NCBI GenBank assembly: GCA_008932965.1
Contig: WBXG01000006.1
Span: 1 to 32,000 of the forward strand
Direction of reading: 5' to 3'
Source of the DNA: Verrucomicrobiota bacterium
Lineage (GTDB): Bacteria; Verrucomicrobiota; Verrucomicrobiia; Chthoniobacterales; UBA6821
Length of the DNA stretch: 32,000 nucleotides
The notes beneath the pieces were generated by a model. That model had not been told where the DNA came from. It made no database searches and worked only from the letters and a program-made list of their open reading frames with translations. The position numbers and the translations under genes are program-made. Below, one piece after another: positions 1 to 32,000 of this stretch; the first letter of the stretch is position 1; the number at the start of each line of letters is the position of its first letter.

Positions 1-119
1 AGACTCACATTTTGATTTGGGCAGTATGTACACATACAGCCCTGCATCAAAATGCTCGCCTGCCTTACCCCATCAGCCTTCGCGGCCTCCTCGTCACGAT
101 CAGTATGAAATATCCGGGT
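1..119 (-). mobile_element. MITE-like palindromic element, copy truncated by the window start (174-bp size class)
   Basis: It ends in gatcagtatgaaatatccgggt, followed by TA at 120-121. Bases 1-100 match the reverse complement of 19654-19753 at 99/100 positions. Confidence 0.85.
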
Positions 120-130
120 TAAGGAGTCGC

Positions 131-152
131 GATTAGTGTGAAATATGCGGGC
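131..152. repeat. Solo terminal-repeat fragment of the same element
   Basis: The sequence gattagtgtgaaatatgcgggc followed by TA (153-154) matches the right end of the copy at 30895-31020 (gatttagtgtgaaatatccgggt + TA). It contains the ATG at 145 that the ORF track uses for proS. Confidence 0.55.
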
Positions 153-204
153 TAGCATCATTTTCTTTACCACTGACGTCTCTCTCTTTACTCTACTGGG
201 TCGT

Positions 205-1725
205 ATGAGCACCCCTTCCCGTAACGCTATTTCTCCCACACGCCATGATGATTTTCCAGAATGGTACCAACAGGTTGTGCGTGCTGCTGAGATGGCAGAA
301 AATTCGGAGGTCCGTGGTTGCATGGTGATCAAACCGTGGGGCTATGCTCTTTGGGAGCGGATGCAAAGCATTCTTGATGGAATGTTTAAAGCAACAGGCC
401 ATCGTAATGCCTATTTCCCTCTTTTTATTCCATTAAGCCACTTACAAAAAGAGGCAGAGCATGTGGAGGGATTTGCCAAAGAATGTGCCGTGGTCACCCA
501 TCATCGTCTCGAGATGAAGGAAGGAAAGCTTGTTCCTGCAGGTGAATTAACAGAACCGCTGATCGTACGTCCTACCTCTGAAACAATCATCGGTTCTACC
601 TATGCCAAATGGGTAAAGTCGTATCGCGACCTTCCCATTTTGCTCAATCAATGGGCTAATGTGGTCCGCTGGGAGATGCGACCACGTCTTTTTTTACGCA
701 CCGCAGAATTCCTCTGGCAAGAAGGACACACCGCTCATGAGACGGAGCAAGAGGCCATTGCAGAGACGGAGAAGATGCTTGGGATTTATGAAACTTTTAC
801 ACGAGAGTACTTAGCCTTACCGGTCATTTGTGGTGAGAAGACAGCAAGTGAACGATTCCCTGGAGCCGTCCGTACCTACTGTATTGAGGCCATGGTCCAA
901 GATTGCAAGGCGATTCAAGCAGGCACCTCCCACTTCTTGGGACAAAATTTCGCCAAAGCCTCGGATATTAAATTTCAATCTCGTTTAGGAACACTCGAAC
1001 ATGCTTGGACAACAAGCTGGGGAGTGAGCACACGGTTGATTGGAACACTACTAATGGCTCATGGCGATGATGATGGTGCTATCCTGCCTCCGCGTATCGC
1101 AGCAAGCCAAGTCGTCATTATTCCTTTTATTCCAAAAGAAGAACAACGCACCGCCATCCTTGAAAAAGCAGAAGCAATCGCACTCCTCCTACGGACCACA
1201 CAGTACGCTGGAGAAGCTGTACGTATAGAAATCGATAGTCGCGATATCAATGGAAGCACCAAAAATTGGGACTGGATCAAGCGTGGAGCTCCACTGCGCC
1301 TTGAGATTGGCCCACGTGACTTGGAATCAGGAACAGTGGCCCTTGCACGACGCGATCGTGCTCCGAAAGAAAAAGAATCCATCTCCATAGAGGCACTTTC
1401 AGAGCGTATTCCAGAAATTTTAGCTGAAATTCAACACTCACTTTGGGAGCGAGCCCTGATATTTCGTACCACTCATACTCGTGAGATTGATACTAAGGAA
1501 GAGTTCTATGAGTTTTTTACTCCTAAAAATAAAACTCAACCTGAGATTCATGGTGGGTTTGCGTTAACCCATTGGAACGGATCTGCTGAAGCCGAAGCCA
1601 AACTCAAAGAGGATCTCAAGGTCACCATCCGCTGCATTCCTTTGGAAGAGGCTCCAAAGGCTGGCACCTGTCCCTTTACTGGAGAACCGAGTCGCCAGCG
1701 TGTGGTTTTTGGGAAGTCGTATTAA
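205..1725 (+). CDS. proS: Prolyl-tRNA synthetase (archaeal/eukaryote-like class II type)
   Basis: The translation shows typical ProRS features: PEWYQQVV..AE, class II motifs (FRDE-like RPRLFLRTAEF, GTSHFLGQNF) and a C-terminal anticodon-binding/Zn region. I prefer the ATG at 205 (MSTPSRN) because the ATG at 145 lies inside a repeat fragment. Confidence 0.9.
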   Translation: MSTPSRNAISPTRHDDFPEWYQQVVRAAEMAENSEVRGCMVIKPWGYALWERMQSILDGMFKATGHRNAYFPLFIPLSHLQKEAEHVEGFAKECAVVTHHRLEMKEGKLVPAGELTEPLIVRPTSETIIGSTYAKWVKSYRDLPILLNQWANVVRWEMRPRLFLRTAEFLWQEGHTAHETEQEAIAETEKMLGIYETFTREYLALPVICGEKTASERFPGAVRTYCIEAMVQDCKAIQAGTSHFLGQNFAKASDIKFQSRLGTLEHAWTTSWGVSTRLIGTLLMAHGDDDGAILPPRIAASQVVIIPFIPKEEQRTAILEKAEAIALLLRTTQYAGEAVRIEIDSRDINGSTKNWDWIKRGAPLRLEIGPRDLESGTVALARRDRAPKEKESISIEALSERIPEILAEIQHSLWERALIFRTTHTREIDTKEEFYEFFTPKNKTQPEIHGGFALTHWNGSAEAEAKLKEDLKVTIRCIPLEEAPKAGTCPFTGEPSRQRVVFGKSY

Positions 1726-1775
1726 CCCAAATCGTATTAACCCAGTTTTATGGAATTATATTGCTGATAAAAAGG

Positions 1776-1836
1776 AAACGGGCCGCTGTTGGTCGACCTG
1801 AAAAAACCAAGAAACAGATCGCAGCGGCCCGTTTTT
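1776..1836 (+). terminator. Putative rho-independent terminator of proS (long-loop hairpin plus T5)
   Basis: A 13-bp perfect stem, aaacgggccgctg (1776-1788) / cagcggcccgttt (1822-1834), encloses a 33-nt loop and runs into ttttt (1832-1836). It lies 50 nt after the proS stop. Confidence 0.45.
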
Positions 1837-1896
1837 AGAAGAACGGACCACCGTTACTCGACCTGAAAAAACCAAGAAACAGATCGCGATGGCCCG
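1777..1896 (+). repeat. Tandem direct repeat of two 65-bp hairpin units
   Basis: Unit 1 starts at 1777 and unit 2 at 1842. A 30-nt core, tcgacctgaaaaaaccaagaaacagatcgc, is identical at 1793-1822 and 1858-1887. The flanking stem arms differ between units, partly by compensatory changes. Confidence 0.7.
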
Positions 1897-1971
1897 CTAA
1901 ATAAAATAAACTACATCACGATAGACCGTAAAAACTGCTGCACGTTCAAAAAAAATTAAATTATTTTTACT

Positions 1972-2970
1972 ATGTTTCAAAATATTGCTGTTTTAACTTC
2001 TGGAGGTGATGCCCCTGGAATGAATCCTGCTATTCGTTCTGTTGTTCGAACAGCCATGGAGAGAGGCTGTGATGTGATTGGTATTAGCAACGGCTATGAT
2101 GGGATTTTTGAAGGGGCTATAGAAAAATTAACCGGAACCATTCTCTCTGGGATGATTGACCGTGGAGGCACTATTTTACAATCAAGTCGCTGCAAGCGTT
2201 TTTATGATCCCGCAGGGATCGATGAGGCTAAGGAACGGTTGATCCAGCTTGGCATTCAAGGCTTGGTGGTTATCGGAGGCGACGGCTCTCTTACCGGTGC
2301 TCGGGAGCTACATCGACGAGGATTTCCAGTCATTGGTATTCCTGCAAGCATCGATAATGATATGCTTGGGACCGAAATGGCCATTGGTGCTGATACTGCT
2401 GCCAATACCATCATGCAACTCATTGATCGCATTCGTGACACTGCGCGCTCTCACAGGCGCTGTTTTCTTATTGAGGTGATGGGACGCAACTCAGGCTTTC
2501 TGGCACTAACAACCGCTATTAGCTGCGGAGCAGAGGTAGCTGTCATTCCAGAATTTGCCCACAACATGAGTCGTATTGTTCATCTCCTTCGATCCCGCTT
2601 TGAAAAGACTCGTGATAACTCCATTATCGTCCTAGCCGAGGGGGTTTGTGATGCTGAAACCTTTATTTTCAGAATGCTTGCTGAAGAACAAGGGGTCTCC
2701 TTTGATCAAGAAATTCGCAAGACCGTCTTGGGGCATGTCCAACGCGGGGGAATTCCGACCCATTTTGATCGTATCCTAGGAGCTCGTTTTGGCGAGATGG
2801 CTGTGCTCGGTCTGCTTCAAGGTGAGAGTGGGAGTATGACTGGTTTAGAACAGAGCCATGTGAAACTTGTCGATTTAGAGAAAGTCATCGGCTTTAAAAA
2901 ACATCCCTCCTCCGAACTCATTCGACTGGCACGTCATTTGCAAATCGAATTCGGCGATGTCGTAGAGTGA
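1972..2970 (+). CDS. pfkA: ATP-dependent 6-phosphofructokinase
   Basis: It has an N-terminal IAVLTSGGDAPGMNPAIR motif, GGDGS, PASIDND and MGR motifs, and is 332 aa long. Confidence 0.92.
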   Translation: MFQNIAVLTSGGDAPGMNPAIRSVVRTAMERGCDVIGISNGYDGIFEGAIEKLTGTILSGMIDRGGTILQSSRCKRFYDPAGIDEAKERLIQLGIQGLVVIGGDGSLTGARELHRRGFPVIGIPASIDNDMLGTEMAIGADTAANTIMQLIDRIRDTARSHRRCFLIEVMGRNSGFLALTTAISCGAEVAVIPEFAHNMSRIVHLLRSRFEKTRDNSIIVLAEGVCDAETFIFRMLAEEQGVSFDQEIRKTVLGHVQRGGIPTHFDRILGARFGEMAVLGLLQGESGSMTGLEQSHVKLVDLEKVIGFKKHPSSELIRLARHLQIEFGDVVE

Positions 2971-3012
2971 TTTCTTAAAAGGAATGGTCAACTTTTTGAT
3001 CAATATAAATAC

Positions 3013-3906
3013 TTACGATTGGGGCATACGACTTCTCACATTCACCAGATAAGCCCCCAACAAGGTGATAGCTCCACCCGCGAATGCCATCAGCGTTGGA
3101 AGCTCCCCGAGTAATAGCCATCCTAAGAGAATAGAAAGGAGTGGTAAAAGGAACATCCAGCTAGCTACTTGAGCCATATTCGTTTTACTACTTGTGTAGG
3201 CATAGAGAAGATAGCAAAGAGCTCCCGGAAAGATTCCAAGAAGGAGCATATTGAACGTGGTTGAAGGGGGGGCCTGCAGCACTGCCTTGCTCAATCCACC
3301 CCCAAAAGGAATCAAGGCAAAAGTGCCTATCCAAATTGACCAGGTGGTGATTTCAAGGGGAGAGTAATAACTGAGCATTTTTTTCATGAGAAGGCCATAA
3401 ATAGACGCACTCACCATGGCAAGCACTACGAGTAAAGCACCCGATGAGAAATGGAGCGACCCATGCGCTCCCATTGCAGTTATAACGACCCCACTAAAAG
3501 CAATAAAAACACCCCCCCACCCTACGTGGGTCAATTTTTCAGAAAAAAAATAACGAGCTCCCAGTGCCATCAAAATAGGAAGAAGGGCTCCTAAGAGAGC
3601 CGCTGTTCCTGCGGTGATAGTAACTTCCCCAGAATTAACACAATAATTATAAATACTAAATCCGGTCATCCCCATGATTGCGATGAGAGGCAGATGACGC
3701 CAGGTGGGAAGGTGCGCTCCATGCCATGCCCAAAATGGAAAAAGAACTATGGATGCGATTGTGTAGCGGCCAAGGGCTAATTGTCCTGGAGTGTAAGCTT
3801 CAAGTGCTGCTCGAATACCTACCCACCCCCATCCCCAACCAAGAGCAGACCCAGCAAGGCACAGGTATAATATCCATTGTGGAGAAAGAGAAGAAGGTCG
3901 ATTCAT
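3013..3906 (-). CDS. EamA/DMT-family transporter
   Basis: The 297-aa protein is predicted to span the membrane about 10 times, with the duplicated EamA-like architecture. Confidence 0.7.
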   Translation of the reverse strand: MNRPSSLSPQWILYLCLAGSALGWGWGWVGIRAALEAYTPGQLALGRYTIASIVLFPFWAWHGAHLPTWRHLPLIAIMGMTGFSIYNYCVNSGEVTITAGTAALLGALLPILMALGARYFFSEKLTHVGWGGVFIAFSGVVITAMGAHGSLHFSSGALLVVLAMVSASIYGLLMKKMLSYYSPLEITTWSIWIGTFALIPFGGGLSKAVLQAPPSTTFNMLLLGIFPGALCYLLYAYTSSKTNMAQVASWMFLLPLLSILLGWLLLGELPTLMAFAGGAITLLGAYLVNVRSRMPQS

Positions 3907-3968
3907 TCAAAAATAAGAAGAGCAGAGAACTTGTGCAATGCGAAGGAAGAACGTAGAATTTATCATTA

Positions 3969-4226
3969 ATGAAACATTTATTCATCTTTTTAGTGGCCTC
4001 TTCCCTGAGTTGTTTGGCAACAGAAGAGCCAGCAAAAGTAAAACCAGAGACTCCCTATTCCATTTCAACCTGTGTTGTTTCTGAAAATCCACTTGGGGTT
4101 ATGGGACCGCCCTTTATTATCGACCATAATGGAACCGAAGTTCGCTTTTGCTGCCAGGAGTGTGTGAAAGATTTCAATAAAGATCCCGAAAAATATTTGA
4201 AAAAGTTACACGGGAGTCCCCAGTAG
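3969..4226 (+). CDS. Small secreted YHS/TRASH-like metal-binding domain protein
   Basis: It has an N-terminal signal peptide (MKHLFIFLVASSLSCLA) and the pattern EVRFCCQECVKDFNKDPEKY, which resembles YHS domains. Confidence 0.5.
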   Translation: MKHLFIFLVASSLSCLATEEPAKVKPETPYSISTCVVSENPLGVMGPPFIIDHNGTEVRFCCQECVKDFNKDPEKYLKKLHGSPQ

Positions 4227-4341
4227 TAAAACAACGATCGTGCCGTTTACAAGATGTAAAAATGCCCCCCTCGTTAACATCGATATCTGCCAAATCATAT
4301 TCACGATTCGAAATCATGATTCTTTTTAGACATTCTACTTT

Positions 4342-5475
4342 ATGATGAACAACCCATCCTACAAAGCTCTTGCCTCCGTGCTTACAGAGCATTCTACCAA
4401 GTTAAAAAAAGGAGATCGAGTGCTCATTGATGCCCATGATGTTCCAGAATCTTTTGTGATTGCGCTTCTACGTGCAGTGAGAAAATGTGGGGCAATGCCC
4501 TTTGTGCAGCTTCATTCAGGAAAGATTGCACGTGAACTGGCTTGCGGAATCTCCCAACAACAAGCCTCTACGATATTGGAACTGGATTTAGCACGCATGA
4601 AAAAAATGCAGGCTTATATTTGTGTTCGAGGAAGCAAAAATATTGCTGAGATGGCTGATGTGCCACAAGAAAAAATGAATATTCTCTTAGAAACGTTGAA
4701 GCCACTTTCCAATTATCGGGTCAACAAAACACGTTGGGTCGTCCTTCGATGGCCAACCGATTCCATGGCCCAACAGGCACATCAGAGCACCGAGGCCTTT
4801 GAAGAATTCTTCTTTCGTGTCTGCACGCTCGATTATGCTCGTATGCAGCCAGGAATGAAGGCTCTTAAAGCTCTCATGGACCGCACCGACCGTGTGACTA
4901 TAAAAGGGCCTGGAACAGATTTGCGTTTTAGCATCAAAGGAATTGGCTCTGTGATGTGTGGTGGAGAGTTTAATATTCCAGATGGGGAGGTTTTTAGCTG
5001 TCCGGTCAAAAGTAGCGTCGAGGGAGAGATTACGTTTAATACACCCACCATCTACCGAGGTATTTGCTTTGAAAATATCCATCTTGTTTTTTCTAAAGGA
5101 AAAATTATCGAGGCCACCTCGAGTGACACCAAGGCACTTCATGAAATCCTAGATACCGACCCGGGAGCACGTTATATTGGGGAATTTTCTCTTGGTTTTA
5201 ATCCTCATATTTTACATCCGATGCGTGACATTCTCTTTGATGAAAAAATTGCTGGATCATTTCATTTTACACCAGGGCAAGCCTATGAGATTGCTGGCAA
5301 TAAAAATAAAAGTGCTATTCATTGGGACATGGTCTCTATTCAGCGAAAAGATTATGGGGGTGGGAAAATTTGGTTTGATGATCTGCTCATTCGTAAAGAT
5401 GGACTCTTTACGGTGCCAGCATTAAAGATGCTTAATCCCGACTATCTCCTTAAAAAAAGAAAACTGAATGATTAA
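4342..5475 (+). CDS. Aminopeptidase, M29 (AmpS/PepS) family
   Basis: The 377-aa product has the overall pattern of thermophilic-metalloprotease-family aminopeptidases (..[22 protein letters not shown]). Confidence 0.7.
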
Positions 5476-6001
5476 CTCCCTGATTCATCATTTTAACGAG
5501 CTCTGGAAGCGGTTTACTCAAGCGCACGACCATCCTCATGCTATGGCAGGAGGTATGGCCATTGGGGTCTTTTTTGGATTCATTCCAGCCTTTGGATTTA
5601 AAACACTCCTAGCACTTGGAACATCTCTAATCACCCGTAGCAATCTTATTGCTGCCGTTGTGGGAGTCACATTACATGATATTTTTTGTTGGAGCTGGCC
5701 ATTTCTTTACCGATTTGAATTTCAGGTAGGTCATTGGATTTTAAGTAACCCCCATCAATTTGCACCTAAATTACTCAGAACAGATTTTAGGCTTTCAGAA
5801 ATCTTACAATGGGAAAATTTCATCAATATTCTCTACCCATGGCTTCTTGGTTCGATCATCATAGCAATTCCATTCACCTGCTTAGCATACGTTACAACAC
5901 TTATTTTCATGTACTATCGAGAAAAGAAAAAAGTAGTTCACCACGATCCAGCTTCTCAAGCTTGCCCTCAAGAGAGCTTCCAGCTAGGAATCAAGAAATG
6001 A
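5468..6001 (+). CDS. DUF2062-like membrane protein
   Basis: It carries the [29 protein letters not shown] motif and predicted TM segments. Its start overlaps the upstream stop by 8 nt. Confidence 0.55.
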
Positions 6002-6327
6002 ATATTCGAGTTTTTTTTACAGTTCTGGCCTTCTCGCTATTTTTGCTTGGGGGAAATGAAATTCTCCTCGCTCAACAAGCCATGCAGCCTGACAGTCAGT
6101 TTGTTGCCCCCAAAAAGAGAACTCAGGCAATCCAAAGAAAAGTGGAAAAAGAGTCGCTCATTACTCCAGATGGTATTTTAACCAAAGCGTATCAATCTAA
6201 AAGACCTTGGGAAATGGTGAGCCCTTTTGCTTCTCAATCCTATGGAGATGGCCAAGAGATGATTTCTGAAAATCCTAATCAGCTTGGAAAACAAAATGGG
6301 CTTATCATCTTTGGAATTGAATGGTGA
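5998..6327 (+). CDS. Hypothetical secreted protein
   Basis: An internal ATG of track ORF 5809..6327 gives [19 protein letters not shown], a signal-peptide-like N-terminus. It forms an ATGA overlap with the upstream stop. Confidence 0.5.
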   Translation: MNIRVFFTVLAFSLFLLGGNEILLAQQAMQPDSQFVAPKKRTQAIQRKVEKESLITPDGILTKAYQSKRPWEMVSPFASQSYGDGQEMISENPNQLGKQNGLIIFGIEW

Positions 6328-6336
6328 TAAGAGGCT

Positions 6337-6780
6337 CTACTTTTCTCGTACAGGAACTACAAGAATAGGCTTGGTCGCATGTTTGAGAAGCGCCGTGACA
6401 ACGCTCCCATTAAAAAGATGGTATAGTCCACCGTGACCGTGGGAACCAACAACCACCATGGAGGCATGACTAGCCTGCTTCTGAATTTCTTCTAAGGGAA
6501 GGGCTGCTTTAGCTACTATTTCACAAGGAATACCACGGGTTTCTAAAGGTGCTGCTAATGAAGCAAGGTCTTTTTTAATTTCTTGAATTTCTTCTTCAGA
6601 GGGAGGCACTGGGATGGCCACTGCATCCATGGAGGAGCCTATAGGAGTATATGAACTCACTACAGAAATAACATGAAGTAGAATAATTTTTGCTTTGAGT
6701 GGTTCTGCTAAGTCGGCAGCAGCTTCCACAATTTGAGTGCTAATAGGACTAAGATCAACAGCAACAAGGATAGTTTTCAT
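6337..6780 (-). CDS. Universal stress protein (UspA family)
   Basis: It contains MKTILVAVDLS... and ...VVVGSHGHGGLYHLFNGSVVTALLKHATKPILVVP, the ATP-binding G-x2-G-x9-GS motif. I prefer the start at MKTIL. Confidence 0.85.
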   Translation of the reverse strand: MKTILVAVDLSPISTQIVEAAADLAEPLKAKIILLHVISVVSSYTPIGSSMDAVAIPVPPSEEEIQEIKKDLASLAAPLETRGIPCEIVAKAALPLEEIQKQASHASMVVVGSHGHGGLYHLFNGSVVTALLKHATKPILVVPVREK

Positions 6781-6817
6781 ACCGGTTACTATAACCATAA
6801 CTAAGAGAACAAGGCTA

Positions 6818-6885
6818 GCCCGGATATTTCATACTAAATCTATTACGGCTTATGGAAAGCTCATCATTACTGCGTTGATCTCGAA
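6818..6885 (-). mobile_element. MITE-like element, truncated copy (one terminus plus about 45 bp)
   Basis: TA (6816-6817) is followed by gcccggatatttcatactaaatctattacggct... This is collinear with the reverse complement of 30953-31020. Similarity is lost after 6885. The copy lies in the divergent usp / channel intergenic region. Confidence 0.75.
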
Positions 6886-6983
6886 TTATGATGAGATCAA
6901 GAAACGTGCCTCCATCTCTTACATACCAGAAGATCGCAAGAGATATTGTCAAGAGAGCGGATTAAAGATATACTCTTAAGATT

Positions 6984-7673
6984 GTGACTAAGAATATCAT
7001 GAGAATAAAAACAGGATCACTGATTCTTTGCGGAACCCTTTTTTTTCTTCTTTTTTTCGGTCCTATTCTCAATAAGTGGGCAGTGATACTAATACTGCTA
7101 CTTGGTCTAGGTAGTAAAATTATAGAAAGAAAAAAAACAACACGTTACCTTGTTCATTTTCTTCTTTGCCTCTTAGTACCTACTCTAGCAATCATTGCTG
7201 CCTGTTTTATAGGTTTTTTTCATTCCTATGATAAGACTGCTATGACCCCTATTATACTTCACATTGGGATTGTGGCTTTTTTGGTTGTTTATGCCACTGA
7301 TAGTCTTAAAGAATTGATGGCTTCTCATCAAACAAACAGCTCAGAAGTTTTAGGAGCACTCAATACCTACATTATTCTCGGTCTCATTTATGGTGAAATT
7401 TATGCATTTATTGCTTACTTTCAAAAAGGCTCCTTTTCAATTGCCTCGGCTATTACTCAATCGACATCAAGCACGAATCCAATTCATGATAGCTGGATCT
7501 ATATTTACTTTAGCTTTATTACTCAAACTAGTCTCGGCTTCGGTGATATGACACCTACTTCTCACCTCGCTCAGGTTATTGTTATTTCTCAAACAATCTT
7601 TGGACAGTTTTATATCGCTATCGTCTTAGCTTATTTACTCCATAATTATATTACGAAGGATAAAAAAGCGTAG
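6984..7673 (+). CDS. Ion channel family protein (two-TM K+ channel-like pore)
   Basis: It has multiple TM helices and a pore-signature-like TQTSLGFGDMTP. The start is either the GTG at 6984 or the ATG at 6999. Confidence 0.65.
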   Translation: MTKNIMRIKTGSLILCGTLFFLLFFGPILNKWAVILILLLGLGSKIIERKKTTRYLVHFLLCLLVPTLAIIAACFIGFFHSYDKTAMTPIILHIGIVAFLVVYATDSLKELMASHQTNSSEVLGALNTYIILGLIYGEIYAFIAYFQKGSFSIASAITQSTSSTNPIHDSWIYIYFSFITQTSLGFGDMTPTSHLAQVIVISQTIFGQFYIAIVLAYLLHNYITKDKKA

Positions 7674-7689
7674 TACGAGTAAAGGGTTA

Positions 7690-7710
7690 ACCCTGATATT
7701 TCAGACTGAC
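7690..7710. repeat. Solo terminal repeat of the MITE-like element
   Basis: TA (7688-7689) is followed by accctgatatttcagactgac. No partner terminus is nearby. Confidence 0.5.
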
Positions 7711-7735
7711 ATAACTTTTTTAATAGCCTCTAGGT

Positions 7736-7773
7736 AAAAAAAGAACCCGATCGACTGTTGTCAGATCGGGTTC
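7736..7773 (-). terminator. Rho-independent terminator (minus strand)
   Basis: A 10-bp perfect stem, gaacccgatc (7743-7752) / gatcgggttc (7764-7773), is followed on the minus strand by T7 (7736-7742). It lies 34 nt downstream of the small ORF at 7807..7911. Confidence 0.6.
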
Positions 7774-7806
7774 GAAATTATGTGTGAGTAATTTTTGATT
7801 GTAACG

Positions 7807-7911
7807 CTATCCTTTGAGTAATTGAAAAAGATTGAATGCGACAAAGAAAATCATAGAGGCAACGGCCGTAATAAGTAGGATTTTTGGAGAGTGTTTAGCG
7901 ATGGCTTTCAT
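7807..7911 (-). CDS. Possible small hydrophobic membrane protein (34 aa)
   Basis: My own translation of the minus strand is MKAIAKHSPKILLITAVASMIFFVAFNLFQLLKG*. It is too short for the ORF track, contains one TM-like segment, and is followed by a good terminator. Confidence 0.35.
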   Translation of the reverse strand: MKAIAKHSPKILLITAVASMIFFVAFNLFQLLKG

Positions 7912-8057
7912 AATCGAGTTTGAGTTATAGGGTTATTAGTTATCGAGGGAATCAACAATGAATTTGTCTTACTTATTAAGACAATTCTTTTGTATTTTTT
8001 GTTCAAATTAATTATTTGAATCAAAAGTTCGACTTCAAAGAATATCTTCGAAGGCTA

Positions 8058-8224
8058 GCCCGGATATTTCATACTGATCTACTGCGTAAGCCGATAAGTC
8101 AGATGGATGCTGTGTTAAACACACATTTTGACTTGGACAGTATCTACTCATACATCCTCCCAAACGCCGGCGGTGTCTGGATCAAAATTTCAGAACCTCA
8201 CGATGAGGCACTGAATATCCGGGT
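8058..8224 (-). mobile_element. MITE-like element, 167-bp copy
   Basis: TA (8056-8057) is followed by gcccggatatttcatactgatctactgcg, and the copy ends in ...ctgaatatccgggt. It ends 15 bp downstream of the pnp stop. Track ORF 8016..8351 is mainly its translation (IFHTDLLRKPISQMDAVL). Confidence 0.85.
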
Positions 8225-8238
8225 TCATAAAAGATCTG

Positions 8239-10380
8239 CTAGTCTTCGCTACTACTCGAAGCAGCCGCTTGGTCACGATCTTTCATCGCAGCCTTGCGAC
8301 TCAGTTTTACACGGCCTTTATCATCAAGACCGATGCATTTTACCCAAATAAGATCTCCTGTCTTCACAACATCTTCGACTTTATTGATACGAACCTCTGC
8401 TAACTCAGAAATATGGCAAAGGCCATCTTTTCCGGGAAGAACTTCAACAAAGCAGCCAAATTCTTTAATAGAAACAACGGTTCCCTGATAGAGATCACCC
8501 ACGAGAATTTCACGTGTCATTCCTTGAATGATTTCCTTGGCGCGCTGTAAACTCTCAGCATTACTGGAGTAAATATTGACTGAACCATCATCTTCAATAT
8601 TAATTTCAGCACCTGTCTCAGCAACAATTCCTTTGATTGTCTTACCACCGGGTCCAATAAGAAGTCCAATTTTATCAACGGAGATTTTTACTGTCTCGAT
8701 ACGTGGGGCATAAGGACTCATTTCAACACGTGCTGCAGGAAGTGTTGTTGCCATATGCTCAAGAATCAATCCACGATTATGTTTGGTGTCTTCAATCGCT
8801 TCAGCCATCAGTTCATGAGTAATGCCAGGAAGCTTGAGGTCCAGCTGGAATCCCGTAATCCCTTCGGTTGTTCCACAAAGTTTAAAATCCATATCACCAA
8901 AGTGATCTTCTGATCCAATGATATCGGTAAGAATTGAATATCGAAGAATCGAGCCATCTTCTGATTGCTCAGTAACAAGTCCTGCTGAAATACCTGCGAC
9001 AGGACGCTTGAGAGGAACACCAGCATCTAAAAGTGCTAGAACCCCACCACATACCGAAGCCATCGAGGTAGAGCCATTGGATTCCATCACTTCACTAGTG
9101 ACACGAATGGCATAAGGAAAATCAGAAGCTGATGGAATAACAGGGAAAATCGAGCGTTCCGCAAGAGCTCCATGCCCAATTTCACGACGACTTTGGCTTC
9201 CAAATCGACCTGTCTCTCCAACGCTGAACGGAGGAAAATTATAATGCAAAAGAAAACGTTTTGTATCTTCACCACCTCCATAGGCATCGATGGTTTGTCC
9301 CTCATCAACCGTTCCTAAAGTAACTAAAGCGAGCGCTTGTGTCTCTCCACGCTGGAAAAGAGCAGAGCCGTGAGTTCGAGGAAGAAGTCCTGTTTCACTT
9401 GTAAGGGCTCGAAGTTCTTTTAAGCCACGGCCATCACATCGTTTTTGGCGATCAAGAATACTAACACGAAATGCTTTTTTCTGAAGATAGTCAAAAGCTT
9501 GAGAAATTTCAAAAGGTGTTGCTGTAGGAAATTTTTCTAGAACTGCTGCACGCACCTCTTCTTTTAAGGCTCCTACAGCCTTTCCGCGAGCAACTTTTCC
9601 GGAGGTATAAAGGGCATTTTCGATACGTTCCCCAGCGATATTATAAGCAATTTCTAATAAGCCCTCATCTACACTTAATAAAGGAACTTCTCTTTTTGTT
9701 TTTCCAATTTTAGCCACTAATTCACGTTGAGCAGCGATGATAAGGCGTACATTTTCGCGTGCAAAATCGAGTGCTTTGATAAAATCTGCTTCCGGAAGTT
9801 CATTCGCGGCACCCTCAATCATGATGACTTTATCTCCATCACCTACATAAACAAGGTCGAGATCGCTGAGCTCACGTTCACGATGCGTGGGATTAATCAC
9901 AAAATCTCCGGCCACGCGTCCTACACGAACCGCTCCAATGGGACCAGCAAATGGAATATCTGAAACACAGAGGGCTGCTGAAGCCCCATTAATGCTCAGT
10001 AAATCAGGATCATTTTCTCCATCTGCGCTGAGTAGGATACTTATGATTTGAGTATCGTATAAGTAACCTTTAGGAAAAAGGGGGCGCAGGGGGCGATCGA
10101 TCATTCGGCTCGTTAAAATTTCTTTTTCGCTAGGGCGCCCTTCACGCTTAAAATAACCACCAGGAATCTTTCCAACAGCAGCAGCTTTTTCCTTGTAATC
10201 GACTGTTAGAGGAAAGAAATCTTGTCCCTCCTTCATCGTTGTCGCACTGACCGCACTTGTCATCACGACAGTATCTGCATAGCTTACGACAACGGCTCCA
10301 TCGGCCAGCTTGGCGATTTTACCTGATTCAAAAGTAATAGGAGAGCGACCAACGAAAGCAGTAACAGTGTGTTGTGACAT
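8239..10380 (-). CDS. pnp: Polyribonucleotide nucleotidyltransferase (PNPase)
   Basis: It has two RNase PH domains plus KH (GPGGKTIK) and S1 (GTVVSIKEFGCFVE) domains. I prefer the start at MSQHTVTAF (ATG at 10380) over the extended ORF to 10500. Confidence 0.93.
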   Translation of the reverse strand: MSQHTVTAFVGRSPITFESGKIAKLADGAVVVSYADTVVMTSAVSATTMKEGQDFFPLTVDYKEKAAAVGKIPGGYFKREGRPSEKEILTSRMIDRPLRPLFPKGYLYDTQIISILLSADGENDPDLLSINGASAALCVSDIPFAGPIGAVRVGRVAGDFVINPTHRERELSDLDLVYVGDGDKVIMIEGAANELPEADFIKALDFARENVRLIIAAQRELVAKIGKTKREVPLLSVDEGLLEIAYNIAGERIENALYTSGKVARGKAVGALKEEVRAAVLEKFPTATPFEISQAFDYLQKKAFRVSILDRQKRCDGRGLKELRALTSETGLLPRTHGSALFQRGETQALALVTLGTVDEGQTIDAYGGGEDTKRFLLHYNFPPFSVGETGRFGSQSRREIGHGALAERSIFPVIPSASDFPYAIRVTSEVMESNGSTSMASVCGGVLALLDAGVPLKRPVAGISAGLVTEQSEDGSILRYSILTDIIGSEDHFGDMDFKLCGTTEGITGFQLDLKLPGITHELMAEAIEDTKHNRGLILEHMATTLPAARVEMSPYAPRIETVKISVDKIGLLIGPGGKTIKGIVAETGAEINIEDDGSVNIYSSNAESLQRAKEIIQGMTREILVGDLYQGTVVSIKEFGCFVEVLPGKDGLCHISELAEVRINKVEDVVKTGDLIWVKCIGLDDKGRVKLSRKAAMKDRDQAAASSSSED

Positions 10381-10574
10381 AATTTTTAGTAAGAGATAGG
10401 GTGTTACATTAGAAGCAATAAAGCTTTTTGTGTTTTTTGTTGTAGTTGAAATTTCAGGTTCAGCGCATGCCGATATCCTATTTGAGCAGAAACCTAACAA
10501 GGTTTGTTGGAACTAGGAGCCGCAGCTGCATTCTTTTTCCATTTCAACCTCAAACTTTAAAAGCCTCTATTCGG

Positions 10575-10829
10575 CTATTTTCTAAGTTGGAGTTGTTGAA
10601 TGAGTGATTGATAACGGTCGTTTGCTTTTTTCTTGAGATAATCAAGGAGCGAACGGCGTTGTGCTACGAGTGCAAGTAAACCACGTCGAGAAGAATGATC
10701 TTTGACATGACTTTTGAGATGTTCAGTGAGTGTTGTAATACGCTGTGTGAGGCTCACAATTTGAACATCAGCGCTTCCTGTGTCTTTTTCATGCAGCCGA
10801 AATGCTACGGTTGTATCAGTTGTTGTCAT
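10575..10829 (-). CDS. rpsO: 30S ribosomal protein S15
   Basis: The 84-aa product carries the [35 protein letters not shown] signature and sits in the conserved rpsO-pnp arrangement. Confidence 0.92.
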
Positions 10830-10889
10830 ATTTTTTTACTAGTTAAAGAAGCTCTCACAGTTGTTATGGCTTGGCAAGAAGAAAGATTG

Positions 10890-10951
10890 AACCCTGATAT
10901 TTCATACTCATCGCAGCTTCCTCGTCACGATGAGTATGGAATATTCGGGTT
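10890..10951 (-). mobile_element. MITE-like element, 62-bp minimal copy (termini only)
   Basis: The sequence is aaccctgatatttcatactcatcg cagcttcctcg tcacgatgagtatggaatattcgggtt. It lies about 60 bp upstream of the rpsO start. Confidence 0.75.
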
Positions 10952-10972
10952 TATCAACTCTATGTATTCTTT

Positions 10973-11006
10973 AAAAAAAAAGCCTGGATCATCGATCCAG
11001 GCTTTT
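10973..11006 (-). terminator. Rho-independent (bidirectional-looking) terminator
   Basis: A 9-bp stem, gcctggatc (10982-10990) / gatccaggc (10994-11002), is flanked by A9 (10973-10981) and tttt (11003-11006). On the minus strand the hairpin is followed by T9. It lies 35 nt after the stop of the 11038..11484 gene. Confidence 0.7.
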
Positions 11007-11037
11007 ATTTGATTAGAAAAAATAGAATTCTTTGAAA

Positions 11038-11484
11038 CTAGCTCCCAGCAGGGGAAGTTTTTAGTTTCATTTTTTGATGCATCTCTTGGCAATGTTTCTT
11101 AAGTTTTTCCATGATGGGCTTCATGCTCGGATCTTTTGTGCAAATAGCATCACAGAGTTCTTTTTTATGTCCTTTAGTCCCAAGTGTCGGATTCTCTGCA
11201 ATCACAGCTGCTTTTGTAGTACAAAAACGATGGCGTTCTTCTTTTGTTAAAACATCGTGGCACGATTTTTTCATGGTCCACTTGTCACAGGCCATTTCCT
11301 TTGTACAGGGCTTCTCCATCGTGCAGGCGCTCTTGTTGTCAGTGCCGCAACAGGAATTTGTTGTGGAGGTGACTGGATTGGAGATCGCAGCGGTAGTTGG
11401 CGATGGTGCCGTTTGTTCTTGGGCAACAGTGAAGCCGGTCATCAACAGAGCGGCTAGTAGGATAGTGCTAAGTCTCTTGTTCAT
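11038..11484 (-). CDS. Hypothetical secreted Cys-rich protein
   Basis: It has a signal peptide (MNKRLSTILLAALLMTGFTVA) and 11 Cys in the mature part. I recognise no family. Confidence 0.55.
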   Translation of the reverse strand: MNKRLSTILLAALLMTGFTVAQEQTAPSPTTAAISNPVTSTTNSCCGTDNKSACTMEKPCTKEMACDKWTMKKSCHDVLTKEERHRFCTTKAAVIAENPTLGTKGHKKELCDAICTKDPSMKPIMEKLKKHCQEMHQKMKLKTSPAGS

Positions 11485-11606
11485 AGTAATTTTGTTAATA
11501 AGTTAGATGTATCTTGCGATAGGAAAGATAACATAACACACCTTACTTATTTCGCAAGGCCTGATGATGCTTCTAACTTCCTTGCCTCAAGGATCCTTAA
11601 GAATTA

Positions 11607-11861
11607 CTACAATTTATTTTCTGAAGCTTTGTCTGCATGTGCAAAAAAGCGATGAGAGAGAATAAAAAAAGTGGGAGCCCAAAGGCCAACAAAAATACCA
11701 AAGCGCTCTCCATAGGCTCTATGAGCACAAGCAGCAGCGTTATTCCAATCTAGTGGAGAATTACCGCTCATAATATACCAAATAAGAATCGATCCAATAA
11801 TGGAGGCAAAGCCTGCAACGAAACAAAAGCTACCAAGCAGTTGAAGTGTTGATTTATTCAT
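11607..11861 (-). CDS. Hypothetical small membrane protein
   Basis: The 84-aa product has two TM-like segments. Confidence 0.45.
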   Translation of the reverse strand: MNKSTLQLLGSFCFVAGFASIIGSILIWYIMSGNSPLDWNNAAACAHRAYGERFGIFVGLWAPTFFILSHRFFAHADKASENKL

Positions 11862-12046
11862 AATGATTTTTAGTTTTTTAGTTTTTTTAAAAACGCTATT
11901 CCTATTTTGTTGAAACAGCGCAACTGCTTATTAGGTCATGGATTCTTTCTATGTGCAAGAATTAAGAATCATAAAATGGACTCATCAATAATGCTACCTA
12001 TGCTTGCCCGAATGCTTCACCCAAATTACCTACTAAAGAGCCCAAT

Positions 12047-13078
12047 CTAAATGGATGGGGGGCTGTTTATTTTCATGACTCGAAAACTTGTATATCCATC
12101 TTTTGTGACTGGCGGTGGAGCTTTTCCTTTTTCGACTTTATCTGTGGTATAGGTAGCTGCATACGCTTTCGGACAAGGATCAGTGCCAGGAACGAGGTAA
12201 TACTGTGTCATCAAATTATGATCGTGATGATACAGTGTATCACTCTGTGTGGTCGGGTTGCCACGGGTTGATGTCCATTCTTTAATTTCTAATTGAGAAT
12301 AAAAGAGTCCATAATTATCATAGAGTCCATTCATGTGGGTTTCATTTTGAGTATTTCCATAATAAAAATCGATTATTGGAAGTGACCACCGTGCACCTTC
12401 CTGTAATGTGATTCCAGTAAACATACTGCGATAGGTATCTCTAGTGGCATTAGCAAATCCACTAAGATAAGCATCATAACCGTTATCAATTTTATAGGCT
12501 CCAGTTTCTGTGGTTTCGTCTCCCTCAGGAGCCGTTGGCTGTCCATGGTGCAGCCAGTTACAGAAACGAGCAGCATCCAGTAAATTGATTCTAGTGATAG
12601 GGAGATCTCCTCTATGTACCTTATAGGATCGACCAGGAACTTCAATCTTCACTTCCGTATTAGGGTCGATCAAATCGTAATGGAATGTTCCATCGTTACG
12701 ACTGCTTTTCTGAATTTTAGCTACATGAGGAGGAGCAGTCTGGCGATGAGTTTTAGGATCAAATTGACCAACAGGATCCTTAGACATATCACTGGAGTAG
12801 AGTCCAAAGGGATCACTTTTTGTTGCTACCGCATTTAAAAAAGCACAATACTCATTGCCGGTAATACAAGATTCTGAGATATAAAAAAAGGGACCGTTTT
12901 GATTAGGTTTACCGTTTTGATCATTCTCTTCGTAAACGGGAATCTGTTTGATTTCAAAAGGGGGTACTAAAACTTCCAGGGGGGGGGAGTGAAGGCTCCT
13001 CAGAAGAGGGGGGGGCTTTAGGATCAGGCGTCGTTGTAGGAGAGTCCTCATTTCCGGAGGCAGGGAGAGAGGAATCAT
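12047..13078 (-). CDS. Formylglycine-generating-enzyme (SUMF1/FGE-sulfatase) domain protein, C-terminal fragment of a frameshifted gene
   Basis: It shows FGE-sulfatase-like motifs: GNEYCAFLNAVATKSDPFGLY, W..P, KEWTSTRG and GYTSFRVMK at the C-terminus. The N-terminal 35 aa are out-of-frame readthrough of the upstream ORF's Pro-rich tail. Confidence 0.7.
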   Translation of the reverse strand: MIPLSLPPEMRTLLQRRLILKPPPLLRSLHSPPLEVLVPPFEIKQIPVYEENDQNGKPNQNGPFFYISESCITGNEYCAFLNAVATKSDPFGLYSSDMSKDPVGQFDPKTHRQTAPPHVAKIQKSSRNDGTFHYDLIDPNTEVKIEVPGRSYKVHRGDLPITRINLLDAARFCNWLHHGQPTAPEGDETTETGAYKIDNGYDAYLSGFANATRDTYRSMFTGITLQEGARWSLPIIDFYYGNTQNETHMNGLYDNYGLFYSQLEIKEWTSTRGNPTTQSDTLYHHDHNLMTQYYLVPGTDPCPKAYAATYTTDKVEKGKAPPPVTKDGYTSFRVMKINSPPSI

Positions 13079-13388
13079 TTTGTTCTATGGTGGTTTCTCC
13101 AAGAGCTGTTGTTGTTGTTTTTATCCACGAACCATTAGCATACGTGGTTAGCTTCACCGATGATCCATCAACATTATCAATCGTTTTTACGGAGGAGCCA
13201 TCAGTCTTAGTGACGGTGGTGATTGTTGTACCATCAGATTTATCAATCCTAGTGACTGTTGATCCATCCGGATTATGAATGATGACTGGCGGAATTACAG
13301 AGGGACCAGAGTCATCTGCAAAAATGGGCGTCATTAGAAAAACAATCCAAAAAAAAGTGATAAAGAAAGAGGTAGGGATTCGATTCAT
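12954..13388 (-). CDS. Signal peptide plus DGS-repeat plus Pro-rich linker, N-terminal fragment of the same frameshifted gene
   Basis: It has a signal peptide (FFITFFWIVFLMTPIFA) and repeated DG(S/T)xV.. units. It ends in a Pro-rich stretch encoded by C8/C9 homopolymers and overlaps the FGE ORF over 12954-13078 in another frame. Confidence 0.6.
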   Translation of the reverse strand: MNRIPTSFFITFFWIVFLMTPIFADDSGPSVIPPVIIHNPDGSTVTRIDKSDGTTITTVTKTDGSSVKTIDNVDGSSVKLTTYANGSWIKTTTTALGETTIEQNDSSLPASGNEDSPTTTPDPKAPPSSEEPSLPPPGSFSTPF

Positions 13389-13404
13389 AAAAATTTTTGG
13401 GTTA

Positions 13405-13672
13405 ACCCGGATATTTCATACTGAATCGTCATGAGGCGCTGCGAATCCTGATGCAGACACCACCAGCGGTCGGGAGACCGCGGGGGAGACTGCCCTGGCT
13501 TTAAGGGGGCAGCACTGAAAGGGCGAGACGAGCGGGAGCAAGCGAGTCAACGAAGGTGATGGATTGTGACGACGGCTGTATGTTTCATACTGCCCGAGGA
13601 GCAATTCGAAGGTCAAGCAGTATCAATCAGGTGTTCGCAAGCCGCAGCAGAATCGGTATGAAATAGGCGGGT
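13405..13672 (+). mobile_element. MITE-like element, full 268-bp copy
   Basis: It is flanked by TA at 13403-13404 and 13673-13674, with termini acccggatatttcatactg ... ggtatgaaataggcgggt. It contains the 95-bp GC-rich internal module. The right-hand TA is part of the TAA stop of the minus-strand lipoprotein gene. Confidence 0.9.
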
Positions 13673-14496
13673 TAAGATTCTGGTGGTTCCAATAGCCTAA
13701 TTTTGGGATCGATCCAGCGGCTATCAGGAAAAATCAGGGGAGGAGTGGTAGTAACGAGGGTTGCTTTTTCTAAAACAAACTCAGGATAAAAAGAATCACT
13801 TGCTGGTTCATACACTTTCTCGCCGGAGAAGTGCCCCTCAAGTTGATACTCATAATTATTATCAGCTCCTATTTGATTTTTTTTTCGGTCAGGAGCTAGC
13901 ATTTTTTGCTCGTTGAACATGACTAATTGAGACCCTTTCCAAGGTTTGCTGGGCTCTTTTACCCAGCCCCACATATGATAGTCGACTTTATAAAAACGAC
14001 GTCCTATGAAGTAGTGACCTGGTGTTTCATTGGCAATGGCCCTCTTAATGGCAGTACGATCAGAGGCATTTTGCTCAACGATGGTTGTGCACCCAGAAAG
14101 AAATAGAAAAAAACCTAACAGTATCCCTAGCCCGAATATTTCATACTGATCGTGACGAGGAGGCCGCGAAAGCTGATGGGGCACCACCGGCGGTCGGGAG
14201 ACCGCGGGGGAGACTGCCCTGGCTTTAAGGGGGCAGCACTGAAAGGGCGAGACGAGCGGGAGCAAGCGAGTCAACGCAGACACATATTTTGACGCAGGGC
14301 TGTGTGTGTACACACTGCCCGAGGAAGACTTCGAGATCAACACAGCATCCATCTGACTTCCCGGTCTCCGCAGTAGATCAGAATGAAATATTTGGGCTAA
14401 AGCAACGAGGAATGGCTGTTGAAAGAATATTCTATCTTTAGAAATTCTTTTTTCATCATGATGACTCTGAGATCGCTCTCGTGGATGATCAGGCAT
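13672..14496 (-). CDS. Hypothetical lipoprotein with a MITE inserted in frame in its signal peptide (effective start uncertain)
   Basis: The ORF is open over 274 codons. A lipobox, LFLSGC, is followed by a 146-aa mature part. Codons 33-122 are the element (ALAQIFHSDLLRRPGSQMDAV...YEIFGL). Confidence 0.6.
   Translation of the reverse strand: MPDHPRERSQSHHDEKRISKDRIFFQQPFLVALAQIFHSDLLRRPGSQMDAVLISKSSSGSVYTHSPASKYVSALTRLLPLVSPFQCCPLKARAVSPAVSRPPVVPHQLSRPPRHDQYEIFGLGILLGFFLFLSGCTTIVEQNASDRTAIKRAIANETPGHYFIGRRFYKVDYHMWGWVKEPSKPWKGSQLVMFNEQKMLAPDRKKNQIGADNNYEYQLEGHFSGEKVYEPASDSFYPEFVLEKATLVTTTPPLIFPDSRWIDPKIRLLEPPES
14130..14397 (+). mobile_element. MITE-like element, full 268-bp copy, intragenic
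   Basis: It is flanked by TA at 14128-14129 and 14398-14399, with termini gcccgaatatttcatactgatc ... gatcagaatgaaatatttgggc. The internal GC-rich module lies at 14182-14276. Confidence 0.92.
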
Positions 14497-14628
14497 TTGA
14501 GAAAATTACTGAGGTGATTCCCCAATGACAAGAGCAACATTTTCTATTAAAAAGTTGCATCACAAAGGTTCGGCTGATATGCGTTCTAACTTAAGTTCAA
14601 AAGCCGTCATTTCACTCTAAAATCAAAT

Positions 14629-15129
14629 ATGTCCATGGAACGTTTTCAAAACTTATTAAAAGATCTTGGGTCAAGCGTTGGGTTGCCTGATTTGAAACCG
14701 AGTGATGATGGTCTTTGCTCTCTTCGCTTTGATGATCGAGTTACTATTGATTTAGAGAGTAATGATGAGACAGGAGCCATGATTTTCTCAAGTATTGTGG
14801 CAACATTATTACCCTATCAAACTGAAAAATTATACCCTGAATTACTTGAAGCCAATCTCCTGTGGGCGGGAACTGGTGGGGCTACTCTAGGTGTTGATCC
14901 TGCAACATTAAGTGTCTTTATGTGCTACCAGGAAAAAATTGAAGGAATGGAATTTCTACGATTTCAAGAGTTGCTTAAAGGCTTCAGCGATGTTGCCCTC
15001 TTTTGGAACAAGCGTCTTCAACAAGGAGAAGAGTCAGAGACGAGCCAAACACCATCTGAATCGGTCTCCCTAACTGAGGTCACTCCTCCTGCTCCTTCTG
15101 CTGCTGGATCGGTGGGGACTTATGCATAG
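14629..15129 (+). CDS. CesT/YbjN-like protein (type III secretion chaperone-like fold)
   Basis: The pattern F..LLKDLG..VGLPDLKPSDDGLCSLRFDD...IDLE......M.FSS.V..LP.....LY.ELLEANLLW..TGGATLGVD is typical of this family. The tail is acidic and Ser-rich. Confidence 0.5.
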   Translation: MSMERFQNLLKDLGSSVGLPDLKPSDDGLCSLRFDDRVTIDLESNDETGAMIFSSIVATLLPYQTEKLYPELLEANLLWAGTGGATLGVDPATLSVFMCYQEKIEGMEFLRFQELLKGFSDVALFWNKRLQQGEESETSQTPSESVSLTEVTPPAPSAAGSVGTYA

Positions 15130-15211
15130 CATTGATCCAGATTCTTCTGAAAAACTCTCCTTACCCGCTCTGAAAGAGGAACCAAGATTCCCTTCTCCAT
15201 TAAAGTTAAAA

Positions 15212-16027
15212 ATGCCTCCGATTCCTATTGGAACAAAATTATTAGGAGGATCTTCGCCTCTCTTTATTTTAGGCCCTTGTGTGATTGAGGGTGAAAAAGC
15301 CTTGATGCATGCAGCAAAAAAAATCTACTCGATCTGTGATGATCTAGGGGTCGATTTTATTTTTAAAGCCTCCTATGATAAAGCAAATCGGACCTCAGCC
15401 ACTTCCTATCGTGGTATGGGGCCTCGTGAAGGATGTGCGATGCTGGCCGAAGTTGGAGCAGCTATTGGGGTTCCTGTTACAACTGATATTCATACTGTAG
15501 AAGAAGTATTAATAGCGGCTGAATTCATTGACGTATTACAAATCCCTGCTTTTCTCTGTCGTCAGACCGATTTGATCGTAGCTGCTGCTAAGACTGGACG
15601 TGTTGTTAATGTCAAAAAGGGACAATTTCTTGCCCCATGGGATCTCAAGCCTATTGCAGAAAAACTGACACGTGCAGGGTGTGAAAAATTCTTTTTTACC
15701 GAACGAGGAACGACCTTTGGATATAACAACCTTGTGGCTGATATGCGTTCTCTTTATTGGATTCGAGAAGGTGGTTATCATGTTGTTTTTGATGCCACAC
15801 ACTCGGTCCAACGTCCCGGCGGAGGGGGAGATCATACTACTGGCGATGGAATTTTAGCGCCCGTACTAGCAAGGGCGGCGATGGCGGCTGGTGTTGATGG
15901 AATTTTTTTAGAAACTCATGAAGATCCCACCAAAGCCTTTTCTGATGGTCCCAATCAAATTTCTCATGCCACTCTTCCTAAGGTGCTCCGCTCTCTCTTA
16001 GCAATTCATAGGGCAATTTATGAGTGA
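15212..16027 (+). CDS. kdsA: 3-deoxy-8-phosphooctulonate (KDO8P) synthase
   Basis: It shows PLFILGPCVIE, FKASYDKANRTS, QIPAFLCRQTDL, KKGQF and DATHSVQ motifs. I chose the start at 15212 by comparison with KdsA length. The ATG at 15122 (overlapping the upstream stop) is an alternative. Confidence 0.9.
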   Translation: MPPIPIGTKLLGGSSPLFILGPCVIEGEKALMHAAKKIYSICDDLGVDFIFKASYDKANRTSATSYRGMGPREGCAMLAEVGAAIGVPVTTDIHTVEEVLIAAEFIDVLQIPAFLCRQTDLIVAAAKTGRVVNVKKGQFLAPWDLKPIAEKLTRAGCEKFFFTERGTTFGYNNLVADMRSLYWIREGGYHVVFDATHSVQRPGGGGDHTTGDGILAPVLARAAMAAGVDGIFLETHEDPTKAFSDGPNQISHATLPKVLRSLLAIHRAIYE

Positions 16028-16300
16028 CCCTCATTCACATTCTGAAAAACTTTAGATCTTCTCTTATTTGTTTGGTACCTCATAACACTTCAGCATCAAG
16101 GATCTGCGCTCATTGCGCAGACATCGGTTGAAAAAATTGAAATTCGAGAAAAGAGAAGTATTCTATAGTGTATTACGTTGAAAAAGGGATGATAGAAACG
16201 CTGAAAAATTTTCTTAGGACAAGGCCAAAGATCGAAGCACTATCGAAAGATAGCCAATGATCTGAGAGCGTACCCCTTTCAATTGAATCCATACTCTAAT

Positions 16301-16792
16301 ATGACCTTGTTTTTTTTAAGAGCCTCTATTTTTTTTATAATATCGGCCTTGGCCATCGGGGCACAAGCACCTTCGACCATACAAGAAGAGCCCCATTCTC
16401 AAAAAGATACTACTCCTCCTATCGATCTCCCAGCTCCTCTAGGAGAGGATATGAAAGGGATTTTCATCCCTCAATATGATGCTGAAGGGAATCCTACGAT
16501 GAACTTTATTGCAGAAAAAGCGCGCAAAATTAGTGAACAAGAACTCGAGGTTGATTCGCTAAACATTCAGTTTTTTGAACGAGATGGGAAGGATGTGACC
16601 GTATTTGTACCGCATGGAATATTTCATTTAGACACCAAAATTCTTTCTACCGATAGTGAGGTTACTATTAAACGTGAAGATTTTGAGATGGTGGGAGAAT
16701 CCGCTGCCTTTAATACTTCAACGCGATATGGCACTATGAAAGGACATGTGCACACAGAAATTCGCAATGGAATACCCGCTAAGACACTTTAA
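16301..16792 (+). CDS. lptC: LptC-like LPS export protein
   Basis: It has an N-terminal anchor followed by an OstA-like beta-jellyroll pattern, and sits immediately upstream of lptA-lptB. The start is the ATG at 16301 or the TTG at 16283. Confidence 0.55.
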   Translation: MTLFFLRASIFFIISALAIGAQAPSTIQEEPHSQKDTTPPIDLPAPLGEDMKGIFIPQYDAEGNPTMNFIAEKARKISEQELEVDSLNIQFFERDGKDVTVFVPHGIFHLDTKILSTDSEVTIKREDFEMVGESAAFNTSTRYGTMKGHVHTEIRNGIPAKTL

Positions 16793-16804
16793 ATAGGAGC
16801 AATA

Positions 16805-17383
16805 ATGATACGCTTTTTATTTTTTCGTAGGGGTCTTTTTGTAATTCTGCTGATATGCTTTGTTCATTGGAGCATGGGTGCAACAGCCTTGGAGGGAACA
16901 TCACCTCCTAGTGATCCCTTAAAACTAGGAATTGGGAGTAAGCCCCGACCCAAGAATGCACGAACTATTATCGATGCAGAAGAGGGAGCATGGTTTGATG
17001 ATTTAACCAATACCATTGAATTTAATGGGCATGTGGTTGTGCACGATCCGCAGTTTATCCTCTATTGCGACAAGTTGCATGTTGTGATGAATAAAAATCG
17101 CCAAGGCCTTCAGCAGGTTATCGCCACAGGCAATGTCATTATTGAACAAGAAAATACGAATGATCAAGGGGAGGCTATCAAATCCGTAGCACGTGCTGGC
17201 GAGGCTCTTTATGATCCCGCGACTGGCGATATGACACTGAAAATAGGACCTCAGATTCAACAAGGTCGAAGCTATCAAGTAGCAACAGAAGAGGGCACAG
17301 TGATGATTCTCAATAATAAGGGAACTTCAAGGACCATTGGAAAAAGTCGGGCTATGGTCGTCGACCCTGGCCAAACACCCTAG
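16805..17383 (+). CDS. lptA: LptA/OstA-family LPS transport periplasmic protein
   Basis: It has a signal peptide and an OstA N-terminal-like domain (F.G.V.V......L.CD.L.V......ATGNV.I) and lies upstream of lptB. Confidence 0.7.
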   Translation: MIRFLFFRRGLFVILLICFVHWSMGATALEGTSPPSDPLKLGIGSKPRPKNARTIIDAEEGAWFDDLTNTIEFNGHVVVHDPQFILYCDKLHVVMNKNRQGLQQVIATGNVIIEQENTNDQGEAIKSVARAGEALYDPATGDMTLKIGPQIQQGRSYQVATEEGTVMILNNKGTSRTIGKSRAMVVDPGQTP

Positions 17384-17413
17384 CCTGGATATTTCTTACT
17401 GAAATATCTGGGC
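17383..17413. repeat. Minimal 31-bp hairpin derivative of the MITE termini
   Basis: The sequence is gcctggatatttc ttact gaaatatctgggc. The TA at 17381-17382 belongs to the lptA TAG stop. It forms a 13-bp stem if two G-U pairs are allowed. Confidence 0.65.
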
Positions 17414-17470
17414 TCAACAATTCTTTACACTTTACTCAATACTCATTACCCGTTATTGGGTGTGAGCCCT

Positions 17471-18241
17471 ATGTCTTCTCATCATCCCTCTCCATTTTCT
17501 CCAGTAACATCGCACGATGAATCTATTTTAAGAACCGATGAGCTGGTAAAAATTTATAATGGGCGTTCCGTTGTCAATGGAGTGAACATTCATGTTCGGC
17601 CTGGTGAAATTGTTGGATTGTTAGGGCCTAATGGAGCAGGTAAAACGACTACATTTTATATGATCGTTGGACTCGTACGCCCAGATGGTGGTCGTACCTT
17701 CTTTAATGGGGTAGATGTCACTCATGAACCGATGTACAAACGAGCTCGTCTTGGTATGGGATACCTACCTCAAGAAGAGTCGATTTTTAGAAAGATGACG
17801 GTAGAGGAAAATATTCTCTCTATTTTACAAACAACCTCTCTGAATCAACAACAGCAACGCGATCGTTGTGATGAATTGCTAACCCGTTTTGGGATTGATC
17901 ATTTGGCTAAAAATGAGGCACTCACCTTGAGCGGTGGAGAAAAACGCCGTTTGACCATTGCTCGTTCCTTAGTCATGAATCCTTCGCTCTTGATGCTCGA
18001 TGAACCCTTTAGCGGTGTTGACCCTATTGCTGTTTATGATGTACAGCAGGTTATTTCAGATCTACGTGATAGCGGCTTAGCAATTATTATTACAGATCAT
18101 AATGTGCGAGAGACCTTGGCAATTACTGATCGTGCTTATCTTATTTTTGAAGGGCGTGTTGAAAGTCAGGGAGACAAGGATTTCTTACTTCATGATCCAA
18201 TTAGCCGTAAGCTTTATTTGGGAGAATCTTTTTCCATGTAA
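17471..18241 (+). CDS. lptB: LPS export ABC transporter ATP-binding protein
   Basis: It has Walker A (GPNGAGKTT), the ABC signature (LSGGEKRRL), Walker B (LLMLDEPF) and an LptB-like C-terminus. Confidence 0.9.
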   Translation: MSSHHPSPFSPVTSHDESILRTDELVKIYNGRSVVNGVNIHVRPGEIVGLLGPNGAGKTTTFYMIVGLVRPDGGRTFFNGVDVTHEPMYKRARLGMGYLPQEESIFRKMTVEENILSILQTTSLNQQQQRDRCDELLTRFGIDHLAKNEALTLSGGEKRRLTIARSLVMNPSLLMLDEPFSGVDPIAVYDVQQVISDLRDSGLAIIITDHNVRETLAITDRAYLIFEGRVESQGDKDFLLHDPISRKLYLGESFSM

Positions 18242-18354
18242 TTTTTAGACTTTTTTTTGTAATCTGATGATTCTTCTAATAAATTCCAAATCCTTTGCAT
18301 CCCCTAAGGTGCCCAGCTTGTAATCCAGAATTTAAAAAAAGTTCAATTCCAAAC

Positions 18355-19299
18355 ATGCACAAAAATATTGTCAAAAAGCTTAGTGTTGCTGAATTTTTTA
18401 CCCGTTATCAAAAAGAACTCCAATTAGAGCAGCTCAACAAAGAATTAGGTGAGGAATCTTACATTAAGGAGCCTACCGTTAACCGGCCTGGGTTAGCACT
18501 TGCCGGATTTTTCAGGTATTTTCCATTTAAGCGTCTTCAGGTGGCTGGATATGCTGAGTTAAGTTATTTAAGGCATCTGCCAGTGGAAGAATGTGAGATG
18601 CGATTGAGAGAAATTTTTACACTTCGCATCCCGGCTCTTGTTATTTCTCGCGGGTGCACGCTTTCCTCACAATTATTAAAACTTGCAGAAGAGTTTAAGG
18701 TACCTGTTCTTCGTACCCCGCTCATTACAATGGAATTTATTAATGCGGCAACCATTGCTCTAGAAGAGGCATTTGCTCCGGTTACAACAGAATTTGGAAG
18801 CATGGTTGACATTCTTGGAATTGGTGTCCTCATCAAGGGTCAAACAGGCATTGGTAAAAGTGAATGTGTCTTAGGGTTGATAGAACGTGGGTACAGTCTT
18901 GTGAGTGATGATATCACACGTTTTCGAAATTTTGAAGGTCGTGAATTATTTGGAACAAGTAGTGATGTGACACGATTTCATATGGAAATTCGCGGCATTG
19001 GTATTATTAATATTCCTGCCATTTTCGGTATCGGAGCTGTTCGTCCAGAAAAGAGACTTGACCTCATTGTTACCTTAAAAGATTGGAATGAAGTAGAGCA
19101 TATTGAACGAGTGGGGCTCGACTTAGAATTTTTAACTATTCTAGGTATTGATATCCCTCATCTCACTATTCCTGTGAGGAATGGACGTGATGTTTCTCGT
19201 TTAGTAGAAGTTGCAGCACTAGATCAAAAACTCAAATCTATGGGCTATCATGCTGCTCTGGAATTCAATAATCGACTGCTTCAAGTCATGAAGGGGTAA
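18355..19299 (+). CDS. hprK: HPr(Ser) kinase/phosphorylase
   Basis: It carries GQTGIGKSECVLGLIERGYSLVSDD (P-loop), EIRGIGIINI and the expected C-terminal region. Starting at MHKNIV gives 314 aa. Confidence 0.88.
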   Translation: MHKNIVKKLSVAEFFTRYQKELQLEQLNKELGEESYIKEPTVNRPGLALAGFFRYFPFKRLQVAGYAELSYLRHLPVEECEMRLREIFTLRIPALVISRGCTLSSQLLKLAEEFKVPVLRTPLITMEFINAATIALEEAFAPVTTEFGSMVDILGIGVLIKGQTGIGKSECVLGLIERGYSLVSDDITRFRNFEGRELFGTSSDVTRFHMEIRGIGIINIPAIFGIGAVRPEKRLDLIVTLKDWNEVEHIERVGLDLEFLTILGIDIPHLTIPVRNGRDVSRLVEVAALDQKLKSMGYHAALEFNNRLLQVMKG

Positions 19300-19306
19300 A
19301 ATTAAT

Positions 19307-19618
19307 ATGATGGATCCTAGTGATGATAAGAAAAATTTTAATGATCCATTCTGTGTGATCAAGGATGTCACTATTAAAAATAGTAACGGTTTGCATGCTC
19401 GGCCTGCAGCACTCTTTGTGAAGACCGCTAATCAATTTCGTGTAGAAATTTCAGTAGAAAAAGAGGGAGAGCTTATCAATGGTAAAAGCATCATGGGATT
19501 GATGATGCTTGCTGCAGCAAAAGGGTCACAAATACGTCTGATTGCAAAAGGGGAAGAAGCAGTTGCTGCTATTGCTGCCCTTGAAGCGTTGATCATGAAT
19601 TGCTTTGGTGAAGTGTAG
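19307..19618 (+). CDS. ptsH: Phosphocarrier protein HPr
   Basis: It has the NGLHARPA active-site His motif and a GKSIMGLM Ser-phosphorylation-site region. Confidence 0.88.
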   Translation: MMDPSDDKKNFNDPFCVIKDVTIKNSNGLHARPAALFVKTANQFRVEISVEKEGELINGKSIMGLMMLAAAKGSQIRLIAKGEEAVAAIAALEALIMNCFGEV

Positions 19619-19646
19619 CAATAAGCTTTTGCAGCTGCTTTTTACT

Positions 19647-19812
19647 CACCCTAATCGTGACGAGGAGGCCGCGAAGGCTGATGGGGTAAGGCAGGCGAGC
19701 ATTTTGATGCAGGGCTGTATGTGTACATACTGCCCAAATCAAAATGGGAGTCTAACGCAGCATCCATCTGACTTCGCGGTTTCCGTAGTAGATCAGTATG
19801 AAATATCCGGAT
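19647..19812 (+). mobile_element. MITE-like element, about 170-bp copy with a degenerate left terminus
   Basis: The right end is gatcagtatgaaatatccggat followed by TA (19813-19814). The interior is 99% identical to the reverse complement of 1-100. It starts about 30 bp after the ptsH stop. Track ORFs 19605..19964 and 19651..19887 are translations of it. Confidence 0.85.
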
Positions 19813-19982
19813 TAACTGAAACAGGTCAAAAAAAAGACAACCCGCCACACCCAAAGGTGCGACGGGTTGTTGTTCCCCCCAGAACATTCTTTCAATTGAT
19901 AGAAAAGTATAGTATAGGTAATTCTTTGCAATCCTTTTTTCTCAATAGAGGAAATATTCACTAGCACCTCCTCTCATTTTCT

Positions 19983-21545
19983 ATGCTTTCTGTTATTCGT
20001 AAAAATCAGCATTTTTTAACGTTTTTTATTGTTCTTTTTACAATTGTTTCTTTTATCTGGCTTTATAATAGAACGAATTTATCTCAAATCGGTGTTAATG
20101 ATGTCGCCACCGTTTACGGGCATGTGATCCAAAAGTCAGAATGTGAACGTGAGATTCGTGACTATCGTCTTGCAGTTGCCCTGGGGTTAACTGAGTTCGT
20201 GAATGATCTCGGTGGTTTTGCAGAAAATGAAGAAGTGGCCCTCACCTCTTTTGTTTTTAATACGTTAGTGATTCAACATGAAGCCCCAAAATTAAGCATT
20301 GTACCAACCGATGAAAACATCGCAACGGTGATTCAATCATTTCCTATGTTCCAGACAGATGGATCTTTTGACAGTAGTAAGTATGCCCTTTTTTTGCAGG
20401 AGCAACTTATTCCACGTGGCTTTACAGAGCACCACTTAGAAGAAGTAGTACGTGATTCTCTCTATTTTAAAAAATTATATCAACTCATCACTGCACCAGT
20501 AATTGTGAGTGAAGCTCAGGTACGAGAAGCAGCCCAGATCTATCAACCGGTGAGCCTGCAGGTTCTTAGTTTTGATCAAGATCATTATTTTAAGAATCTC
20601 GGGGGGGAGGCTCTAACCCCTGCAGAAAAAAAAGAATATTACGAAAAAAATAAATCACTCTTTGTCAATGAGGAGGAAAGAGCGGTTGATTATCTCTGTT
20701 TTACGCTCCCTTTGAATCAACAAAATTTACAAGGAAAGGACCGTGTTAAAGCCCTGCAGGCGCTTTCTGAGACTGCTTCTGGTTTTAAACAACAGACCCA
20801 AGAAGAACAACAGAACGGAAAAGATTTTGAAAAAAGTGCTGCAAAATATGGTTTTCACGTTGTTAAAACTGCCACTTTTAAGAAAAAAGAATCGGAATCT
20901 ACTACTCCAGCAAAAACAAAGCTACCTCCTCCGGAGCTGATCTCCACTGCGTTCAAGCTTACTAATGTGGGAGCTATTTCTGAGATCATTCAAAGTGGAG
21001 ATCATTTTTATATTCTTTCTTTAAGACAACTCATTCCTGCAAGACCATTAACCTTGGAAGAAGCTGATTCGAAAATTGAGAAAATATTGCGAGACCAAAA
21101 AGCTTTTCAAGCAGTTCAGGAGGCTTCTAGTAATGCGATTAAAAGTTTAAATCAAGCCATGAAAGCTGGAAAAACATTTGCTCAAGCAAGTACTGAACTT
21201 GGACTCAAGCCAGTCATCATTTCAGGAAGTGTTTCCCCTGCATCCCCAAAGCGTTCTTTGCATGAGCAGCAATATCTTGCATCAACATTATCCCTAAAAG
21301 AAGGTGAGACGAGTCAAGTGAACCATGCCGAGTGGGGAGACTTTATTGTTACCTTACAACGAAGGGAGCCCCTCAGTGATCATGATTGGCAAATACATCA
21401 TGCGAGTATCGAAGAGGAATTATTAGAGCAAGGGCGGCATCTGCTTTTTTTTGAATGGCTGCGCCAGGCCCGAGCAGATGCTAAGATTAGTATGATTGAT
21501 GGACACCATCGCCGCAGTCTTTTCTCCTCTATTTTCGGAAAATAA
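19983..21545 (+). CDS. PpiD/SurA-like membrane-anchored periplasmic chaperone
   Basis: It has an N-terminal TM anchor, a SurA-N-like region and a degenerate parvulin-like segment. The product is 520 aa. Confidence 0.55.
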   Translation: MLSVIRKNQHFLTFFIVLFTIVSFIWLYNRTNLSQIGVNDVATVYGHVIQKSECEREIRDYRLAVALGLTEFVNDLGGFAENEEVALTSFVFNTLVIQHEAPKLSIVPTDENIATVIQSFPMFQTDGSFDSSKYALFLQEQLIPRGFTEHHLEEVVRDSLYFKKLYQLITAPVIVSEAQVREAAQIYQPVSLQVLSFDQDHYFKNLGGEALTPAEKKEYYEKNKSLFVNEEERAVDYLCFTLPLNQQNLQGKDRVKALQALSETASGFKQQTQEEQQNGKDFEKSAAKYGFHVVKTATFKKKESESTTPAKTKLPPPELISTAFKLTNVGAISEIIQSGDHFYILSLRQLIPARPLTLEEADSKIEKILRDQKAFQAVQEASSNAIKSLNQAMKAGKTFAQASTELGLKPVIISGSVSPASPKRSLHEQQYLASTLSLKEGETSQVNHAEWGDFIVTLQRREPLSDHDWQIHHASIEEELLEQGRHLLFFEWLRQARADAKISMIDGHHRRSLFSSIFGK

Positions 21546-21611
21546 GATTCCTTAACTATCACGATGGTTTGACTCTGCTGGAGAACAGATCATGGTTCTA
21601 AAGTATATTTA

Positions 21612-21627
21612 TCCGGATATTTCATAT
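21612..21627. repeat. Solo terminal repeat remnant of the MITE-like element
   Basis: The sequence tccggatatttcatat, preceded by TA, overlaps the ATG (21626) of the TPR ORF. Confidence 0.45.
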
Positions 21628-22009
21628 GAAGGTGCATCTTAATTCAGACTCTCATCATTCAGAGCTCTTTGATGAAGCAACAGGTGCTCTTGCTATTGGA
21701 GATCTTGAAGGTGCCGTCACCCTTTATCAGCAATGTGTCGACTTAGAGCCTGAATTTTTTGAAGGATGGCATGCCTTAGGAATGGCCTTGATGAAGATAG
21801 GTCGCTACTCGGATGCGATCCAAGCAGGATTACGAGCAACGGAGCTTGCTCCTAACGATCAACTGGCATGGTCAAGCCTTTCTCTTTTTTATGTTCGTAA
21901 TCACCAAATTCCCGAGGCAGAAGCAGCAGGGGTGAAAGCAAAAATTCTTTCATGGGGAGGAAAGATTGCACTTGGTGCTACGCAGAGAAGCCCGGATATT
22001 TCATCATGA
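21626..22009 (+). CDS. TPR-repeat protein
   Basis: The 127-aa product has TPR-like repeats (A..Y...L...P.....W..LG.AL...G.Y..A). The last 7 codons and the stop are encoded by the element at 21990-22076. Confidence 0.55.
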   Translation: MKVHLNSDSHHSELFDEATGALAIGDLEGAVTLYQQCVDLEPEFFEGWHALGMALMKIGRYSDAIQAGLRATELAPNDQLAWSSLSLFYVRNHQIPEAEAAGVKAKILSWGGKIALGATQRSPDISS

Positions 22010-22076
22010 AGTCTCATGCGGCGCTGCTGAGTCATATCGACGCTGCATTGTCACGATAAGCATGAAATATCTGGGA
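21990..22076. mobile_element. MITE-like element, 87-bp degenerate copy
   Basis: The termini are gcccggatatttcatcatg ... gcatgaaatatctggga. Confidence 0.65.
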
Positions 22077-22169
22077 TCGAAAAATTGGAAAATCCTAGAA
22101 TTCTCCTCTTATTACGTTTAGCTTCCTTCTCACAGTTTAATTTTCATTACCAATTTTCACTCTATCATC

Positions 22170-24035
22170 GTGAGCTATCGTGTCTTTGCCAGAAAATATC
22201 GCCCCCAACGATTCCAGGATGTCGTTGGTCAGCGGACTATTATCCAAACGCTTCAAAATGCCATTAGCTCTCAAAAGCTTGCGCAAGCTTATCTCTTTGT
22301 TGGACCGCGTGGGGTTGGAAAAACCTCTATTGCCCGTATTTTTGCCAAAGCCCTCAACTGTTACCAAGGAGTAACAATCGATCCGTGTGGGTGTTGTTCT
22401 GCTTGTTTGGAAATTGCAGAAGGTCATAGCATGGATGTTCTGGAAATCGATGGAGCTAGTAATAATAGCGTCGAGAGCATCCGGACGCTTCGAGAGAATG
22501 CCGCCTTTGCACCTGTGCGAGGGCCTTACAAGATTTATCTCATTGATGAGGTACATATGCTCACCACAGCTGCTTTTAATGCTCTTCTTAAGACGTTGGA
22601 GGAACCACCAGAACATGTGAAATTTATTTTTGCAACAACGGAGGCACAAAAACTTCCCTCCACCATTACGAGTCGATGCCAACGCTTTGACTTAAGTCGT
22701 CTCACCGAAAAAGAGATTGCTAATCATCTTCTTTTGATTGCACAAAAAGAGGAAATCGCGTTGTCAGCAGAGGCTGCCTTAACAGTCGCTCACGGAGCTG
22801 ATGGAGCGTTGCGGGATGCAGAATCGATGTTGGATCAGCTCGTGGCTTTTTGCGGCAAAACAATTTCGCAGCACGATGTGCAACACATTTTTGGATTTAC
22901 TCCCAGTGATCTTGTTCATCAGCTAGGTAAAGCAATCCTTACGTTAGATGTCCATGCAGCATTGACATTAATTCAAGACCAGAGTGATGGAGGAAAGGAT
23001 CTCTCTCGACTATTAAGTGATCTCATCTATTTTTTTCGCGATCTTCTCATTGAAACAGTCCATCCCTCCATGGAGCAGACCTGTTTTTCGATGCTTCGAG
23101 ATTATCTCTCTTCAGAAAAGTTATTAACCCTTCTTGAGGAATTGGGAAAAGCTGAAGAACGCTTTAGATGGGCTACGAATAAGAAATTACAGTTTGATGT
23201 CCTTGCTATAAAAGCGATCCATCTTCTTCAAGAGGTAAGCCTCACAGAAGTTCTCGAGGTTTTAACAACTCTCCGTGAAGGAAAGGCCCCTCCTGAAAAA
23301 TTCAGGAAGCCAGTAGCAACATTGGTAAGAACCGAAGTGGACAAGAGTAAAAAAAATCATCAATCCCCCCTTGTCTCTTCTTCTCCAAAATTACTGGAAA
23401 GCGAGCCCCCTAGTCCCAATGATCCCAAGCCCCTAGCAATCTCCCCGGAGGAAAAAAGCGATCTCAGCCTCTCCTCCTCTGCCGTGCTACCAATGACTCC
23501 TTTAGACGAGGTGATCATTCCCATCAATAGAGAGTGCTGTAACGTGGATGCTGTAGTAACTCCTCTTATCAATGACCCTTGGGGTGGCATTGCCACCGCT
23601 CTTGCCTTGGAATCACCCTTAAAATTTGGATGGCTCACTACTGGACGTTTTGTAGAACGAAAGAATCACCAGATGGTTATCGAGTTTCCCTCTTCTTATG
23701 AGGCCCAAACTGAAACCCTTTTTTGGTCCCAGGCACGAAAAAAAATTCAAGAGCGACTCACTCAAAATTTAGGAGAGAAAGTAGAATTAGTGACTCGTTT
23801 TACTGGAGAAGCCCTCGCCGAGGAAGTGTTGGATGAGGAGACCGTAGAACTAATGCCTTCTCAGGAGGCCCCCAAAGATAGTTCTCCTCAATCTGCTAAA
23901 AAAACAAAACCATCTCTATCTCAACAATCCCATACCATTCCAACCCTGACCCAGGAGGAGCTAGATCATTTCAAAAATGATCCACTCATTAAAAAAGCGT
24001 TGGAGCTTTTTGAAGCTGAGATTGTGAAGAGCTAG
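22170..24035 (+). CDS. dnaX: DNA polymerase III subunit gamma/tau
   Basis: It shows RKYRPQRF.DVVGQ, GPRGVGKTS, a CxxCxxC zinc module, a DEVHML box and SRCQRF. The start is GTG. Confidence 0.92.
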   Translation: MSYRVFARKYRPQRFQDVVGQRTIIQTLQNAISSQKLAQAYLFVGPRGVGKTSIARIFAKALNCYQGVTIDPCGCCSACLEIAEGHSMDVLEIDGASNNSVESIRTLRENAAFAPVRGPYKIYLIDEVHMLTTAAFNALLKTLEEPPEHVKFIFATTEAQKLPSTITSRCQRFDLSRLTEKEIANHLLLIAQKEEIALSAEAALTVAHGADGALRDAESMLDQLVAFCGKTISQHDVQHIFGFTPSDLVHQLGKAILTLDVHAALTLIQDQSDGGKDLSRLLSDLIYFFRDLLIETVHPSMEQTCFSMLRDYLSSEKLLTLLEELGKAEERFRWATNKKLQFDVLAIKAIHLLQEVSLTEVLEVLTTLREGKAPPEKFRKPVATLVRTEVDKSKKNHQSPLVSSSPKLLESEPPSPNDPKPLAISPEEKSDLSLSSSAVLPMTPLDEVIIPINRECCNVDAVVTPLINDPWGGIATALALESPLKFGWLTTGRFVERKNHQMVIEFPSSYEAQTETLFWSQARKKIQERLTQNLGEKVELVTRFTGEALAEEVLDEETVELMPSQEAPKDSSPQSAKKTKPSLSQQSHTIPTLTQEELDHFKNDPLIKKALELFEAEIVKS

Positions 24036-24103
24036 CCTACATACTGCTCCTTTTGATTCTCGATTCTTAGGTTCCATAGAATGATTGGATCTCTTTTTTT
24101 CTT

Positions 24104-27100
24104 GTGAGTACTTCTCCACAACCTCTCTTTTTTGATTGGAAGAACCCCTGGCTACCGCCTCTTGCTACCTATTTGCTGCATACGTGGAATCAAGGAACAA
24201 GCGCTTCTCAAGAGGATCTTTCTTCAACTGTAGTTGTTCTTCCTGGTCGTCGTGCGGGAAGGAGGCTTTTAGAGTTATTGGCATTGGAAGCAGAGAAAGA
24301 GAAATGGAATTTGAATCCTCCTTCTATTGTGACACTACGCGAGGCGGTAACCCTACTGTTGAAACCAAGTGAAAAAACTCTTCCCGAAGCGAGTGGCGTA
24401 TTGCAGCGATTTGCCTGGCGTGAGGCTTTTCGAATGCTTCCGAAGTATCATCGAGATCATATTCAACCTTTTTCTAAGAAGGTCATTCCTCCAAGAAGTA
24501 GTGAGGTGTTGATTGGAATCATAGAATCACTTGCAGAAGAGATCGGAAGTAAGGGGCTTGATTTTCATACTGTGGCAGTTCGAGTGGGAGAGGTTTTTCC
24601 AGAATCTGCAGAACGAGAGCAACCTCGCTGGGAAGCACTTGCTTATCTTCAAAAAACCTACCGCAAGATGATGGCTTCATGGGGATATTCTGATCCTGCC
24701 GACTTTCTACGTTCTTCTCTCACCCATGGAGAAGTGTCCAAGGGTGTTCGAGTACTCGTAGCAGGAGTAGTGGAGGCTCCTCCACTTTTTGAATCTTTTT
24801 TTGAAAAAATAAAGCCCGCAGTGATTATTATTGCACCTAAGGAACATGCGGCAGGCTTTACCAATCATGGATTACTTGTGAAAGAATATTGGTTAGAGCA
24901 TCCACCAGTGATTCAAGATACAGAGCTCCTTCCATGCGAACGAAATGAAGATCAAGCAAAGGAGGTGGTTCGATTAATAACCCCTTTTAAGGATAGGAGA
25001 TCCGAGGTAACTGTTGCTCTCCCAGATTCCTCAACACTCCCCTTACTACAAACTCGGTTGGCACATGTAGGAGTTACAACTCGATGGGCAGGGGGGCTTC
25101 CTTTTCGTGGAGGACGTTTGTATCAACTCTTAAGAGCCATTGCTCATTTTTTAGATCATCACAACTATTCAGGACCAACAATAGCAGCTCTCAGTGCTCT
25201 TGTGCGCCATCCTGATATTTATCCCCATTGCATGGCACCAGAGGCATTTTTAAAAAAACTTGATCTTTTAGAACGTGAGCATCTCCCGCTCTTTTTAGAT
25301 AAGGGAAGTCTTGCTTCTTTCAAAAAAAATGAAGACCTCCTTCTCTGGATAGATGAACTTGAAACCCTCATTGGAATTGGGTCAGAGCCAGTATCGCTAG
25401 AGGAGGGAGCATCGAAATTACGAACTCTTTTGCAACATCTTTTCGGAAAACGGAAGGTACGGGGGAATACTTTTGAGGGGCATTATTTTTTAGGATGCCT
25501 CGAGGAATGCTTACACCTGCTAGATGAAATCGAAGAGATGGGTCCTCATATTTCTGAGCATTTTTCAATGAGTGCCTTTCTAGAAAATCTTCTGGAACTT
25601 CTTAAAGAAAAAAATATCCCAGAACAAGAAGAACCAGAAGCACTCGAATTACTTGGATGGCTAGAGTTGCAGGCTGATGATGCTCCCTATTGCATCATCA
25701 CTTCATGCCACGAAGGATCTTTTCCACAGAGTTTAACATCCAATCCTTTTTTGTCTCAGGGGCTTCGCTCACGTTTGGGTCTTAGTGAGGAGAGTTTGTT
25801 GCTCGCACGTGATCATTATCTTCTTCAAAGTATTATGGCTTCCCGCCAGGTTATCTTGATAGCACCTCGCTACAATGGTCGTGGAGAACCTGCTCGTCCT
25901 AGCCGTCTTTTAATGCTCGGATTGACTTTAGAGGAGTTGCCGCAACGGGTCCTCCAATTAACACAACCTCTCTTAGCCCCGATATTTCATACTGATCGTG
26001 ACGAAGAGACTGCGAAGGCTAATGGAGCGGGAGCGAGCGAGTCAACGCAGGCACGTATTTTGAAGCAGGGCTGTAGGAGTCTGACGCAGCATCCATCTGC
26101 CTTCTCGACCTCCGCAGGTGATCGGTATGAAATATCTGGGCTAAAAGAAGAAAAAATAAAGGAGCGAGCCCTCCCTCATCATGCTTCTCACTTTCATGCA
26201 CGACCTCTCGGTACAGAAAAGGTCACCTGTGTGACAGTGACAGGACTCCGGACCTATTTACAATCACCGCGACTTTTTTATCTCCAGCATGTCCTGCGAC
26301 TTCATGAAGTGGAGGAGGCTCCCCTAGAAATGAATGCTGGTCATTTTGGACGACTCATTCATGAGGTCTTAGGAGCTTTTGGGATGGAAGAAAAAAATAT
26401 CCCGTCAACCGATGCACGAACTTTATCAGAGTGGCTTCGAAGAAAACTTTTTTCTATAGCAGAGCACTATTTTGCTCCAGGACCCTCTCTTCCGATTCAA
26501 TTACAATTGGAGGCCATGGCGGAGACCTTAGATGGCTTTGCACAAGCTCAAGTAGCCCATTACCAGGAGGGATGGAGAATCATTGCAGCTGAAAACAACC
26601 ATTACTCTTCATCCCCAGTGATTGAGGAAAAAATGGCACTCGATGAGGGAGGCTCTCTTCTGTTACAGGGTCGCATTGATCGTATCGATTGGAATTACAA
26701 GCTGAGTCGCTGGATGATTATCGATTATAAAACACGGCACGATCAGGAATGGAGCAATGCCACCCCTGATAGAGAACATTTTCAAAAAAAAGGAGAAAAA
26801 ATTCTTTGGAAAGATCTTCAGCTTCCACTGTATTTAAGACTCTCTGCTCACTGGAAGGCGATTCAGGAATCAGGGCTTCCTGCTCCCACTATTGAGAATA
26901 CCGATCTGTGCTACTTTCAGTTACCCATAGAAACGGAGCAAGCAGGAGTGAGTGAACCATTTGATCCTAAGATGATCCTGCCTGGATGGAATGAAGCACG
27001 TCGTATTATGAAAGCGATCGTAGATGGAAATTTTGATGCACTTGGAACAATCGAAGCCATACGTATGCCTACCCTTGCTGCTCTCTGTGGAATTTCAATA

Positions 27101-27160
27101 CTAGAACCTAAAAAAAATGGGGTGATTCGCTCGGGGAGTGATTCAGAAACTATTGAGTGA
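24104..27160 (+). CDS. addB: AddB-like PD-(D/E)XK nuclease subunit carrying an in-frame MITE
   Basis: The 1018-aa product has a degenerate helicase-like N-terminal half and a C-terminal RecB-type nuclease motif, GRIDRID...IIDYKT. It overlaps the downstream UvrD/AddA-like gene by 4 nt (GTGA). Confidence 0.7.
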   Translation: MSTSPQPLFFDWKNPWLPPLATYLLHTWNQGTSASQEDLSSTVVVLPGRRAGRRLLELLALEAEKEKWNLNPPSIVTLREAVTLLLKPSEKTLPEASGVLQRFAWREAFRMLPKYHRDHIQPFSKKVIPPRSSEVLIGIIESLAEEIGSKGLDFHTVAVRVGEVFPESAEREQPRWEALAYLQKTYRKMMASWGYSDPADFLRSSLTHGEVSKGVRVLVAGVVEAPPLFESFFEKIKPAVIIIAPKEHAAGFTNHGLLVKEYWLEHPPVIQDTELLPCERNEDQAKEVVRLITPFKDRRSEVTVALPDSSTLPLLQTRLAHVGVTTRWAGGLPFRGGRLYQLLRAIAHFLDHHNYSGPTIAALSALVRHPDIYPHCMAPEAFLKKLDLLEREHLPLFLDKGSLASFKKNEDLLLWIDELETLIGIGSEPVSLEEGASKLRTLLQHLFGKRKVRGNTFEGHYFLGCLEECLHLLDEIEEMGPHISEHFSMSAFLENLLELLKEKNIPEQEEPEALELLGWLELQADDAPYCIITSCHEGSFPQSLTSNPFLSQGLRSRLGLSEESLLLARDHYLLQSIMASRQVILIAPRYNGRGEPARPSRLLMLGLTLEELPQRVLQLTQPLLAPIFHTDRDEETAKANGAGASESTQARILKQGCRSLTQHPSAFSTSAGDRYEISGLKEEKIKERALPHHASHFHARPLGTEKVTCVTVTGLRTYLQSPRLFYLQHVLRLHEVEEAPLEMNAGHFGRLIHEVLGAFGMEEKNIPSTDARTLSEWLRRKLFSIAEHYFAPGPSLPIQLQLEAMAETLDGFAQAQVAHYQEGWRIIAAENNHYSSSPVIEEKMALDEGGSLLLQGRIDRIDWNYKLSRWMIIDYKTRHDQEWSNATPDREHFQKKGEKILWKDLQLPLYLRLSAHWKAIQESGLPAPTIENTDLCYFQLPIETEQAGVSEPFDPKMILPGWNEARRIMKAIVDGNFDALGTIEAIRMPTLAALCGISILEPKKNGVIRSGSDSETIE
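25976..26141 (+). mobile_element. MITE-like element, 166-bp copy, intragenic (addB-like)
   Basis: It is flanked by TA at 25974-25975 and 26142-26143, with termini gccccgatatttcatactgatc ... gatcggtatgaaatatctgggc. It is translated in frame as APIFHTDRDEETAKANG...DRYEISGL. Confidence 0.92.
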
Positions 27161-30100
27161 TTATGCCTCTTTTTATTCAACGAGCTTCAGCGGGATCAGG
27201 TAAAACAGAGCAACTTGCACGCCGTTATTTGCAGATTCTTTTGAATAAAGATCTCATGGGCTATGAGGTCGATCCAGTTACAATTGTAGCAGCAACGTTT
27301 ACCCGGGAGGCTGCAGGAGAAATTTTAAATCGTATTTTGAAAATACTTTCGACCGCATGTCTGGATAGATCGGTCTGCCAAAGGATTGTCGAAGAGACAC
27401 CCCTCCCCGTCCCATCACCAATCGAATGCCAACGATTACTCCGACGACTCATGGAGCGCATCGATGAGCTTCGTATTGGAACCATCGATTCCCTTTTCGC
27501 TCAGCAAGCACGTGCTTTTGTATTGGATCTTGGAATAGCCCCTCATTGGGAAATTGCAGATAGTCTGACGGTCCATAAACTGGCCCAAAGAACCTTGCTT
27601 CATCTCTTGAAGTTAGATCCGCTCTTTGCACAAGATTGGAAGATTCTCCACCACTTTCAACGATCCCTTTCCTTGGTGAAAAAAGGGGCTCTTCTTCTTG
27701 AAAAAAATCGTTTTGTCGCACGTCATGAGCTACTCGAAACAACTCCAGAAAAAAAATCTCCTCCACGAAGGGTTTCAAGAGAAGACCAAACATCGATTCA
27801 TCACTTTTTTTCCTCATTTCATATTCCTCTTACTGGTCAGGGAAAACCGAATGGGCATTGGATTGCTGCTATAAAAAAAATAGAAGAGGCTTTTTCTCAA
27901 CCGCTCTATCTCAAGGATGTATTAGACCATAGTCCTCTTTTCTCTCAACTACTTCATGAGGAACCCCGTTTTTATGGAAAAGAAATACCACCAGAATTCA
28001 TTTATTTTTTTTCTCCGTTAATAGAAGCTTCACAAGCTGAACAACAACGCTTGGCCTTACTTCGAGAAGGAGCATTGCATCGGCTTGCACACGATTATCA
28101 CTATCTCCGAAGTGACTATTCCTTTGACGAAGGTCGCTACACTTTTCAAGAAATTGAAGAAATAGTAAGTCTCTCCTCCCAGAAAATATCTAAGGAGGAA
28201 ATCGAATTTCAGATGGACCTCTCTACGGAGCATCTCTTAATTGATGAATATCAGGATACCAGCGAGCGTCAGCATGCCTTTCTCTCTCCTTTGATTGGAG
28301 ATGTGCTCGCAAAGGGAGGGGTTGCCTTTGTGGTTGGAGATGTGAAGCAGGGAATTTATGGATGGCGTGGAGGAAAGCGGCATCTTCTAGGTTCTTTAGA
28401 AAAAGACTACGAATCCTATCTTCAAAAAACCAAGCTTCACCACACAAGTTATCGTTCTAGCCCTGCCATTCTAGCAGCAGTGAATCACGTTTTTGAGGCA
28501 CTCAAAAATTCAGATGTTGTTGAAGGAATGAACGCTGGAGAGCCATTTAAAGAAGCTGCAGCACGCTGGTCGCTTGAATTTGAACCCCAGGTATCAGCTA
28601 CTTCTGTTGTTGGCTTAAAAGGGAGTGTCACGCTTCACAAAATTCCAGTGGCTCCAGGAGAGCTTCAGAATGAGATCATGGAATTGGTTATTCAAAAAGT
28701 AGTGGAGCTAGTAGTAGCTCATCGACGAGAAGATCCATTACGTGAAATTGCAATTCTTGTGAGACGCACGAAATTTATTCCTTCTCTACTTTTGAACTTA
28801 CGAGAGAGTGGAATATTAGCAAGTGGAGAGGGAGGCAATCCACTCGCTGATACGTTGGCTGTTGAGGTGCTCCTCTCCCTACTCTCATGGATGGAGCATC
28901 CAGGAAATTCTGCAGCCTATGAACATGTACACTCATCCCCATTAGGAGATCTGTTAAAAGAACAGGGAGCTTCCCCCTCCACTCAAGGGGCTGCACTACG
29001 TGAACTACTAGTGGATCGGGGTTATGCAACATGCCTGCGTGCCTGGGCCACACGACCGGTTTTTCAAGAGGCATGCAGTGATTATGAAAAGGAACGCCTG
29101 GAACAATTCATAGCAATGGCTTCCCGCTTTGAATTGCTTGGTGGTGGGGCTCCCTCAGATCTTGTGGCACGGGCACGTGAGGAGCGCGTGGAGAGCCCTT
29201 TAAGTCGTGGAGTGAGGGTGCTTAGCATGCATGCTGCCAAGGGGCTCGAGTTTGAAAGTGTTGTTCTCATGGATCTCGACACCTCTATTTTTGGTGGGAG
29301 TGCCCATGCAATGCGTGTTCAAACAACAGATGATGGAAAATTCTTTATTCAGAATAATCGTGAAATGACCTTGCTACAAGGGAGAGAGCATTTATTAAAA
29401 ATCCATCAAGAGGAGCAATGGGAGGAGGCATTGAGCCTCCTTTATGTGGCGATGACACGAGCGATTTGCTTTTTAGATATTGTGCTCATGGACGATGTGA
29501 ACCGGAAAATTCCAAAAAAAAGCATGGCAGGATGGCTACGTGTCTCTGGGCTTGAAGACCATCAACATGATGGTCTTTCGTTACGCGAGCAAAGAACAAA
29601 AACAGCTCTAGCCCCCATATTTCATACCGATCTACTACGGAAGCCGGGAAGTCAGATGGATGCTGCGTTGAGCTCGAAGTCTTCCTCGGGCAGTAGGGAC
29701 TCATACAGCCCTGCGTCAAAATATGTGTCTGCGTTGACTTGCTCGCTCCCGCTCGTCTCGCCCTTTCAGGGCTGCCCCCTTAAAGCCAGGGCAGTCTCCA
29801 CCGCGGTCTCCCGACCGCCGGTGGTGCCCCATCAGCTTTCGCAGCCTCCTCTTCACGATCAGAATAAAATATGCGGGCTAGAAAGTAATAGTGATAAGAA
29901 AAAGCCGTGTTCGTTCGAGGTAACCTCACTTCAAAGGTCTCCACTATTGCTGAAGCGAACCCCCTCCAAAGAAAATCAAAAAGGGCTTCATGCGTTATCT
30001 GACTATTTTTATGATCGGAAAGCCCGTTCCTATGGAATCGTCCAGCATCGTGCACTAGCTCAGATAGAATGGATTAACAGGACTGCATCTCATCCATTGA

Positions 30101-30441
30101 ACGAAATACTAGAGAAGAAAGAAGATCATGCTGTTTTTGATGAGGAGTATTTTTTCTCTAAATGGAAAAAATGGGGAATTACCACATTGGAGGTCTGGAG
30201 GGAGCGGCGCTTTGCTGTGATTCAAAAAAACGAACTACTCGTAGGGACTTTTGATCGAGTTATTATAGGTTCCCTTGAAAAACCCATGGTGGCTGAAATC
30301 GTCGATTTTAAAACAGCTCCAGCCCAGGACAAAGAGCGACGTTGTCATCACTACGAGCTGCAGCTCGAGGAGTATCGAAAGGCTCTTCAACATTTGCTTC
30401 CAACATTAAGACACATTGAAACAAAAGTTGTTTGGATTTAA
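27157..30441 (+). CDS. addA: AddA-like UvrD-family helicase-nuclease carrying an in-frame MITE
   Basis: It has Walker A (ASAGSGKTEQL), DEYQDT, YRSSP, HAAKGLEFESVVL and LLYVAMTRA motifs, and a C-terminal nuclease motif GTFDRV...IVDFKT. Confidence 0.8.
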   Translation: MIMPLFIQRASAGSGKTEQLARRYLQILLNKDLMGYEVDPVTIVAATFTREAAGEILNRILKILSTACLDRSVCQRIVEETPLPVPSPIECQRLLRRLMERIDELRIGTIDSLFAQQARAFVLDLGIAPHWEIADSLTVHKLAQRTLLHLLKLDPLFAQDWKILHHFQRSLSLVKKGALLLEKNRFVARHELLETTPEKKSPPRRVSREDQTSIHHFFSSFHIPLTGQGKPNGHWIAAIKKIEEAFSQPLYLKDVLDHSPLFSQLLHEEPRFYGKEIPPEFIYFFSPLIEASQAEQQRLALLREGALHRLAHDYHYLRSDYSFDEGRYTFQEIEEIVSLSSQKISKEEIEFQMDLSTEHLLIDEYQDTSERQHAFLSPLIGDVLAKGGVAFVVGDVKQGIYGWRGGKRHLLGSLEKDYESYLQKTKLHHTSYRSSPAILAAVNHVFEALKNSDVVEGMNAGEPFKEAAARWSLEFEPQVSATSVVGLKGSVTLHKIPVAPGELQNEIMELVIQKVVELVVAHRREDPLREIAILVRRTKFIPSLLLNLRESGILASGEGGNPLADTLAVEVLLSLLSWMEHPGNSAAYEHVHSSPLGDLLKEQGASPSTQGAALRELLVDRGYATCLRAWATRPVFQEACSDYEKERLEQFIAMASRFELLGGGAPSDLVARAREERVESPLSRGVRVLSMHAAKGLEFESVVLMDLDTSIFGGSAHAMRVQTTDDGKFFIQNNREMTLLQGREHLLKIHQEEQWEEALSLLYVAMTRAICFLDIVLMDDVNRKIPKKSMAGWLRVSGLEDHQHDGLSLREQRTKTALAPIFHTDLLRKPGSQMDAALSSKSSSGSRDSYSPASKYVSALTCSLPLVSPFQGCPLKARAVSTAVSRPPVVPHQLSQPPLHDQNKICGLESNSDKKKPCSFEVTSLQRSPLLLKRTPSKENQKGLHALSDYFYDRKARSYGIVQHRALAQIEWINRTASHPLNEILEKKEDHAVFDEEYFFSKWKKWGITTLEVWRERRFAVIQKNELLVGTFDRVIIGSLEKPMVAEIVDFKTAPAQDKERRCHHYELQLEEYRKALQHLLPTLRHIETKVVWI
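29611..29878 (-). mobile_element. MITE-like element, full 268-bp copy, intragenic (addA-like)
   Basis: It is flanked by TA at 29609-29610 and 29879-29880, with termini gcccccatatttcataccgatc ... gatcagaataaaatatgcgggc. It contains the GC-rich module in reverse orientation. Confidence 0.92.
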
Positions 30442-30614
30442 CCCGCATATTTCATACCAATCACCTGTGGAGATCGGGTCAGATAGATGATGCGTTCATC
30501 TCAAAGTCTTCCTCAGGCAGTGTGTACACGCGCATATGTCGTCAGACTTCATCGCTCGTCTTGCCCTATCAGCCTCGAGACCTCCTAGTCACGATCAGTA
30601 TGAAATATCCTGGC
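30441..30614 (-). mobile_element. MITE-like element, 174-bp copy
   Basis: It is flanked by TA at 30439-30440 (the first two bases of the addA-like TAA stop) and 30615-30616, with termini acccgcatatttcatacc ... gatcagtatgaaatatcctggc. Confidence 0.88.
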
Positions 30615-30624
30615 TAACCCCAGA

Positions 30625-30870
30625 TTAAATTACATTACCTGGATCTAAGCCTACCTTGCCTGCATCAGCTACCTGCGTCTTACTCGAAATCGGCGATGCT
30701 GGTAATGATGATGCTATCCCACTTTCATTTATCTTACTTGGAGATGTTCCTGAAACTTGATTCGATGATGGTTGCAACCCATTCCCTTGAGCCGAAGAAG
30801 GAGTATTAGGGGAGGCTGCAGAAACCTCCATAGCACTTAGAGATACACTATTGTTTGGTATGTTATTCAT
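30625..30870 (-). CDS. Hypothetical 81-aa Ser/Pro/Asn-rich low-complexity protein
   Basis: The only evidence is an open frame with no recognisable domain. It is flanked on both sides by MITE copies. Confidence 0.35.
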   Translation of the reverse strand: MNNIPNNSVSLSAMEVSAASPNTPSSAQGNGLQPSSNQVSGTSPSKINESGIASSLPASPISSKTQVADAGKVGLDPGNVI

Positions 30871-30894
30871 AGGAAATAGTTAGTTTTGAGATTA

Positions 30895-31020
30895 GCCTAA
30901 ATATTTTATACTGATCGTGACGAGGCGGCCGTGAAGACTGATGGGGCAAGACTTCGAGATCAACGCAGTAATGAGGAGCTTTCCACAAGCCGTAATAGAT
31001 TTAGTGTGAAATATCCGGGT
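30895..31020 (+). mobile_element. MITE-like element, 126-bp copy
   Basis: It is flanked by TA at 30893-30894 and 31021-31022, with termini gcctaaatattttatactgatcgtgacgagg ... gtgtgaaatatccgggt. Confidence 0.88.
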
Positions 31021-31037
31021 TAGATTAAATTGCCCTC

Positions 31038-31283
31038 CTAGACGCGACTCGTGGCAACCTGGTTATTGAATGGAGAGCCCACTTTTTGAGCAGCGTTGAC
31101 TGAGGTGGTATTAGTGGTGGTCTCAGTAGTTGCTGGACTGTTTTGAGGAAGTCCTCTCGAAGGACTCACCGAGCTTTTAGTGCCCTTTGATATTGCTGAG
31201 TTTCTTTGTGCATTAGGGGTATTGACAGCTTGGGGTGGACTTATCGAGTATTTACTACTCGATTGGACAGAAGAAATAGCCAT
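31038..31283 (-). CDS. Hypothetical 81-aa Ser/Thr/Asn-rich low-complexity protein
   Basis: The only evidence is an open frame. It has the same length and compositional style as 30625..30870. Confidence 0.35.
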   Translation of the reverse strand: MAISSVQSSSKYSISPPQAVNTPNAQRNSAISKGTKSSVSPSRGLPQNSPATTETTTNTTSVNAAQKVGSPFNNQVATSRV

Positions 31284-31362
31284 AAGGATGAGTTGGTTGG
31301 TTTTTATTTAACAGGGTTTGCTGACAAGTCACCATAGGAACATTTTTTAAAAAAATTGCACT

Positions 31363-31992
31363 CTATTTTTTTTGATAAAATCGAAGTGCTTCTATTGGGG
31401 TTCTAAGTTCATAAAATGGATAGATTCCATTTCTCCCCTTCTCACCAGGATCAAGGACGAGATAATCGAGTCCTTCTTTACCCACAAGGAGAAGAAAATG
31501 AGTTTTTCCTGTTGGCCTGCGTATACGTATGATCACCGGATTCCCCCATAACAGATTCCAATCGATAAGCCCATAGCTGGGGTAATCTTCATATCGATGG
31601 ATAGCCTTATTGGGAGGAAATGTTGCTGCTACCTCCCATTTAATCCAAGCATCCCCTTCATAGCCGTTGTGTTCTATGAGGTAGTTATTGAGTTTTTTAG
31701 GATCGACATCATCTCCATAAAAACGAAGCACCATGGCTGCTGCACTCAAGGCACACCCTGCAGAGCCTATCGTATCGTTACTTGTTCCAAGCTGCTCCTG
31801 GCTCCAAAGTGGATCTTGTTGGAAAAAGGGGTTCACCGGAATTTCCATTCTTCCTAGGATAGGAATTCCTCCATGACCACTGATTGAACCCCTCCAGAAC
31901 CATAGGGTGAGTATGGTGCTAAGAAGCAGTATCGGCAGAAGCGTATTTTGTTTTCCAAGAATGACCTTTGTAGAGGAATACATTTGATGCAT
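31363..31992 (-). CDS. Peptidase C39-like (papain-fold cysteine peptidase) domain protein with N-terminal anchor
   Basis: It has a hydrophobic N-terminal segment, a candidate catalytic Cys in GSAGCALSAAAMVL, and a downstream His in GKTHFLLLVG. Confidence 0.55.
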   Translation of the reverse strand: MHQMYSSTKVILGKQNTLLPILLLSTILTLWFWRGSISGHGGIPILGRMEIPVNPFFQQDPLWSQEQLGTSNDTIGSAGCALSAAAMVLRFYGDDVDPKKLNNYLIEHNGYEGDAWIKWEVAATFPPNKAIHRYEDYPSYGLIDWNLLWGNPVIIRIRRPTGKTHFLLLVGKEGLDYLVLDPGEKGRNGIYPFYELRTPIEALRFYQKK

Positions 31993-32000
31993 GATTCTCT

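Follow-up and report, generated by a model that had tools for sequence, protein, structure and literature searches.

The repeats scattered through the window (herein the whole 32,000-nucleotide stretch WBXG01000006.1:1-32000 of GCA_008932965.1, a Verrucomicrobiota bacterium) are real and belong to a family of very small non-autonomous transposons, not described before, in freshwater Chthoniobacterales. We consider it likely that they form a MITE-like family that duplicates a 4-bp YTAR target, is moved in trans by a DDE-type transposase and has a design compatible with insertion into genes, even essential ones, and with read-through as additional protein, as in the Rickettsia palindromic elements (RPEs).

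The element proper is 5'-CCCGGATATTTCATACTGATC ... GATCAGTATGAAATATCCGGG-3', with CCC...GGG ends and a 21-bp terminal inverted repeat (TIR) that is at least 90% conserved at most positions (79 copies). This TIR has 17 matches in the window at up to three mismatches against zero expected (100 dinucleotide-preserving shuffles of the window gave no match), and an nhmmer profile made from three full-length copies delimits 15 loci that together cover 1,979 bp (6.2% of the window; table 1); the first-pass annotation had reported 16 loci and about 6%, an observation that is confirmed. Across the family the core measures 58-272 bp, most often 176 or 266 bp, the 266-bp form being the 176-bp form plus ~90 internal bases, and the shorter window copies derive from the 266-bp form by internal deletion, in agreement with the nested size series described earlier (~60, 87, 126, 166-174 and 268 bp when the R/Y end bases are included). 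The long-hairpin folding that had been proposed is likewise borne out, with z = -9.45 for the 176-nt form, which makes a single long hairpin, and z = -6.5 for the 266-nt form, and the stretches 1-100 and 19654-19753 do differ at 1 of 100 positions, with the latter read as reverse complement, such that these two copies are mutually inverted. The only open frames of the element are the 60-90-codon read-through phases; its peptide has no transposase match and no Rfam family matches the element.

Table 1. Copies and remnants of the element in the window.
Coordinates	Strand	Feature	Flanks and context
1..122	-	176-bp-form copy cut by window's left edge; core to 118	right TTAA 119-122; nhmmer model positions 1-56 + 146-195
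131..155	.	single-TIR remnant (131-151), then CTAG	first ATG (145) of proS ORF inside remnant
6815..6885	-	truncated copy, CTAG then 67-bp core (6819-6885), one TIR	between divergent usp and ion-channel genes
7687..7711	.	weak single-TIR remnant (7691-7711), TTAA before	just past ion-channel gene stop
8055..8222	-	164-bp internal-deletion copy (core 8059-8222), CTAG before	lacks model positions 74-170; right end decayed; 3' of pnp
10892..10949	-	58-bp mini-copy, two TIRs back to back	flanks decayed (TGAA/TTTA); upstream of rpsO
13402..13675	+	full-length 266-bp copy (core 13406-13671), subfamily B arms	TTAA/TTAA; right TTAA holds stop codon of minus-strand lipoprotein gene
14127..14400	+	full-length 266-bp copy (core 14131-14396)	CTAG/CTAA; 5' part of ORF 13672-14496(-), open in frame; lipobox LSGC comes after the element
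17380..17404	.	weak single-TIR remnant (17384-17404)	lptA stop codon within its CTAG
19646..19815	+	176-bp-form copy, most of left TIR lost (core 19646-19811)	right TTAA 19812-19815; ptsH-surA spacer
21991..22075	-	85-bp deletion copy	overlaps last codons and stop of TPR gene (21626-22009); flanks without YTAR
25973..26144	+	164-bp copy in addB (core 25977-26140)	TTAG/CTAA; 168 bp = 56 codons; in frame
29608..29881	-	full-length 266-bp copy in addA (core 29612-29877)	CTAG/CTAG; 270 bp = 90 codons; in frame
30438..30617	-	172-bp copy (core 30442-30613)	TTAA/CTAA; addA stop codon within left TTAA
30892..31023	+	124-bp internal-deletion copy (core 30896-31019)	TTAG/TTAG

The duplicated target is a 4-bp YTAR and not the 2-bp TA. 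The seven bracketing TA positions listed by the first-pass annotation are all present, but TA is not the whole duplication as had been supposed: the window copies carry on each side the 4-mer YTAR, as in the TTAA/TTAA, CTAG/CTAG and TTAG/TTAG pairs around the cores at 13406-13671, 29612-29877 and 30896-31019. In 109/110 copies the left TA follows a pyrimidine and in 109/110 the right TA precedes a purine, a pattern that holds almost without exception across the 245 unique copies, and the R/Y bases formerly taken for the element's ends track these outer positions, the supposed last base matching the base before the left TA and the supposed first base the one after the right TA (81-82% of copies, vs ~50% by chance). 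Among the 182 unique copies (from 245) with YTAR on both sides, the flanking 4-mers are identical in 129, whereas permutations average 69.6 (sd 5.5; at most 92 identical pairs in 10,000 permutations). The identical pairs comprise 81 TTAA, 32 CTAG, 11 CTAA and 5 TTAG, hence 113/129 are palindromic (TTAA and CTAG); on the other side, no more than 53% of copies retain matching 4-mers. Element and duplication together span 180 or 270 bp, lengths divisible by three.

Beyond the window, related genomes also carry the family: 245 unique paired copies were found in 1.44 Mb of related DNA from about six related Chthoniobacterales lineages. Four GTDB species-representative Chthoniobacterales MAGs and many lake-metagenome contigs have it, and viral contigs gave no matches. 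Most copies are intergenic and lie in either orientation, 58/245 directly follow stop codons, and at identical sites sister species can differ in the subfamily or orientation of the copy. Orthologous empty sites were found in L095, L077, L106, L124, L145 and L167. The copy in addA is missing in the sister species L095, which has CAAG where the window has CTAG; the DNA is exactly colinear with this empty orthologue after 270 bp are taken out, and an 87%-identical AddA orthologue (P0028) is exactly 91 aa shorter. The site of the copy at 13406-13671 is empty in L077, and four more filled/empty pairs at ~93-94% identity behave likewise (L112/L106, with a single TTAA at the empty site; L71/L145, CGAA vs CTAA; L128/L167, CTTG vs CTAG; and L136/L124, TTAC when empty and TTAA...TTAC when filled). 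The first-pass annotation had anticipated empty sites with a single TA; emptiness is confirmed, and L077 and L106 have a single TTAA. A few empty sites, that of L136/L124 among them, fit a TA model too. Finally, one copy (2528-2706 of L056) is nested inside another, at a place where intact copies show one CTAA. The orthologous empty sites, the nested copy and the 245 copies in related lineages all fit transposition and support it; over 20 kb, however, strains that are 99% identical showed the same insertions, leaving any present-day activity conjectural.

Two window copies, overlooked as such by the first-pass annotation, are in-frame insertions in the genes addB (24104-27160) and addA (27157-30441). 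The addB copy is read as LAPIFHTDRDEE...DRYEISGL, at a position where deeper AddB orthologues have no insert; elsewhere in addB, a third lineage (L181) carries a copy bracketed by perfect TTAA/TTAA, and unrelated peptides are encoded at the same addB residue in two sister species. A second, unrelated in-frame palindromic family was also seen in the same order. The addA copy sits between the helicase and nuclease domains, and between 98%-identical strains 8/91 residues differ within the insert and 11/1001 outside it (p = 6e-5). The encoded peptide thus evolves ~8-fold faster than its host protein and therefore does not behave as a conserved functional domain. In the 1.44 Mb of related DNA, long ORFs run through 21 of the 245 unique copies (with at least 80 open codons to either side); each of these 21 has a length divisible by three, whereas copies of other lengths are read through in 0/113 cases (Fisher p = 1.9e-6), and all 21 place YTA in the Leu phase. 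In the 176-nt consensus this Leu phase is open in both orientations and the other four frames are closed. The host proteins with Pfam domains are AddA, AddB, GlnD, PMT, RnpA, PriA, GcvP, IspG, TrmD, SBP_bac_5, FtsX and GT2, and further hosts are an aldose epimerase, a shikimate kinase and a PPTase; judging from the intact ORFs, the copies within genes are presumably translated. A peptide search over 1.84 billion representatives gave only 55 matches, and in an earlier, smaller search all source-named matches were Verrucomicrobia/Chthoniobacterales MAGs.

We propose that a transposase encoded elsewhere, putatively of the DDE type, would bind at the 21-bp TIRs and insert the element into YTAR sites (TTAA > CTAG >> CTAA, TTAG) by a 4-nt staggered cut, which would leave the 4-bp duplication behind; the enzyme must come from elsewhere because the element encodes none. 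Within a gene, insertion would add 60 or 90 residues (L[T/A]RIFHTD...YEISGL) and restore the frame, and would be tolerated because of the multiple-of-three length and the Leu phase that is free of stops in both orientations. As YTAR contains TAA and TAG, stop codons preceded by a pyrimidine would be natural targets, which would explain why many copies abut gene ends.

The origin advanced by the first-pass annotation, a MITE derived from an IS630/Tc1-mariner element with TA duplicated and ends RCCC...GGGY, must be weighed against these observations. IS630 favors NTAN targets such as CTAG, and the TA that brackets almost every intact copy, the TA at the center of palindromic, preferred NTAN sites and the L136/L124 pair are all in keeping with it; however, its variable "end" bases would not be expected to co-vary with the outer flanks (81-82% vs ~50%), nor 129/182 4-mer pairs to be identical where 70 are expected. 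Mixed combinations of the kind that a TA model entails, (TTAG,CTAA) and (CTAA,TTAG), are roughly estimated at near half of the copies from the end-base frequencies but occur in 1/182. With a duplication of 4 bp and not 2 bp, and no IS630-like ORF found in the sampled DNA, we regard this origin as very improbable. More improbable again is that the repeats are no transposon at all, and instead REP/BIME-like or regulatory palindromes (terminators, mRNA stabilizers) spread by a RAYT-type enzyme or recombination, or a repeated protein domain. Strong hairpin potential, the positions right after stop codons and the one 99%-identical pair, which gene conversion could produce, would suit such an account, but it is contradicted by the long TIRs, target duplications, clean empty sites and nested insertion, by the lack of an Rfam match, by the mostly intergenic positions in mixed orientation, and by the rapid evolution of the peptide and the unrelated peptides at one addB residue.

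A mobile MITE-like family moved in trans, as first proposed, stands on its TIRs, target duplications, empty sites, nested insertion, spread and the lack of a transposase in the window, where ORFs of at least 100 aa have no match to a Pfam transposase family. Neither the window, the 1.44 Mb of flanking loci nor the viral contigs yielded an autonomous partner: the related loci hold no multicopy ORFs except those sharing the element's own peptide, and every inspected inverted TIR pair 0.45-3.5 kb apart encloses ordinary host genes. This is weak evidence because the sample covers ~8-15 kb around element matches in fragmented MAGs. By analogy, the parent may lie among IS5, IS1380/piggyBac-like or IS701 elements. 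In the ISfinder family table, IS5-group ends begin with GG/GA, unlike the CCC ends seen here. An IS5-group (DDE_Tnp_1) transposase is nonetheless a possible, if tentative, mobilizer, given that the conserved target-duplication motif of IS5 is the same 4-bp YTAR (PMC10359306); against it stand the strong palindromic bias (113/129), which is not described for IS5 in that source, and the lack of such an ORF in the window or the 1.44 Mb; the element itself carries no transposase. It is unlikely that the enzyme is instead IS1380/piggyBac-like, with TTAA-type specificity, CCC...GGG ends and possibly precise excision, although piggyBac does target TTAA with CCC/GGG ends and IS1380 elements are its distant prokaryotic relatives (PMC10140906). 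TTAA is the commonest duplication here (81/129), and excision followed by re-insertion could account for the subfamily and orientation differences between sister species at shared sites; but CTAG, CTAA and TTAG are used too, the host is prokaryotic, no such transposase was found, the likeness, confined to ends and target, is circumstantial, and exact 4-bp duplications are also made by IS701 (PMC2266710). Quite unlikely is the fuller version in which a TTAA/CTAG-specific, precisely excising enzyme of this kind serves a family that evolved as a coding-compatible parasite (Leu-codon target, stop-free in both orientations, multiple of three). If so, insertions in essential genes would be tolerated and reversible, and the different subfamilies at identical sister-species sites would reflect repeated excision and re-insertion; together with the second in-frame family, Chthoniobacterales, with TIR and target duplication both defined, would then be a tractable group in which to ask how selfish DNA colonizes protein-coding genes, a long-standing question about RPEs.

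Correia (CREE) and RUP elements duplicate TA, whereas the present family duplicates YTAR. It otherwise resembles Correia elements and other bacterial MITEs (RUP, ERIC, Coxiella QMITEs, Chunjie and Nezha) in that these, too, are 100-300 bp long, with TIRs, hairpin potential, high copy number, gene-proximal insertions and deletion derivatives, and without a transposase (PMC10969869). No sequence relation to them is visible (Rfam returned nothing), and the multiple-of-three length with a stop-free phase in both orientations is not described for them in that source. RPEs are likewise in-frame insertions, short palindromic repeats in unrelated housekeeping genes that encode a conserved, apparently passenger peptide (PMC10969869). 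Like them, the family described here is palindromic and inserts in frame in diverse protein genes (21/245 copies, in IspG, GcvP, PriA, AddAB and others); unlike them, it belongs to another phylum and presumably differs in sequence, and most of its copies are intergenic. A further difference is its clear 21-bp TIRs and 4-bp YTAR duplication, because of which the insertion mechanism is legible here. The family thus works like an RPE but, with its Chthoniobacterales host, is not a member of the RPE family.

The palindromic repeat family reported in the first-pass annotation is real: its 21-bp terminal inverted repeat (TIR; CCCGGATATTTCATACTGATC, also given as CCCGGATATTTCATAC) has 17 matches with at most three mismatches in the window, versus none in 100 shuffles. 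A profile made from three 266-bp copies, which can be aligned end to end, recovered 15 loci (ends set by eye) that total 1,979 bp, or 6.2% of the window against the ~6% originally claimed; three of these are single-TIR remnants. Shorter copies derive from the 266-bp form by internal deletion, model positions 57-145 being absent from the common 176-bp version, and the size series described from the sequence agrees with the measured copies. The claimed hairpin potential is strong (z = -9.45 for the 176-nt form and z = -6.5 for the 266-nt form), positions 1-100 and the reverse complement of 19654-19753 have one mismatch in 100, as had been noted, and the absence of a transposase ORF is borne out by the lack of any Pfam transposase match among window ORFs of at least 100 aa. 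Rfam gave nothing meaningful (whole window at gathering thresholds; one element at E<=1), and a tRNA scan of the window found none.

The first-pass annotation had read these repeats as IS630/Tc1-mariner-type MITEs with a TA duplication and ends of the form R-CCC...GGG-Y, and the TA dinucleotides that it quoted are indeed present in the sequence. Flank statistics from 1.44 Mb of related DNA, comprising 245 unique copies with both TIRs, nevertheless contradict this assignment. In a set of 110 copies that have TA flanking both ends, a Y precedes the left TA in 109, and in 89 it is the same base as the presumed terminal Y (~50% expected by chance); likewise, an R follows the right TA in 109/110 and is the same base as the presumed terminal R in 90/110. 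When copies with YTAR on both sides are considered, the two 4-mers are identical in 129 of 182 (TTAA 81, CTAG 32, CTAA 11, TTAG 5), versus 69.6 ± 5.5 identical pairs under partner permutation, which never exceeded 92 in 10,000 trials. If TA were duplicated and the element ends were fixed as A...T or G...C, (TTAG,CTAA) or (CTAA,TTAG) flanks should be frequent; they occur in 1/182. The element proper is therefore CCC...GGG and its duplication is a 4-bp YTAR with palindromic bias, which rules out the 2-bp TA signature of an IS630/Tc1-mariner-type MITE. In 60/245 copies the element abuts another copy with one YTAR in common (GGG-YTAR-CCC), an arrangement that suggests either a preference for insertion beside existing copies or dimer mobilization.

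The family is mobile, and there are four lines of evidence for transposition. The addA copy at 29612-29877 is missing from the 87%-identical orthologue of the sister species (L095), whose protein is exactly 91 aa shorter; once 270 bp are deleted, the two addA DNAs become colinear, and at the junction (settled by hand and then by excised-junction BLAST) the sister species reads CAAG and the window CTAG. The copy at 13406-13671 is missing from the MAG Tobar2m-G38, which has a single TTAA there, and four more filled/empty pairs at ~93-94% identity have a single 4-mer at the empty site. One copy in a related locus (L056, 2528-2706) is nested within another, intact copies having a single CTAA at that point, and in a third lineage (L181) a copy sits elsewhere in addB, between perfect TTAA/TTAA flanks. 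Every element site is common to the window and to strains 99% (L090, L092) and 100% (L091, L094) identical to it, with no presence/absence polymorphism among these four; activity is hence seen at ~6-15% divergence and not among the closest strains. The intergenic alignment of the 10892-10949 copy with Tobar2m-G38 (~80% identity) is too diverged to class that site as empty or filled.

Four sites filled in both the window and the sister species carry different subfamilies or orientations, the window having mostly subfamily A and the sister species mostly subfamily B; repeated insertion at the same YTAR, excision and re-insertion, in situ inversion or gene conversion are all possible explanations. 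Comparison of window positions 5164-26027 with L090 and L092 also gives a mismatch density of 1.8% in elements (22/1,200 bp) versus 0.5% outside (102/19,664 bp), which could reflect relaxed constraint or gene conversion among copies.

The main feature overlooked by the first-pass annotation is the in-frame residence of copies in genes. The AddB ORF (24104-27160; PD-(D/E)XK nuclease) and the AddA ORF (27157-30441; UvrD helicase and nuclease) read straight across the copies at 25977-26140 and 29612-29877, which in these frames read LAPIFHTD...YEISGL and LAPIFHTD...KICGL, respectively. With read-through defined as at least 80 open codons on each side, 21/245 unique copies qualify, and the genes that hold them encode genuine, conserved proteins (IspG/GcpE, glycine dehydrogenase, PriA, GlnD, RnpA, TrmD, an SBP_bac_5 protein, an FtsX permease, glycosyltransferases, AddA and AddB); aldose epimerase, shikimate kinase and a PPTase are further hosts from a search of representatives. 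The sum of core and 4 bp is divisible by three in 21/21 read-through copies, versus read-through in 0/113 non-divisible copies (Fisher p = 1.9e-6), and the duplicated YTA is a Leu codon in all 21. This compatibility with genes follows from the element sequence itself, through its length and YTA phase: with TTAA added, the 176-bp consensus comes to 180 bp and is stop-free in YTA phase in both orientations, the other four frames being closed by the TAR of the duplication and the TGA of ACTGATC. Of 132 multiple-of-three copies, mostly intergenic, 85 are open in the forward and 76 in the reverse orientation, versus our own estimate of ~6% for 60 random codons, (61/64)^60, indicating that openness belongs to the element and not to selected insertions.

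The element peptide is not conserved. Between 98%-identical strains, 8/91 residues of the addA insert differ versus 11/1001 elsewhere in the protein (p = 6e-5), and the sister species, with an insert at the same residue of addB, encodes a peptide there that is unrelated and derives from the other subfamily or orientation. Orthologues already vary and have gaps in the stretch where the addA insert lies. An AddB from a more distant Verrucomicrobia MAG, FJ390 (P0214), has an in-frame insert at another site that starts LTHIFHGG and ends RERCGLN, perhaps a diverged member of this family.

Because YTAR contains TAA/TAG, the target also accounts for the overlap of the duplication with a stop codon in 58/245 copies (ORFs of at least 100 codons reading toward the element). 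Elements make real genes appear to start or end elsewhere: in the window, the first ATG of the proS ORF (position 145) is inside a TIR remnant, the copy at 14131-14396 adds a 124-residue N-terminal extension to the lipoprotein ORF (13672-14496; the gene call in a 99%-identical strain starts after the element) and the last codons of the TPR gene (21626-22009) come from the copy at 21991-22075, giving 127 aa versus 117 aa in the sister species. Gene callers also yield dozens of spurious short ORFs from elements, deposited as 'hypothetical proteins' of 45-140 aa (P0001-P0026, P0147-P0190), and short-read MAG assemblies are broken up by the repeats, with many copies at contig ends. Separately, a 439-aa ORF that L090 and L092 have intact is broken in the window, by one additional G in a poly-G run, into 12047-13078 and 12954-13388; the same gene has a 33-bp tandem-duplication indel relative to both strains. 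The proS-pfk spacer contains two tandem 55-nt units (1777-1831 and 1842-1896, with 85% identity to each other); each can fold into a hairpin (GGGCCGCTG...CAGCGGCCC), and neither has an Rfam match.

Coordinates of element-associated and neighboring features in the window and related loci
Feature	Sequence	Coordinates	Remark
Stop codon inside duplication	window	30439-30441	addA
Stop codon inside duplication	window	17381-17383	lptA
Stop codon inside duplication	window	13672-13674	lipoprotein gene
Positions concerned in split 439-aa ORF	window	12987 and 13187	
Sites filled in both species	window	19646-19811, 25977-26140, 30442-30613, 30896-31019	
Sites filled in both species	L095	~2442-2559, 8809-8984, ~13009-13190, ~13475-13604	sister species
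Abutting copies (example)	L017	2931-3385	
Abutting copies (example)	L044	6500-6863	
Abutting copies (example)	L084	7087-7539	
Second palindrome family	L180	~8500-8664	addB
Second palindrome family	L180	~13172-13336	addA
Second palindrome family	P0197, P0199, P0031		proteins

The window is ordinary chromosomal DNA (proS, pfk, pnp, rpsO, kdsA, lptCAB, hprK-ptsH, a surA-like gene, dnaX, addBA) and belongs to a Chthoniobacterales (Verrucomicrobiota) lineage of fresh water; it matches a JGI lake-metagenome contig at 100% identity across 12 kb and two strains at 99%. Of the exact TIR matches in 185,579 species genomes, nearly all are in four Chthoniobacterales/"Spartobacteria" MAGs, stray single matches in other phyla being not above our own chance estimate for a collection of that size; lake metagenomes hold many further copies, and a scan of viral contigs gave 0 hits. 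A CesT-family type III secretion chaperone gene (14629-15129) adjoins kdsA, a hint that this low-GC (~43%) lineage interacts with a host.

The duplication and ends of the family match three candidate parents: IS5, for which YTAR is the conserved target motif (PMC10359306); IS701, which makes exact 4-bp duplications (PMC2266710); and piggyBac, which the family resembles in its TTAA bias and CCC...GGG ends and whose prokaryotic relatives are IS1380 (PMC10140906). No autonomous element that would decide among them was found in the DNA covered, the surroundings of element hits in fragmented assemblies. When ORFs from related loci (534, then 1,426) were compared all against all by BLASTP, the only multicopy ones were orthologues or shared the element peptide. 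The inspected inverted TIR pairs 0.45-3.5 kb apart enclose host genes (PriA, YidC-like, E1-beta and similar) and no transposase, one pair (L068) enclosing a tRNA-like region; solo TIRs are truncated copies, and element-peptide searches returned 26 and 55 hits with no transposases.

Other Chthoniobacterales have a second, unrelated palindromic element of ~165 bp inserted in frame in their AddA and AddB, making in-frame palindromes recurrent in this order; its TIR resembles AAAGTC.GCTGCAGCTG, it has an internal hairpin (CATCCCCGCGGAGGCGGGGATC) and it is read as ...SAAAA(M/N)DCV.PNVIPAEAGIASSSTS...SASA.LK.... This second family, the 'coding-compatible' design of the first, its ~6% density and the possibility of a TTAA-type, piggyBac/IS1380-like mobilizer are the grounds for interest here. 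Comparable repeat densities are known mostly from host-restricted bacteria.

The family is a MITE by every testable criterion apart from an autonomous partner, and a literature search for MITEs in Verrucomicrobia returned nothing relevant and no description of it. It constitutes an independent, mechanistically legible case of 'selfish DNA inside proteins', in which the TIRs, the 4-bp YTAR duplication and the reading-phase rule account for which in-gene insertions survive; we know of no equally clear survival rule for Rickettsia palindromic elements (RPEs). With its in-frame residence in genes and non-conserved peptide, the family works like these in-gene palindromes (PMC10969869), but it is not an RPE; it comes from another phylum and carries an explicit transposition signature.

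Follow-up and report, generated by a model that had tools for sequence, protein, structure and literature searches.

The segment at positions 14128..14399 (minus strand) of the window, meaning the whole 32,000-nt stretch of DNA that was analysed, is a non-autonomous MITE inserted in-frame in the signal peptide of a conserved Verrucomicrobiota lipoprotein gene. Comparison with relatives suggests that the gene remains functional, with the insert being translated as part of it, and we assign a probability of roughly 0.55 to the reading in which translation from the native ATG would proceed through the element and yield a 135-residue cleavable leader, leaving the mature protein unchanged.

The interrupted gene corresponds to an ORF of 274 aa on the minus strand (13672..14496), whose translation stays open through the element and comprises 32 native leader codons and 90 inserted codons, followed by the h-region, the lipobox and a 139-aa mature domain. 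The native start ATG (14496-14494), whose position is conserved in orthologues, and the native n-region codons MPDHPRERSQSHHDEKRISKDRIFFQQPFLVA occupy 14400..14496; the regenerated hydrophobic core and lipobox (codons 119-136, EIFGLGILLGFFLFLSGC, the first four residues being element-derived) occupy 14089..14142, with Cys136 at 14091-14089. The orthologues are Verrucomicrobiota lipoproteins of ~160 aa with a short signal peptide and an L-[ST]-G-C lipobox, and removal of the element in silico gives ..PFLVALGILLGFFLFLSGC, which aligns with their signal peptide and lipobox. In the window protein the lipobox is FLSGC, in agreement with the lipoprotein-precursor pattern [LVI][ASTVI][GAS]C after a hydrophobic core, and its Cys is invariant in 25/25 and 91/91 aligned homologues. 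The mature domain retains 56/56 family-invariant residues and carries a G183S replacement at a position at least 90% conserved; the long-term dN/dS of the family is 0.04-0.13. Searches of the lipoprotein returned no Pfam or NCBIfam match at E <= 0.01 and no PDB sequence match, and its predicted fold is a small beta-barrel (AF2 model, pLDDT 86.5) with weak OB-fold resemblance (TM about 0.3). On these grounds, the YceK-like label given by JGI to two cluster members was set aside as unsupported.

The inserted copy measures 272 nt (TA + 268 + TA; minus strand) and adds a net 270 nt, or 90 codons, so that the length and open frame claimed in the original prediction were re-derived as given. It occupies a TTAG at codon 33, in the hydrophobic core of the signal peptide, and its single open frame reads (L)AQIFHSDLL...RHDQYEIFGL. 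Also borne out was its description as an in-frame MITE: its TIRs, TAGCCCAAATATTTCATTCTGATC and GATCAGTATGAAATATTCGGGCTA, pair over about 25 nt (the family TIR being CCCGNATATTTCATACYGATC), the RNA folds as one long hairpin (-107 kcal/mol, z = -4.8), and repeat copies are found at 29609-29881 (91.6% identity over 273 nt, E 6e-111) and 13403-13628 (84% identity). The insertion had been placed at a TA in the h-region, with a normal precursor as the excision product, and comparison with orthologues lacking the insert agrees: at the same codon, the loci L005 and L099 show an empty site with an uninterrupted TTTAGG (..ATT GTT ATT TTA GGG ATG.. and ..ATT GTC ATT TTA GGA ATG.., respectively), and the window is occupied (..CTC GTT GCT T[TA-element-TA] GGG ATA..), displaying the duplication T[TA]G..C[TA]G. 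No Rfam family matched the whole window at gathering thresholds, therefore the element is not a known structured RNA; a BLASTN comparison with a plasmid collection gave no match, and a promoter and terminator scan of 13300-14800 detected no outward promoter-like site in the element, with counts not above those of shuffles. The excised and occupied junctions had zero exact matches in a scan of a metagenome collection; thus, the species is absent from that collection (by exact match) and the scan is uninformative on polymorphism.

It is very improbable that the arrangement is an artefact of metagenome assembly, with a repeat copy misjoined into the gene. These 32 kb do contain at least 14 copies or fragments of the highly repetitive family, and between the window and the sister strain L001 the MITE copies differ more than the flanking DNA, which could reflect collapsed repeats; however, 7 contigs carry the same junctions and the 274-aa product, they represent 4 allelic forms and derive from at least 4 independent assemblies or samples, and the target duplication is clean against the orthologous empty site. 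Every allele seen carries the insertion.

In 699 kb of DNA from four Chthoniobacterales MAGs and the window lineage, we counted 144 non-redundant paired copies of the family, ranging from 64 to 403 nt and falling mainly into classes of 182 and 272 nt (net gains of 180 or 270 nt). Its members combine TIRs, target duplication relative to an empty site, small size without a transposase gene of their own, and dispersed copies, all of which identify them as MITEs; furthermore, their presence varies, with related genomes having different sites occupied within the same lipoprotein gene. Exactly one frame per orientation is stop-free, and this only open frame encodes a low-complexity peptide. The net length is a multiple of 3 in 84/144 copies, and the copies located within ORFs that extend for 60 codons or more to either side (11/144) are all in the same phase and multiples of 3 (11/11); their hosts include addA, addB (two sites), glnD, a PMT-family glycosyltransferase, an ABC permease and an EEP nuclease. 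Given the YTAR target, the single frame and the gain of 180 or 270 nt, a copy whose TA occupies codon positions 2-3 therefore lengthens the ORF by 60 or 90 codons and keeps the frame. Within the window, the closest sister copy (29609..29880, plus strand) is in-frame in addA, where its orientation and reading frame match those of the lipoprotein-gene copy, and a 170-nt copy (25974..26143, plus strand) is in-frame in addB in the opposite orientation. A second 272-nt copy (13403..13674, minus strand) lies in the TA of the lipoprotein gene's own TAA stop, which is regenerated, 14 nt before the ATG of the next gene; this junction is uninterrupted in L005. In the window, the gene downstream of the lipoprotein gene has a frameshift at a poly-C run, owing either to decay or to sequencing error. 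A full-text literature search yielded no report of such a Verrucomicrobia MITE family nor of a MITE inside a signal peptide, and the family appears to be undescribed so far.

TA is present at both ends in about 95% of the copies, as originally stated for the insertion in the lipoprotein gene; the wider target is Y-TA-R in about 96% of the flanking 4-mers, and the duplication may be of 4 bp (YTAR) rather than of TA, which would correct the earlier TA-only description. The bases beside the TA on the left agree with those on the right at a rate of 78-81%, where about 50% is expected; this co-variation points to a 4-bp duplication, and the left and right 4-mers are identical in 86/143 copies; the lipoprotein-gene copy, with TTAG and CTAG, belongs to the 40% in which they differ. 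A search of these 699 kb for TIR pairs 600-2500 bp apart returned none with a transposase between them, and the only clean candidate for an autonomous IS, a TIR pair spanning 1004 bp in L009, was dismissed since it encodes a low-complexity protein and not a transposase. The Correia elements of Neisseria and the pneumococcal RUP are TA-duplicating MITEs attributed to IS630/Tc1-mariner-type elements; most of them lie between genes, and their known effects concern promoters, terminators and RNase III. The window family resembles them in its TA ends, TIRs of ~25 nt, length of 100-300 bp, high copy number and hairpin transcript, but differs in its flanks, which in most copies suggest a 4-bp YTAR duplication, more IS5-like, and in that about 8% of its copies are translated parts of long ORFs. 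Elements of the IS5 group and their MITEs use a YTAR target with a 4-bp duplication. The Y-TA-R flanks of about 96% of the window-family copies are shared with this group, whereas 40% of the copies are without identical 4-mers and no IS5-type transposase with the family TIRs was found in the fetched DNA.

The leader of this lipoprotein gene was hit independently six times: in the window, in L006, in L008, in L099 and twice in L005 (an outer and a nested copy). The insertions of L006 and L008 were considered as one old shared event usable for dating, but their copies are in opposite orientation, therefore they are independent. The frame from the native ATG to the lipobox is kept in 5/6 of these insertions, with a chance expectation of about 1e-4 to 3e-3. 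The frame-breaking case is the 87-bp copy of L008, in which the native ATG is lost and an in-frame ATG is created in the TIR. In the four loci other than the window (L005, L099, L006 and L008), the mature domain evolves with a dN/dS of 0.05-0.13. The short gene call P0016 (146 aa) was rejected as an out-of-frame counter-example, given that it has no MITE in the coding region and a native 58-residue leader, the gene having been called too short. One leader hit at least six times, almost always in frame, constitutes a natural experiment on the length and arbitrariness of the lipoprotein n-region.

With regard to the leader itself, the hydrophobic core was described as split by the element, and physically it is; however, the last codons of the element (..YEIFGL) regenerate a hydrophobic core of 14-16 residues before the intact lipobox. 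The mean Kyte-Doolittle hydropathy of the core is 2.48 after insertion (IFGLGILLGFFLFLS) and 2.91 before it (FLVALGILLGFFLFL), and the segment directly before the lipobox, IFGLGILLGFFLFL, has a value of 2.48. Residues 118-141 form the single hydrophobic segment of the leader region, the net charge of the 135-residue leader is +8, and the MITE-coded part has no confident predicted structure (pLDDT < 50). Under read-through, the gene would still be expressed from the native ATG (14496), with ribosomes reading through the element, and the leader would consist of the polar native n-region followed by a basic, Ser/Pro-rich, unstructured MITE peptide (net charge +6), ending in a core rebuilt from the element's IFGL and the native GILLGFFLFL, and then the intact lipobox LSGC. 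The single hydrophobic segment may act as an internal, N-in signal anchor, with targeting presumably co-translational via SRP and Sec. Processing of the precursor at Cys136 by Lgt and signal peptidase II would follow, discarding the whole MITE-bearing leader and releasing a mature protein as before. With the MITE leader discarded and the mature protein unchanged, the insertion would therefore be close to neutral, carried along in a part of the protein that is thrown away.

The original prediction had left three possibilities for export: abolished, dependent on a non-canonical start, or achieved by an unusual internal signal. Disruption is not favoured, and the unusual internal signal is the best supported of the three, because the core is rebuilt, the family is found in-frame in other long ORFs, five of the six leader insertions are in frame, and the invariant mature residues are kept; the intact lipobox and the conservation of the native ATG and of the block upstream of it also count in favour of read-through. 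Against it counts the 135-residue leader, far outside the 18-29 residues at which Cys is found in orthologues without inserts, and also outside the usual lipoprotein range (~15-35 residues), although other leaders of the clade reach 46-59 residues without any MITE. To our knowledge, a leader of 135 residues is beyond anything shown for Lgt/LspA substrates. In addition, a hairpin of -107 kcal/mol within the coding sequence could slow the ribosome or be a target of RNase III.

Starts inside the element provide a different way for the gene to work. In the window, whose codon 125 is ATA (ATG in the sister strain L001), the stretch from the end of the element to Cys136 contains no in-frame ATG, and M49, an in-frame ATG carried by the element (14350..14352, minus strand) within the family consensus ..GSQMDAA.., is the sole internal Met of the leader, both as originally stated; likewise, the TIR-borne ATG (ATG AAA TAT TCG GGC TAG) is not in frame, and it runs straight into a stop codon. 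Overlooked at that time was an in-frame GTG GTG inside the element, at codons 104-105 (14182..14187, minus strand), candidate alternative starts located 33 and 32 codons before Cys. Initiation there would place Cys at residue 32-33, near the normal range, with a signal peptide of 32-33 residues, MVPHQLSRPPRHDQYE-IFGLGILLGFFLFL-SGC; either this or a start at ATG49 would make the native ATG irrelevant, with the MITE supplying both start codon and n-region. These codons are conserved in the sister strain, and public gene calls use such starts: the 226-aa NCBI records P0123 and P0124 (MDH4469644.1) begin at M49, and the JGI call P0125 (171 aa) uses a GTG start. L008 is a natural precedent for a MITE-supplied start in the same gene, as the TIR-borne ATG is its only usable start after the frame-breaking copy and the decay of the native ATG. 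Nevertheless, we consider an internal start unlikely in the window, where the native ATG and the conserved upstream block are intact. It leaves unexplained why 5/6 leader insertions are in frame with the native ATG; GTG104/105 lies in the GC-rich 3' arm of the hairpin, with no purine-rich or AT-rich context upstream; the n-region from GTG104 has a net charge of 0; and GGTGGTG is family consensus rather than a local adaptation. In total, the gene is annotated publicly with four starts (274, 226, 171 and 150 aa), and the leaders annotated in its relatives, of 8-9 residues, are too short to be plausible; therefore, MITE-rich MAGs will carry systematic misannotation of start codons and signal peptides.

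As for initiation at the native ATG, a promoter-like block lies at 14503..14531 (minus strand), consisting of TTGTCA (14531-14526), a 17-nt spacer and TAATTT (14508-14503), and is conserved in the window, L001, L005, L099, L006, L007 and L101; the native ATG is found at the same place after the conserved upstream block in 6/7 orthologous lineages compared (eight loci). The block ends 6 nt before the ATG, therefore the lipoprotein mRNA is probably leaderless, and this arrangement suggests a leaderless or near-leaderless message. The putative promoter and the leaderless reading are drawn from sequence conservation; TAATTT matches TATAAT at 3/6 positions and the promoter scan did not flag the block, which counts against read-through. 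Shine-Dalgarno-like 4-mers were not enriched upstream of 342 long ORFs of the clade, making a Shine-Dalgarno ranking of starts unusable; with such motifs essentially absent, the internal GC-rich starts are without obvious support. TANNNT shows a modest, roughly threefold excess 6-9 nt before the first ATGs of clade ORFs, too small to establish leaderless initiation across the genome.

The window allele differs from its 99.2%-identical sister strain by 10 nonsynonymous and 4 synonymous changes in the lipoprotein gene, compared to 5 and 19 in eight neighbouring genes together (Fisher p = 0.005). This elevated nonsynonymous share, together with G183S at a nearly invariant site, counts against read-through and is what would be expected if the insertion had abolished or crippled export and the gene were a young pseudogene or under relaxed selection, its open frame being merely the look of a recent open-phase 270-nt insertion before decay. 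The distance of Cys, 136 residues from the ATG, and the frameshift of the next downstream gene, whether some decay or a sequencing error, agree with such a loss. Only about 1-2% divergence has accumulated since fixation, and an ORF that is still intact is then a weak indication of function. However, the excess is mainly located in the leader and MITE (5 nonsynonymous, 0 synonymous), which should be free of constraint under any model; the mature part alone has 4 nonsynonymous and 4 synonymous differences, and 3/4 of these replacements are at family-variable positions. With the 56 invariant residues, lipobox and hydrophobic core all intact, the insertion fixed in all alleles seen, and the mature domain still constrained (dN/dS 0.05-0.13) in the four other loci with comparable leader insertions, loss of export seems to us a doubtful explanation. 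The mature-part dN/dS of 0.26 matches the expectation of neither neutrality nor strict constraint; it was discarded as a test of whether the gene functions at present, the substitutions (4 + 4) being too few to decide, and the counts do not separate read-through, an internal start and export loss.

Taking read-through further, we tentatively propose that the MITE peptide is translated within a working lipoprotein signal peptide, that leaders of 119-178 residues may be targeted, lipidated and cleaved (135 residues in the window, 119 in L099 and 178 in P0002, with two nested copies), and that the element may have been selected for coding compatibility, for which we invoke its net 180 or 270 nt, its one open frame per orientation and its hydrophobic ..EI(F/S)GL ends. 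If true, cleavable leaders would be a safe harbour for selfish DNA, and this gene would offer a natural n-region length series for studies of Sec/SRP and Lgt/LspA recognition.

In-frame MITEs within genes are already known, the classic case being the Rickettsia RPEs, and the element at 14128-14399 is a further case of this in-frame, RPE-like class: repeated in-frame insertion in unrelated genes with a stop-free frame was found, which defines a functional class and not a homology family. RPEs are palindromic elements tolerated in-frame in unrelated genes (Ogata et al. 2000, as summarised in PMC10969869). As far as that summary describes them, both are short hairpin-forming repeats with a stop-free frame, repeatedly inserted in-frame in unrelated protein-coding genes, and both add a peptide segment tolerated by the host protein. 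The window family belongs to Verrucomicrobiota, Chthoniobacterales, and the likeness is functional, with no indication of sequence relationship; its TIRs of ~25 bp and its YTAR target with duplication correspond to the classical anatomy of cut-and-paste MITEs; and, since the insertion lies in a signal peptide that is cleaved off, the extra peptide would be missing from the mature protein. The RPE phenomenon is shown in an unrelated phylum, which connects repeats of the coding-compatible kind with ordinary cut-and-paste MITEs. In-frame fusions of host genes with ORFs borne by MITEs are also described for intragenic ERIC, BOX and other MITEs (Delihas 2007; PMC10969869). The fusions covered there are sporadic, whereas in the window family either size class is compatible with coding in either orientation, and the leader of a single gene received six independent insertions. 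Conserved extensions of about 25-30 residues are found in extended signal peptides, among them the autotransporter ESPR and the long leaders of Tat lipoproteins. These signal peptides share with the present case an N-terminal extension before an otherwise ordinary h-region and cleavage site, but the window leader would be 135 residues long (178 in P0002), and its extension would consist of selfish DNA.

The minus-strand ORF at 13672..14496 encodes a 274-aa lipoprotein and stays open from its ATG to a TAA stop, and within it, at 14128-14399, lies a 272-nt MITE with TA at both ends, recognized by a repeat match, by imperfect terminal inverted repeats (TIRs) of ~25 nt (TAGCCCAAATATTTCATTCTGATC and GATCAGTATGAAATATTCGGGCTA), and by its predicted folding as RNA into one long hairpin (-107.4 kcal/mol, z = -4.8 vs shuffles). 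With one TA counted, the gene has gained a net 270 nt (90 codons). The closest copy in the window (29609-29881) aligns to the element over 273 nt with 91.6% identity (E 6e-111), another at 13403-13628 is 84% identical, and the 32 kb contains a dozen or more other, shorter members of the family, whole or fragmentary; no match was obtained against Rfam families or the plasmid collection. The original prediction of an in-frame MITE had the coordinates right, and the repeat match and TIRs place it far above chance. It is firmly identified as a member of a coding-compatible MITE family that inserted in frame, at TTAG, into the h-region of the lipoprotein signal peptide. Unrelated to this family are two 55-nt direct repeats at 1777-1896, just after proS, which are 85% identical, 65 nt apart, and each hold an inverted repeat of their own (AACGGGCCGCTG..CAGCGGCCCG).

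Two orthologous loci of related lineages display the empty site, uninterrupted at this position: ATT GTT ATT TTA GGG ATG in L005 and ATT GTC ATT TTA GGA ATG in L099, the occupied site in the window being CTC GTT GCT T[TA..element..TA] GGG ATA. In-silico excision of the element yields ..QQPFLVALGILLGFFLFLSGC, the same product as originally proposed; together with the empty sites, this bears out the claim that the element landed inside the hydrophobic core. The sister strain loci L001-L004 (99.2% DNA identity to the window) carry the same insertion with the same junctions. An interruption created during assembly is exceedingly improbable, as the occupied junctions recur on 7 contigs that derive from four or more assemblies and comprise 4 protein alleles, which rules out misassembly.

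The C-terminal 139 residues of the ORF correspond to a family of ~160-aa proteins from Verrucomicrobiota/Chthoniobacterales genomes and metagenomes (234 matches, best E 1e-113 to 1e-62), in ordinary members of which the signal peptide is 18-29 residues long and terminates in L-[ST]-G-C; the lipobox Cys is invariant in both family alignments. The family displayed no match to Pfam, NCBIfam or PDB sequences; its AF2 model is confident (pLDDT 86.5), showing a small beta-barrel that resembles the OB-fold only weakly, and the YceK label given by JGI to two family members was unsupported. Divergent from the lipoprotein gene, and paired with it in all related loci, is a homologue of CesT/SicP-like type III secretion chaperones (14629-15129; Pfam CesT, E 4e-17), whose ORF overlaps the kdsA start (15122) upstream of lptC-lptA-lptB-hprK-ptsH; finding such a chaperone in a verrucomicrobial lineage that is free-living in freshwater is surprising.

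The 274-aa product contains a single hydrophobic segment (residues 118-141); the lipobox is unaltered by the insertion, and its Cys (Cys136) is distant from the first ATG. The best 15-residue window with the element, IFGLGILLGFFLFLS, has a mean hydropathy of 2.48, vs 2.91 for the pre-insertion FLVALGILLGFFLFL; thus, the TIR-coded last residues ..YEIFGL substitute for the displaced PFLVA and rebuild the hydrophobic core. The inserted stretch of 90 residues is basic (net +6 from 10 K+R vs 4 D+E, with 4 His in addition), contains many Ser (14) and Pro (11), and lacks confident predicted structure (pLDDT < 50), a composition that suits a cytoplasmic n-region according to the positive-inside rule. 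Leaders free of MITE in this clade span 46-59 residues (46 in the window and 59 in L005/L099, all after excision, and 58 in the orthologous L101).

Candidate translation starts include the native ATG1 (14496, minus strand); ATG49, within the element, where it belongs to the GSQMDAA consensus of the family; GTG104 and GTG105, also within the element, 33 and 32 codons before the Cys; and ATG125, present in the sister strain only. Public pipelines have all four starts in use, giving products of 274, 226, 171 and 150 aa, and annotations of this gene in relatives (P0130, likewise P0016) use starts that leave just 8-9 residues before the Cys. In a set of 342 long ORFs from the window and its related loci, start codons show no upstream excess of Shine-Dalgarno-like 4-mers, so the candidates are not rankable by this feature; the same ORFs have a ~threefold excess of TANNNT hexamers at 6-9 nt upstream of first ATGs, a hint that leaderless or Shine-Dalgarno-independent initiation is frequent in the clade. 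A TTGTCA-17 nt-TAATTT block ends exactly 6 nt before the native ATG and is conserved in the window, L001, L005, L099, L006, L007 (with GTG as its start codon) and L101, while distant orthologues have other upstream arrangements. This block resembles a -35/-10 pair that would place the transcription start at or next to the start codon, yielding a leaderless mRNA; its TAATTT matches the E. coli consensus at 3/6 positions, and the promoter scan tool made no call there.

The same leader has received at least six independent MITE insertions in related lineages. These include the window copy (codon 33, forward, net 270 nt); those of L006 (codon 2, forward, net 258 nt) and L008 (reverse at that same TA, net 85 nt); at codon 5 of L005 (2181-2560; product P0002), a forward copy in which a reverse copy is nested, the lipobox Cys there being residue 179; and a single reverse copy at the same codon 5 in L099 (1174-1530), where it is residue 120. 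Five of the six insertions leave an uninterrupted frame between the native ATG and the lipobox, an outcome with a chance of ~1e-4 to 3e-3 by a post hoc estimate using the family's own length and openness frequencies and taking 1/3 to 1/2 as the phase prior. Both comparative observations, the conserved upstream block and the independent leader insertions, favour ATG1, suggesting read-through from the native start as the usual route by which the gene tolerates the MITE. In L008 the frame is broken and the native ATG lost, and a TIR point change (CATACTGATC to CATGCTGATC) creates an in-frame ATG located 45 codons upstream of the Cys, demonstrating at sequence level a putative MITE-supplied start as an alternative route. 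Initiation at a MITE-borne GTG or ATG in the window has here its precedent; as the same two observations point to ATG1, we regard it as unlikely. The first ATG of the proS ORF (145) and that of a TPR-protein ORF (21626) also lie within a MITE TIR or remnant (..GAAATATGCGGGCTAG.., ..CCGGATATTTCATATG..); these are either over-extended ORFs or TIR-supplied starts as in L008.

Our preferred reading, with a probability of about 0.55, is that leaderless or near-leaderless translation from the native ATG would proceed through the element to give a 135-residue leader, in which the rebuilt hydrophobic core and the lipobox would function as a signal anchor at an internal position, and that signal peptidase II would remove this leader and leave the mature protein unchanged. 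Long-term dN/dS of the family is 0.04-0.13, lineages with leader insertions included. Between the window and L001, nonsynonymous and synonymous changes number 4 and 4 in the mature part (dN/dS 0.26), 5 and 0 in the native leader plus MITE, and 5 and 19 in eight neighbouring genes pooled. The nonsynonymous excess is significant for the whole ORF (p = 0.005) and not for the mature part alone (p = 0.18), whose 4:4 counts fit neither strict constraint (p = 0.09) nor neutrality (p = 0.07); selection may have been somewhat relaxed. Impaired export with incipient decay of the gene would agree with the whole-ORF excess and with the G183S replacement of the window allele, at a position at least 90% conserved, but the mature domain keeps 56/56 family-invariant residues, and we consider this outcome doubtful.

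When one genome per species was scanned for the TIR pattern, the family turned up in MAGs of the Chthoniobacterales ("Spartobacteria"), namely Kiruna_bin-02438, Tobar2m-G38, Deming_bin.170 and SMAG_U8253; in other phyla there were single matches only, as chance predicts. In 699 kb of DNA from Chthoniobacterales MAGs and this lineage we identified 153 paired copies (144 non-redundant) and no autonomous partner element. Sizes cluster at 182 and 272 nt, equivalent to net insertions of 180 and 270 nt, and the net length is a multiple of three in 84/144 non-redundant copies. Since a pyrimidine precedes the left TA in 138/144 copies and a purine follows the right TA in 140/143, the target is YTAR. 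Left and right flanking 4-mers are identical in 86/143 copies, and each outer flank base equals its partner in 78-81% (vs ~50% expected); the duplication was probably 4 bp originally (IS5-like), not TA alone (IS630-like). The lipoprotein-gene copy is flanked by TTAG and CTAG, its net length being equal for a 2-bp or 4-bp duplication.

Each orientation of the MITE has one stop-free frame, with TA at codon positions 2-3, the remaining frames being blocked by terminal TAG/TAA and the TGA in CTGATC. Of the 84 multiple-of-three copies, 62 have this frame open as listed and 44 as reverse complement, and each of the other four frames is open in at most one. Eleven of the 144 copies lie within ORFs that continue for 60 or more codons to either side; every one of these has this phase and is a multiple of three. 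Two in-frame copies in the window have opposite orientations relative to their hosts: one in addB (AddB-like nuclease, ORF 24104-27160; copy 25974-26143, just before the PD-(D/E)XK domain) and one in addA (AddA-like helicase-nuclease, ORF 27157-30441; copy 29609-29880, between the UvrD_C and PD-(D/E)XK domains), the latter sharing orientation and frame with the lipoprotein-gene copy. Hosts in other MAGs comprise glnD, a second addB site, a PMT-family glycosyltransferase, an ABC permease and an EEP-family nuclease. A TAR codon is impossible at a YTAR site within an ORF, and that phase was found only at stop codons: in the window, two copies occupy the TA of the TAA stops of the lipoprotein gene (13403-13674) and addA (30439-30616), where the element's first base regenerates the stop. 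The former, a 272-nt hairpin 14 nt before the next gene's ATG (13388), separates two genes that are probably co-transcribed. This downstream gene (~12950-13390; weak, sub-threshold FGE-sulfatase-like domain match) encodes 457 aa and is intact in L001; in the window it is split into two overlapping ORFs (12954-13388 and 12047-13078) by one extra C in a poly-C run (C9 vs C8 in L001), which could reflect sequencing error, phase variation or decay, and there is also a 33-bp indel in a Ser/Thr/Gly-rich tandem-repeat region.

Our literature searches found no such MITE family described in Verrucomicrobia, and no MITE described within a signal peptide. Rickettsia palindromic elements are known for comparable in-frame behaviour, as are ERIC and BOX elements in sporadic cases (review PMC10969869). 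The present family belongs to this known class of in-frame MITEs, being new in its phylum, in its classical TIR and YTAR anatomy, in its insertion in a cleavable leader, and in the repeated independent hits on one leader.

Follow-up and report, generated by a model that had tools for sequence, protein, structure and literature searches.

The principle that the frame architecture of a short repeat predicts its location is not new: it has been described for Rickettsia palindromic elements (RPEs) and for the two size forms, 107 and 155 bp, of the Correia elements (PMC2229807). The 107-bp form of the Correia/NEMIS elements of Neisseria carries ORFs and is often fused within genes, whereas the 155-bp form, which bears an IHF site, is closed by stops in every frame and is almost exclusively intergenic (PMC2229807). 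In the parts of the RPE literature drawn on here (Ogata et al. 2000, 2002; PMC10969869, PMC2229807), the Rickettsia elements are short, ORF-carrying palindromes with a single long hairpin. They occur as in-frame fusions within conserved housekeeping genes and also as intergenic copies, and their inserts are tolerated and not clearly useful. The ERIC/IRU and YPAL elements of Enterobacterial and Yersinia hosts, as summarized from Delihas 2007 (via PMC2229807), are MITEs with ORFs, some of which supply signal-peptide sequence; their TIRs are very short (7 bp), and the summary reports no single-frame rule for them. With regard to target sites, IS5 makes a 4-bp YTAR duplication (PMC5009759) and IS711 of Brucella duplicates TA within YTAR (PMC2266754).

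The window, that is, the whole 32,000-nucleotide stretch analyzed here (contig WBXG01000006.1, assembly GCA_008932965.1), has a GC content of ~43% and belongs to a Chthoniobacterales-like genome. A single palindromic MITE is represented in it by at least 15 copies or fragments (Table 1); the TIR motif of this MITE was counted 17 times, versus 0.00 expected by chance. MITEs of this family are abundant in the genomes of a group of freshwater Verrucomicrobia, and they provide a new example of a phenomenon known in Rickettsia and Neisseria. They have the hairpin, ORF, in-frame fusion, intergenic and tolerance characteristics given above for RPEs. The two are set apart by their descriptions rather than by TIR sequence: the RPE host is Rickettsia and the MITE hosts are freshwater MAGs of the Verrucomicrobiota (Chthoniobacterales), and RPEs have TIRs of 12 bp and a TSD listed as uncertain (PMC2229807, Table 1), whereas the MITE has TIRs of roughly 22-24 bp (CCCGGATATTTCATACTGATC), a clear YTAR duplication and a frame rule that follows directly from the stops within its TIRs. 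The MITE and the Correia/NEMIS elements both have ~24-bp TIRs, a terminal TA, a target duplication and size variants differing by an internal segment, and both obey the rule that frame architecture predicts location (PMC2229807). Their hosts and sequences differ, and the longer MITE form (268-bp) is still open in one orientation, unlike the 155-bp Correia form.

Table 1. Host genes and MITE copies or fragments in the window. Entries marked "additional" were absent from the list of an earlier sequence-only reading.
Feature	Coordinates	Strand	Remarks
addA-like host gene (UvrD helicase + nuclease)	27157..30441	+	
addB-like host gene (PD-(D/E)XK nuclease subunit)	24104..27160	+	
Conserved Verrucomicrobiota lipoprotein gene, no Pfam family	13672..14496	-	
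268-bp MITE copy in addA	29611..29878	+	Host reads frame 1, "LLR" orientation
166-bp MITE copy in addB	25976..26141	+	Host reads frame 1, "RDEE" orientation
268-bp MITE copy in lipoprotein ORF	14130..14397	-	Read in frame 1, "LLR" orientation
268-bp intergenic copy	13405..13672	.	Docked on lipoprotein gene stop codon
174-bp intergenic copy	30441..30614	.	Docked on addA stop codon
126-bp intergenic copy	30895..31020	.	
167-bp intergenic copy, downstream of pnp	8058..8224	.	Right flank TC, not TA
60-bp copy, two TIRs only	10891..10950	.	Flanks degenerate; additional
32-bp remnant	17383..17414	.	Docked on TAG stop (17381-17383) of ORF 16805-17383; additional
5'-truncated copy, HPr gene/SurA-like gene interval	~19652..19812	.	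Left boundary approximate; additional
87-bp copy, 3' end of TPR gene 21626-22009	21990..22076	.	Additional
Right-hand portion of a copy truncated at the window edge (1-119), TA, solo right end of a second copy (122-152)	1..152	.	Both additional
Partial copy, left TIR + ~70 bp, without right TIR	6818..6892	.	Additional
Solo left TIR	7690..7711	.	4 mismatches vs consensus; additional

The coordinates, lengths and TA flanks that the sequence-only reading had given for the three intragenic copies match the sequence, as do its sizes for the intergenic copies (126, 174 and 268 bp, each plus TA, and 167 bp without a right-hand TA). In related MAG loci we identified 130 TIR-paired copies, of which seven were nested within other copies. 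Among the 102 copies with TA on both flanks, the preceding base was Y in 100 and the following base was R in all 102, and the four-base flanks (Y-TA-R) were identical in 78. There was no motif beyond YTAR in the flanks of these TA-flanked copies, the other positions holding at most 0.16 bits. The duplicated target is probably YTAR rather than TA alone, with the element proper being CCC...GGG; the net gain is unchanged either way. With TTAA on one flank and TTAG on the other, one very recent insertion leaves room for a 2-base as well as a 4-base duplication, the same ambiguity as in IS5 and IS711. The family has been active recently: in a 99%-identical strain (L004), the 126-bp intergenic copy has an extra 180-bp element at its right-hand TA.

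The 178-bp consensus folds as a single hairpin (-103 kcal/mol, z=-10.6). The MITEs very probably form one non-autonomous, palindromic family; they encode no transposase and must be mobilized in trans, and in the sampled loci we detected no transposase gene whose TIRs match theirs. As the YTAR target is common to the MITE and the IS5 family, an IS5-family transposase is the most likely mobilizer. The target suggests an enzyme of this type; membership of the MITE in the IS5 family, which is based on the target site and not on TIR similarity, is a lead only, and the MITE may instead have originated from an IS630/Tc1-type element (TA duplication).

The TIRs close two of three frames at each end, by TA+R at the junction or by a TGA in CATACTGATC. 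Reading inward, the frame with TA+R stops at the junction (TAA/TAG) and a second frame at the TGA (CATAC-TGA-TC), and mirror-image stops at the outward end shut those two frames again. The sole passing frame has TA as codon positions 2-3, which needs a CTA or TTA Leu codon and then a purine. As the TIR stops shut two of three frames, read-through requires TA at positions 2-3 and a gain divisible by 3; entry and exit frames coincide only where the element and its TA together make up a multiple of 3, as they do for elements of 166 bp (+168), 178 bp (+180) and 268 bp (+270). In the common 178-bp subfamilies the interior is open in this frame on both strands, and this class is used in both orientations (8 RDEE, 9 LLR). 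In the 268-bp class, an extra ~90-bp segment with a TAA shuts one orientation. Six-frame translation bore out the earlier description of the 268-bp IFHTDRDEE orientation as closed in all frames (TAA in CTT TAA, TGA at 14290-14292, and the TIR TGA). The opposite orientation, which had been called fully open, is open in frame 1 and closed in frames 2 and 3, so that "fully open" amounts to one of six frames. The 166-bp addB copy is, as had been proposed, open in its RDEE orientation, in frame 1 only. Each intragenic copy in the window has one of six frames open, exactly that used by its host, and the claim of a common host frame was also correct: the three ORFs enter at the first base of the element, with TA as positions 2-3 of Leu (TTA, CTA, TTA).

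The addA insert lengthens its gene by 90 codons, in the stretch that separates the helicase domain from the nuclease domain. In the AddA alignment this site is filled in a 98% identical orthologue (P0001) and empty in an 85-87% identical one (P0002), and the insert is also found on an independent metagenome contig (L004). AddA residues 820-928 have AlphaFold pLDDT values <50, and the insert is predicted to be disordered. Divergence was four times faster in the insert than in the rest of the gene (9/268 nt vs 25/3011 nt, p=0.0012), and eight of nine changed codons in the insert were nonsynonymous. Another AddA (P0007) has an element at a different site, and a close relative (P0006) is without it. 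The addB insert adds 56 codons in the linker preceding the PD-(D/E)XK nuclease domain; in the addB of a relative (L001), the same TTA codon holds a copy of a different subfamily in the opposite orientation. The inserts are presumably translated, and read-through copies would contribute 56-90 residues of disordered, rapidly evolving peptide, L-[A/T]RIFHTD…YEI[S/C/F]G-L. In the lipoprotein gene, the MITE lies within the signal peptide and divides it (…FLVAL, element, GILLGFFLFLSGC), and the translation start of this gene is therefore uncertain. Homologues of this lipoprotein, at 150-175 aa, lack the insert and have a signal peptide of ~20 aa, and the split signal peptide fits poorly with normal export.

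The sequence-only reading had proposed that a purifying filter acts on insertions. The census of orientation, frame and length run on ~0.6 Mb of related loci gave the outcome that it predicted and supports this filter. The sample was made up of 8-kb blocks, taken from metagenome contigs and from four or more related Chthoniobacterales MAGs, with the complete genome of the window lying outside it. Each element was excised in silico, and the restored ORFs were examined in comparison with control YTAR sites. Copies were detected as paired TIRs with no more than five mismatches each, which favors younger copies, and MAG assemblies break at repeats. Deep-intragenic positions accounted for 17 of 123 sites versus 65.4% of 7462 control YTAR sites, a seven-fold deficit (Fisher p=1e-31). 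All 17 deep-intragenic copies were in the xTA phase versus 56% of controls (binomial p=5.9e-5; the xTA share in verified window genes is 58%), all 17 had a length of 1 mod 3, and read-through was found in 16, a stop codon being present inside the insert of an AsnB-like gene (L067). The restored ORFs are real genes, encoding AsnB, GlnD, RnpA, PyrF, LMW-PTP and AroD, and further OprB, a PMT-type glycosyltransferase and an exo/endonuclease. The pattern was stable when at least 35 flanking codons were required, and at the loosest threshold (20/80) other phases were found in 8 of 34 sites, all close to gene ends. Closed-frame insertions were confined to the final 24-32 codons of genes, and the census revealed no gene interrupted deep within its coding sequence by such a copy.

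The subfamilies differed in the same sense, with intragenic copies accounting for 13/51 in the frame-competent 178-bp subfamilies vs 0/37 in the 179-185-bp variants (p=4.8e-4). As for the claim that orientation predicts survival, its direction was right, all three independent events of the 268-bp/370-bp type being in the open orientation, but these events are few. Docking on a stop codon was observed at 23 of 123 sites (19%) versus 3.0% of controls, and where a copy docks exactly on the host stop codon the target duplication keeps the stop intact. In the window, the addA stop TAA (30439-30441) consists of the TA flank and the first base of the downstream copy, and that of the lipoprotein gene (13672-13674) of the TA flank and the terminal base of the neighboring copy.

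Together, these data make it very probable that the MITE survives within genes only in the one frame, length class and orientation that allow the host to read through, as the result of a selection filter. We infer that insertion is initially random, or nearly so, among YTAR sites, and that selection then probably purges the copies that truncate proteins. The survivors would be intergenic copies, copies exactly on TAA/TAG stops, copies in the last ~30 codons, and copies at permissive linkers and termini that are read through in frame.

A further proposal of the sequence-only reading, that the consensus is adapted to coding sequence, obtained suggestive results only, from shuffles and a permutation of stops. 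Lineage selection would here have made the family translation-transparent through one-frame-open TIRs, a gain divisible by 3, an interior lacking stops on either strand and a stop-preserving duplication. Such element-level adaptation, which would complement the filter without excluding it and would enlarge the share of the genome in which new copies do no harm, we consider possible but doubtful. Four 178-bp consensuses, >22% diverged pairwise, are all exactly 178 bp with the host-compatible frame open both ways, their remaining four frames hold 0-5 internal stops, and dinucleotide-preserving shuffles were open in both orientations in only 3-5% of trials per consensus; however, the eight open frames are non-independent, because the subfamilies are module-sharing mosaics and the element is palindromic. 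Non-genic 178-bp copies are mostly still open (30/38 and 29/38). In a permutation on these copies, new stops in the compatible frames numbered 7 vs 11.7 expected (P=0.048) and 8 vs 11.3 (P=0.14), with the non-compatible frames at or above expectation, although this signal is weak and the statistic ignores shared ancestry. Frame-incompetent subfamilies (179 bp; stop-rich 180-181 bp) nevertheless reached at least 37 copies, one of them inserted very recently, and openness is therefore unnecessary for proliferation.

The distribution could also have been set at insertion, if the transposase recognized a sequence context that intergenic DNA, stop codons and the xTA phase happen to share. The strong YTAR specificity is compatible with this, as are the bias of IS5 to non-coding DNA in E. 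coli mutation-accumulation lines (PMC5009759) and the filling of the same TA in two relatives, seen both for addB and for the lipoprotein gene, which could represent hot spots. We regard such targeting as unlikely: information outside YTAR is no higher than 0.16 bits per position, and since the controls were YTAR-matched, the motif explains neither the seven-fold genic deficit nor the 17/17 phase bias. A DNA motif would also be blind to length mod 3 and internal stops, yet both separate the intragenic from the non-intragenic subfamilies. That the intragenic copies lie in pseudogenes, gene-caller artifacts or repeat-chimeric contigs is very unlikely. Small "hypothetical proteins" called on intergenic copies, the stop within the AsnB-like insert and the disrupted lipoprotein signal peptide all point that way, but the ORFs are open for hundreds of codons on either side, Pfam matches span the junction, alignments with insert-free orthologues run end to end, and the addA insert recurs on the independent contig. 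Without selection, random frame and orientation would be expected, versus the 17/17 observed. Least probable of all is that the inserted peptide acts as a functional module (a regulatory domain or an interaction domain, for instance) and is kept for the benefit of the host protein. This idea has been raised in the RPE literature (PMC10969869), and the AddB linker and the lipoprotein N-terminus are occupied repeatedly in different genomes; against it stand the faster, nearly all nonsynonymous change of the addA insert, its predicted disorder, the acceptance of either orientation with unrelated peptides as a result, and the lack of the inserts in close relatives.

In the window, the TPR gene (21626-22009) has lost its original stop and ends at the TIR TGA of the 87-bp copy. 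At the left edge of the window, copy 1-119 appears to have inserted into a second copy, whose solo right end is 122-152. In public MAG annotations, many small "hypothetical proteins" are ORFs called on intergenic copies of the element.

The window has a GC content of ~43% and housekeeping content (proS, pnp, dnaX, a SurA-like chaperone gene and addB/addA-like genes), and the best matches to its AddA were MAGs labelled Chthoniobacterales or Verrucomicrobia. The TIRs of its repeat family are close to CCCGGATATTTCATACTGATC, a motif that occurred 17 times in the window at ≤3 mismatches compared with 0.00 occurrences expected from shuffles. Reading every TIR match identified at least 15 copies or fragments of the element in the 32 kb. 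Rfam matched no family anywhere in the window.

Coordinates of element copies, host genes and neighboring features (window positions unless a related locus is named)
Feature	Locus	Coordinates	Size or remark
Element copy	window	starts 13405	268 bp
Element copy	window	starts 14130	268 bp
Element copy	window	starts 29611	268 bp
Other element copies	window		174, 167, 166, 126, 87, 60 and 32 bp, plus truncated or solo ends
Lipoprotein host ORF	window	13672-14496	minus strand
addB host gene	window	24104-27160	
addA host gene	window	27157-30441	
Element in addB	window	25976-26141	166 bp
Element in addB	L001	8808-8985	same TTA codon as in the window
ORF with stop-docked copy	window	16805-17383	
TPR gene and adjacent element	window	21626-22076 region	
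Element with additional L004 neighbor	window	30895-31020	
Additional stop-rich element	L004	~4651-4832	180 bp
Element in lipoprotein gene	L094	4761-4938	
Full element in rnpA	L063	252-429	
PriA-like ORF at solo TIR	L080	~384 onward	
TIR-like 21-mer in proS	window	1454-1474	in frame
Direct repeats downstream of proS	window	1777-1831, 1842-1896	55 nt each

Across all loci, the family showed the generic features of a bacterial MITE, namely TIRs, a target-site duplication, small size with no transposase gene and many copies, and mobility. In all, 130 paired copies carried the 21-nt TIR consensus at each end, element lengths spanned 32–436 bp (mode 178 bp), and the sole ORFs were read-through frames of 56–90 codons. 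The element folds into a single extended hairpin (-103 kcal/mol, z=-10.6). Its mobility was evident from an addA site that is empty in an orthologue, from seven nested copies, and from an additional copy in L004, a related locus from a 99%-identical strain. This L004 element belongs to a stop-rich subfamily and lies at the TA of an existing copy, which points to transposition in the recent past and to element ends as favored insertion sites, 7 of the 130 copies being nested.

TA was present on both sides of 103 of 128 copies. In copies flanked in this way, the preceding base was Y in 100/102 and the following base R in 102/102, with no information beyond YTAR. The two flanks agreed at Y in 88/102 copies and at R in 87/102 (~86%), and at all four bases in 78/102. 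Based on this agreement, the duplication is better described as YTAR, with an element proper of CCC…GGG and a modal 176 bp, the net gain being unchanged. The recent L004 insertion had TTAA on its left and TTAG on its right, so the outer bases are not always identical. We had initially made an IS630-type assignment from the TA flanks. TA is always duplicated, as the strict-TA criterion of IS630/Tc1-mariner elements has it, but ~86% agreement at Y and R is not expected if TA alone is duplicated, and the assignment was downgraded on the four-base concordance. A YTAR target with a 2–4-bp duplication is an IS5-family property; a 4-bp YTAR duplication is documented for IS5 (PMC5009759) and duplication of TA within YTAR for IS711 (PMC2266754), and on these grounds an IS5-family transposase is most likely the mobilizer. 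A search of ~0.6 Mb of sampled loci for an autonomous partner found no TIR pair 0.6–3.5 kb apart around a transposase-like ORF.

Six-frame translation reproduced the frame assignments that the sequence-only reading had made for the three ORF-internal copies, and the intergenic copies agreed with that reading in length and flanks. In each 268-bp copy, the RDEE orientation (beginning IFHTDRDEE) has stops in all three frames and the opposite, LLR, orientation is open in frame 1 only; the 166-bp addB copy is open solely in RDEE frame 1. In the addB, addA and lipoprotein host ORFs, the first base of the element starts a codon, and the flanking TA therefore forms positions 2–3 of a Leu codon (the xTA phase). 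This single-frame rule is a consequence of stops in the TIR sequence itself. On the way in, if TA occupies codon positions 1–2, the R that follows completes a TAA or TAG stop right at the junction. If T falls at position 3, the frame A-RC CCG GAT ATT TCA TAC TGA is likewise closed; if TA occupies positions 2–3, RCC CGG ATA TTT CAT ACT GAT is open. On the way out, the mirror image shuts these two frames again. A host leaves the element in the frame in which it entered only when element length plus TA is divisible by 3, as is true of the 166-, 178- and 268-bp elements.

To take a census of the family, we scanned species-representative genomes for the TIR, which gave at least 90 loci. Among the matches listed, the element was abundant in four lake MAGs of Chthoniobacterales or ‘Spartobacteria’ (Kiruna_bin-02438, Tobar2m-G38, Deming_bin.170 and SMAG_U8253), all relatives of the window's genome rather than that genome itself, and matches in other taxa were single chance matches; the informative hosts were all Chthoniobacterales/Verrucomicrobiota MAGs. 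A query for proteins identical to the window's AddB found no record. The sample comprised the listed TIR loci, the window and loci from related-gene searches. Pairing TIRs with ≤5 mismatches each yielded at least 130 elements, seven of them nested within others, from fragmented MAGs and with detection favoring copies with well-preserved TIRs. Each element and one TA were then excised in silico and an ORF was sought across the junction, a procedure that finds both intact and broken hosts. A site was considered deep-intragenic when the restored ORF had ≥35 codons on either side and ≥120 in total. Three candidates (L067_2527, L091_6243 and L019_5507) were rejected, as the apparent ORF beside each insertion belonged to a neighboring or enclosing element and was gone once all elements were excised together. 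Searching protein collections with the insert peptide was also abandoned as a census: it returned nearly only short ORFs on intergenic copies and missed known carriers such as P0001. Public MAG annotations (P0121-P0190) hold dozens of ‘hypothetical proteins’ of 50–140 aa that are the open frame of intergenic copies, and thus annotation artefacts.

Of 123 sites, only 17 were deep-intragenic, whereas 65.4% of the 7462 control YTAR positions taken from these sequences after element removal were (Fisher p=1e-31). Every one of the 17 was in the xTA phase, compared with 56% of controls (binomial p=5.9e-5) and 58% in the verified window genes. The phase and depletion results were stable for thresholds from 35/120 to 75/200; at 20/80, 26 of 34 sites were in the xTA phase and the remaining eight were near gene ends. 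The length of each deep-intragenic copy was 1 mod 3; 16 of the 17 could be read through as judged from their sequence, the exception being in an AsnB-like gene in L067, where a single CAG-to-TAG change has occurred in the TIR. Closed-frame insertions were found only in the final 24–32 codons of long ORFs. Pfam assignments to the restored ORFs (AsnB, GlnD, RnpA, PyrF, LMW-PTP, AroD, OprB, PMT-type glycosyltransferase and exo/endonuclease) confirmed that these are real genes. A second class of sites was formed by stop codons: at 23/123 sites, compared with 3.0% of controls, TA was the first two bases of the stop of an ORF of ≥100 codons. Three such copies are in the window, at addA, the lipoprotein gene and one further ORF. 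As the duplication preserves the stop, these insertions are silent for the protein.

The 178-bp copies (net gain 180 bp) fell into four subfamilies more than 22% apart, and every consensus was open in the compatible frame, the one that the TIRs leave open, in both orientations. Hosts use both orientations (eight RDEE, nine LLR). Copies of 176–185 bp other than 178 bp were mostly a 179-bp variant with a one-base insertion or members of the stop-rich 180–181-bp subfamily, and 0/37 of these non-178-bp copies were deep-intragenic compared with 13/51 of the 178-bp class (p=4.8e-4). The orientation filter proposed for the 268-bp class held in direction, with support from just three independent events, two in the window and one in a 370-bp element in L088 that is a putative carrier of the 268-specific segment. 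A metagenome scan for this segment found only three loci, all intergenic, and the orientation sample was not enlarged.

Two explanations had been put forward for the compatible intragenic copies, a purifying filter acting on insertions and a consensus adapted to coding sequence. The depletion in genes, the uniform xTA phase and the near-uniform read-through bear out the filter, which is well supported. Adaptation would go further, in that selection among element lineages would have built the family for coding compatibility rather than merely filtered its insertions. The traits that might have been selected are TIRs that leave exactly one frame open at entry and at exit, a net gain held strictly at 180 bp, an internal sequence that is stop-free on both strands across several diverged subfamilies, and a YTAR duplication that spares host stop and Leu codons. 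If so, these traits together would approximately double the genome fraction in which a new copy is harmless, and would show quantitatively that being translatable is adaptive for a bacterial transposon.

When the internal region was shuffled with dinucleotides preserved, both orientations were open in only 3–5% of trials per subfamily, the other four frames hold 0–5 internal stops, and non-genic 178-bp copies had fewer new stops in compatible frames than a permutation null (7 vs. 11.7, P=0.048; 8 vs. 11.3, P=0.14), all of which point toward adaptation, the permutation signal being weak. An earlier count of stop-creating substitutions, which had indicated strong depletion in one compatible frame, ignored stops requiring two substitutions and was withdrawn in favor of the permutation test. 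Against adaptation, the subfamilies have modules in common, the element is one long hairpin, and the incompetent subfamilies (the 179-bp variant and the stop-rich 180–181-bp elements) proliferate too. Adaptation of the consensus is therefore plausible but unproven, and we consider it rather unlikely that lineage selection, beyond filtering, built the family for coding compatibility.

Among orthologues of the window's AddA, P0001 (98% identical) has the 89-residue block and P0002 (85–87% identical) is without it. In the more distant AddA P0007, a member of the element family is inserted elsewhere, and its close relative P0006 is without that insert. An AlphaFold model of the window AddA was confident overall (mean pLDDT 82), with pLDDT <50 and no secondary structure at residues 820–928, which comprise the insert and the helicase-nuclease linker. 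Between the window and the 99%-identical L004, the addA insert had nine substitutions in 268 nt compared with 25 in 3011 nt for the rest (p=0.0012), and eight of the nine changed codons were nonsynonymous; the insert behaves like an unconstrained spacer. P0005, the AddA of another Chthoniobacterales MAG, has an unrelated ~56-residue insert with a high content of Ala, Ser and Pro (columns ~850–905 of AddA alignment A1), near the same linker and absent from all other homologues, which may represent a second, different in-frame repeat family.

In addB, the same TTA codon is occupied in the window and in L001, whose genomes are ~80–86% identical in nucleotides, by elements of different subfamilies in opposite orientations, both in frame. 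Either there were independent insertions at a rare permissive site, or one copy was replaced by recombination or gene conversion between copies. A third genome (L082, a Kiruna MAG) has an element at another place in addB. At the linker that bears the element in the window and L001, the L082 AddB has ~40 extra, non-element-like residues (restored residues ~640–710), and the linker seems to be variable in general.

The third host encodes a small lipoprotein conserved across Verrucomicrobiota, with homologues of 150–175 aa at 65–79% identity. The window insert sits within the signal peptide (~20 residues in the homologues), between …FLVAL and GILLGFFLFLSGC. The ORF downstream is intact and conserved and has no start codon after the insert, so translation must either pass through the element or start from the ATG that it provides in frame. 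In-frame elements were identified in the N-terminal region of this gene in at least four genomes (the window and three others), at three different sites, including the L094 copy and a site shared by P0194 and P0196 in opposite orientations. With the inserts translated, the protein would gain 60–90 residues before or inside its signal peptide. The lipoprotein is the weakest of the three window cases, yet is consistent with the other two. In a case related to the closed-frame insertions at gene ends, a TPR gene in the window has lost the TAG stop retained in its L001 orthologue; it runs 6–7 codons into the adjacent element and ends at the TIR TGA, which serves as a back-stop terminator.

In-frame host fusion of ORF-bearing MITEs is established for Rickettsia RPEs, ERIC, YPAL and the Anabaena and Coxiella MITEs (PMC10969869, PMC5896051, PMC2229807). 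Like an RPE, the Verrucomicrobiota element is a palindromic repeat in frame inside conserved protein genes, and in this, as judged from descriptions, it works like an RPE without family membership following; its hosts are Chthoniobacterales/Verrucomicrobiota rather than Rickettsia. A functional resemblance to Correia/NEMIS elements is likewise apparent by description, the Neisseria host being clearly different. Among Correia elements, the ORF-containing 107-bp form often lies within genes and the 155-bp form, closed by stops in every frame, lies between them, so the idea that frame content predicts location has already been described (PMC2229807). In the literature searched, neither this family nor any MITE of Chthoniobacterales was described. 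It is set apart by its TIR-encoded single-frame rule, predicted two-orientation translatability and stop-codon docking. The family extends the RPE/Correia phenomenon to Verrucomicrobiota as an unusually clean, rule-based example of a selfish repeat living within essential genes: the places where copies survive are predictable from ~24 bp of terminal sequence and length modulo 3, a prediction borne out in the census, and exact docking on a stop codon kept by the duplication is a second neutral niche. In practical terms, the copies yield many spurious ‘hypothetical proteins’, inflate gene lengths in MAG annotations and break assemblies.

Several minor observations were made at other loci. In L063, rnpA (the RNase P protein gene) holds one full element and part of another, in frame, and in L080 a PriA-like ORF seems to start within a solo TIR (TRIFNADCEE…). 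A TIR-like 21-mer within the window's proS was rejected as a decayed copy, as there is no second TIR and the peptide there, ALIFRTTHTREIDT…EEF, is presumably a conserved ProRS segment. Directly downstream of proS are two direct repeats that share 85% identity and are separated by 65 nt, each with its own inverted repeat (GGGCCGCTG…CAGCGGCCC) and unrelated to the MITE.

Follow-up and report, generated by a model that had tools for sequence, protein, structure and literature searches.

A TA-duplicating MITE inserted in frame in the addB-like gene of a freshwater Chthoniobacterales bacterium and probably read through as a tolerated loop

The addB-like gene of the Verrucomicrobiota bacterium studied here most probably (roughly 85%) carries a non-autonomous, TA-duplicating, hairpin-forming MITE that is inserted in frame in a linker of the protein, is read through and is tolerated rather than used as a functional loop. 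The element belongs to a previously undescribed MITE family, which is abundant in a freshwater lineage of Chthoniobacterales (Verrucomicrobiota). The window, that is, the whole stretch of DNA analysed, comprises 32,000 nt of the contig WBXG01000006.1 (GCA_008932965.1), positions 1 to 32,000 of the forward strand. The host gene and the parts of the element are as follows.

24104..27160, + strand: AddB-like helicase-nuclease subunit, 1018 aa, with a PD-(D/E)XK domain at residues 711-945 and the B. subtilis AddB fold
25974..25975, + strand: left TA of the target-site duplication, which supplies positions 2-3 of a Leu codon (TTA); TA flanks occur family-wide
25976..26141, + strand: 166-bp MITE body in orientation 'A', encoding APIFHTDRDEE...DRYEISG
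25976..25997, + strand: left terminal inverted repeat, GCCCCGATATTTCATACTGATC
26120..26141, - strand: right terminal inverted repeat, whose reverse complement is GCCCAGATATTTCATACCGATC
26142..26143, + strand: right TA of the target-site duplication, which completes the last inserted codon, CTA (Leu), begun by the terminal C of the element

The original prediction described a 166-bp element that together with one TA adds 168 bp, or exactly 56 codons, and this reading holds: the TA at 25974-5 is followed by 25976-26141 and by the TA at 26142-3, and the site at 25974-26143 reads cct ctc tTA/GCCCCGATATTTCATACTGATC...GATCGGTATGAAATATCTGGGC/TA aaa gaa. Removal of the element and one TA gives CCT CTC TTA AAA GAA and so restores PLLKE, as had been proposed; the corresponding empty-allele junction is CCTCTCTTAAAAGAAG. 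The 1018-codon ORF does run intact through the element (24104-27160, + strand) and contains the peptide APIFHTD...YEISGL. The gene would thus be read straight through and gain 56 residues, since the length of the element with its TA is divisible by three and the family has no stops in the usable phase.

The inverted ends of the element (~24 nt) pair at 24 of 26 positions, the TA being counted, and the family ends consist of TA followed by RCCCGGATATTTCATAC. With up to three mismatches allowed, the 22-nt end is matched 10 times in the window, compared with 0.00 times expected from shuffles. The element folds end to end as a hairpin with a nearly perfect stem (-71.9 kcal/mol, z = -4.6). Its 166 bp have no transposase coding capacity, and the body is a shortened relative of a 268-bp long variant, being 87% identical to the copy at 14128-14399. 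By its small size, inverted ends, dispersed copies and TA duplication, the element is a MITE.

The identity of the host protein came from fold comparison, a PDB sequence search with it having given no match. The top structural matches of its model are the AddB chains 4cej_B and 3u4q_B (E = 1e-25 to 1e-23, TM 0.5-0.58). The only Pfam domain found in the protein is PF12705. The AddB-type fold, the C-terminal PD-(D/E)XK nuclease and the adjoining addA gene (UvrD helicase and nuclease) together identify the host as AddB. Residues D859, D862, D874 and K876 of the nuclease motif do not vary among the aligned AddB sequences. AddB of B. subtilis has a four-cysteine iron-sulfur cluster around the nuclease domain; at the sequence level such a cluster is not evident here, C995 being the sole near-invariant cysteine in alignments of 20 and 70 AddB sequences.

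The insert occupies residues 624-679, ahead of the Pfam nuclease domain at 711-945, which agrees with its proposed place between the helicase-like half and the nuclease domain. In the AlphaFold2 model of the protein (pLDDT 86.6, pTM 0.82), residues 627-696, that is, the insert and the native linker, form the sole internal segment with pLDDT below 50, and this segment is flanked by well-predicted domains, a fold-compatible placement. The model thus agrees with the suggestion of an extruded loop, and the insert probably gives AddB a disordered loop. The element lies at a TA forming positions 2-3 of a Leu codon, in the variable stretch that links the inactivated-helicase part to the PD-(D/E)XK nuclease domain. 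The rest of addB is under purifying selection, and in the encoded peptide nothing points to selection other than for an open, in-frame sequence.

When the protein is aligned with its orthologues, P0003-P0020 and others are gapped across all 56 residues and carry no homologous residues there, as expected of an insertion. These orthologues, at 41-58% identity, were compared in amino-acid alignment, the DNA level also being examined. The native linker from LTQ to FHARP is about 20 aa long in orthologues and 19 aa in the window protein minus the insert. The closest relatives, L001 and L079 (77% AddB identity), both have the same addB TA occupied, in each case by another member of the family lying in the opposite orientation. 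An orthologous, same-orientation copy was considered for L001 and rejected, since re-alignment showed an inversion. The same TA therefore holds three different occupants, by orientation or subfamily, in three related genomes. In the Kiruna orthologue (P0006/L002), a family member is inserted at another position. Occupation of the site probably predates the divergence from the L001/L079 lineage, the occupant having been replaced or inverted later.

No clean empty allele of the addB site was found among the orthologues of relatives, which is explained by the occupation of this TA in the two closest ones; the more distant orthologues have diverged too far to offer a base-exact empty site. Two metagenome scans returned no empty allele either; the second of them also missed known occupied alleles (e.g., the JGI contig behind L079), so neither result counts against such an allele. 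Direct evidence of mobility comes from the neighbouring addA gene, in and beside which the following features lie.

27157..30441, + strand: AddA-like partner (UvrD helicase and PD-(D/E)XK), 1094 aa, downstream of addB
29609..29880, + strand: second in-frame copy, inside addA (TA + 268 bp + TA), a long variant in the opposite orientation that adds 90 codons
30439..30616, + strand: copy in the TA of the addA stop codon (ATT TAA/CCC); the insertion restores the stop and leaves the C-terminus of AddA as it was

The in-frame addA copy is missing from L079, L001, L003 and L004, and the window sequence minus 270 bp aligns gap-free with L079 and L001. This filled/empty pair directly demonstrates mobility with TA duplication for the addA copy. 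The TA duplication of the family was thus examined at base level through this sister copy, the comparison for the addB copy itself being one of gaps at the amino-acid level in distant orthologues. L001, L079 and L080 also have an occupant at the TA of the addA stop codon; in L080, a chimeric element with a synteny break can be noted.

The persistence of the addB frame might also be read as mere recency: the insertion would have inactivated or split addB, or its hairpin would cause termination or cleavage by RNase III, and full-length protein would not be produced. The RNA of the element indeed forms a long, nearly perfect hairpin, and the transcript hairpins of Correia elements in Neisseria have been proposed as RNase III substrates (PMC2229807). 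Nevertheless, such inactivation is unlikely. Across the gene, dN/dS is about 0.19 (0.18-0.20 outside the insert) in three MITE-bearing lineages at dS of 0.23-0.62, and the same TA is occupied in all three, which indicates that addB has long carried an insert and yet has been constrained on both sides of it. The catalytic residues of the nuclease are invariant, the 1018 codons are kept in all population variants, and in-frame copies are found in addA and other recognisable genes as well. In the 90% cluster, 10 of 10 full-length sequences (NCBI, JGI, ENA, Logan) are 1018 aa long. Nine residues vary in the whole AddB across the population and none of them lies in the insert, where 0.5 would be expected, numbers too small to interpret. 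Read-through of a tolerated MITE thus remains the preferred reading, under which the insert would be translated and neutral in its effect on AddB. The perfect ~24-bp stem in the mRNA could still serve as an RNase III substrate and lower expression.

The repeat family is represented in the 32-kb window by about 17 copies or fragments. Besides those in addB and addA, the following can be distinguished.

1..121, - strand: copy cut by the window start, then a 33-bp end fragment (122-154)
6816..6900, + strand: copy with only the left end recognisable, intergenic
8056..8170, + strand: copy with only the left end intact, intergenic
10889..10952, + strand: 64-bp mini-copy consisting of the two ends only, intergenic, with decayed TA flanks
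13403..13674, + strand: intergenic long copy, 'variant' subfamily, with stops closing both orientations
14128..14399, + strand: full-length long variant (268 bp plus TAs) inside the open frame 13672-14496(-), just upstream of a lipoprotein-like signal peptide
17381..17415, + strand: 35-bp remnant of two overlapping ends, whose TA plus G is the TAG stop of the LptA-like ORF 16805-17383
19646..19814, + strand: 5'-truncated copy, intergenic, upstream of a surA-like gene; L001 and L079 have an occupant at the syntenic site
21988..22078, + strand: 91-bp decayed copy providing the TPR gene 21626-22009 with its final 8 codons and its stop
30893..31022, + strand: 130-bp internally deleted copy, intergenic

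The ORF 13672-14496(-) was considered as a third in-frame host and rejected: a lipoprotein-type signal peptide follows right after the element and there is no Pfam match. Since the conserved part starts after the element and lacks a Pfam match, the read-through in this ORF may be fortuitous.

In ~0.5 Mb of related Chthoniobacterales MAG loci, 88 complete TA..TA copies were counted, 63 of them exactly 178 bp long. The family sizes are 178 bp and 268 bp, and all copies have the same ends; the Nannocystis loci L006-L024 yielded no copy. In related MAGs, such repeats often stand at contig ends. When read in the xTA phase, the consensus of the family contains no stop in either orientation (xTA GCC CGG ATA TTT CAT ACT GAT...), while the other two phases are closed in 70 of 70 copies. 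Long ORFs contain 12 of the 88 copies, every one in the xTA phase and at least six in Pfam-recognisable genes. The in-frame hosts are addB, addA and eight further ORFs in relatives, five of which have Pfam domains; a permease, NAD synthase, PMT glycosyltransferase, ResB and a phosphodiesterase are among the recognisable ones. Part of the census is biased, as the search that gave the loci L025-L078 used the element-encoded peptide; of the 37-39 copies in the unbiased subset, only 2-4 fall within long ORFs. Most copies are intergenic, the intragenic share being 5-16%.

The census bears on the possibility that the 56 residues are native to AddB or form a domesticated functional loop (e.g., an interaction surface), the family being derived from or kept for a coding function. 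Among interior shuffles, just 1.7% keep both orientations open in the usable phase (p of about 0.017), peptides derived from the element turn up in many proteins, and for the RPEs of Rickettsia a positive effect could not be excluded (PMC2229807). Despite this, a functional loop is very improbable. The synonymous fraction is not raised in ORF copies (26% vs 25-35%, Fisher p = 0.20), and for this reason the functional-peptide reading was set aside. At one and the same site, relatives have occupants in different orientations and therefore with different peptides, which speaks against a specific role of the peptide; orthologues lack the segment, most copies are intergenic, and the segment is predicted to be unstructured. 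Copies in ORFs are more diverged than intergenic ones (17% vs 10.5%). An excess of multiples of three among the non-canonical copies of the unbiased subset was not significant (10/21, p = 0.12).

Two further explanations can be dealt with briefly. Threading of a repeat copy into addB by metagenome assembly is hardly credible: the source is indeed a metagenome-assembled genome, and contig ends in repeats and the chimeric L080 element with its synteny break are known from its relatives, but the same 1018-aa architecture occurs in ten distinct full-length sequences from NCBI, JGI, ENA and Logan, the same TA is occupied in related genomes, and the addB copy is in frame and unique in sequence. Removal of the element after transcription or translation in the manner of an intron or intein, which would leave it absent from the mature protein, is suggested by the precise boundaries and the self-complementarity of the segment but is extremely improbable, given that Rfam finds no family anywhere in the window, group I/II introns included, that Pfam finds PD-(D/E)XK and no Hint/intein domain, that the insert runs from Ala to Gly-Leu and then Lys without the Cys/Ser...His-Asn/Cys/Ser/Thr needed for protein splicing, and that 56 aa are far too few for an intein.

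The duplication of a TA dinucleotide is a trait of IS630/Tc1-mariner-derived (Stowaway-like) elements, and it suggests that the family may be moved in trans by a transposase of this type. The TA duplication is what the IS630-like assignment is drawn from, since no matching transposase or autonomous element was found in ~0.5 Mb: in the window and 80 loci, no pairs of ends lie 600-3000 bp apart around a transposase-sized ORF. A scan of viral contigs for the terminal repeat gave 0 matches.

Possibly, though we put this forward only tentatively, the family is 'coding-proof', its length plus TA being a multiple of three and both orientations being stop-free, and occupied sites are long-lived landing pads whose occupants are replaced or flipped. 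A family of this kind would be suited to gene-dense genomes and would persist inside essential genes at permissive linkers. Recombination anchored in the terminal repeats might exchange the occupants, as might a fresh insertion at a flanking TA with subsequent loss of the old copy; either route would leave the host reading frame unbroken. Landing pads would account for the occupation of four out of four syntenic sites across three genomes whose dS reaches 0.6, and also for the way in which the subfamily and orientation of the occupants follow the genome.

In-frame MITE fusions are already known from RPE, QMITE, ERIC and Correia elements. The original prediction held that intact ORFs carrying palindromic repeats are well known in Rickettsia but rare elsewhere; a high frequency is indeed reported chiefly from Rickettsia, whereas fusions of MITEs with ORFs in frame are called 'not unusual' for several bacteria (PMC10969869), so the second part of this statement holds only in part. 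According to Ogata et al. 2000, 2002, as summarised in PMC10969869 and PMC2229807, RPEs resemble the addB family in being short (about 100-180 bp), palindromic and hairpin-forming, and in lying both between genes and in frame in conserved genes. The same summaries describe the added peptide as fold-compatible and apparently neutral, one family recurring in many unrelated genes, as in the addB family, and an RPE-bearing guanylate kinase as translated and active (PMC2229807). Recurrent in-frame insertion in conserved genes with the ORF kept, an RPE trait, is found in the addB family too.

The differences are also clear. RPEs are hosted by Rickettsia and the addB family by Verrucomicrobiota (Chthoniobacterales) of freshwater MAGs, and no sequence link between them was noted in a comparison made through Rfam, in which the window had no match. 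The target-site duplication of RPEs is listed as uncertain and their inverted repeats as about 12 bp (PMC2229807, Table 1), whereas the addB family has a clear TA duplication and 22-24-nt ends. The intragenic share is 19/44 for R. conorii RPEs in these summaries, against 5-16% here, and, unlike RPEs, the addB family has a consensus open in both orientations, both of which are used in ORFs. Consequently, the addB element works like an RPE but is not one.

The Correia/NEMIS elements of Neisseria are likewise abundant MITEs of 100-160 bp with ~24-26-bp inverted ends, TA duplication and hairpin transcripts, and ORFs of the 107-bp Correia form occur as fusions with other ORFs (PMC2229807). They mainly affect the expression of neighbours (promoters, IHF site, RNase III processing) or disrupt genes, and have no sequence similarity to the addB family. 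RUP of Streptococcus pneumoniae and other IS630-mobilised Stowaway-like MITEs share the TA duplication, their ends presumably being recognised in trans (PMC2229807); the ends of RUP match IS630-Spn1, whereas for the addB family no partner was found in ~0.5 Mb and the link is by analogy. QMITE1 and QMITE2 of Coxiella burnetii also overlap genes, donate C-terminal residues or stops and occasionally lie in frame in the middle of ORFs, and a QMITE copy is inverted between strains (PMC5896051). Their in-frame cases concern mostly hypothetical proteins or gene ends, while the addB family enters conserved enzymes in mid-protein.

The colonisation of coding regions by palindromic elements, long held to be a peculiarity of Rickettsia, thus recurs in an unrelated phylum known from freshwater metagenomes, and here in a family showing the transposon hallmarks (TA duplication, long inverted ends) that RPEs largely lack. 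Gene callers and orthology pipelines will list 'lineage-specific inserts' of 56-90 residues in AddA, AddB and other enzymes that are really selfish DNA, and the same elements break assemblies and can yield chimeric joins. The lineage offers natural replicates both for the tolerance of proteins to random loop insertions and for the homogenisation of repeat copies within a genome.

The original prediction described a MITE inserted in frame in the addB-like ORF 24104-27160 (+), and every detail of this observation holds. At 25974-26143 the sequence reads cct ctc tTA, followed by GCCCCGATATTTCATACTGATC ... GATCGGTATGAAATATCTGGGC and then TA aaa gaa, that is, a 166-bp body between two TAs; the body and one TA make 168 bp, or 56 codons. 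The 1018-codon ORF is open across the element, with the peptide originally quoted, and deletion of the body and one TA regains the empty site CCT CTC TTA AAA GAA. The inverted repeats at the element ends match at 24 of 26 positions, TA included, and the entire element folds into a single long hairpin (-71.9 kcal/mol versus a shuffle mean of -52.4; z = -4.6). The 22-nt element end has 10 matches in the window with up to three mismatches, whereas 0.00 are expected.

The label "addB-like" stands as well, because the fold, the domain content and the gene neighbourhood all agree with it. Pfam places a PD-(D/E)XK nuclease domain at residues 711-945 and finds UvrD helicase and PD-(D/E)XK domains in the following, addA-type ORF 27157-30441. 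A sequence search alone gave no match to the protein in the PDB; the top PDB fold matches of its AlphaFold2 model (70 homologues, mean pLDDT 86.6, pTM 0.82) are the AddB chains of B. subtilis AddAB (4cej_B, E = 1.6e-25, TM 0.58/0.52). By its homologues and related contigs, the organism belongs to the Verrucomicrobiota, among the Chthoniobacterales/"Spartobacteria" MAGs (Tobar, Kiruna, Lac Pavin and others).

Three lines of evidence establish that the 56-residue segment is an insertion, as originally interpreted. First, it is one of a family of repeats. The window contains about 17 copies or fragments with its ends, flanked by TA on both sides where intact, and 88 complete TA-to-TA copies were found in the window and approximately 0.5 Mb of related MAG loci, 63 of them exactly 178 bp long; unrelated Nannocystis loci fetched alongside contain none. 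Second, residues 624-679 correspond to a gap in orthologues at 41-58% identity (proteins P0003-P0020; loci L002-L005), whose native linker from LTQ to FHARP comprises about 20 residues versus 19 in the window protein minus the insert; MITE-free orthologues thus have no homologous residues at this position. Third, the Kiruna orthologue (P0006/L002) carries a family member, LTRIFHADRDEEAAKADG...CEISGL, at another addB position, about 480 residues further upstream.

Other family members in the window also touch coding sequences:
29609-29880, orientation opposite to the addB copy: in-frame addA copy of the long variant (TA + 268 bp + TA, 90 codons)
30439-30616: third copy, in the TA of the addA stop codon; TAA regenerated, AddA C-terminus TKVVWI unchanged
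17381-17415: 35-bp remnant of two overlapping ends; its TA+G is the TAG stop of the LptA-like ORF 16805-17383

The 90-residue addA insert is absent from L079, L001, L003 and L004. When the element and one TA are removed, the window aligns with the two closest relatives, L079 and L001, over approximately 140 nt with zero gaps, and this filled/empty pair demonstrates transposition of the family with duplication of a 2-bp TA target. At the addA stop codon, TAA is regenerated because the first base of the inserted element is A. TA duplication combined with long inverted ends typifies IS630/Tc1-mariner-mobilised MITEs, such as RUP with IS630-Spn1 (PMC2229807), and by this analogy the family is probably mobilised in the same fashion. 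The window and the related MAG loci (approximately 0.5 Mb) yielded neither an autonomous copy nor a transposase, and viral contigs gave no exact match to the terminal repeat.

Several further observations concern the window copies. A 98-nt internal module of the long variant occurs at 13458-13555, 14182-14279 and 29729-29826. Two copies spaced 724 bp apart share 98% identity over this module, whereas their other parts fall into different subfamilies (62-76% identity); the module may be either a nested mobile unit or a conversion tract. The open frame 13672-14496 (-), of 274 codons, passes through the long copy 14128-14399. L043 shares the C-terminal 139 residues at 86% identity, and this conserved part starts with a lipoprotein-like signal, LLGFFLFLSGC, directly after the element, which probably lies at or before the true N-terminus of the product. 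The TPR gene 21626-22009 encodes 127 aa versus 117 aa in L079; the ancestral TAG is now CAG, and a decayed MITE end (21988-22078) provides the last eight codons and the stop. Between ORFs 145-1725 and 1972-2970 there are two intergenic 55-nt direct repeats (1777-1831 and 1842-1896; 85% identical), each with GGGCCGCTG...CAGCGGCCC inverted ends and unrelated to the MITE family.

The ends of the element dictate whether an ORF survives. The left end is open when read xTA GCC CGG ATA TTT CAT ACT GAT; the remaining two phases meet a stop at TAG/TAA (TA plus the first base) or at TGA in CATACTGA. None of 70 copies has either of these phases open, in either orientation. In the permitted phase, the 178-bp consensus is open in both orientations (LTRIFHTDRDEEAAKADG...DRYEISGL and LTRIFHTDLLRRPGSQMDAAL...HDQYEISGL), as are only 1.7% of interior shuffles. 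With one TA, the main size classes measure 168, 180, 261 and 270 bp, each a multiple of three; among the non-canonical sizes of the unbiased subset, the excess of multiples of three is not significant (10/21, p = 0.12). Owing to the open phase of the ends and these main sizes, TA insertion at codon positions 2-3 always gives a read-through fusion.

Of the 88 complete copies, 12 are located in long ORFs with 60 or more open codons to either side, all 12 in the permitted phase, in a census partly biased by the retrieval of loci L025-L078 through the element peptide FHTDRDEE. The majority of copies are intergenic, and in the unbiased subset only 2-4 of 37-39 lie within genes. The hosts are addB (three copies), addA (one) and eight other genes; in a Pfam scan, five of the latter had hits (branched-chain permease, NAD synthase, PMT-type glycosyltransferase, ResB and phosphodiesterase) and three had none. 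Several in-ORF hosts contain two tandem copies.

Other AddB orthologues have lineage-specific inserts of 40-60 residues in alignment A1:
P0024: columns 511-570
P0005 and P0009: columns 1230-1285
P0007: columns 681-726
P0006: columns 985-1021
Those of P0005 and P0009 (QNLYSKSAAAAMDC... and QNLFSQSTEGCKEL...) share a position inside the nuclease domain and are related in sequence. These inserts may represent in-frame members of other repeat families.

With the insert excluded, dN/dS for addB is 0.18-0.20 in all three pairs of the window, L001 and L079 (dS 0.23-0.62), and the nuclease motif D859, D862, D874, K876 is invariant across 70 homologues. An assembly artefact is ruled out by the 10 full-length sequences of the 90% cluster from NCBI, JGI, ENA and Logan, all of 1018 aa. 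In the predicted structure, the sole internal segment with pLDDT below 50 is 627-696, which covers the insert and native linker and is flanked by helix 611-620 and strand 709-711. The encoded peptide shows no sign of selection: synonymous changes make up 26% of the differences from the consensus in ORF copies and 25-35% in phase-matched intergenic copies, so that there is no excess (p = 0.20); divergence is 17% in ORF copies versus 10.5% in intergenic ones. The best reading, on evolutionary rather than experimental evidence, is that the insert is a tolerated, essentially neutral loop, as was likewise concluded for the RPE-bearing guanylate kinase (PMC2229807). RNase III might act on the hairpin in addB mRNA, as has been suggested for transcripts of Correia elements (PMC2229807).

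The same addB TA is occupied in both closest relatives, L001 (6725-6906) and L079/L080 (about 7871-8052), whose AddB proteins are 77% identical to that of the window and 88% to each other. L001 has a canonical copy there, 178 bp long and inverted relative to that of the window (alignment score 179 reversed versus 131 direct), with the "LLRKPGS" form of the peptide; the occupant in L079/L080 (P0002) is a 178-bp variant-subfamily copy, 89% identical to the window copy at 13403. The three occupants are 76-81% identical mutually and 85-89% identical to non-orthologous copies. A similar pattern holds for the addA stop-codon TA, where L001, L079 and L080 have copies that differ in orientation or subfamily. 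The window, L001 and L079 also all have an element at each of two syntenic intergenic positions, one upstream of surA and the other following the TPR gene. The subfamily goes with the genome rather than with the site: 4/5 copies are variant in L079, 4/4 canonical in L001 and 9/10 canonical or long in the window.

Strong target preference is a possible explanation of the shared occupied sites. Given the same-site occupancy and the genome-specific subfamilies, occupancy looks ancient, with the occupant apparently replaced or flipped. Such turnover might proceed through the identical inverted ends, as anchors for recombination or gene conversion, or a new copy might insert at a TA flanking the resident one, the older copy then being lost; the latter route predicts tandem intermediates, and tandem in-ORF dimers exist. 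A metagenome-contig scan with the right flank common to the window, L001 and L079 was uninformative (0 matches, the JGI contig of L079 itself being missed). L079 and L080 encode an identical AddB protein; downstream of addA, at about 12075-12260, L080 carries an element whose left half is variant and whose right half is canonical, and at this chimera synteny with L079 breaks off, reflecting either MITE-MITE recombination or an assembly join.

Consensus sequences built per genome from the 178-bp copies (Tobar, Kiruna and Deming loci) share 88-93% identity, and the closest pair between genomes reaches 94%, whereas the AddB proteins of the hosts share only about 55%. Conservation so far beyond that of neutral DNA suggests horizontal spread or constrained master copies.

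In-frame MITE-ORF fusion is already a known phenomenon, documented for RPEs (19 ORFs in R. conorii), ERIC, BOX, the 107-bp Correia form, Anabaena MITEs and Coxiella QMITEs (PMC10969869, PMC2229807, PMC5896051). Rfam has no counterpart of the present family, and our literature search found no paper linking Chthoniobacterales or Spartobacteria with MITEs. The novelty lies in the family, which acts like RPE and is not RPE, in its phylum and habitat, in the fact that ORFs use both orientations and in the pattern of conserved sites with variable occupants. The addB finding would be of wider interest if the ideas of a coding-proof design and of site turnover hold up.

Follow-up and report, generated by a model that had tools for sequence, protein, structure and literature searches.

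A probably translated MITE inserted in frame between the helicase and nuclease domains of an AddA-like protein in uncultured Chthoniobacterales

Selfish DNA that lies in frame in working genes has so far been regarded as an oddity confined for the most part to Rickettsia. The closest described case is that of the Rickettsia palindromic elements (RPEs; Ogata et al. 2000, 2002), which a later review (PMC10969869) presents as short palindromic selfish repeats often located in frame in unrelated housekeeping genes. Occasional in-frame fusions or C-terminal extensions are also produced by non-autonomous elements with terminal inverted repeats (TIRs), namely QMITE1/2 of Coxiella burnetii (PMC5896051) and the intragenic ERIC, large BOX elements and Anabaena MITEs (PMC10969869, PMC3184786), which abut or supply stop codons as well. 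The present analysis concerns a MITE located in an addA-like gene within a 32-kb stretch of verrucomicrobial DNA (32,000 nucleotides, hereafter the window), and the repeat family to which it belongs. Transposons of the IS630/Tc1-mariner type, from which some MITEs are derived, duplicate the dinucleotide TA, and IS630 prefers CTAG. Regarding the host protein, we know of no characterised AddA with a transposon-derived linker.

The architecture of the host locus is that of Bacillus subtilis AddAB (PDB 3U44/3U4Q/4CEH), with a UvrD-like motor and a C-terminal RecB-type nuclease in one protein and an adjoining AddB-like partner that has an inactivated helicase-like N-terminus and a nuclease of its own. 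The addA-like gene (27157–30441, forward strand; 1094 codons including the insert) encodes an SF1 UvrD-type helicase followed by a RecB-type PD-(D/E)XK nuclease, and is probably translated from the ATG at 27163 (MPLFIQRASAGSGKT); the orthologues begin with MPL. Pfam recognised UvrD-helicase, UvrD_C (ending at residue 769) and PDDEXK_1 (955–1080) in the protein, and all expected motifs are present: GSGKT, DEYQD, motif VI (LLYVAMTRA, 29437–29463, forward strand, residues 761–769, the final conserved element of the helicase ahead of the linker) and the nuclease catalytic motifs GTFDRV (residues 1030–1035), VDFKT (residues 1049–1053) and QLEEY, located at 30244–30375 on the forward strand, downstream of the insert. 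Among proteins of solved structure, B. subtilis AddA (3U44_A) was the best match. The top NCBIfam match was RecB-like helicase (190.5 against a cut-off of 650), and the equivalog cut-offs were reached neither for addA_alphas (159.6 vs 860.75 bits) nor for addA_Gpos (119.1 vs 707.65); because these scores lie far below the cut-offs, the gene is named "addA-like" here and its product is treated as a divergent AddA-like protein. The addB-like gene (24104–27160, forward strand) shares its last 4 bp with the start of addA. Its product combines an N-terminus of degenerate helicase-like type with a PD-(D/E)XK nuclease (residues 711–945), and matched TIGR02786 addB_alphas (E = 7e-20) and PDDEXK_1.

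The element in addA occupies positions 29609–29880 of the forward strand (272 bp with both flanking TA dinucleotides). It is a MITE, as the sequence-only reading had proposed: it has TIRs and TA flanks, is small and devoid of a transposase gene, and belongs to many dispersed copies. Its ends, TAGCCCCCATATTTCATACCGATC and GATCAGAATAAAATATGCGGGCTA, form 24-bp inverted repeats with TA outside each, and these repeats recur on all family copies. The left one (29609–29632 with its TA, forward strand) is translated as (L)APIFHTD and the right one (29857–29880 with its TA, forward strand) as HDQNKICGL, the latter with two changes relative to the family consensus GATCAGTATGAAATAT. The 49-nt element end found matches in 0 of 100 shuffles, which excludes chance. 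When the 182-bp family consensus was compared with this copy by blastn, solely positions 1–110 and 219–272 matched; the internal module of about 108 bp (29719–29826, forward strand), which contains G+C-rich hairpins and marks the 272-bp subfamily as against the 182-bp core family, is also present in the copies at 13458–13555 and 14182–14279. For the 272-nt element as RNA, a long hairpin is predicted, with a folding energy of -102.7 kcal/mol and z = -3.4; no shuffle was as good. Rfam gave no match in the whole window, Pfam assigned no family to the 90-residue insert peptide, and a promoter and terminator scan of 29300–30700 placed no site inside the element, the site counts being at shuffle level.

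The insertion adds a net 270 bp, or 90 codons (residues 818–907), between UvrD_C and PDDEXK_1, so the position after motif VI and before the nuclease that had been read from the letters stands. The reading frame continues without a stop through the element (..KTAL/APIFHTD...NKICGL/ESNSDKK..), with the junction peptides ..TKTALAPIFHTDLLR.. on the left and ..ICGLESNSDKK.. on the right; since the 270 bp include the duplicated TA and the interior is stop-free, the frame of addA is kept. The reconstructed empty site also agrees with the one deduced earlier (..GCT CTA GAA.., with TA at positions 2–3 of a Leu codon). Downstream of the element lies a part of the native linker (29881–30015, forward strand, residues 909–953), predicted to be unstructured and variable in sequence and length among orthologues. 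The companion element claimed for addB is equally real: a 170-bp in-frame MITE on the reverse strand (25974–26143; net 168 bp, that is, 56 codons, residues 624–680), translated as LAPIFHTDRDEETAKA...DRYEISGL and located a short way before PDDEXK_1 at residue 711. Two species have the addB site filled, and a single ancient insertion is unlikely to account for this, the two cores being of different recognisable subfamilies. The addA stop codon (TAA, 30439–30441) provided the TA for the insertion of a third member of the same family, 178 bp long (30439–30616, forward strand), which leaves the C-terminus ..VVWI unaltered; the orthologues also stop at ..VWI.

Comparison of the locus in related genomes demonstrated that the segment is an insertion. 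The collinear locus of a sister species (L001, about 85% DNA identity) is exactly 270 bp shorter at the insert point, the position of this gap having been read by hand because it had been misplaced by MAFFT, and in the orthologue alignment the segment is missing from all of the other, more distant orthologues, about 15–16 in number. The indel that the sequence-only reading expected from an orthologue alignment, 90 codons in length, was thus located, and the conservation in distant taxa that would have contradicted that reading was not seen. At the same time, the insert is fixed in its species, being present with an open frame in nine assemblies of at least 98% identity from different samples; insert-bearing proteins from NCBI metagenome-assembled genomes are KAB2644704.1 (100% identical to that of the window) and MDH4469632.1. 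In JGI metagenomes, no exact match to the empty-site allele as reconstructed was found, and hence there was no sign of within-species polymorphism. In a genome scan with an AddA pattern composed of generic UvrD motifs, one true relative (L005) was found among the matches listed, the others being unrelated helicases.

The family is dense in this genome. The window carries about 14 related copies, which make up about 6% of its bases; the closest paralogue of the addA copy (14128–14399, reverse strand) is full-length at 272 bp, 91.5% identical and open in the same frame, and a lipoprotein-like ORF carries it as a fusion at the 5' end. TIR matches numbered 390 in 785 kb of related contigs, from which 131 paired copies were taken for the family statistics. 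The copies fall into size classes of 182 and 272–280 bp, the majority being shorter than 300 bp, and their ends have the terminal sequence TAGCCCGGATATTTCATACTGATC. TA was present on both sides in 112 of the 131 paired copies, and Y-TA-R flanks in 97–98% of the 131 vs 26% of background TA sites. In a strain that is 99% identical to the window (L004), a 182-bp copy with TA on both sides is present where the window is empty (position 31022), which shows recent activity and TA duplication. The flanks of this polymorphic insertion, TTAA to the left and TTAG to the right, agree with a TA duplication of 2 bp and not with one of 4 bp. Among the 112 copies, identical YTAR tetramers flank 65, of which 57 are palindromic and fit the 2-bp and 4-bp models alike and 8 fit only 4 bp, while 27 copies fit only TA, so that the copies taken together allow a target-site duplication of either length. 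The family resembles IS630/Tc1-mariner-derived MITEs in the TA at every well-preserved copy, in the YTAR target, CTAG included, and in a polymorphism fitting a 2-bp TA duplication, but differs from them in that no matching transposase was found in the loci examined and that part of the data also fits an IS5-type 4-bp YTAR duplication. No transposase or full-length IS matching the family was present in the loci examined; TIR pairs 0.7–2.5 kb apart in related loci enclosed ordinary genes between two separate MITEs and no autonomous element, and a TIR scan of viral contigs found none.

The preservation of the addA frame and the Leu codon at the insertion point are properties of the family rather than of addAB. 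With TA at codon positions 1–2, TAG or TAA is met at the start of every copy tested, and with TA at positions 3–1, TGA is met in the consensus TIR; the only open phase of the tested copies is that with TA at positions 2–3. Accordingly, two of the six frames of the 182-bp consensus are open, this phase once per orientation, and since the target is YTAR and the TIRs are stop-free only in this phase, the insertion codon is always YTA, that is, Leu. Together with a length of 3n+2, these features account for the regularity. Among the 131 paired copies, 23 (18%) are in frame, with the ORF staying open over 60 codons or more to either side, and every one of the 23 has TA at positions 2–3 and a length that, less 2, is divisible by 3. 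The hosts in which Pfam domains were recognised on both sides of the insert include GcvP (in two genomes), IspD, RNase HII, a MacB/FtsX permease, a deacetylase-GT2 protein and a phosphodiesterase-TPR-sulfotransferase protein. Family copies were also found at different sites in an AddB (L099/P0166) and in an AddA (L085/P0007), the latter site being empty in the sister P0006. A search with the 90-residue peptide returned 26 short "hypothetical proteins" on intergenic copies, AddA not being among them, and is not a census of in-frame insertions. Open-frame copies were more numerous than after shuffling (50 observed vs 17), an excess inflated by shared descent; for the same reason, the use of 3n+2 lengths and open frames as formal proof of selection was abandoned, and they are retained as a property of the consensus. 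The frame of the addA copy remained open 41–71% of the time under 9–25 random substitutions, so that the open frame of a single copy is by itself no proof of selection.

The reality of the insertion and the state of the host genes bear on two alternatives. A repeat spliced into addA during the building of a metagenome-assembled genome has a precedent in this very family, because a 3.4-kb contig (P0155) is chimeric and joins addA via the MITE to the lipoprotein gene following the 14128–14399 paralogue; such an artefact is nevertheless vanishingly improbable here, given the same junctions on both sides in nine other assemblies from JGI, ENA and NCBI, obtained from different samples with different pipelines and in contigs of up to 44 kb, and given junction sequences in L004 equal to those of the window. 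It is extremely unlikely, too, that addA and addB are decaying pseudogenes whose open frame is a leftover, although the genome is riddled with repeats and the helicase part showed a within-lineage omega of 0.38. This value comes from a comparison within the insert-bearing lineage, based on 8–17 substitutions, in which the part upstream of the insert gave 0.38 and the part downstream of it 0.17. Over hundreds of substitutions relative to the sister species L001, the dN/dS values were 0.17 for addA and 0.22 for addB, similar to the neighbouring housekeeping genes (0.145 and 0.136); addA retains every catalytic motif and all positions that are invariant among the aligned orthologues, stops and frameshifts are absent from the nine assemblies, and the nuclease part beyond the insert is under purifying selection. 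Relaxed dN/dS, which the sequence-only reading had named as a sign of decay, is thus not the condition of these genes. The insert itself behaves differently: within the lineage it showed 9 nucleotide differences in 270 (3.3%) vs 25 in 3009 (0.83%) for the remaining gene (p = 0.0013), eight of them nonsynonymous and one synonymous, and 8 variable residue columns out of 90 vs 15 out of 1002 elsewhere, and its divergence did not differ from the host synonymous rate (p = 0.14). Judged by these substitutions, the insert is unconstrained, its rate of evolution being close to neutral or above it.

The same data bear on the choice, left between two options by the sequence-only reading, of an unusually permissive linker or a co-opted peptide. 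Co-option would mean that the peptide serves AddAB, for example through a tuned tether length, as a surface for interactions or as a regulatory region that the AddB insert shares, and the presence of a family member a short way before the nuclease domain in both subunits, the fixed and open state of the insert across nine assemblies and the filling of the addB site in two species could be taken to suggest it. It is, however, very unlikely, because the insert is missing in the 85%-identical sister species and in all other orthologues, evolves about four times faster than the remaining gene with its excess of nonsynonymous changes, and is predicted to be disordered; moreover, the AddA and AddB peptides derive from opposite orientations and share only the TIR-encoded ends, and the same peptides also occur in unrelated enzymes. 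In an AF2 model of AddA, residues 818–953 had a pLDDT of about 25 (below 50) and no secondary structure, the low confidence over the insert being partly expected, as only 2 of the 18 aligned sequences carry it. In the orthologues P0012 and P0005, unrelated indels occur in or adjoining the linker stretch (alignment columns of about 1000–1140). On the basis of the predicted disorder, the orthologue indels and the drift of the insert, a permissive linker is favoured, and co-option is left without support. Transcribed Correia elements of Neisseria are reported to be processed by RNase III, and it is conceivable, if unlikely, that the main effect of the addA copy is likewise exerted at the RNA level, besides translation, its strong predicted 272-nt hairpin slowing translation or attracting RNase III and thereby shifting the helicase-to-nuclease ratio or the amount of AddA. 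The element, on the other hand, lacks promoter-like and terminator-like sites, and the domain downstream is under purifying selection, which implies that the element is read through.

We consider it highly probable that a non-autonomous TIR transposon, a MITE, was recently inserted and is tolerated by the host, which probably translates it. The element would have been mobilised in trans by a transposase, perhaps of the IS630/Tc1-mariner or the IS5 type, and would have landed in a CTAG of the addA linker, with TA as bases 2–3 of a CTA (Leu) codon. As its TIRs carry stops in two of the three phases, read-through would be obtained solely with TA at codon positions 2–3. The protein would thereby gain about 90 Ser/Pro-rich, probably disordered residues that lengthen an unstructured helicase–nuclease tether of about 46 residues, and AddA would still be functional. 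The insert peptide would have no function of its own and would drift neutrally, with selection acting only against stops and frameshifts. That both addA and addB were hit would be due to a family that is very dense, compatible with coding in both orientations and able to survive in the flexible linkers of long multidomain proteins.

Comparison with the described systems places this family beside the RPEs without filing it among them; it seems to work like RPEs. As with RPEs, a family-specific peptide is added and the protein is not destroyed, 18% of the sampled copies here being in frame in hosts that include core enzymes. Unlike RPEs, the family occurs in an unrelated phylum (Verrucomicrobia, Chthoniobacterales, known from metagenome assemblies), the repeat sequences being probably unrelated, and it is distinguished by clear 24-bp TIRs, a YTAR target, TA duplication, open frames in both orientations and mobility between 99%-identical strains. 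With QMITE1/2, ERIC, BOX and the Anabaena MITEs, the family shares the non-autonomous TIR structure, the in-frame fusions and the contact with stop codons, in the present case that of addA, located in the TA of the next MITE. In those elements the in-frame cases are occasional, whereas here the consensus is open in the sole phase allowed by the TIRs, in both orientations and with a length of 3n+2, and the insertions reach the middle of essential multidomain enzymes.

A second, probably unrelated family in another phylum thus shows the same behaviour as RPEs, and because it has, unlike them, the hallmarks of a transposon and ongoing mobility, selection for translatability becomes testable. Whether the family is an independent, still-active analogue of RPEs in uncultured freshwater Verrucomicrobia, an element selected to be translatable (stop-free in both orientations, 3n+2 in length, with YTAR giving Leu) that colonises coding sequence and yields disordered linkers for AddA, AddB, GcvP and IspD as a by-product, is a proposal to which we give even odds. 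For annotation, it matters that in metagenome assemblies such repeats give rise to small ORFs that are spurious and to contigs that are chimeric. The family also amounts to natural insertion scans of essential enzymes, from which the tether between motor and nuclease in AddAB would appear to tolerate a tripling of its length.

The addA-like gene (ORF 27157-30441, 1094 residues) was placed in the Verrucomicrobia, order Chthoniobacterales, by a search of 5.8 billion proteins, and its product is 100% identical to KAB2644704.1, an NCBI entry from a "Verrucomicrobia bacterium" MAG. The protein carries Walker A (GSGKT), DEYQD and motif VI (LLYVAMTRA, aa 761-769), followed by the RecB-type nuclease motifs GTFDRV, VDFKT and QLEEY (aa 1030-1073), and its nearest solved structure is B. 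subtilis AddA. The designation "addA-like" was retained because the score lies far beneath the NCBIfam equivalog cut-offs. Pfam assigned UvrD-helicase and UvrD_C, ending at residue 769, and PDDEXK_1 at residues 955-1080, so that the insert, at aa 818-907, does lie between helicase and nuclease, as had been read from the motifs. In the upstream addB-like gene (ORF 24104-27160), the only recognisable domain is a PD-(D/E)XK nuclease (aa 711-945).

The element at 29609-29880 runs TAGCCCCCATATTTCATACCGATC ... GATCAGAATAAAATATGCGGGCTA; its 24-nt ends are mutually inverted repeats, with TA as the outermost dinucleotide on both sides. It corresponds to a 182-bp-type element enlarged internally by a module of approximately 108 bp. 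A 49-nt probe of the left end gave no chance matches in 100 shuffles, and blastn with a tolerant end search found about 14 family copies in the 32-kb window, occupying about 6% of its bases. These include one at 14128-14399 that spans the full 272 bp and lies on the strand opposite to the addA copy (91.5% identity), a copy at 13403-13674 (79% identical to the addA copy), a 170-bp copy within addB at 25974-26143, and a 178-bp copy at 30439-30616. The RNA of the addA element is predicted to form a single long hairpin (-102.7 kcal/mol, z = -3.4); the element matched no Rfam family, and its peptide no Pfam family. The 272-bp paralogue would itself be read through in the same frame by ORF 13672-14496 (-), as a putative third read-through copy in the window; past the element, this ORF, without a Pfam match, encodes ..GILLGFFLFLSGCTT.., which resembles a putative lipoprotein signal peptide with a lipobox. 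A repeat at 1777-1896, between ORFs 145-1725 and 1972-2970, is unrelated to the MITE family and consists of a tandem pair of 55-nt units (85% identical, spacing 65 nt), each enclosed by a G+C-rich inverted repeat (AACGGGCCGCTG...CAGCGGCCCG).

In an alignment of 18 sequences, the 90-residue insert occurred only in the window protein and the 98%-identical P0001, and was missing from P0002 (85-87% identical, 1003 aa) and 15 remoter orthologues; the anticipated indel was thus found, with the distant orthologues free of the segment. The sister-species locus L001 reads GATGGTCTTTCC...AGATCTCAAGGAAGC...AAAAAGCCGTGTTCG, and the window minus the element and one TA reads GATGGTCTTTCG...ACAGCTCTAGAAAGT...AAAAAGCCGTGTTCG (junction compared by hand; MAFFT misplaced the gap). 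As the two match in length, the insert accounts for exactly 270 bp, the 90 codons originally counted. The frame across the insert is likewise open in nine further same-species assemblies from JGI, ENA and NCBI (contigs of up to 44 kb), and an exact-match search of JGI metagenomes returned no empty allele. Because L001 is empty and these nine assemblies are filled, the insertion postdates the divergence from the sister species and has become fixed in the population sampled. The tenth cluster member, P0155 (ENA, 3454-bp contig), has a chimeric gene model, following AddA as far as the MITE and continuing with the lipoprotein ORF located after the paralogous copy at 14128-14399. Short-read assembly most likely mis-joined the two repeats, which are 91% identical, and MAGs of this Chthoniobacterales clade call for caution.

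The conserved position of TA within the target codon could be traced to the element. When eight window copies were translated in six frames, TA at codon positions 1-2 made the element open with TAG or TAA, T at position 3 gave ..TAC TGA.. at the consensus end, and TA at positions 2-3 alone left the ends free of stops. In this permitted phase, the entry peptide is (L)A/T-R/P-I-F-H-T-D and the exit D-Q/R-Y-E-I-S-G-L; an in-phase exit requires that the length minus 2 be divisible by 3, which is true for the 272-, 182- and 170-bp forms. Among the 131 paired copies in the matches listed, Y occupied position -1 in 98% and R position +1 in 97%, which defines the target as YTAR, a class comprising 26% of background TA sites. 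The target codon in the permitted phase is therefore YTA, that is, Leu. The Leu codon noted in both addA and addB is real, and this regularity is a property of the element, following from the YTAR target and the sole stop-free phase.

A conserved-end scan of JGI metagenome contigs yielded at least 87 loci, and these together with related loci (785 kb) contained at least 390 end matches and at least 131 paired elements. The dominant length was 182 bp (at least 32 copies), with a second class of 272-280 bp. Two of the six frames of the 182-bp consensus are open, namely those with TA at positions 2-3 in either orientation, giving the peptide types ..IFHTDLLRRPGSQMDAAL..SQPPRHDQYEISGL and ..IFHTDRDEEAAKADG..STQHPSGFPASAVDQYEISGL. 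Among the matches listed, 23 of 131 copies (18%) lay within frames that continued uninterrupted for 60 codons or more on each side; all 23 had TA as codon positions 2-3 and were 3n+2 in length. Pfam domains flank the insert in glycine dehydrogenase GcvP (two genomes), IspD, RNase HII, a MacB/FtsX permease, a polysaccharide deacetylase-GT2 protein and a phosphodiesterase-TPR-sulfotransferase; in SBP_bac_5, HAD and BPD_transp_2 permease ORFs the element precedes the recognised domain and may lie outside the true coding region. The permitted frame was open in 50 non-ORF copies among the matches listed, against 17 expected with shuffled cores, an excess that, given the shared descent of the copies, is credited to the source sequence alone. 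The family was missing around addA in two other lineages of the clade (L087, L005) and from unrelated controls, its taxonomic spread being judged from the loci covered here. The two gcvP elements, from two metagenome genomes, occupy one shared position between the P-protein halves and differ in length (L131 1891-2105, 215 bp; L141 4333-4616, 284 bp). A 1050-codon ORF without a Pfam match, L143 5323-8472 (-), carries two in-frame copies of 278 and 182 bp.

Very recent mobility and TA duplication are evident from a 182-bp copy at 4651-4832 of L004, a locus 99% identical to the window, where it is missing at 31022. The copy lies between two TA, the empty site being GGGTTAGATT, and sits in the terminal TA of an older copy, so that elements nest end to end. 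Among the matches listed, target tetramers were TTAA 50, CTAA 20, CTAG 20 and TTAG 19 (131 paired copies from the window and loci L001-L167), and the end tetramers of 112 copies fitted both duplication models in 57 cases, TA only in 27 and only 4 bp in 8. Since these counts leave some room for a 4-bp duplication, IS630-like and IS5-like families are both kept as candidate parents; no autonomous copy or transposase was found between end pairs 0.7-2.5 kb apart in the loci examined. The flanking base equals the element's own terminal base in 75-77% of the 131 paired copies among the matches listed (chance expectation about 50%), a correlation not fully explained by any simple 2-bp or 4-bp duplication model. 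The copy at 30439-30616 begins within the addA stop codon, whose TA holds the element with the C-terminus ..VWI unaltered; a MITE of a different subfamily occupies the same place in L001 (13010-13191), and the termination codons of two further ORFs, 16805-17383 and 13672-14496 (-), likewise overlap MITE ends. YTAR-compatible TAA and TAG stops seem to be preferred insertion sites.

Decay of the host genes into pseudogenes was considered and rejected, the addA nuclease domain downstream of the element being under purifying selection, which implies that ribosomes would traverse the element. Nei-Gojobori omega against L001 was 0.17 for addA (helicase 0.15, nuclease 0.18, aligned linker 0.29) and 0.22 for addB, compared with 0.145 and 0.136 for two neighbouring housekeeping genes; within the insert-bearing lineage (window against L004), the addA values were 0.38 on the upstream and 0.17 on the downstream side of the insert, with few substitutions. 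Between window and L004, the insert differed at 9 of 270 nt versus 25 of 3009 in the remaining gene (Fisher p = 0.0013); of these nine changes, eight were nonsynonymous, and the divergence of the insert did not differ from the synonymous divergence of the gene (p = 0.14). In a comparison of nine sequences, variation affected 8 of the 90 insert columns versus 15 of 1002 elsewhere. The insert peptide is Ser/Pro-rich (16 S and 11 P per 90 residues). AlphaFold2, run on the orthologue alignment, modelled both flanking domains and left residues 818-953 (the insert and the following 46 native residues) without secondary structure, at a pLDDT of about 25, low confidence over the insert being expected regardless with just two aligned sequences containing it. 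Unrelated indels occur within or beside this stretch in P0012 and P0005. The sequence-only reading had offered either a permissive linker or co-option of the peptide; insert drift, predicted disorder and unrelated indels favour the former and co-option found no support. The insert peptide is unconstrained and its stretch fits a permissive tether.

The presence of elements in both subunits does not require a functional link. Copy density in the window is about one per 2.3 kb, one third of random YTAR insertions of the 182-bp form are compatible with read-through (both orientations, one phase in three), and addA and addB make up one fifth of the window, each with a long unstructured segment ahead of the nuclease domain; that two hits survive is thus no surprise. 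The AddA and AddB insert peptides derive from opposite orientations of the element and have in common only the residues encoded by the ends. In other lineages, both subunits carry copies at different positions: a 182-bp copy lies directly past the DFK nuclease motif in one AddA (P0007/L085), its sister P0006 being empty there, and an AddB (P0166/L099) has a copy near residue 150. The addB site is filled at the same TA in the window (25974-26143) and the 85%-identical L001 (8806-8987), ..CCTCTCTTA|..|AAAGAAG.., both elements being in frame with only the ends in common; as the cores (RDEETAKA.. vs SAAACEHL..) belong to different subfamilies, this points either to separate insertions at a single permissive site or to one element having replaced the other. 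Another repeat-like peptide, ..DCV.PNVIPAEAGIASSSTS..APS.SSASA.., unrelated to this family, occurs in frame at differing positions in AddA (P0005) and AddB (P0165, P0167, P0169) of other Chthoniobacterales MAGs, and suggests another possible coding-compatible repeat family in this clade.

MITEs in frame are already documented. Coxiella QMITE copies abut stop codons or lengthen ORFs (PMC5896051). Full-text literature with coverage of few subscription journals gave no account of elements like these in Verrucomicrobia or Chthoniobacterales. Like the Rickettsia palindromic elements (RPEs), this family is often in frame in unrelated core genes. Unlike RPEs, it resides in a different host phylum, has clear terminal inverted repeats, inserts at a defined YTAR target with duplication of TA, is open in both orientations, and is mobile now.
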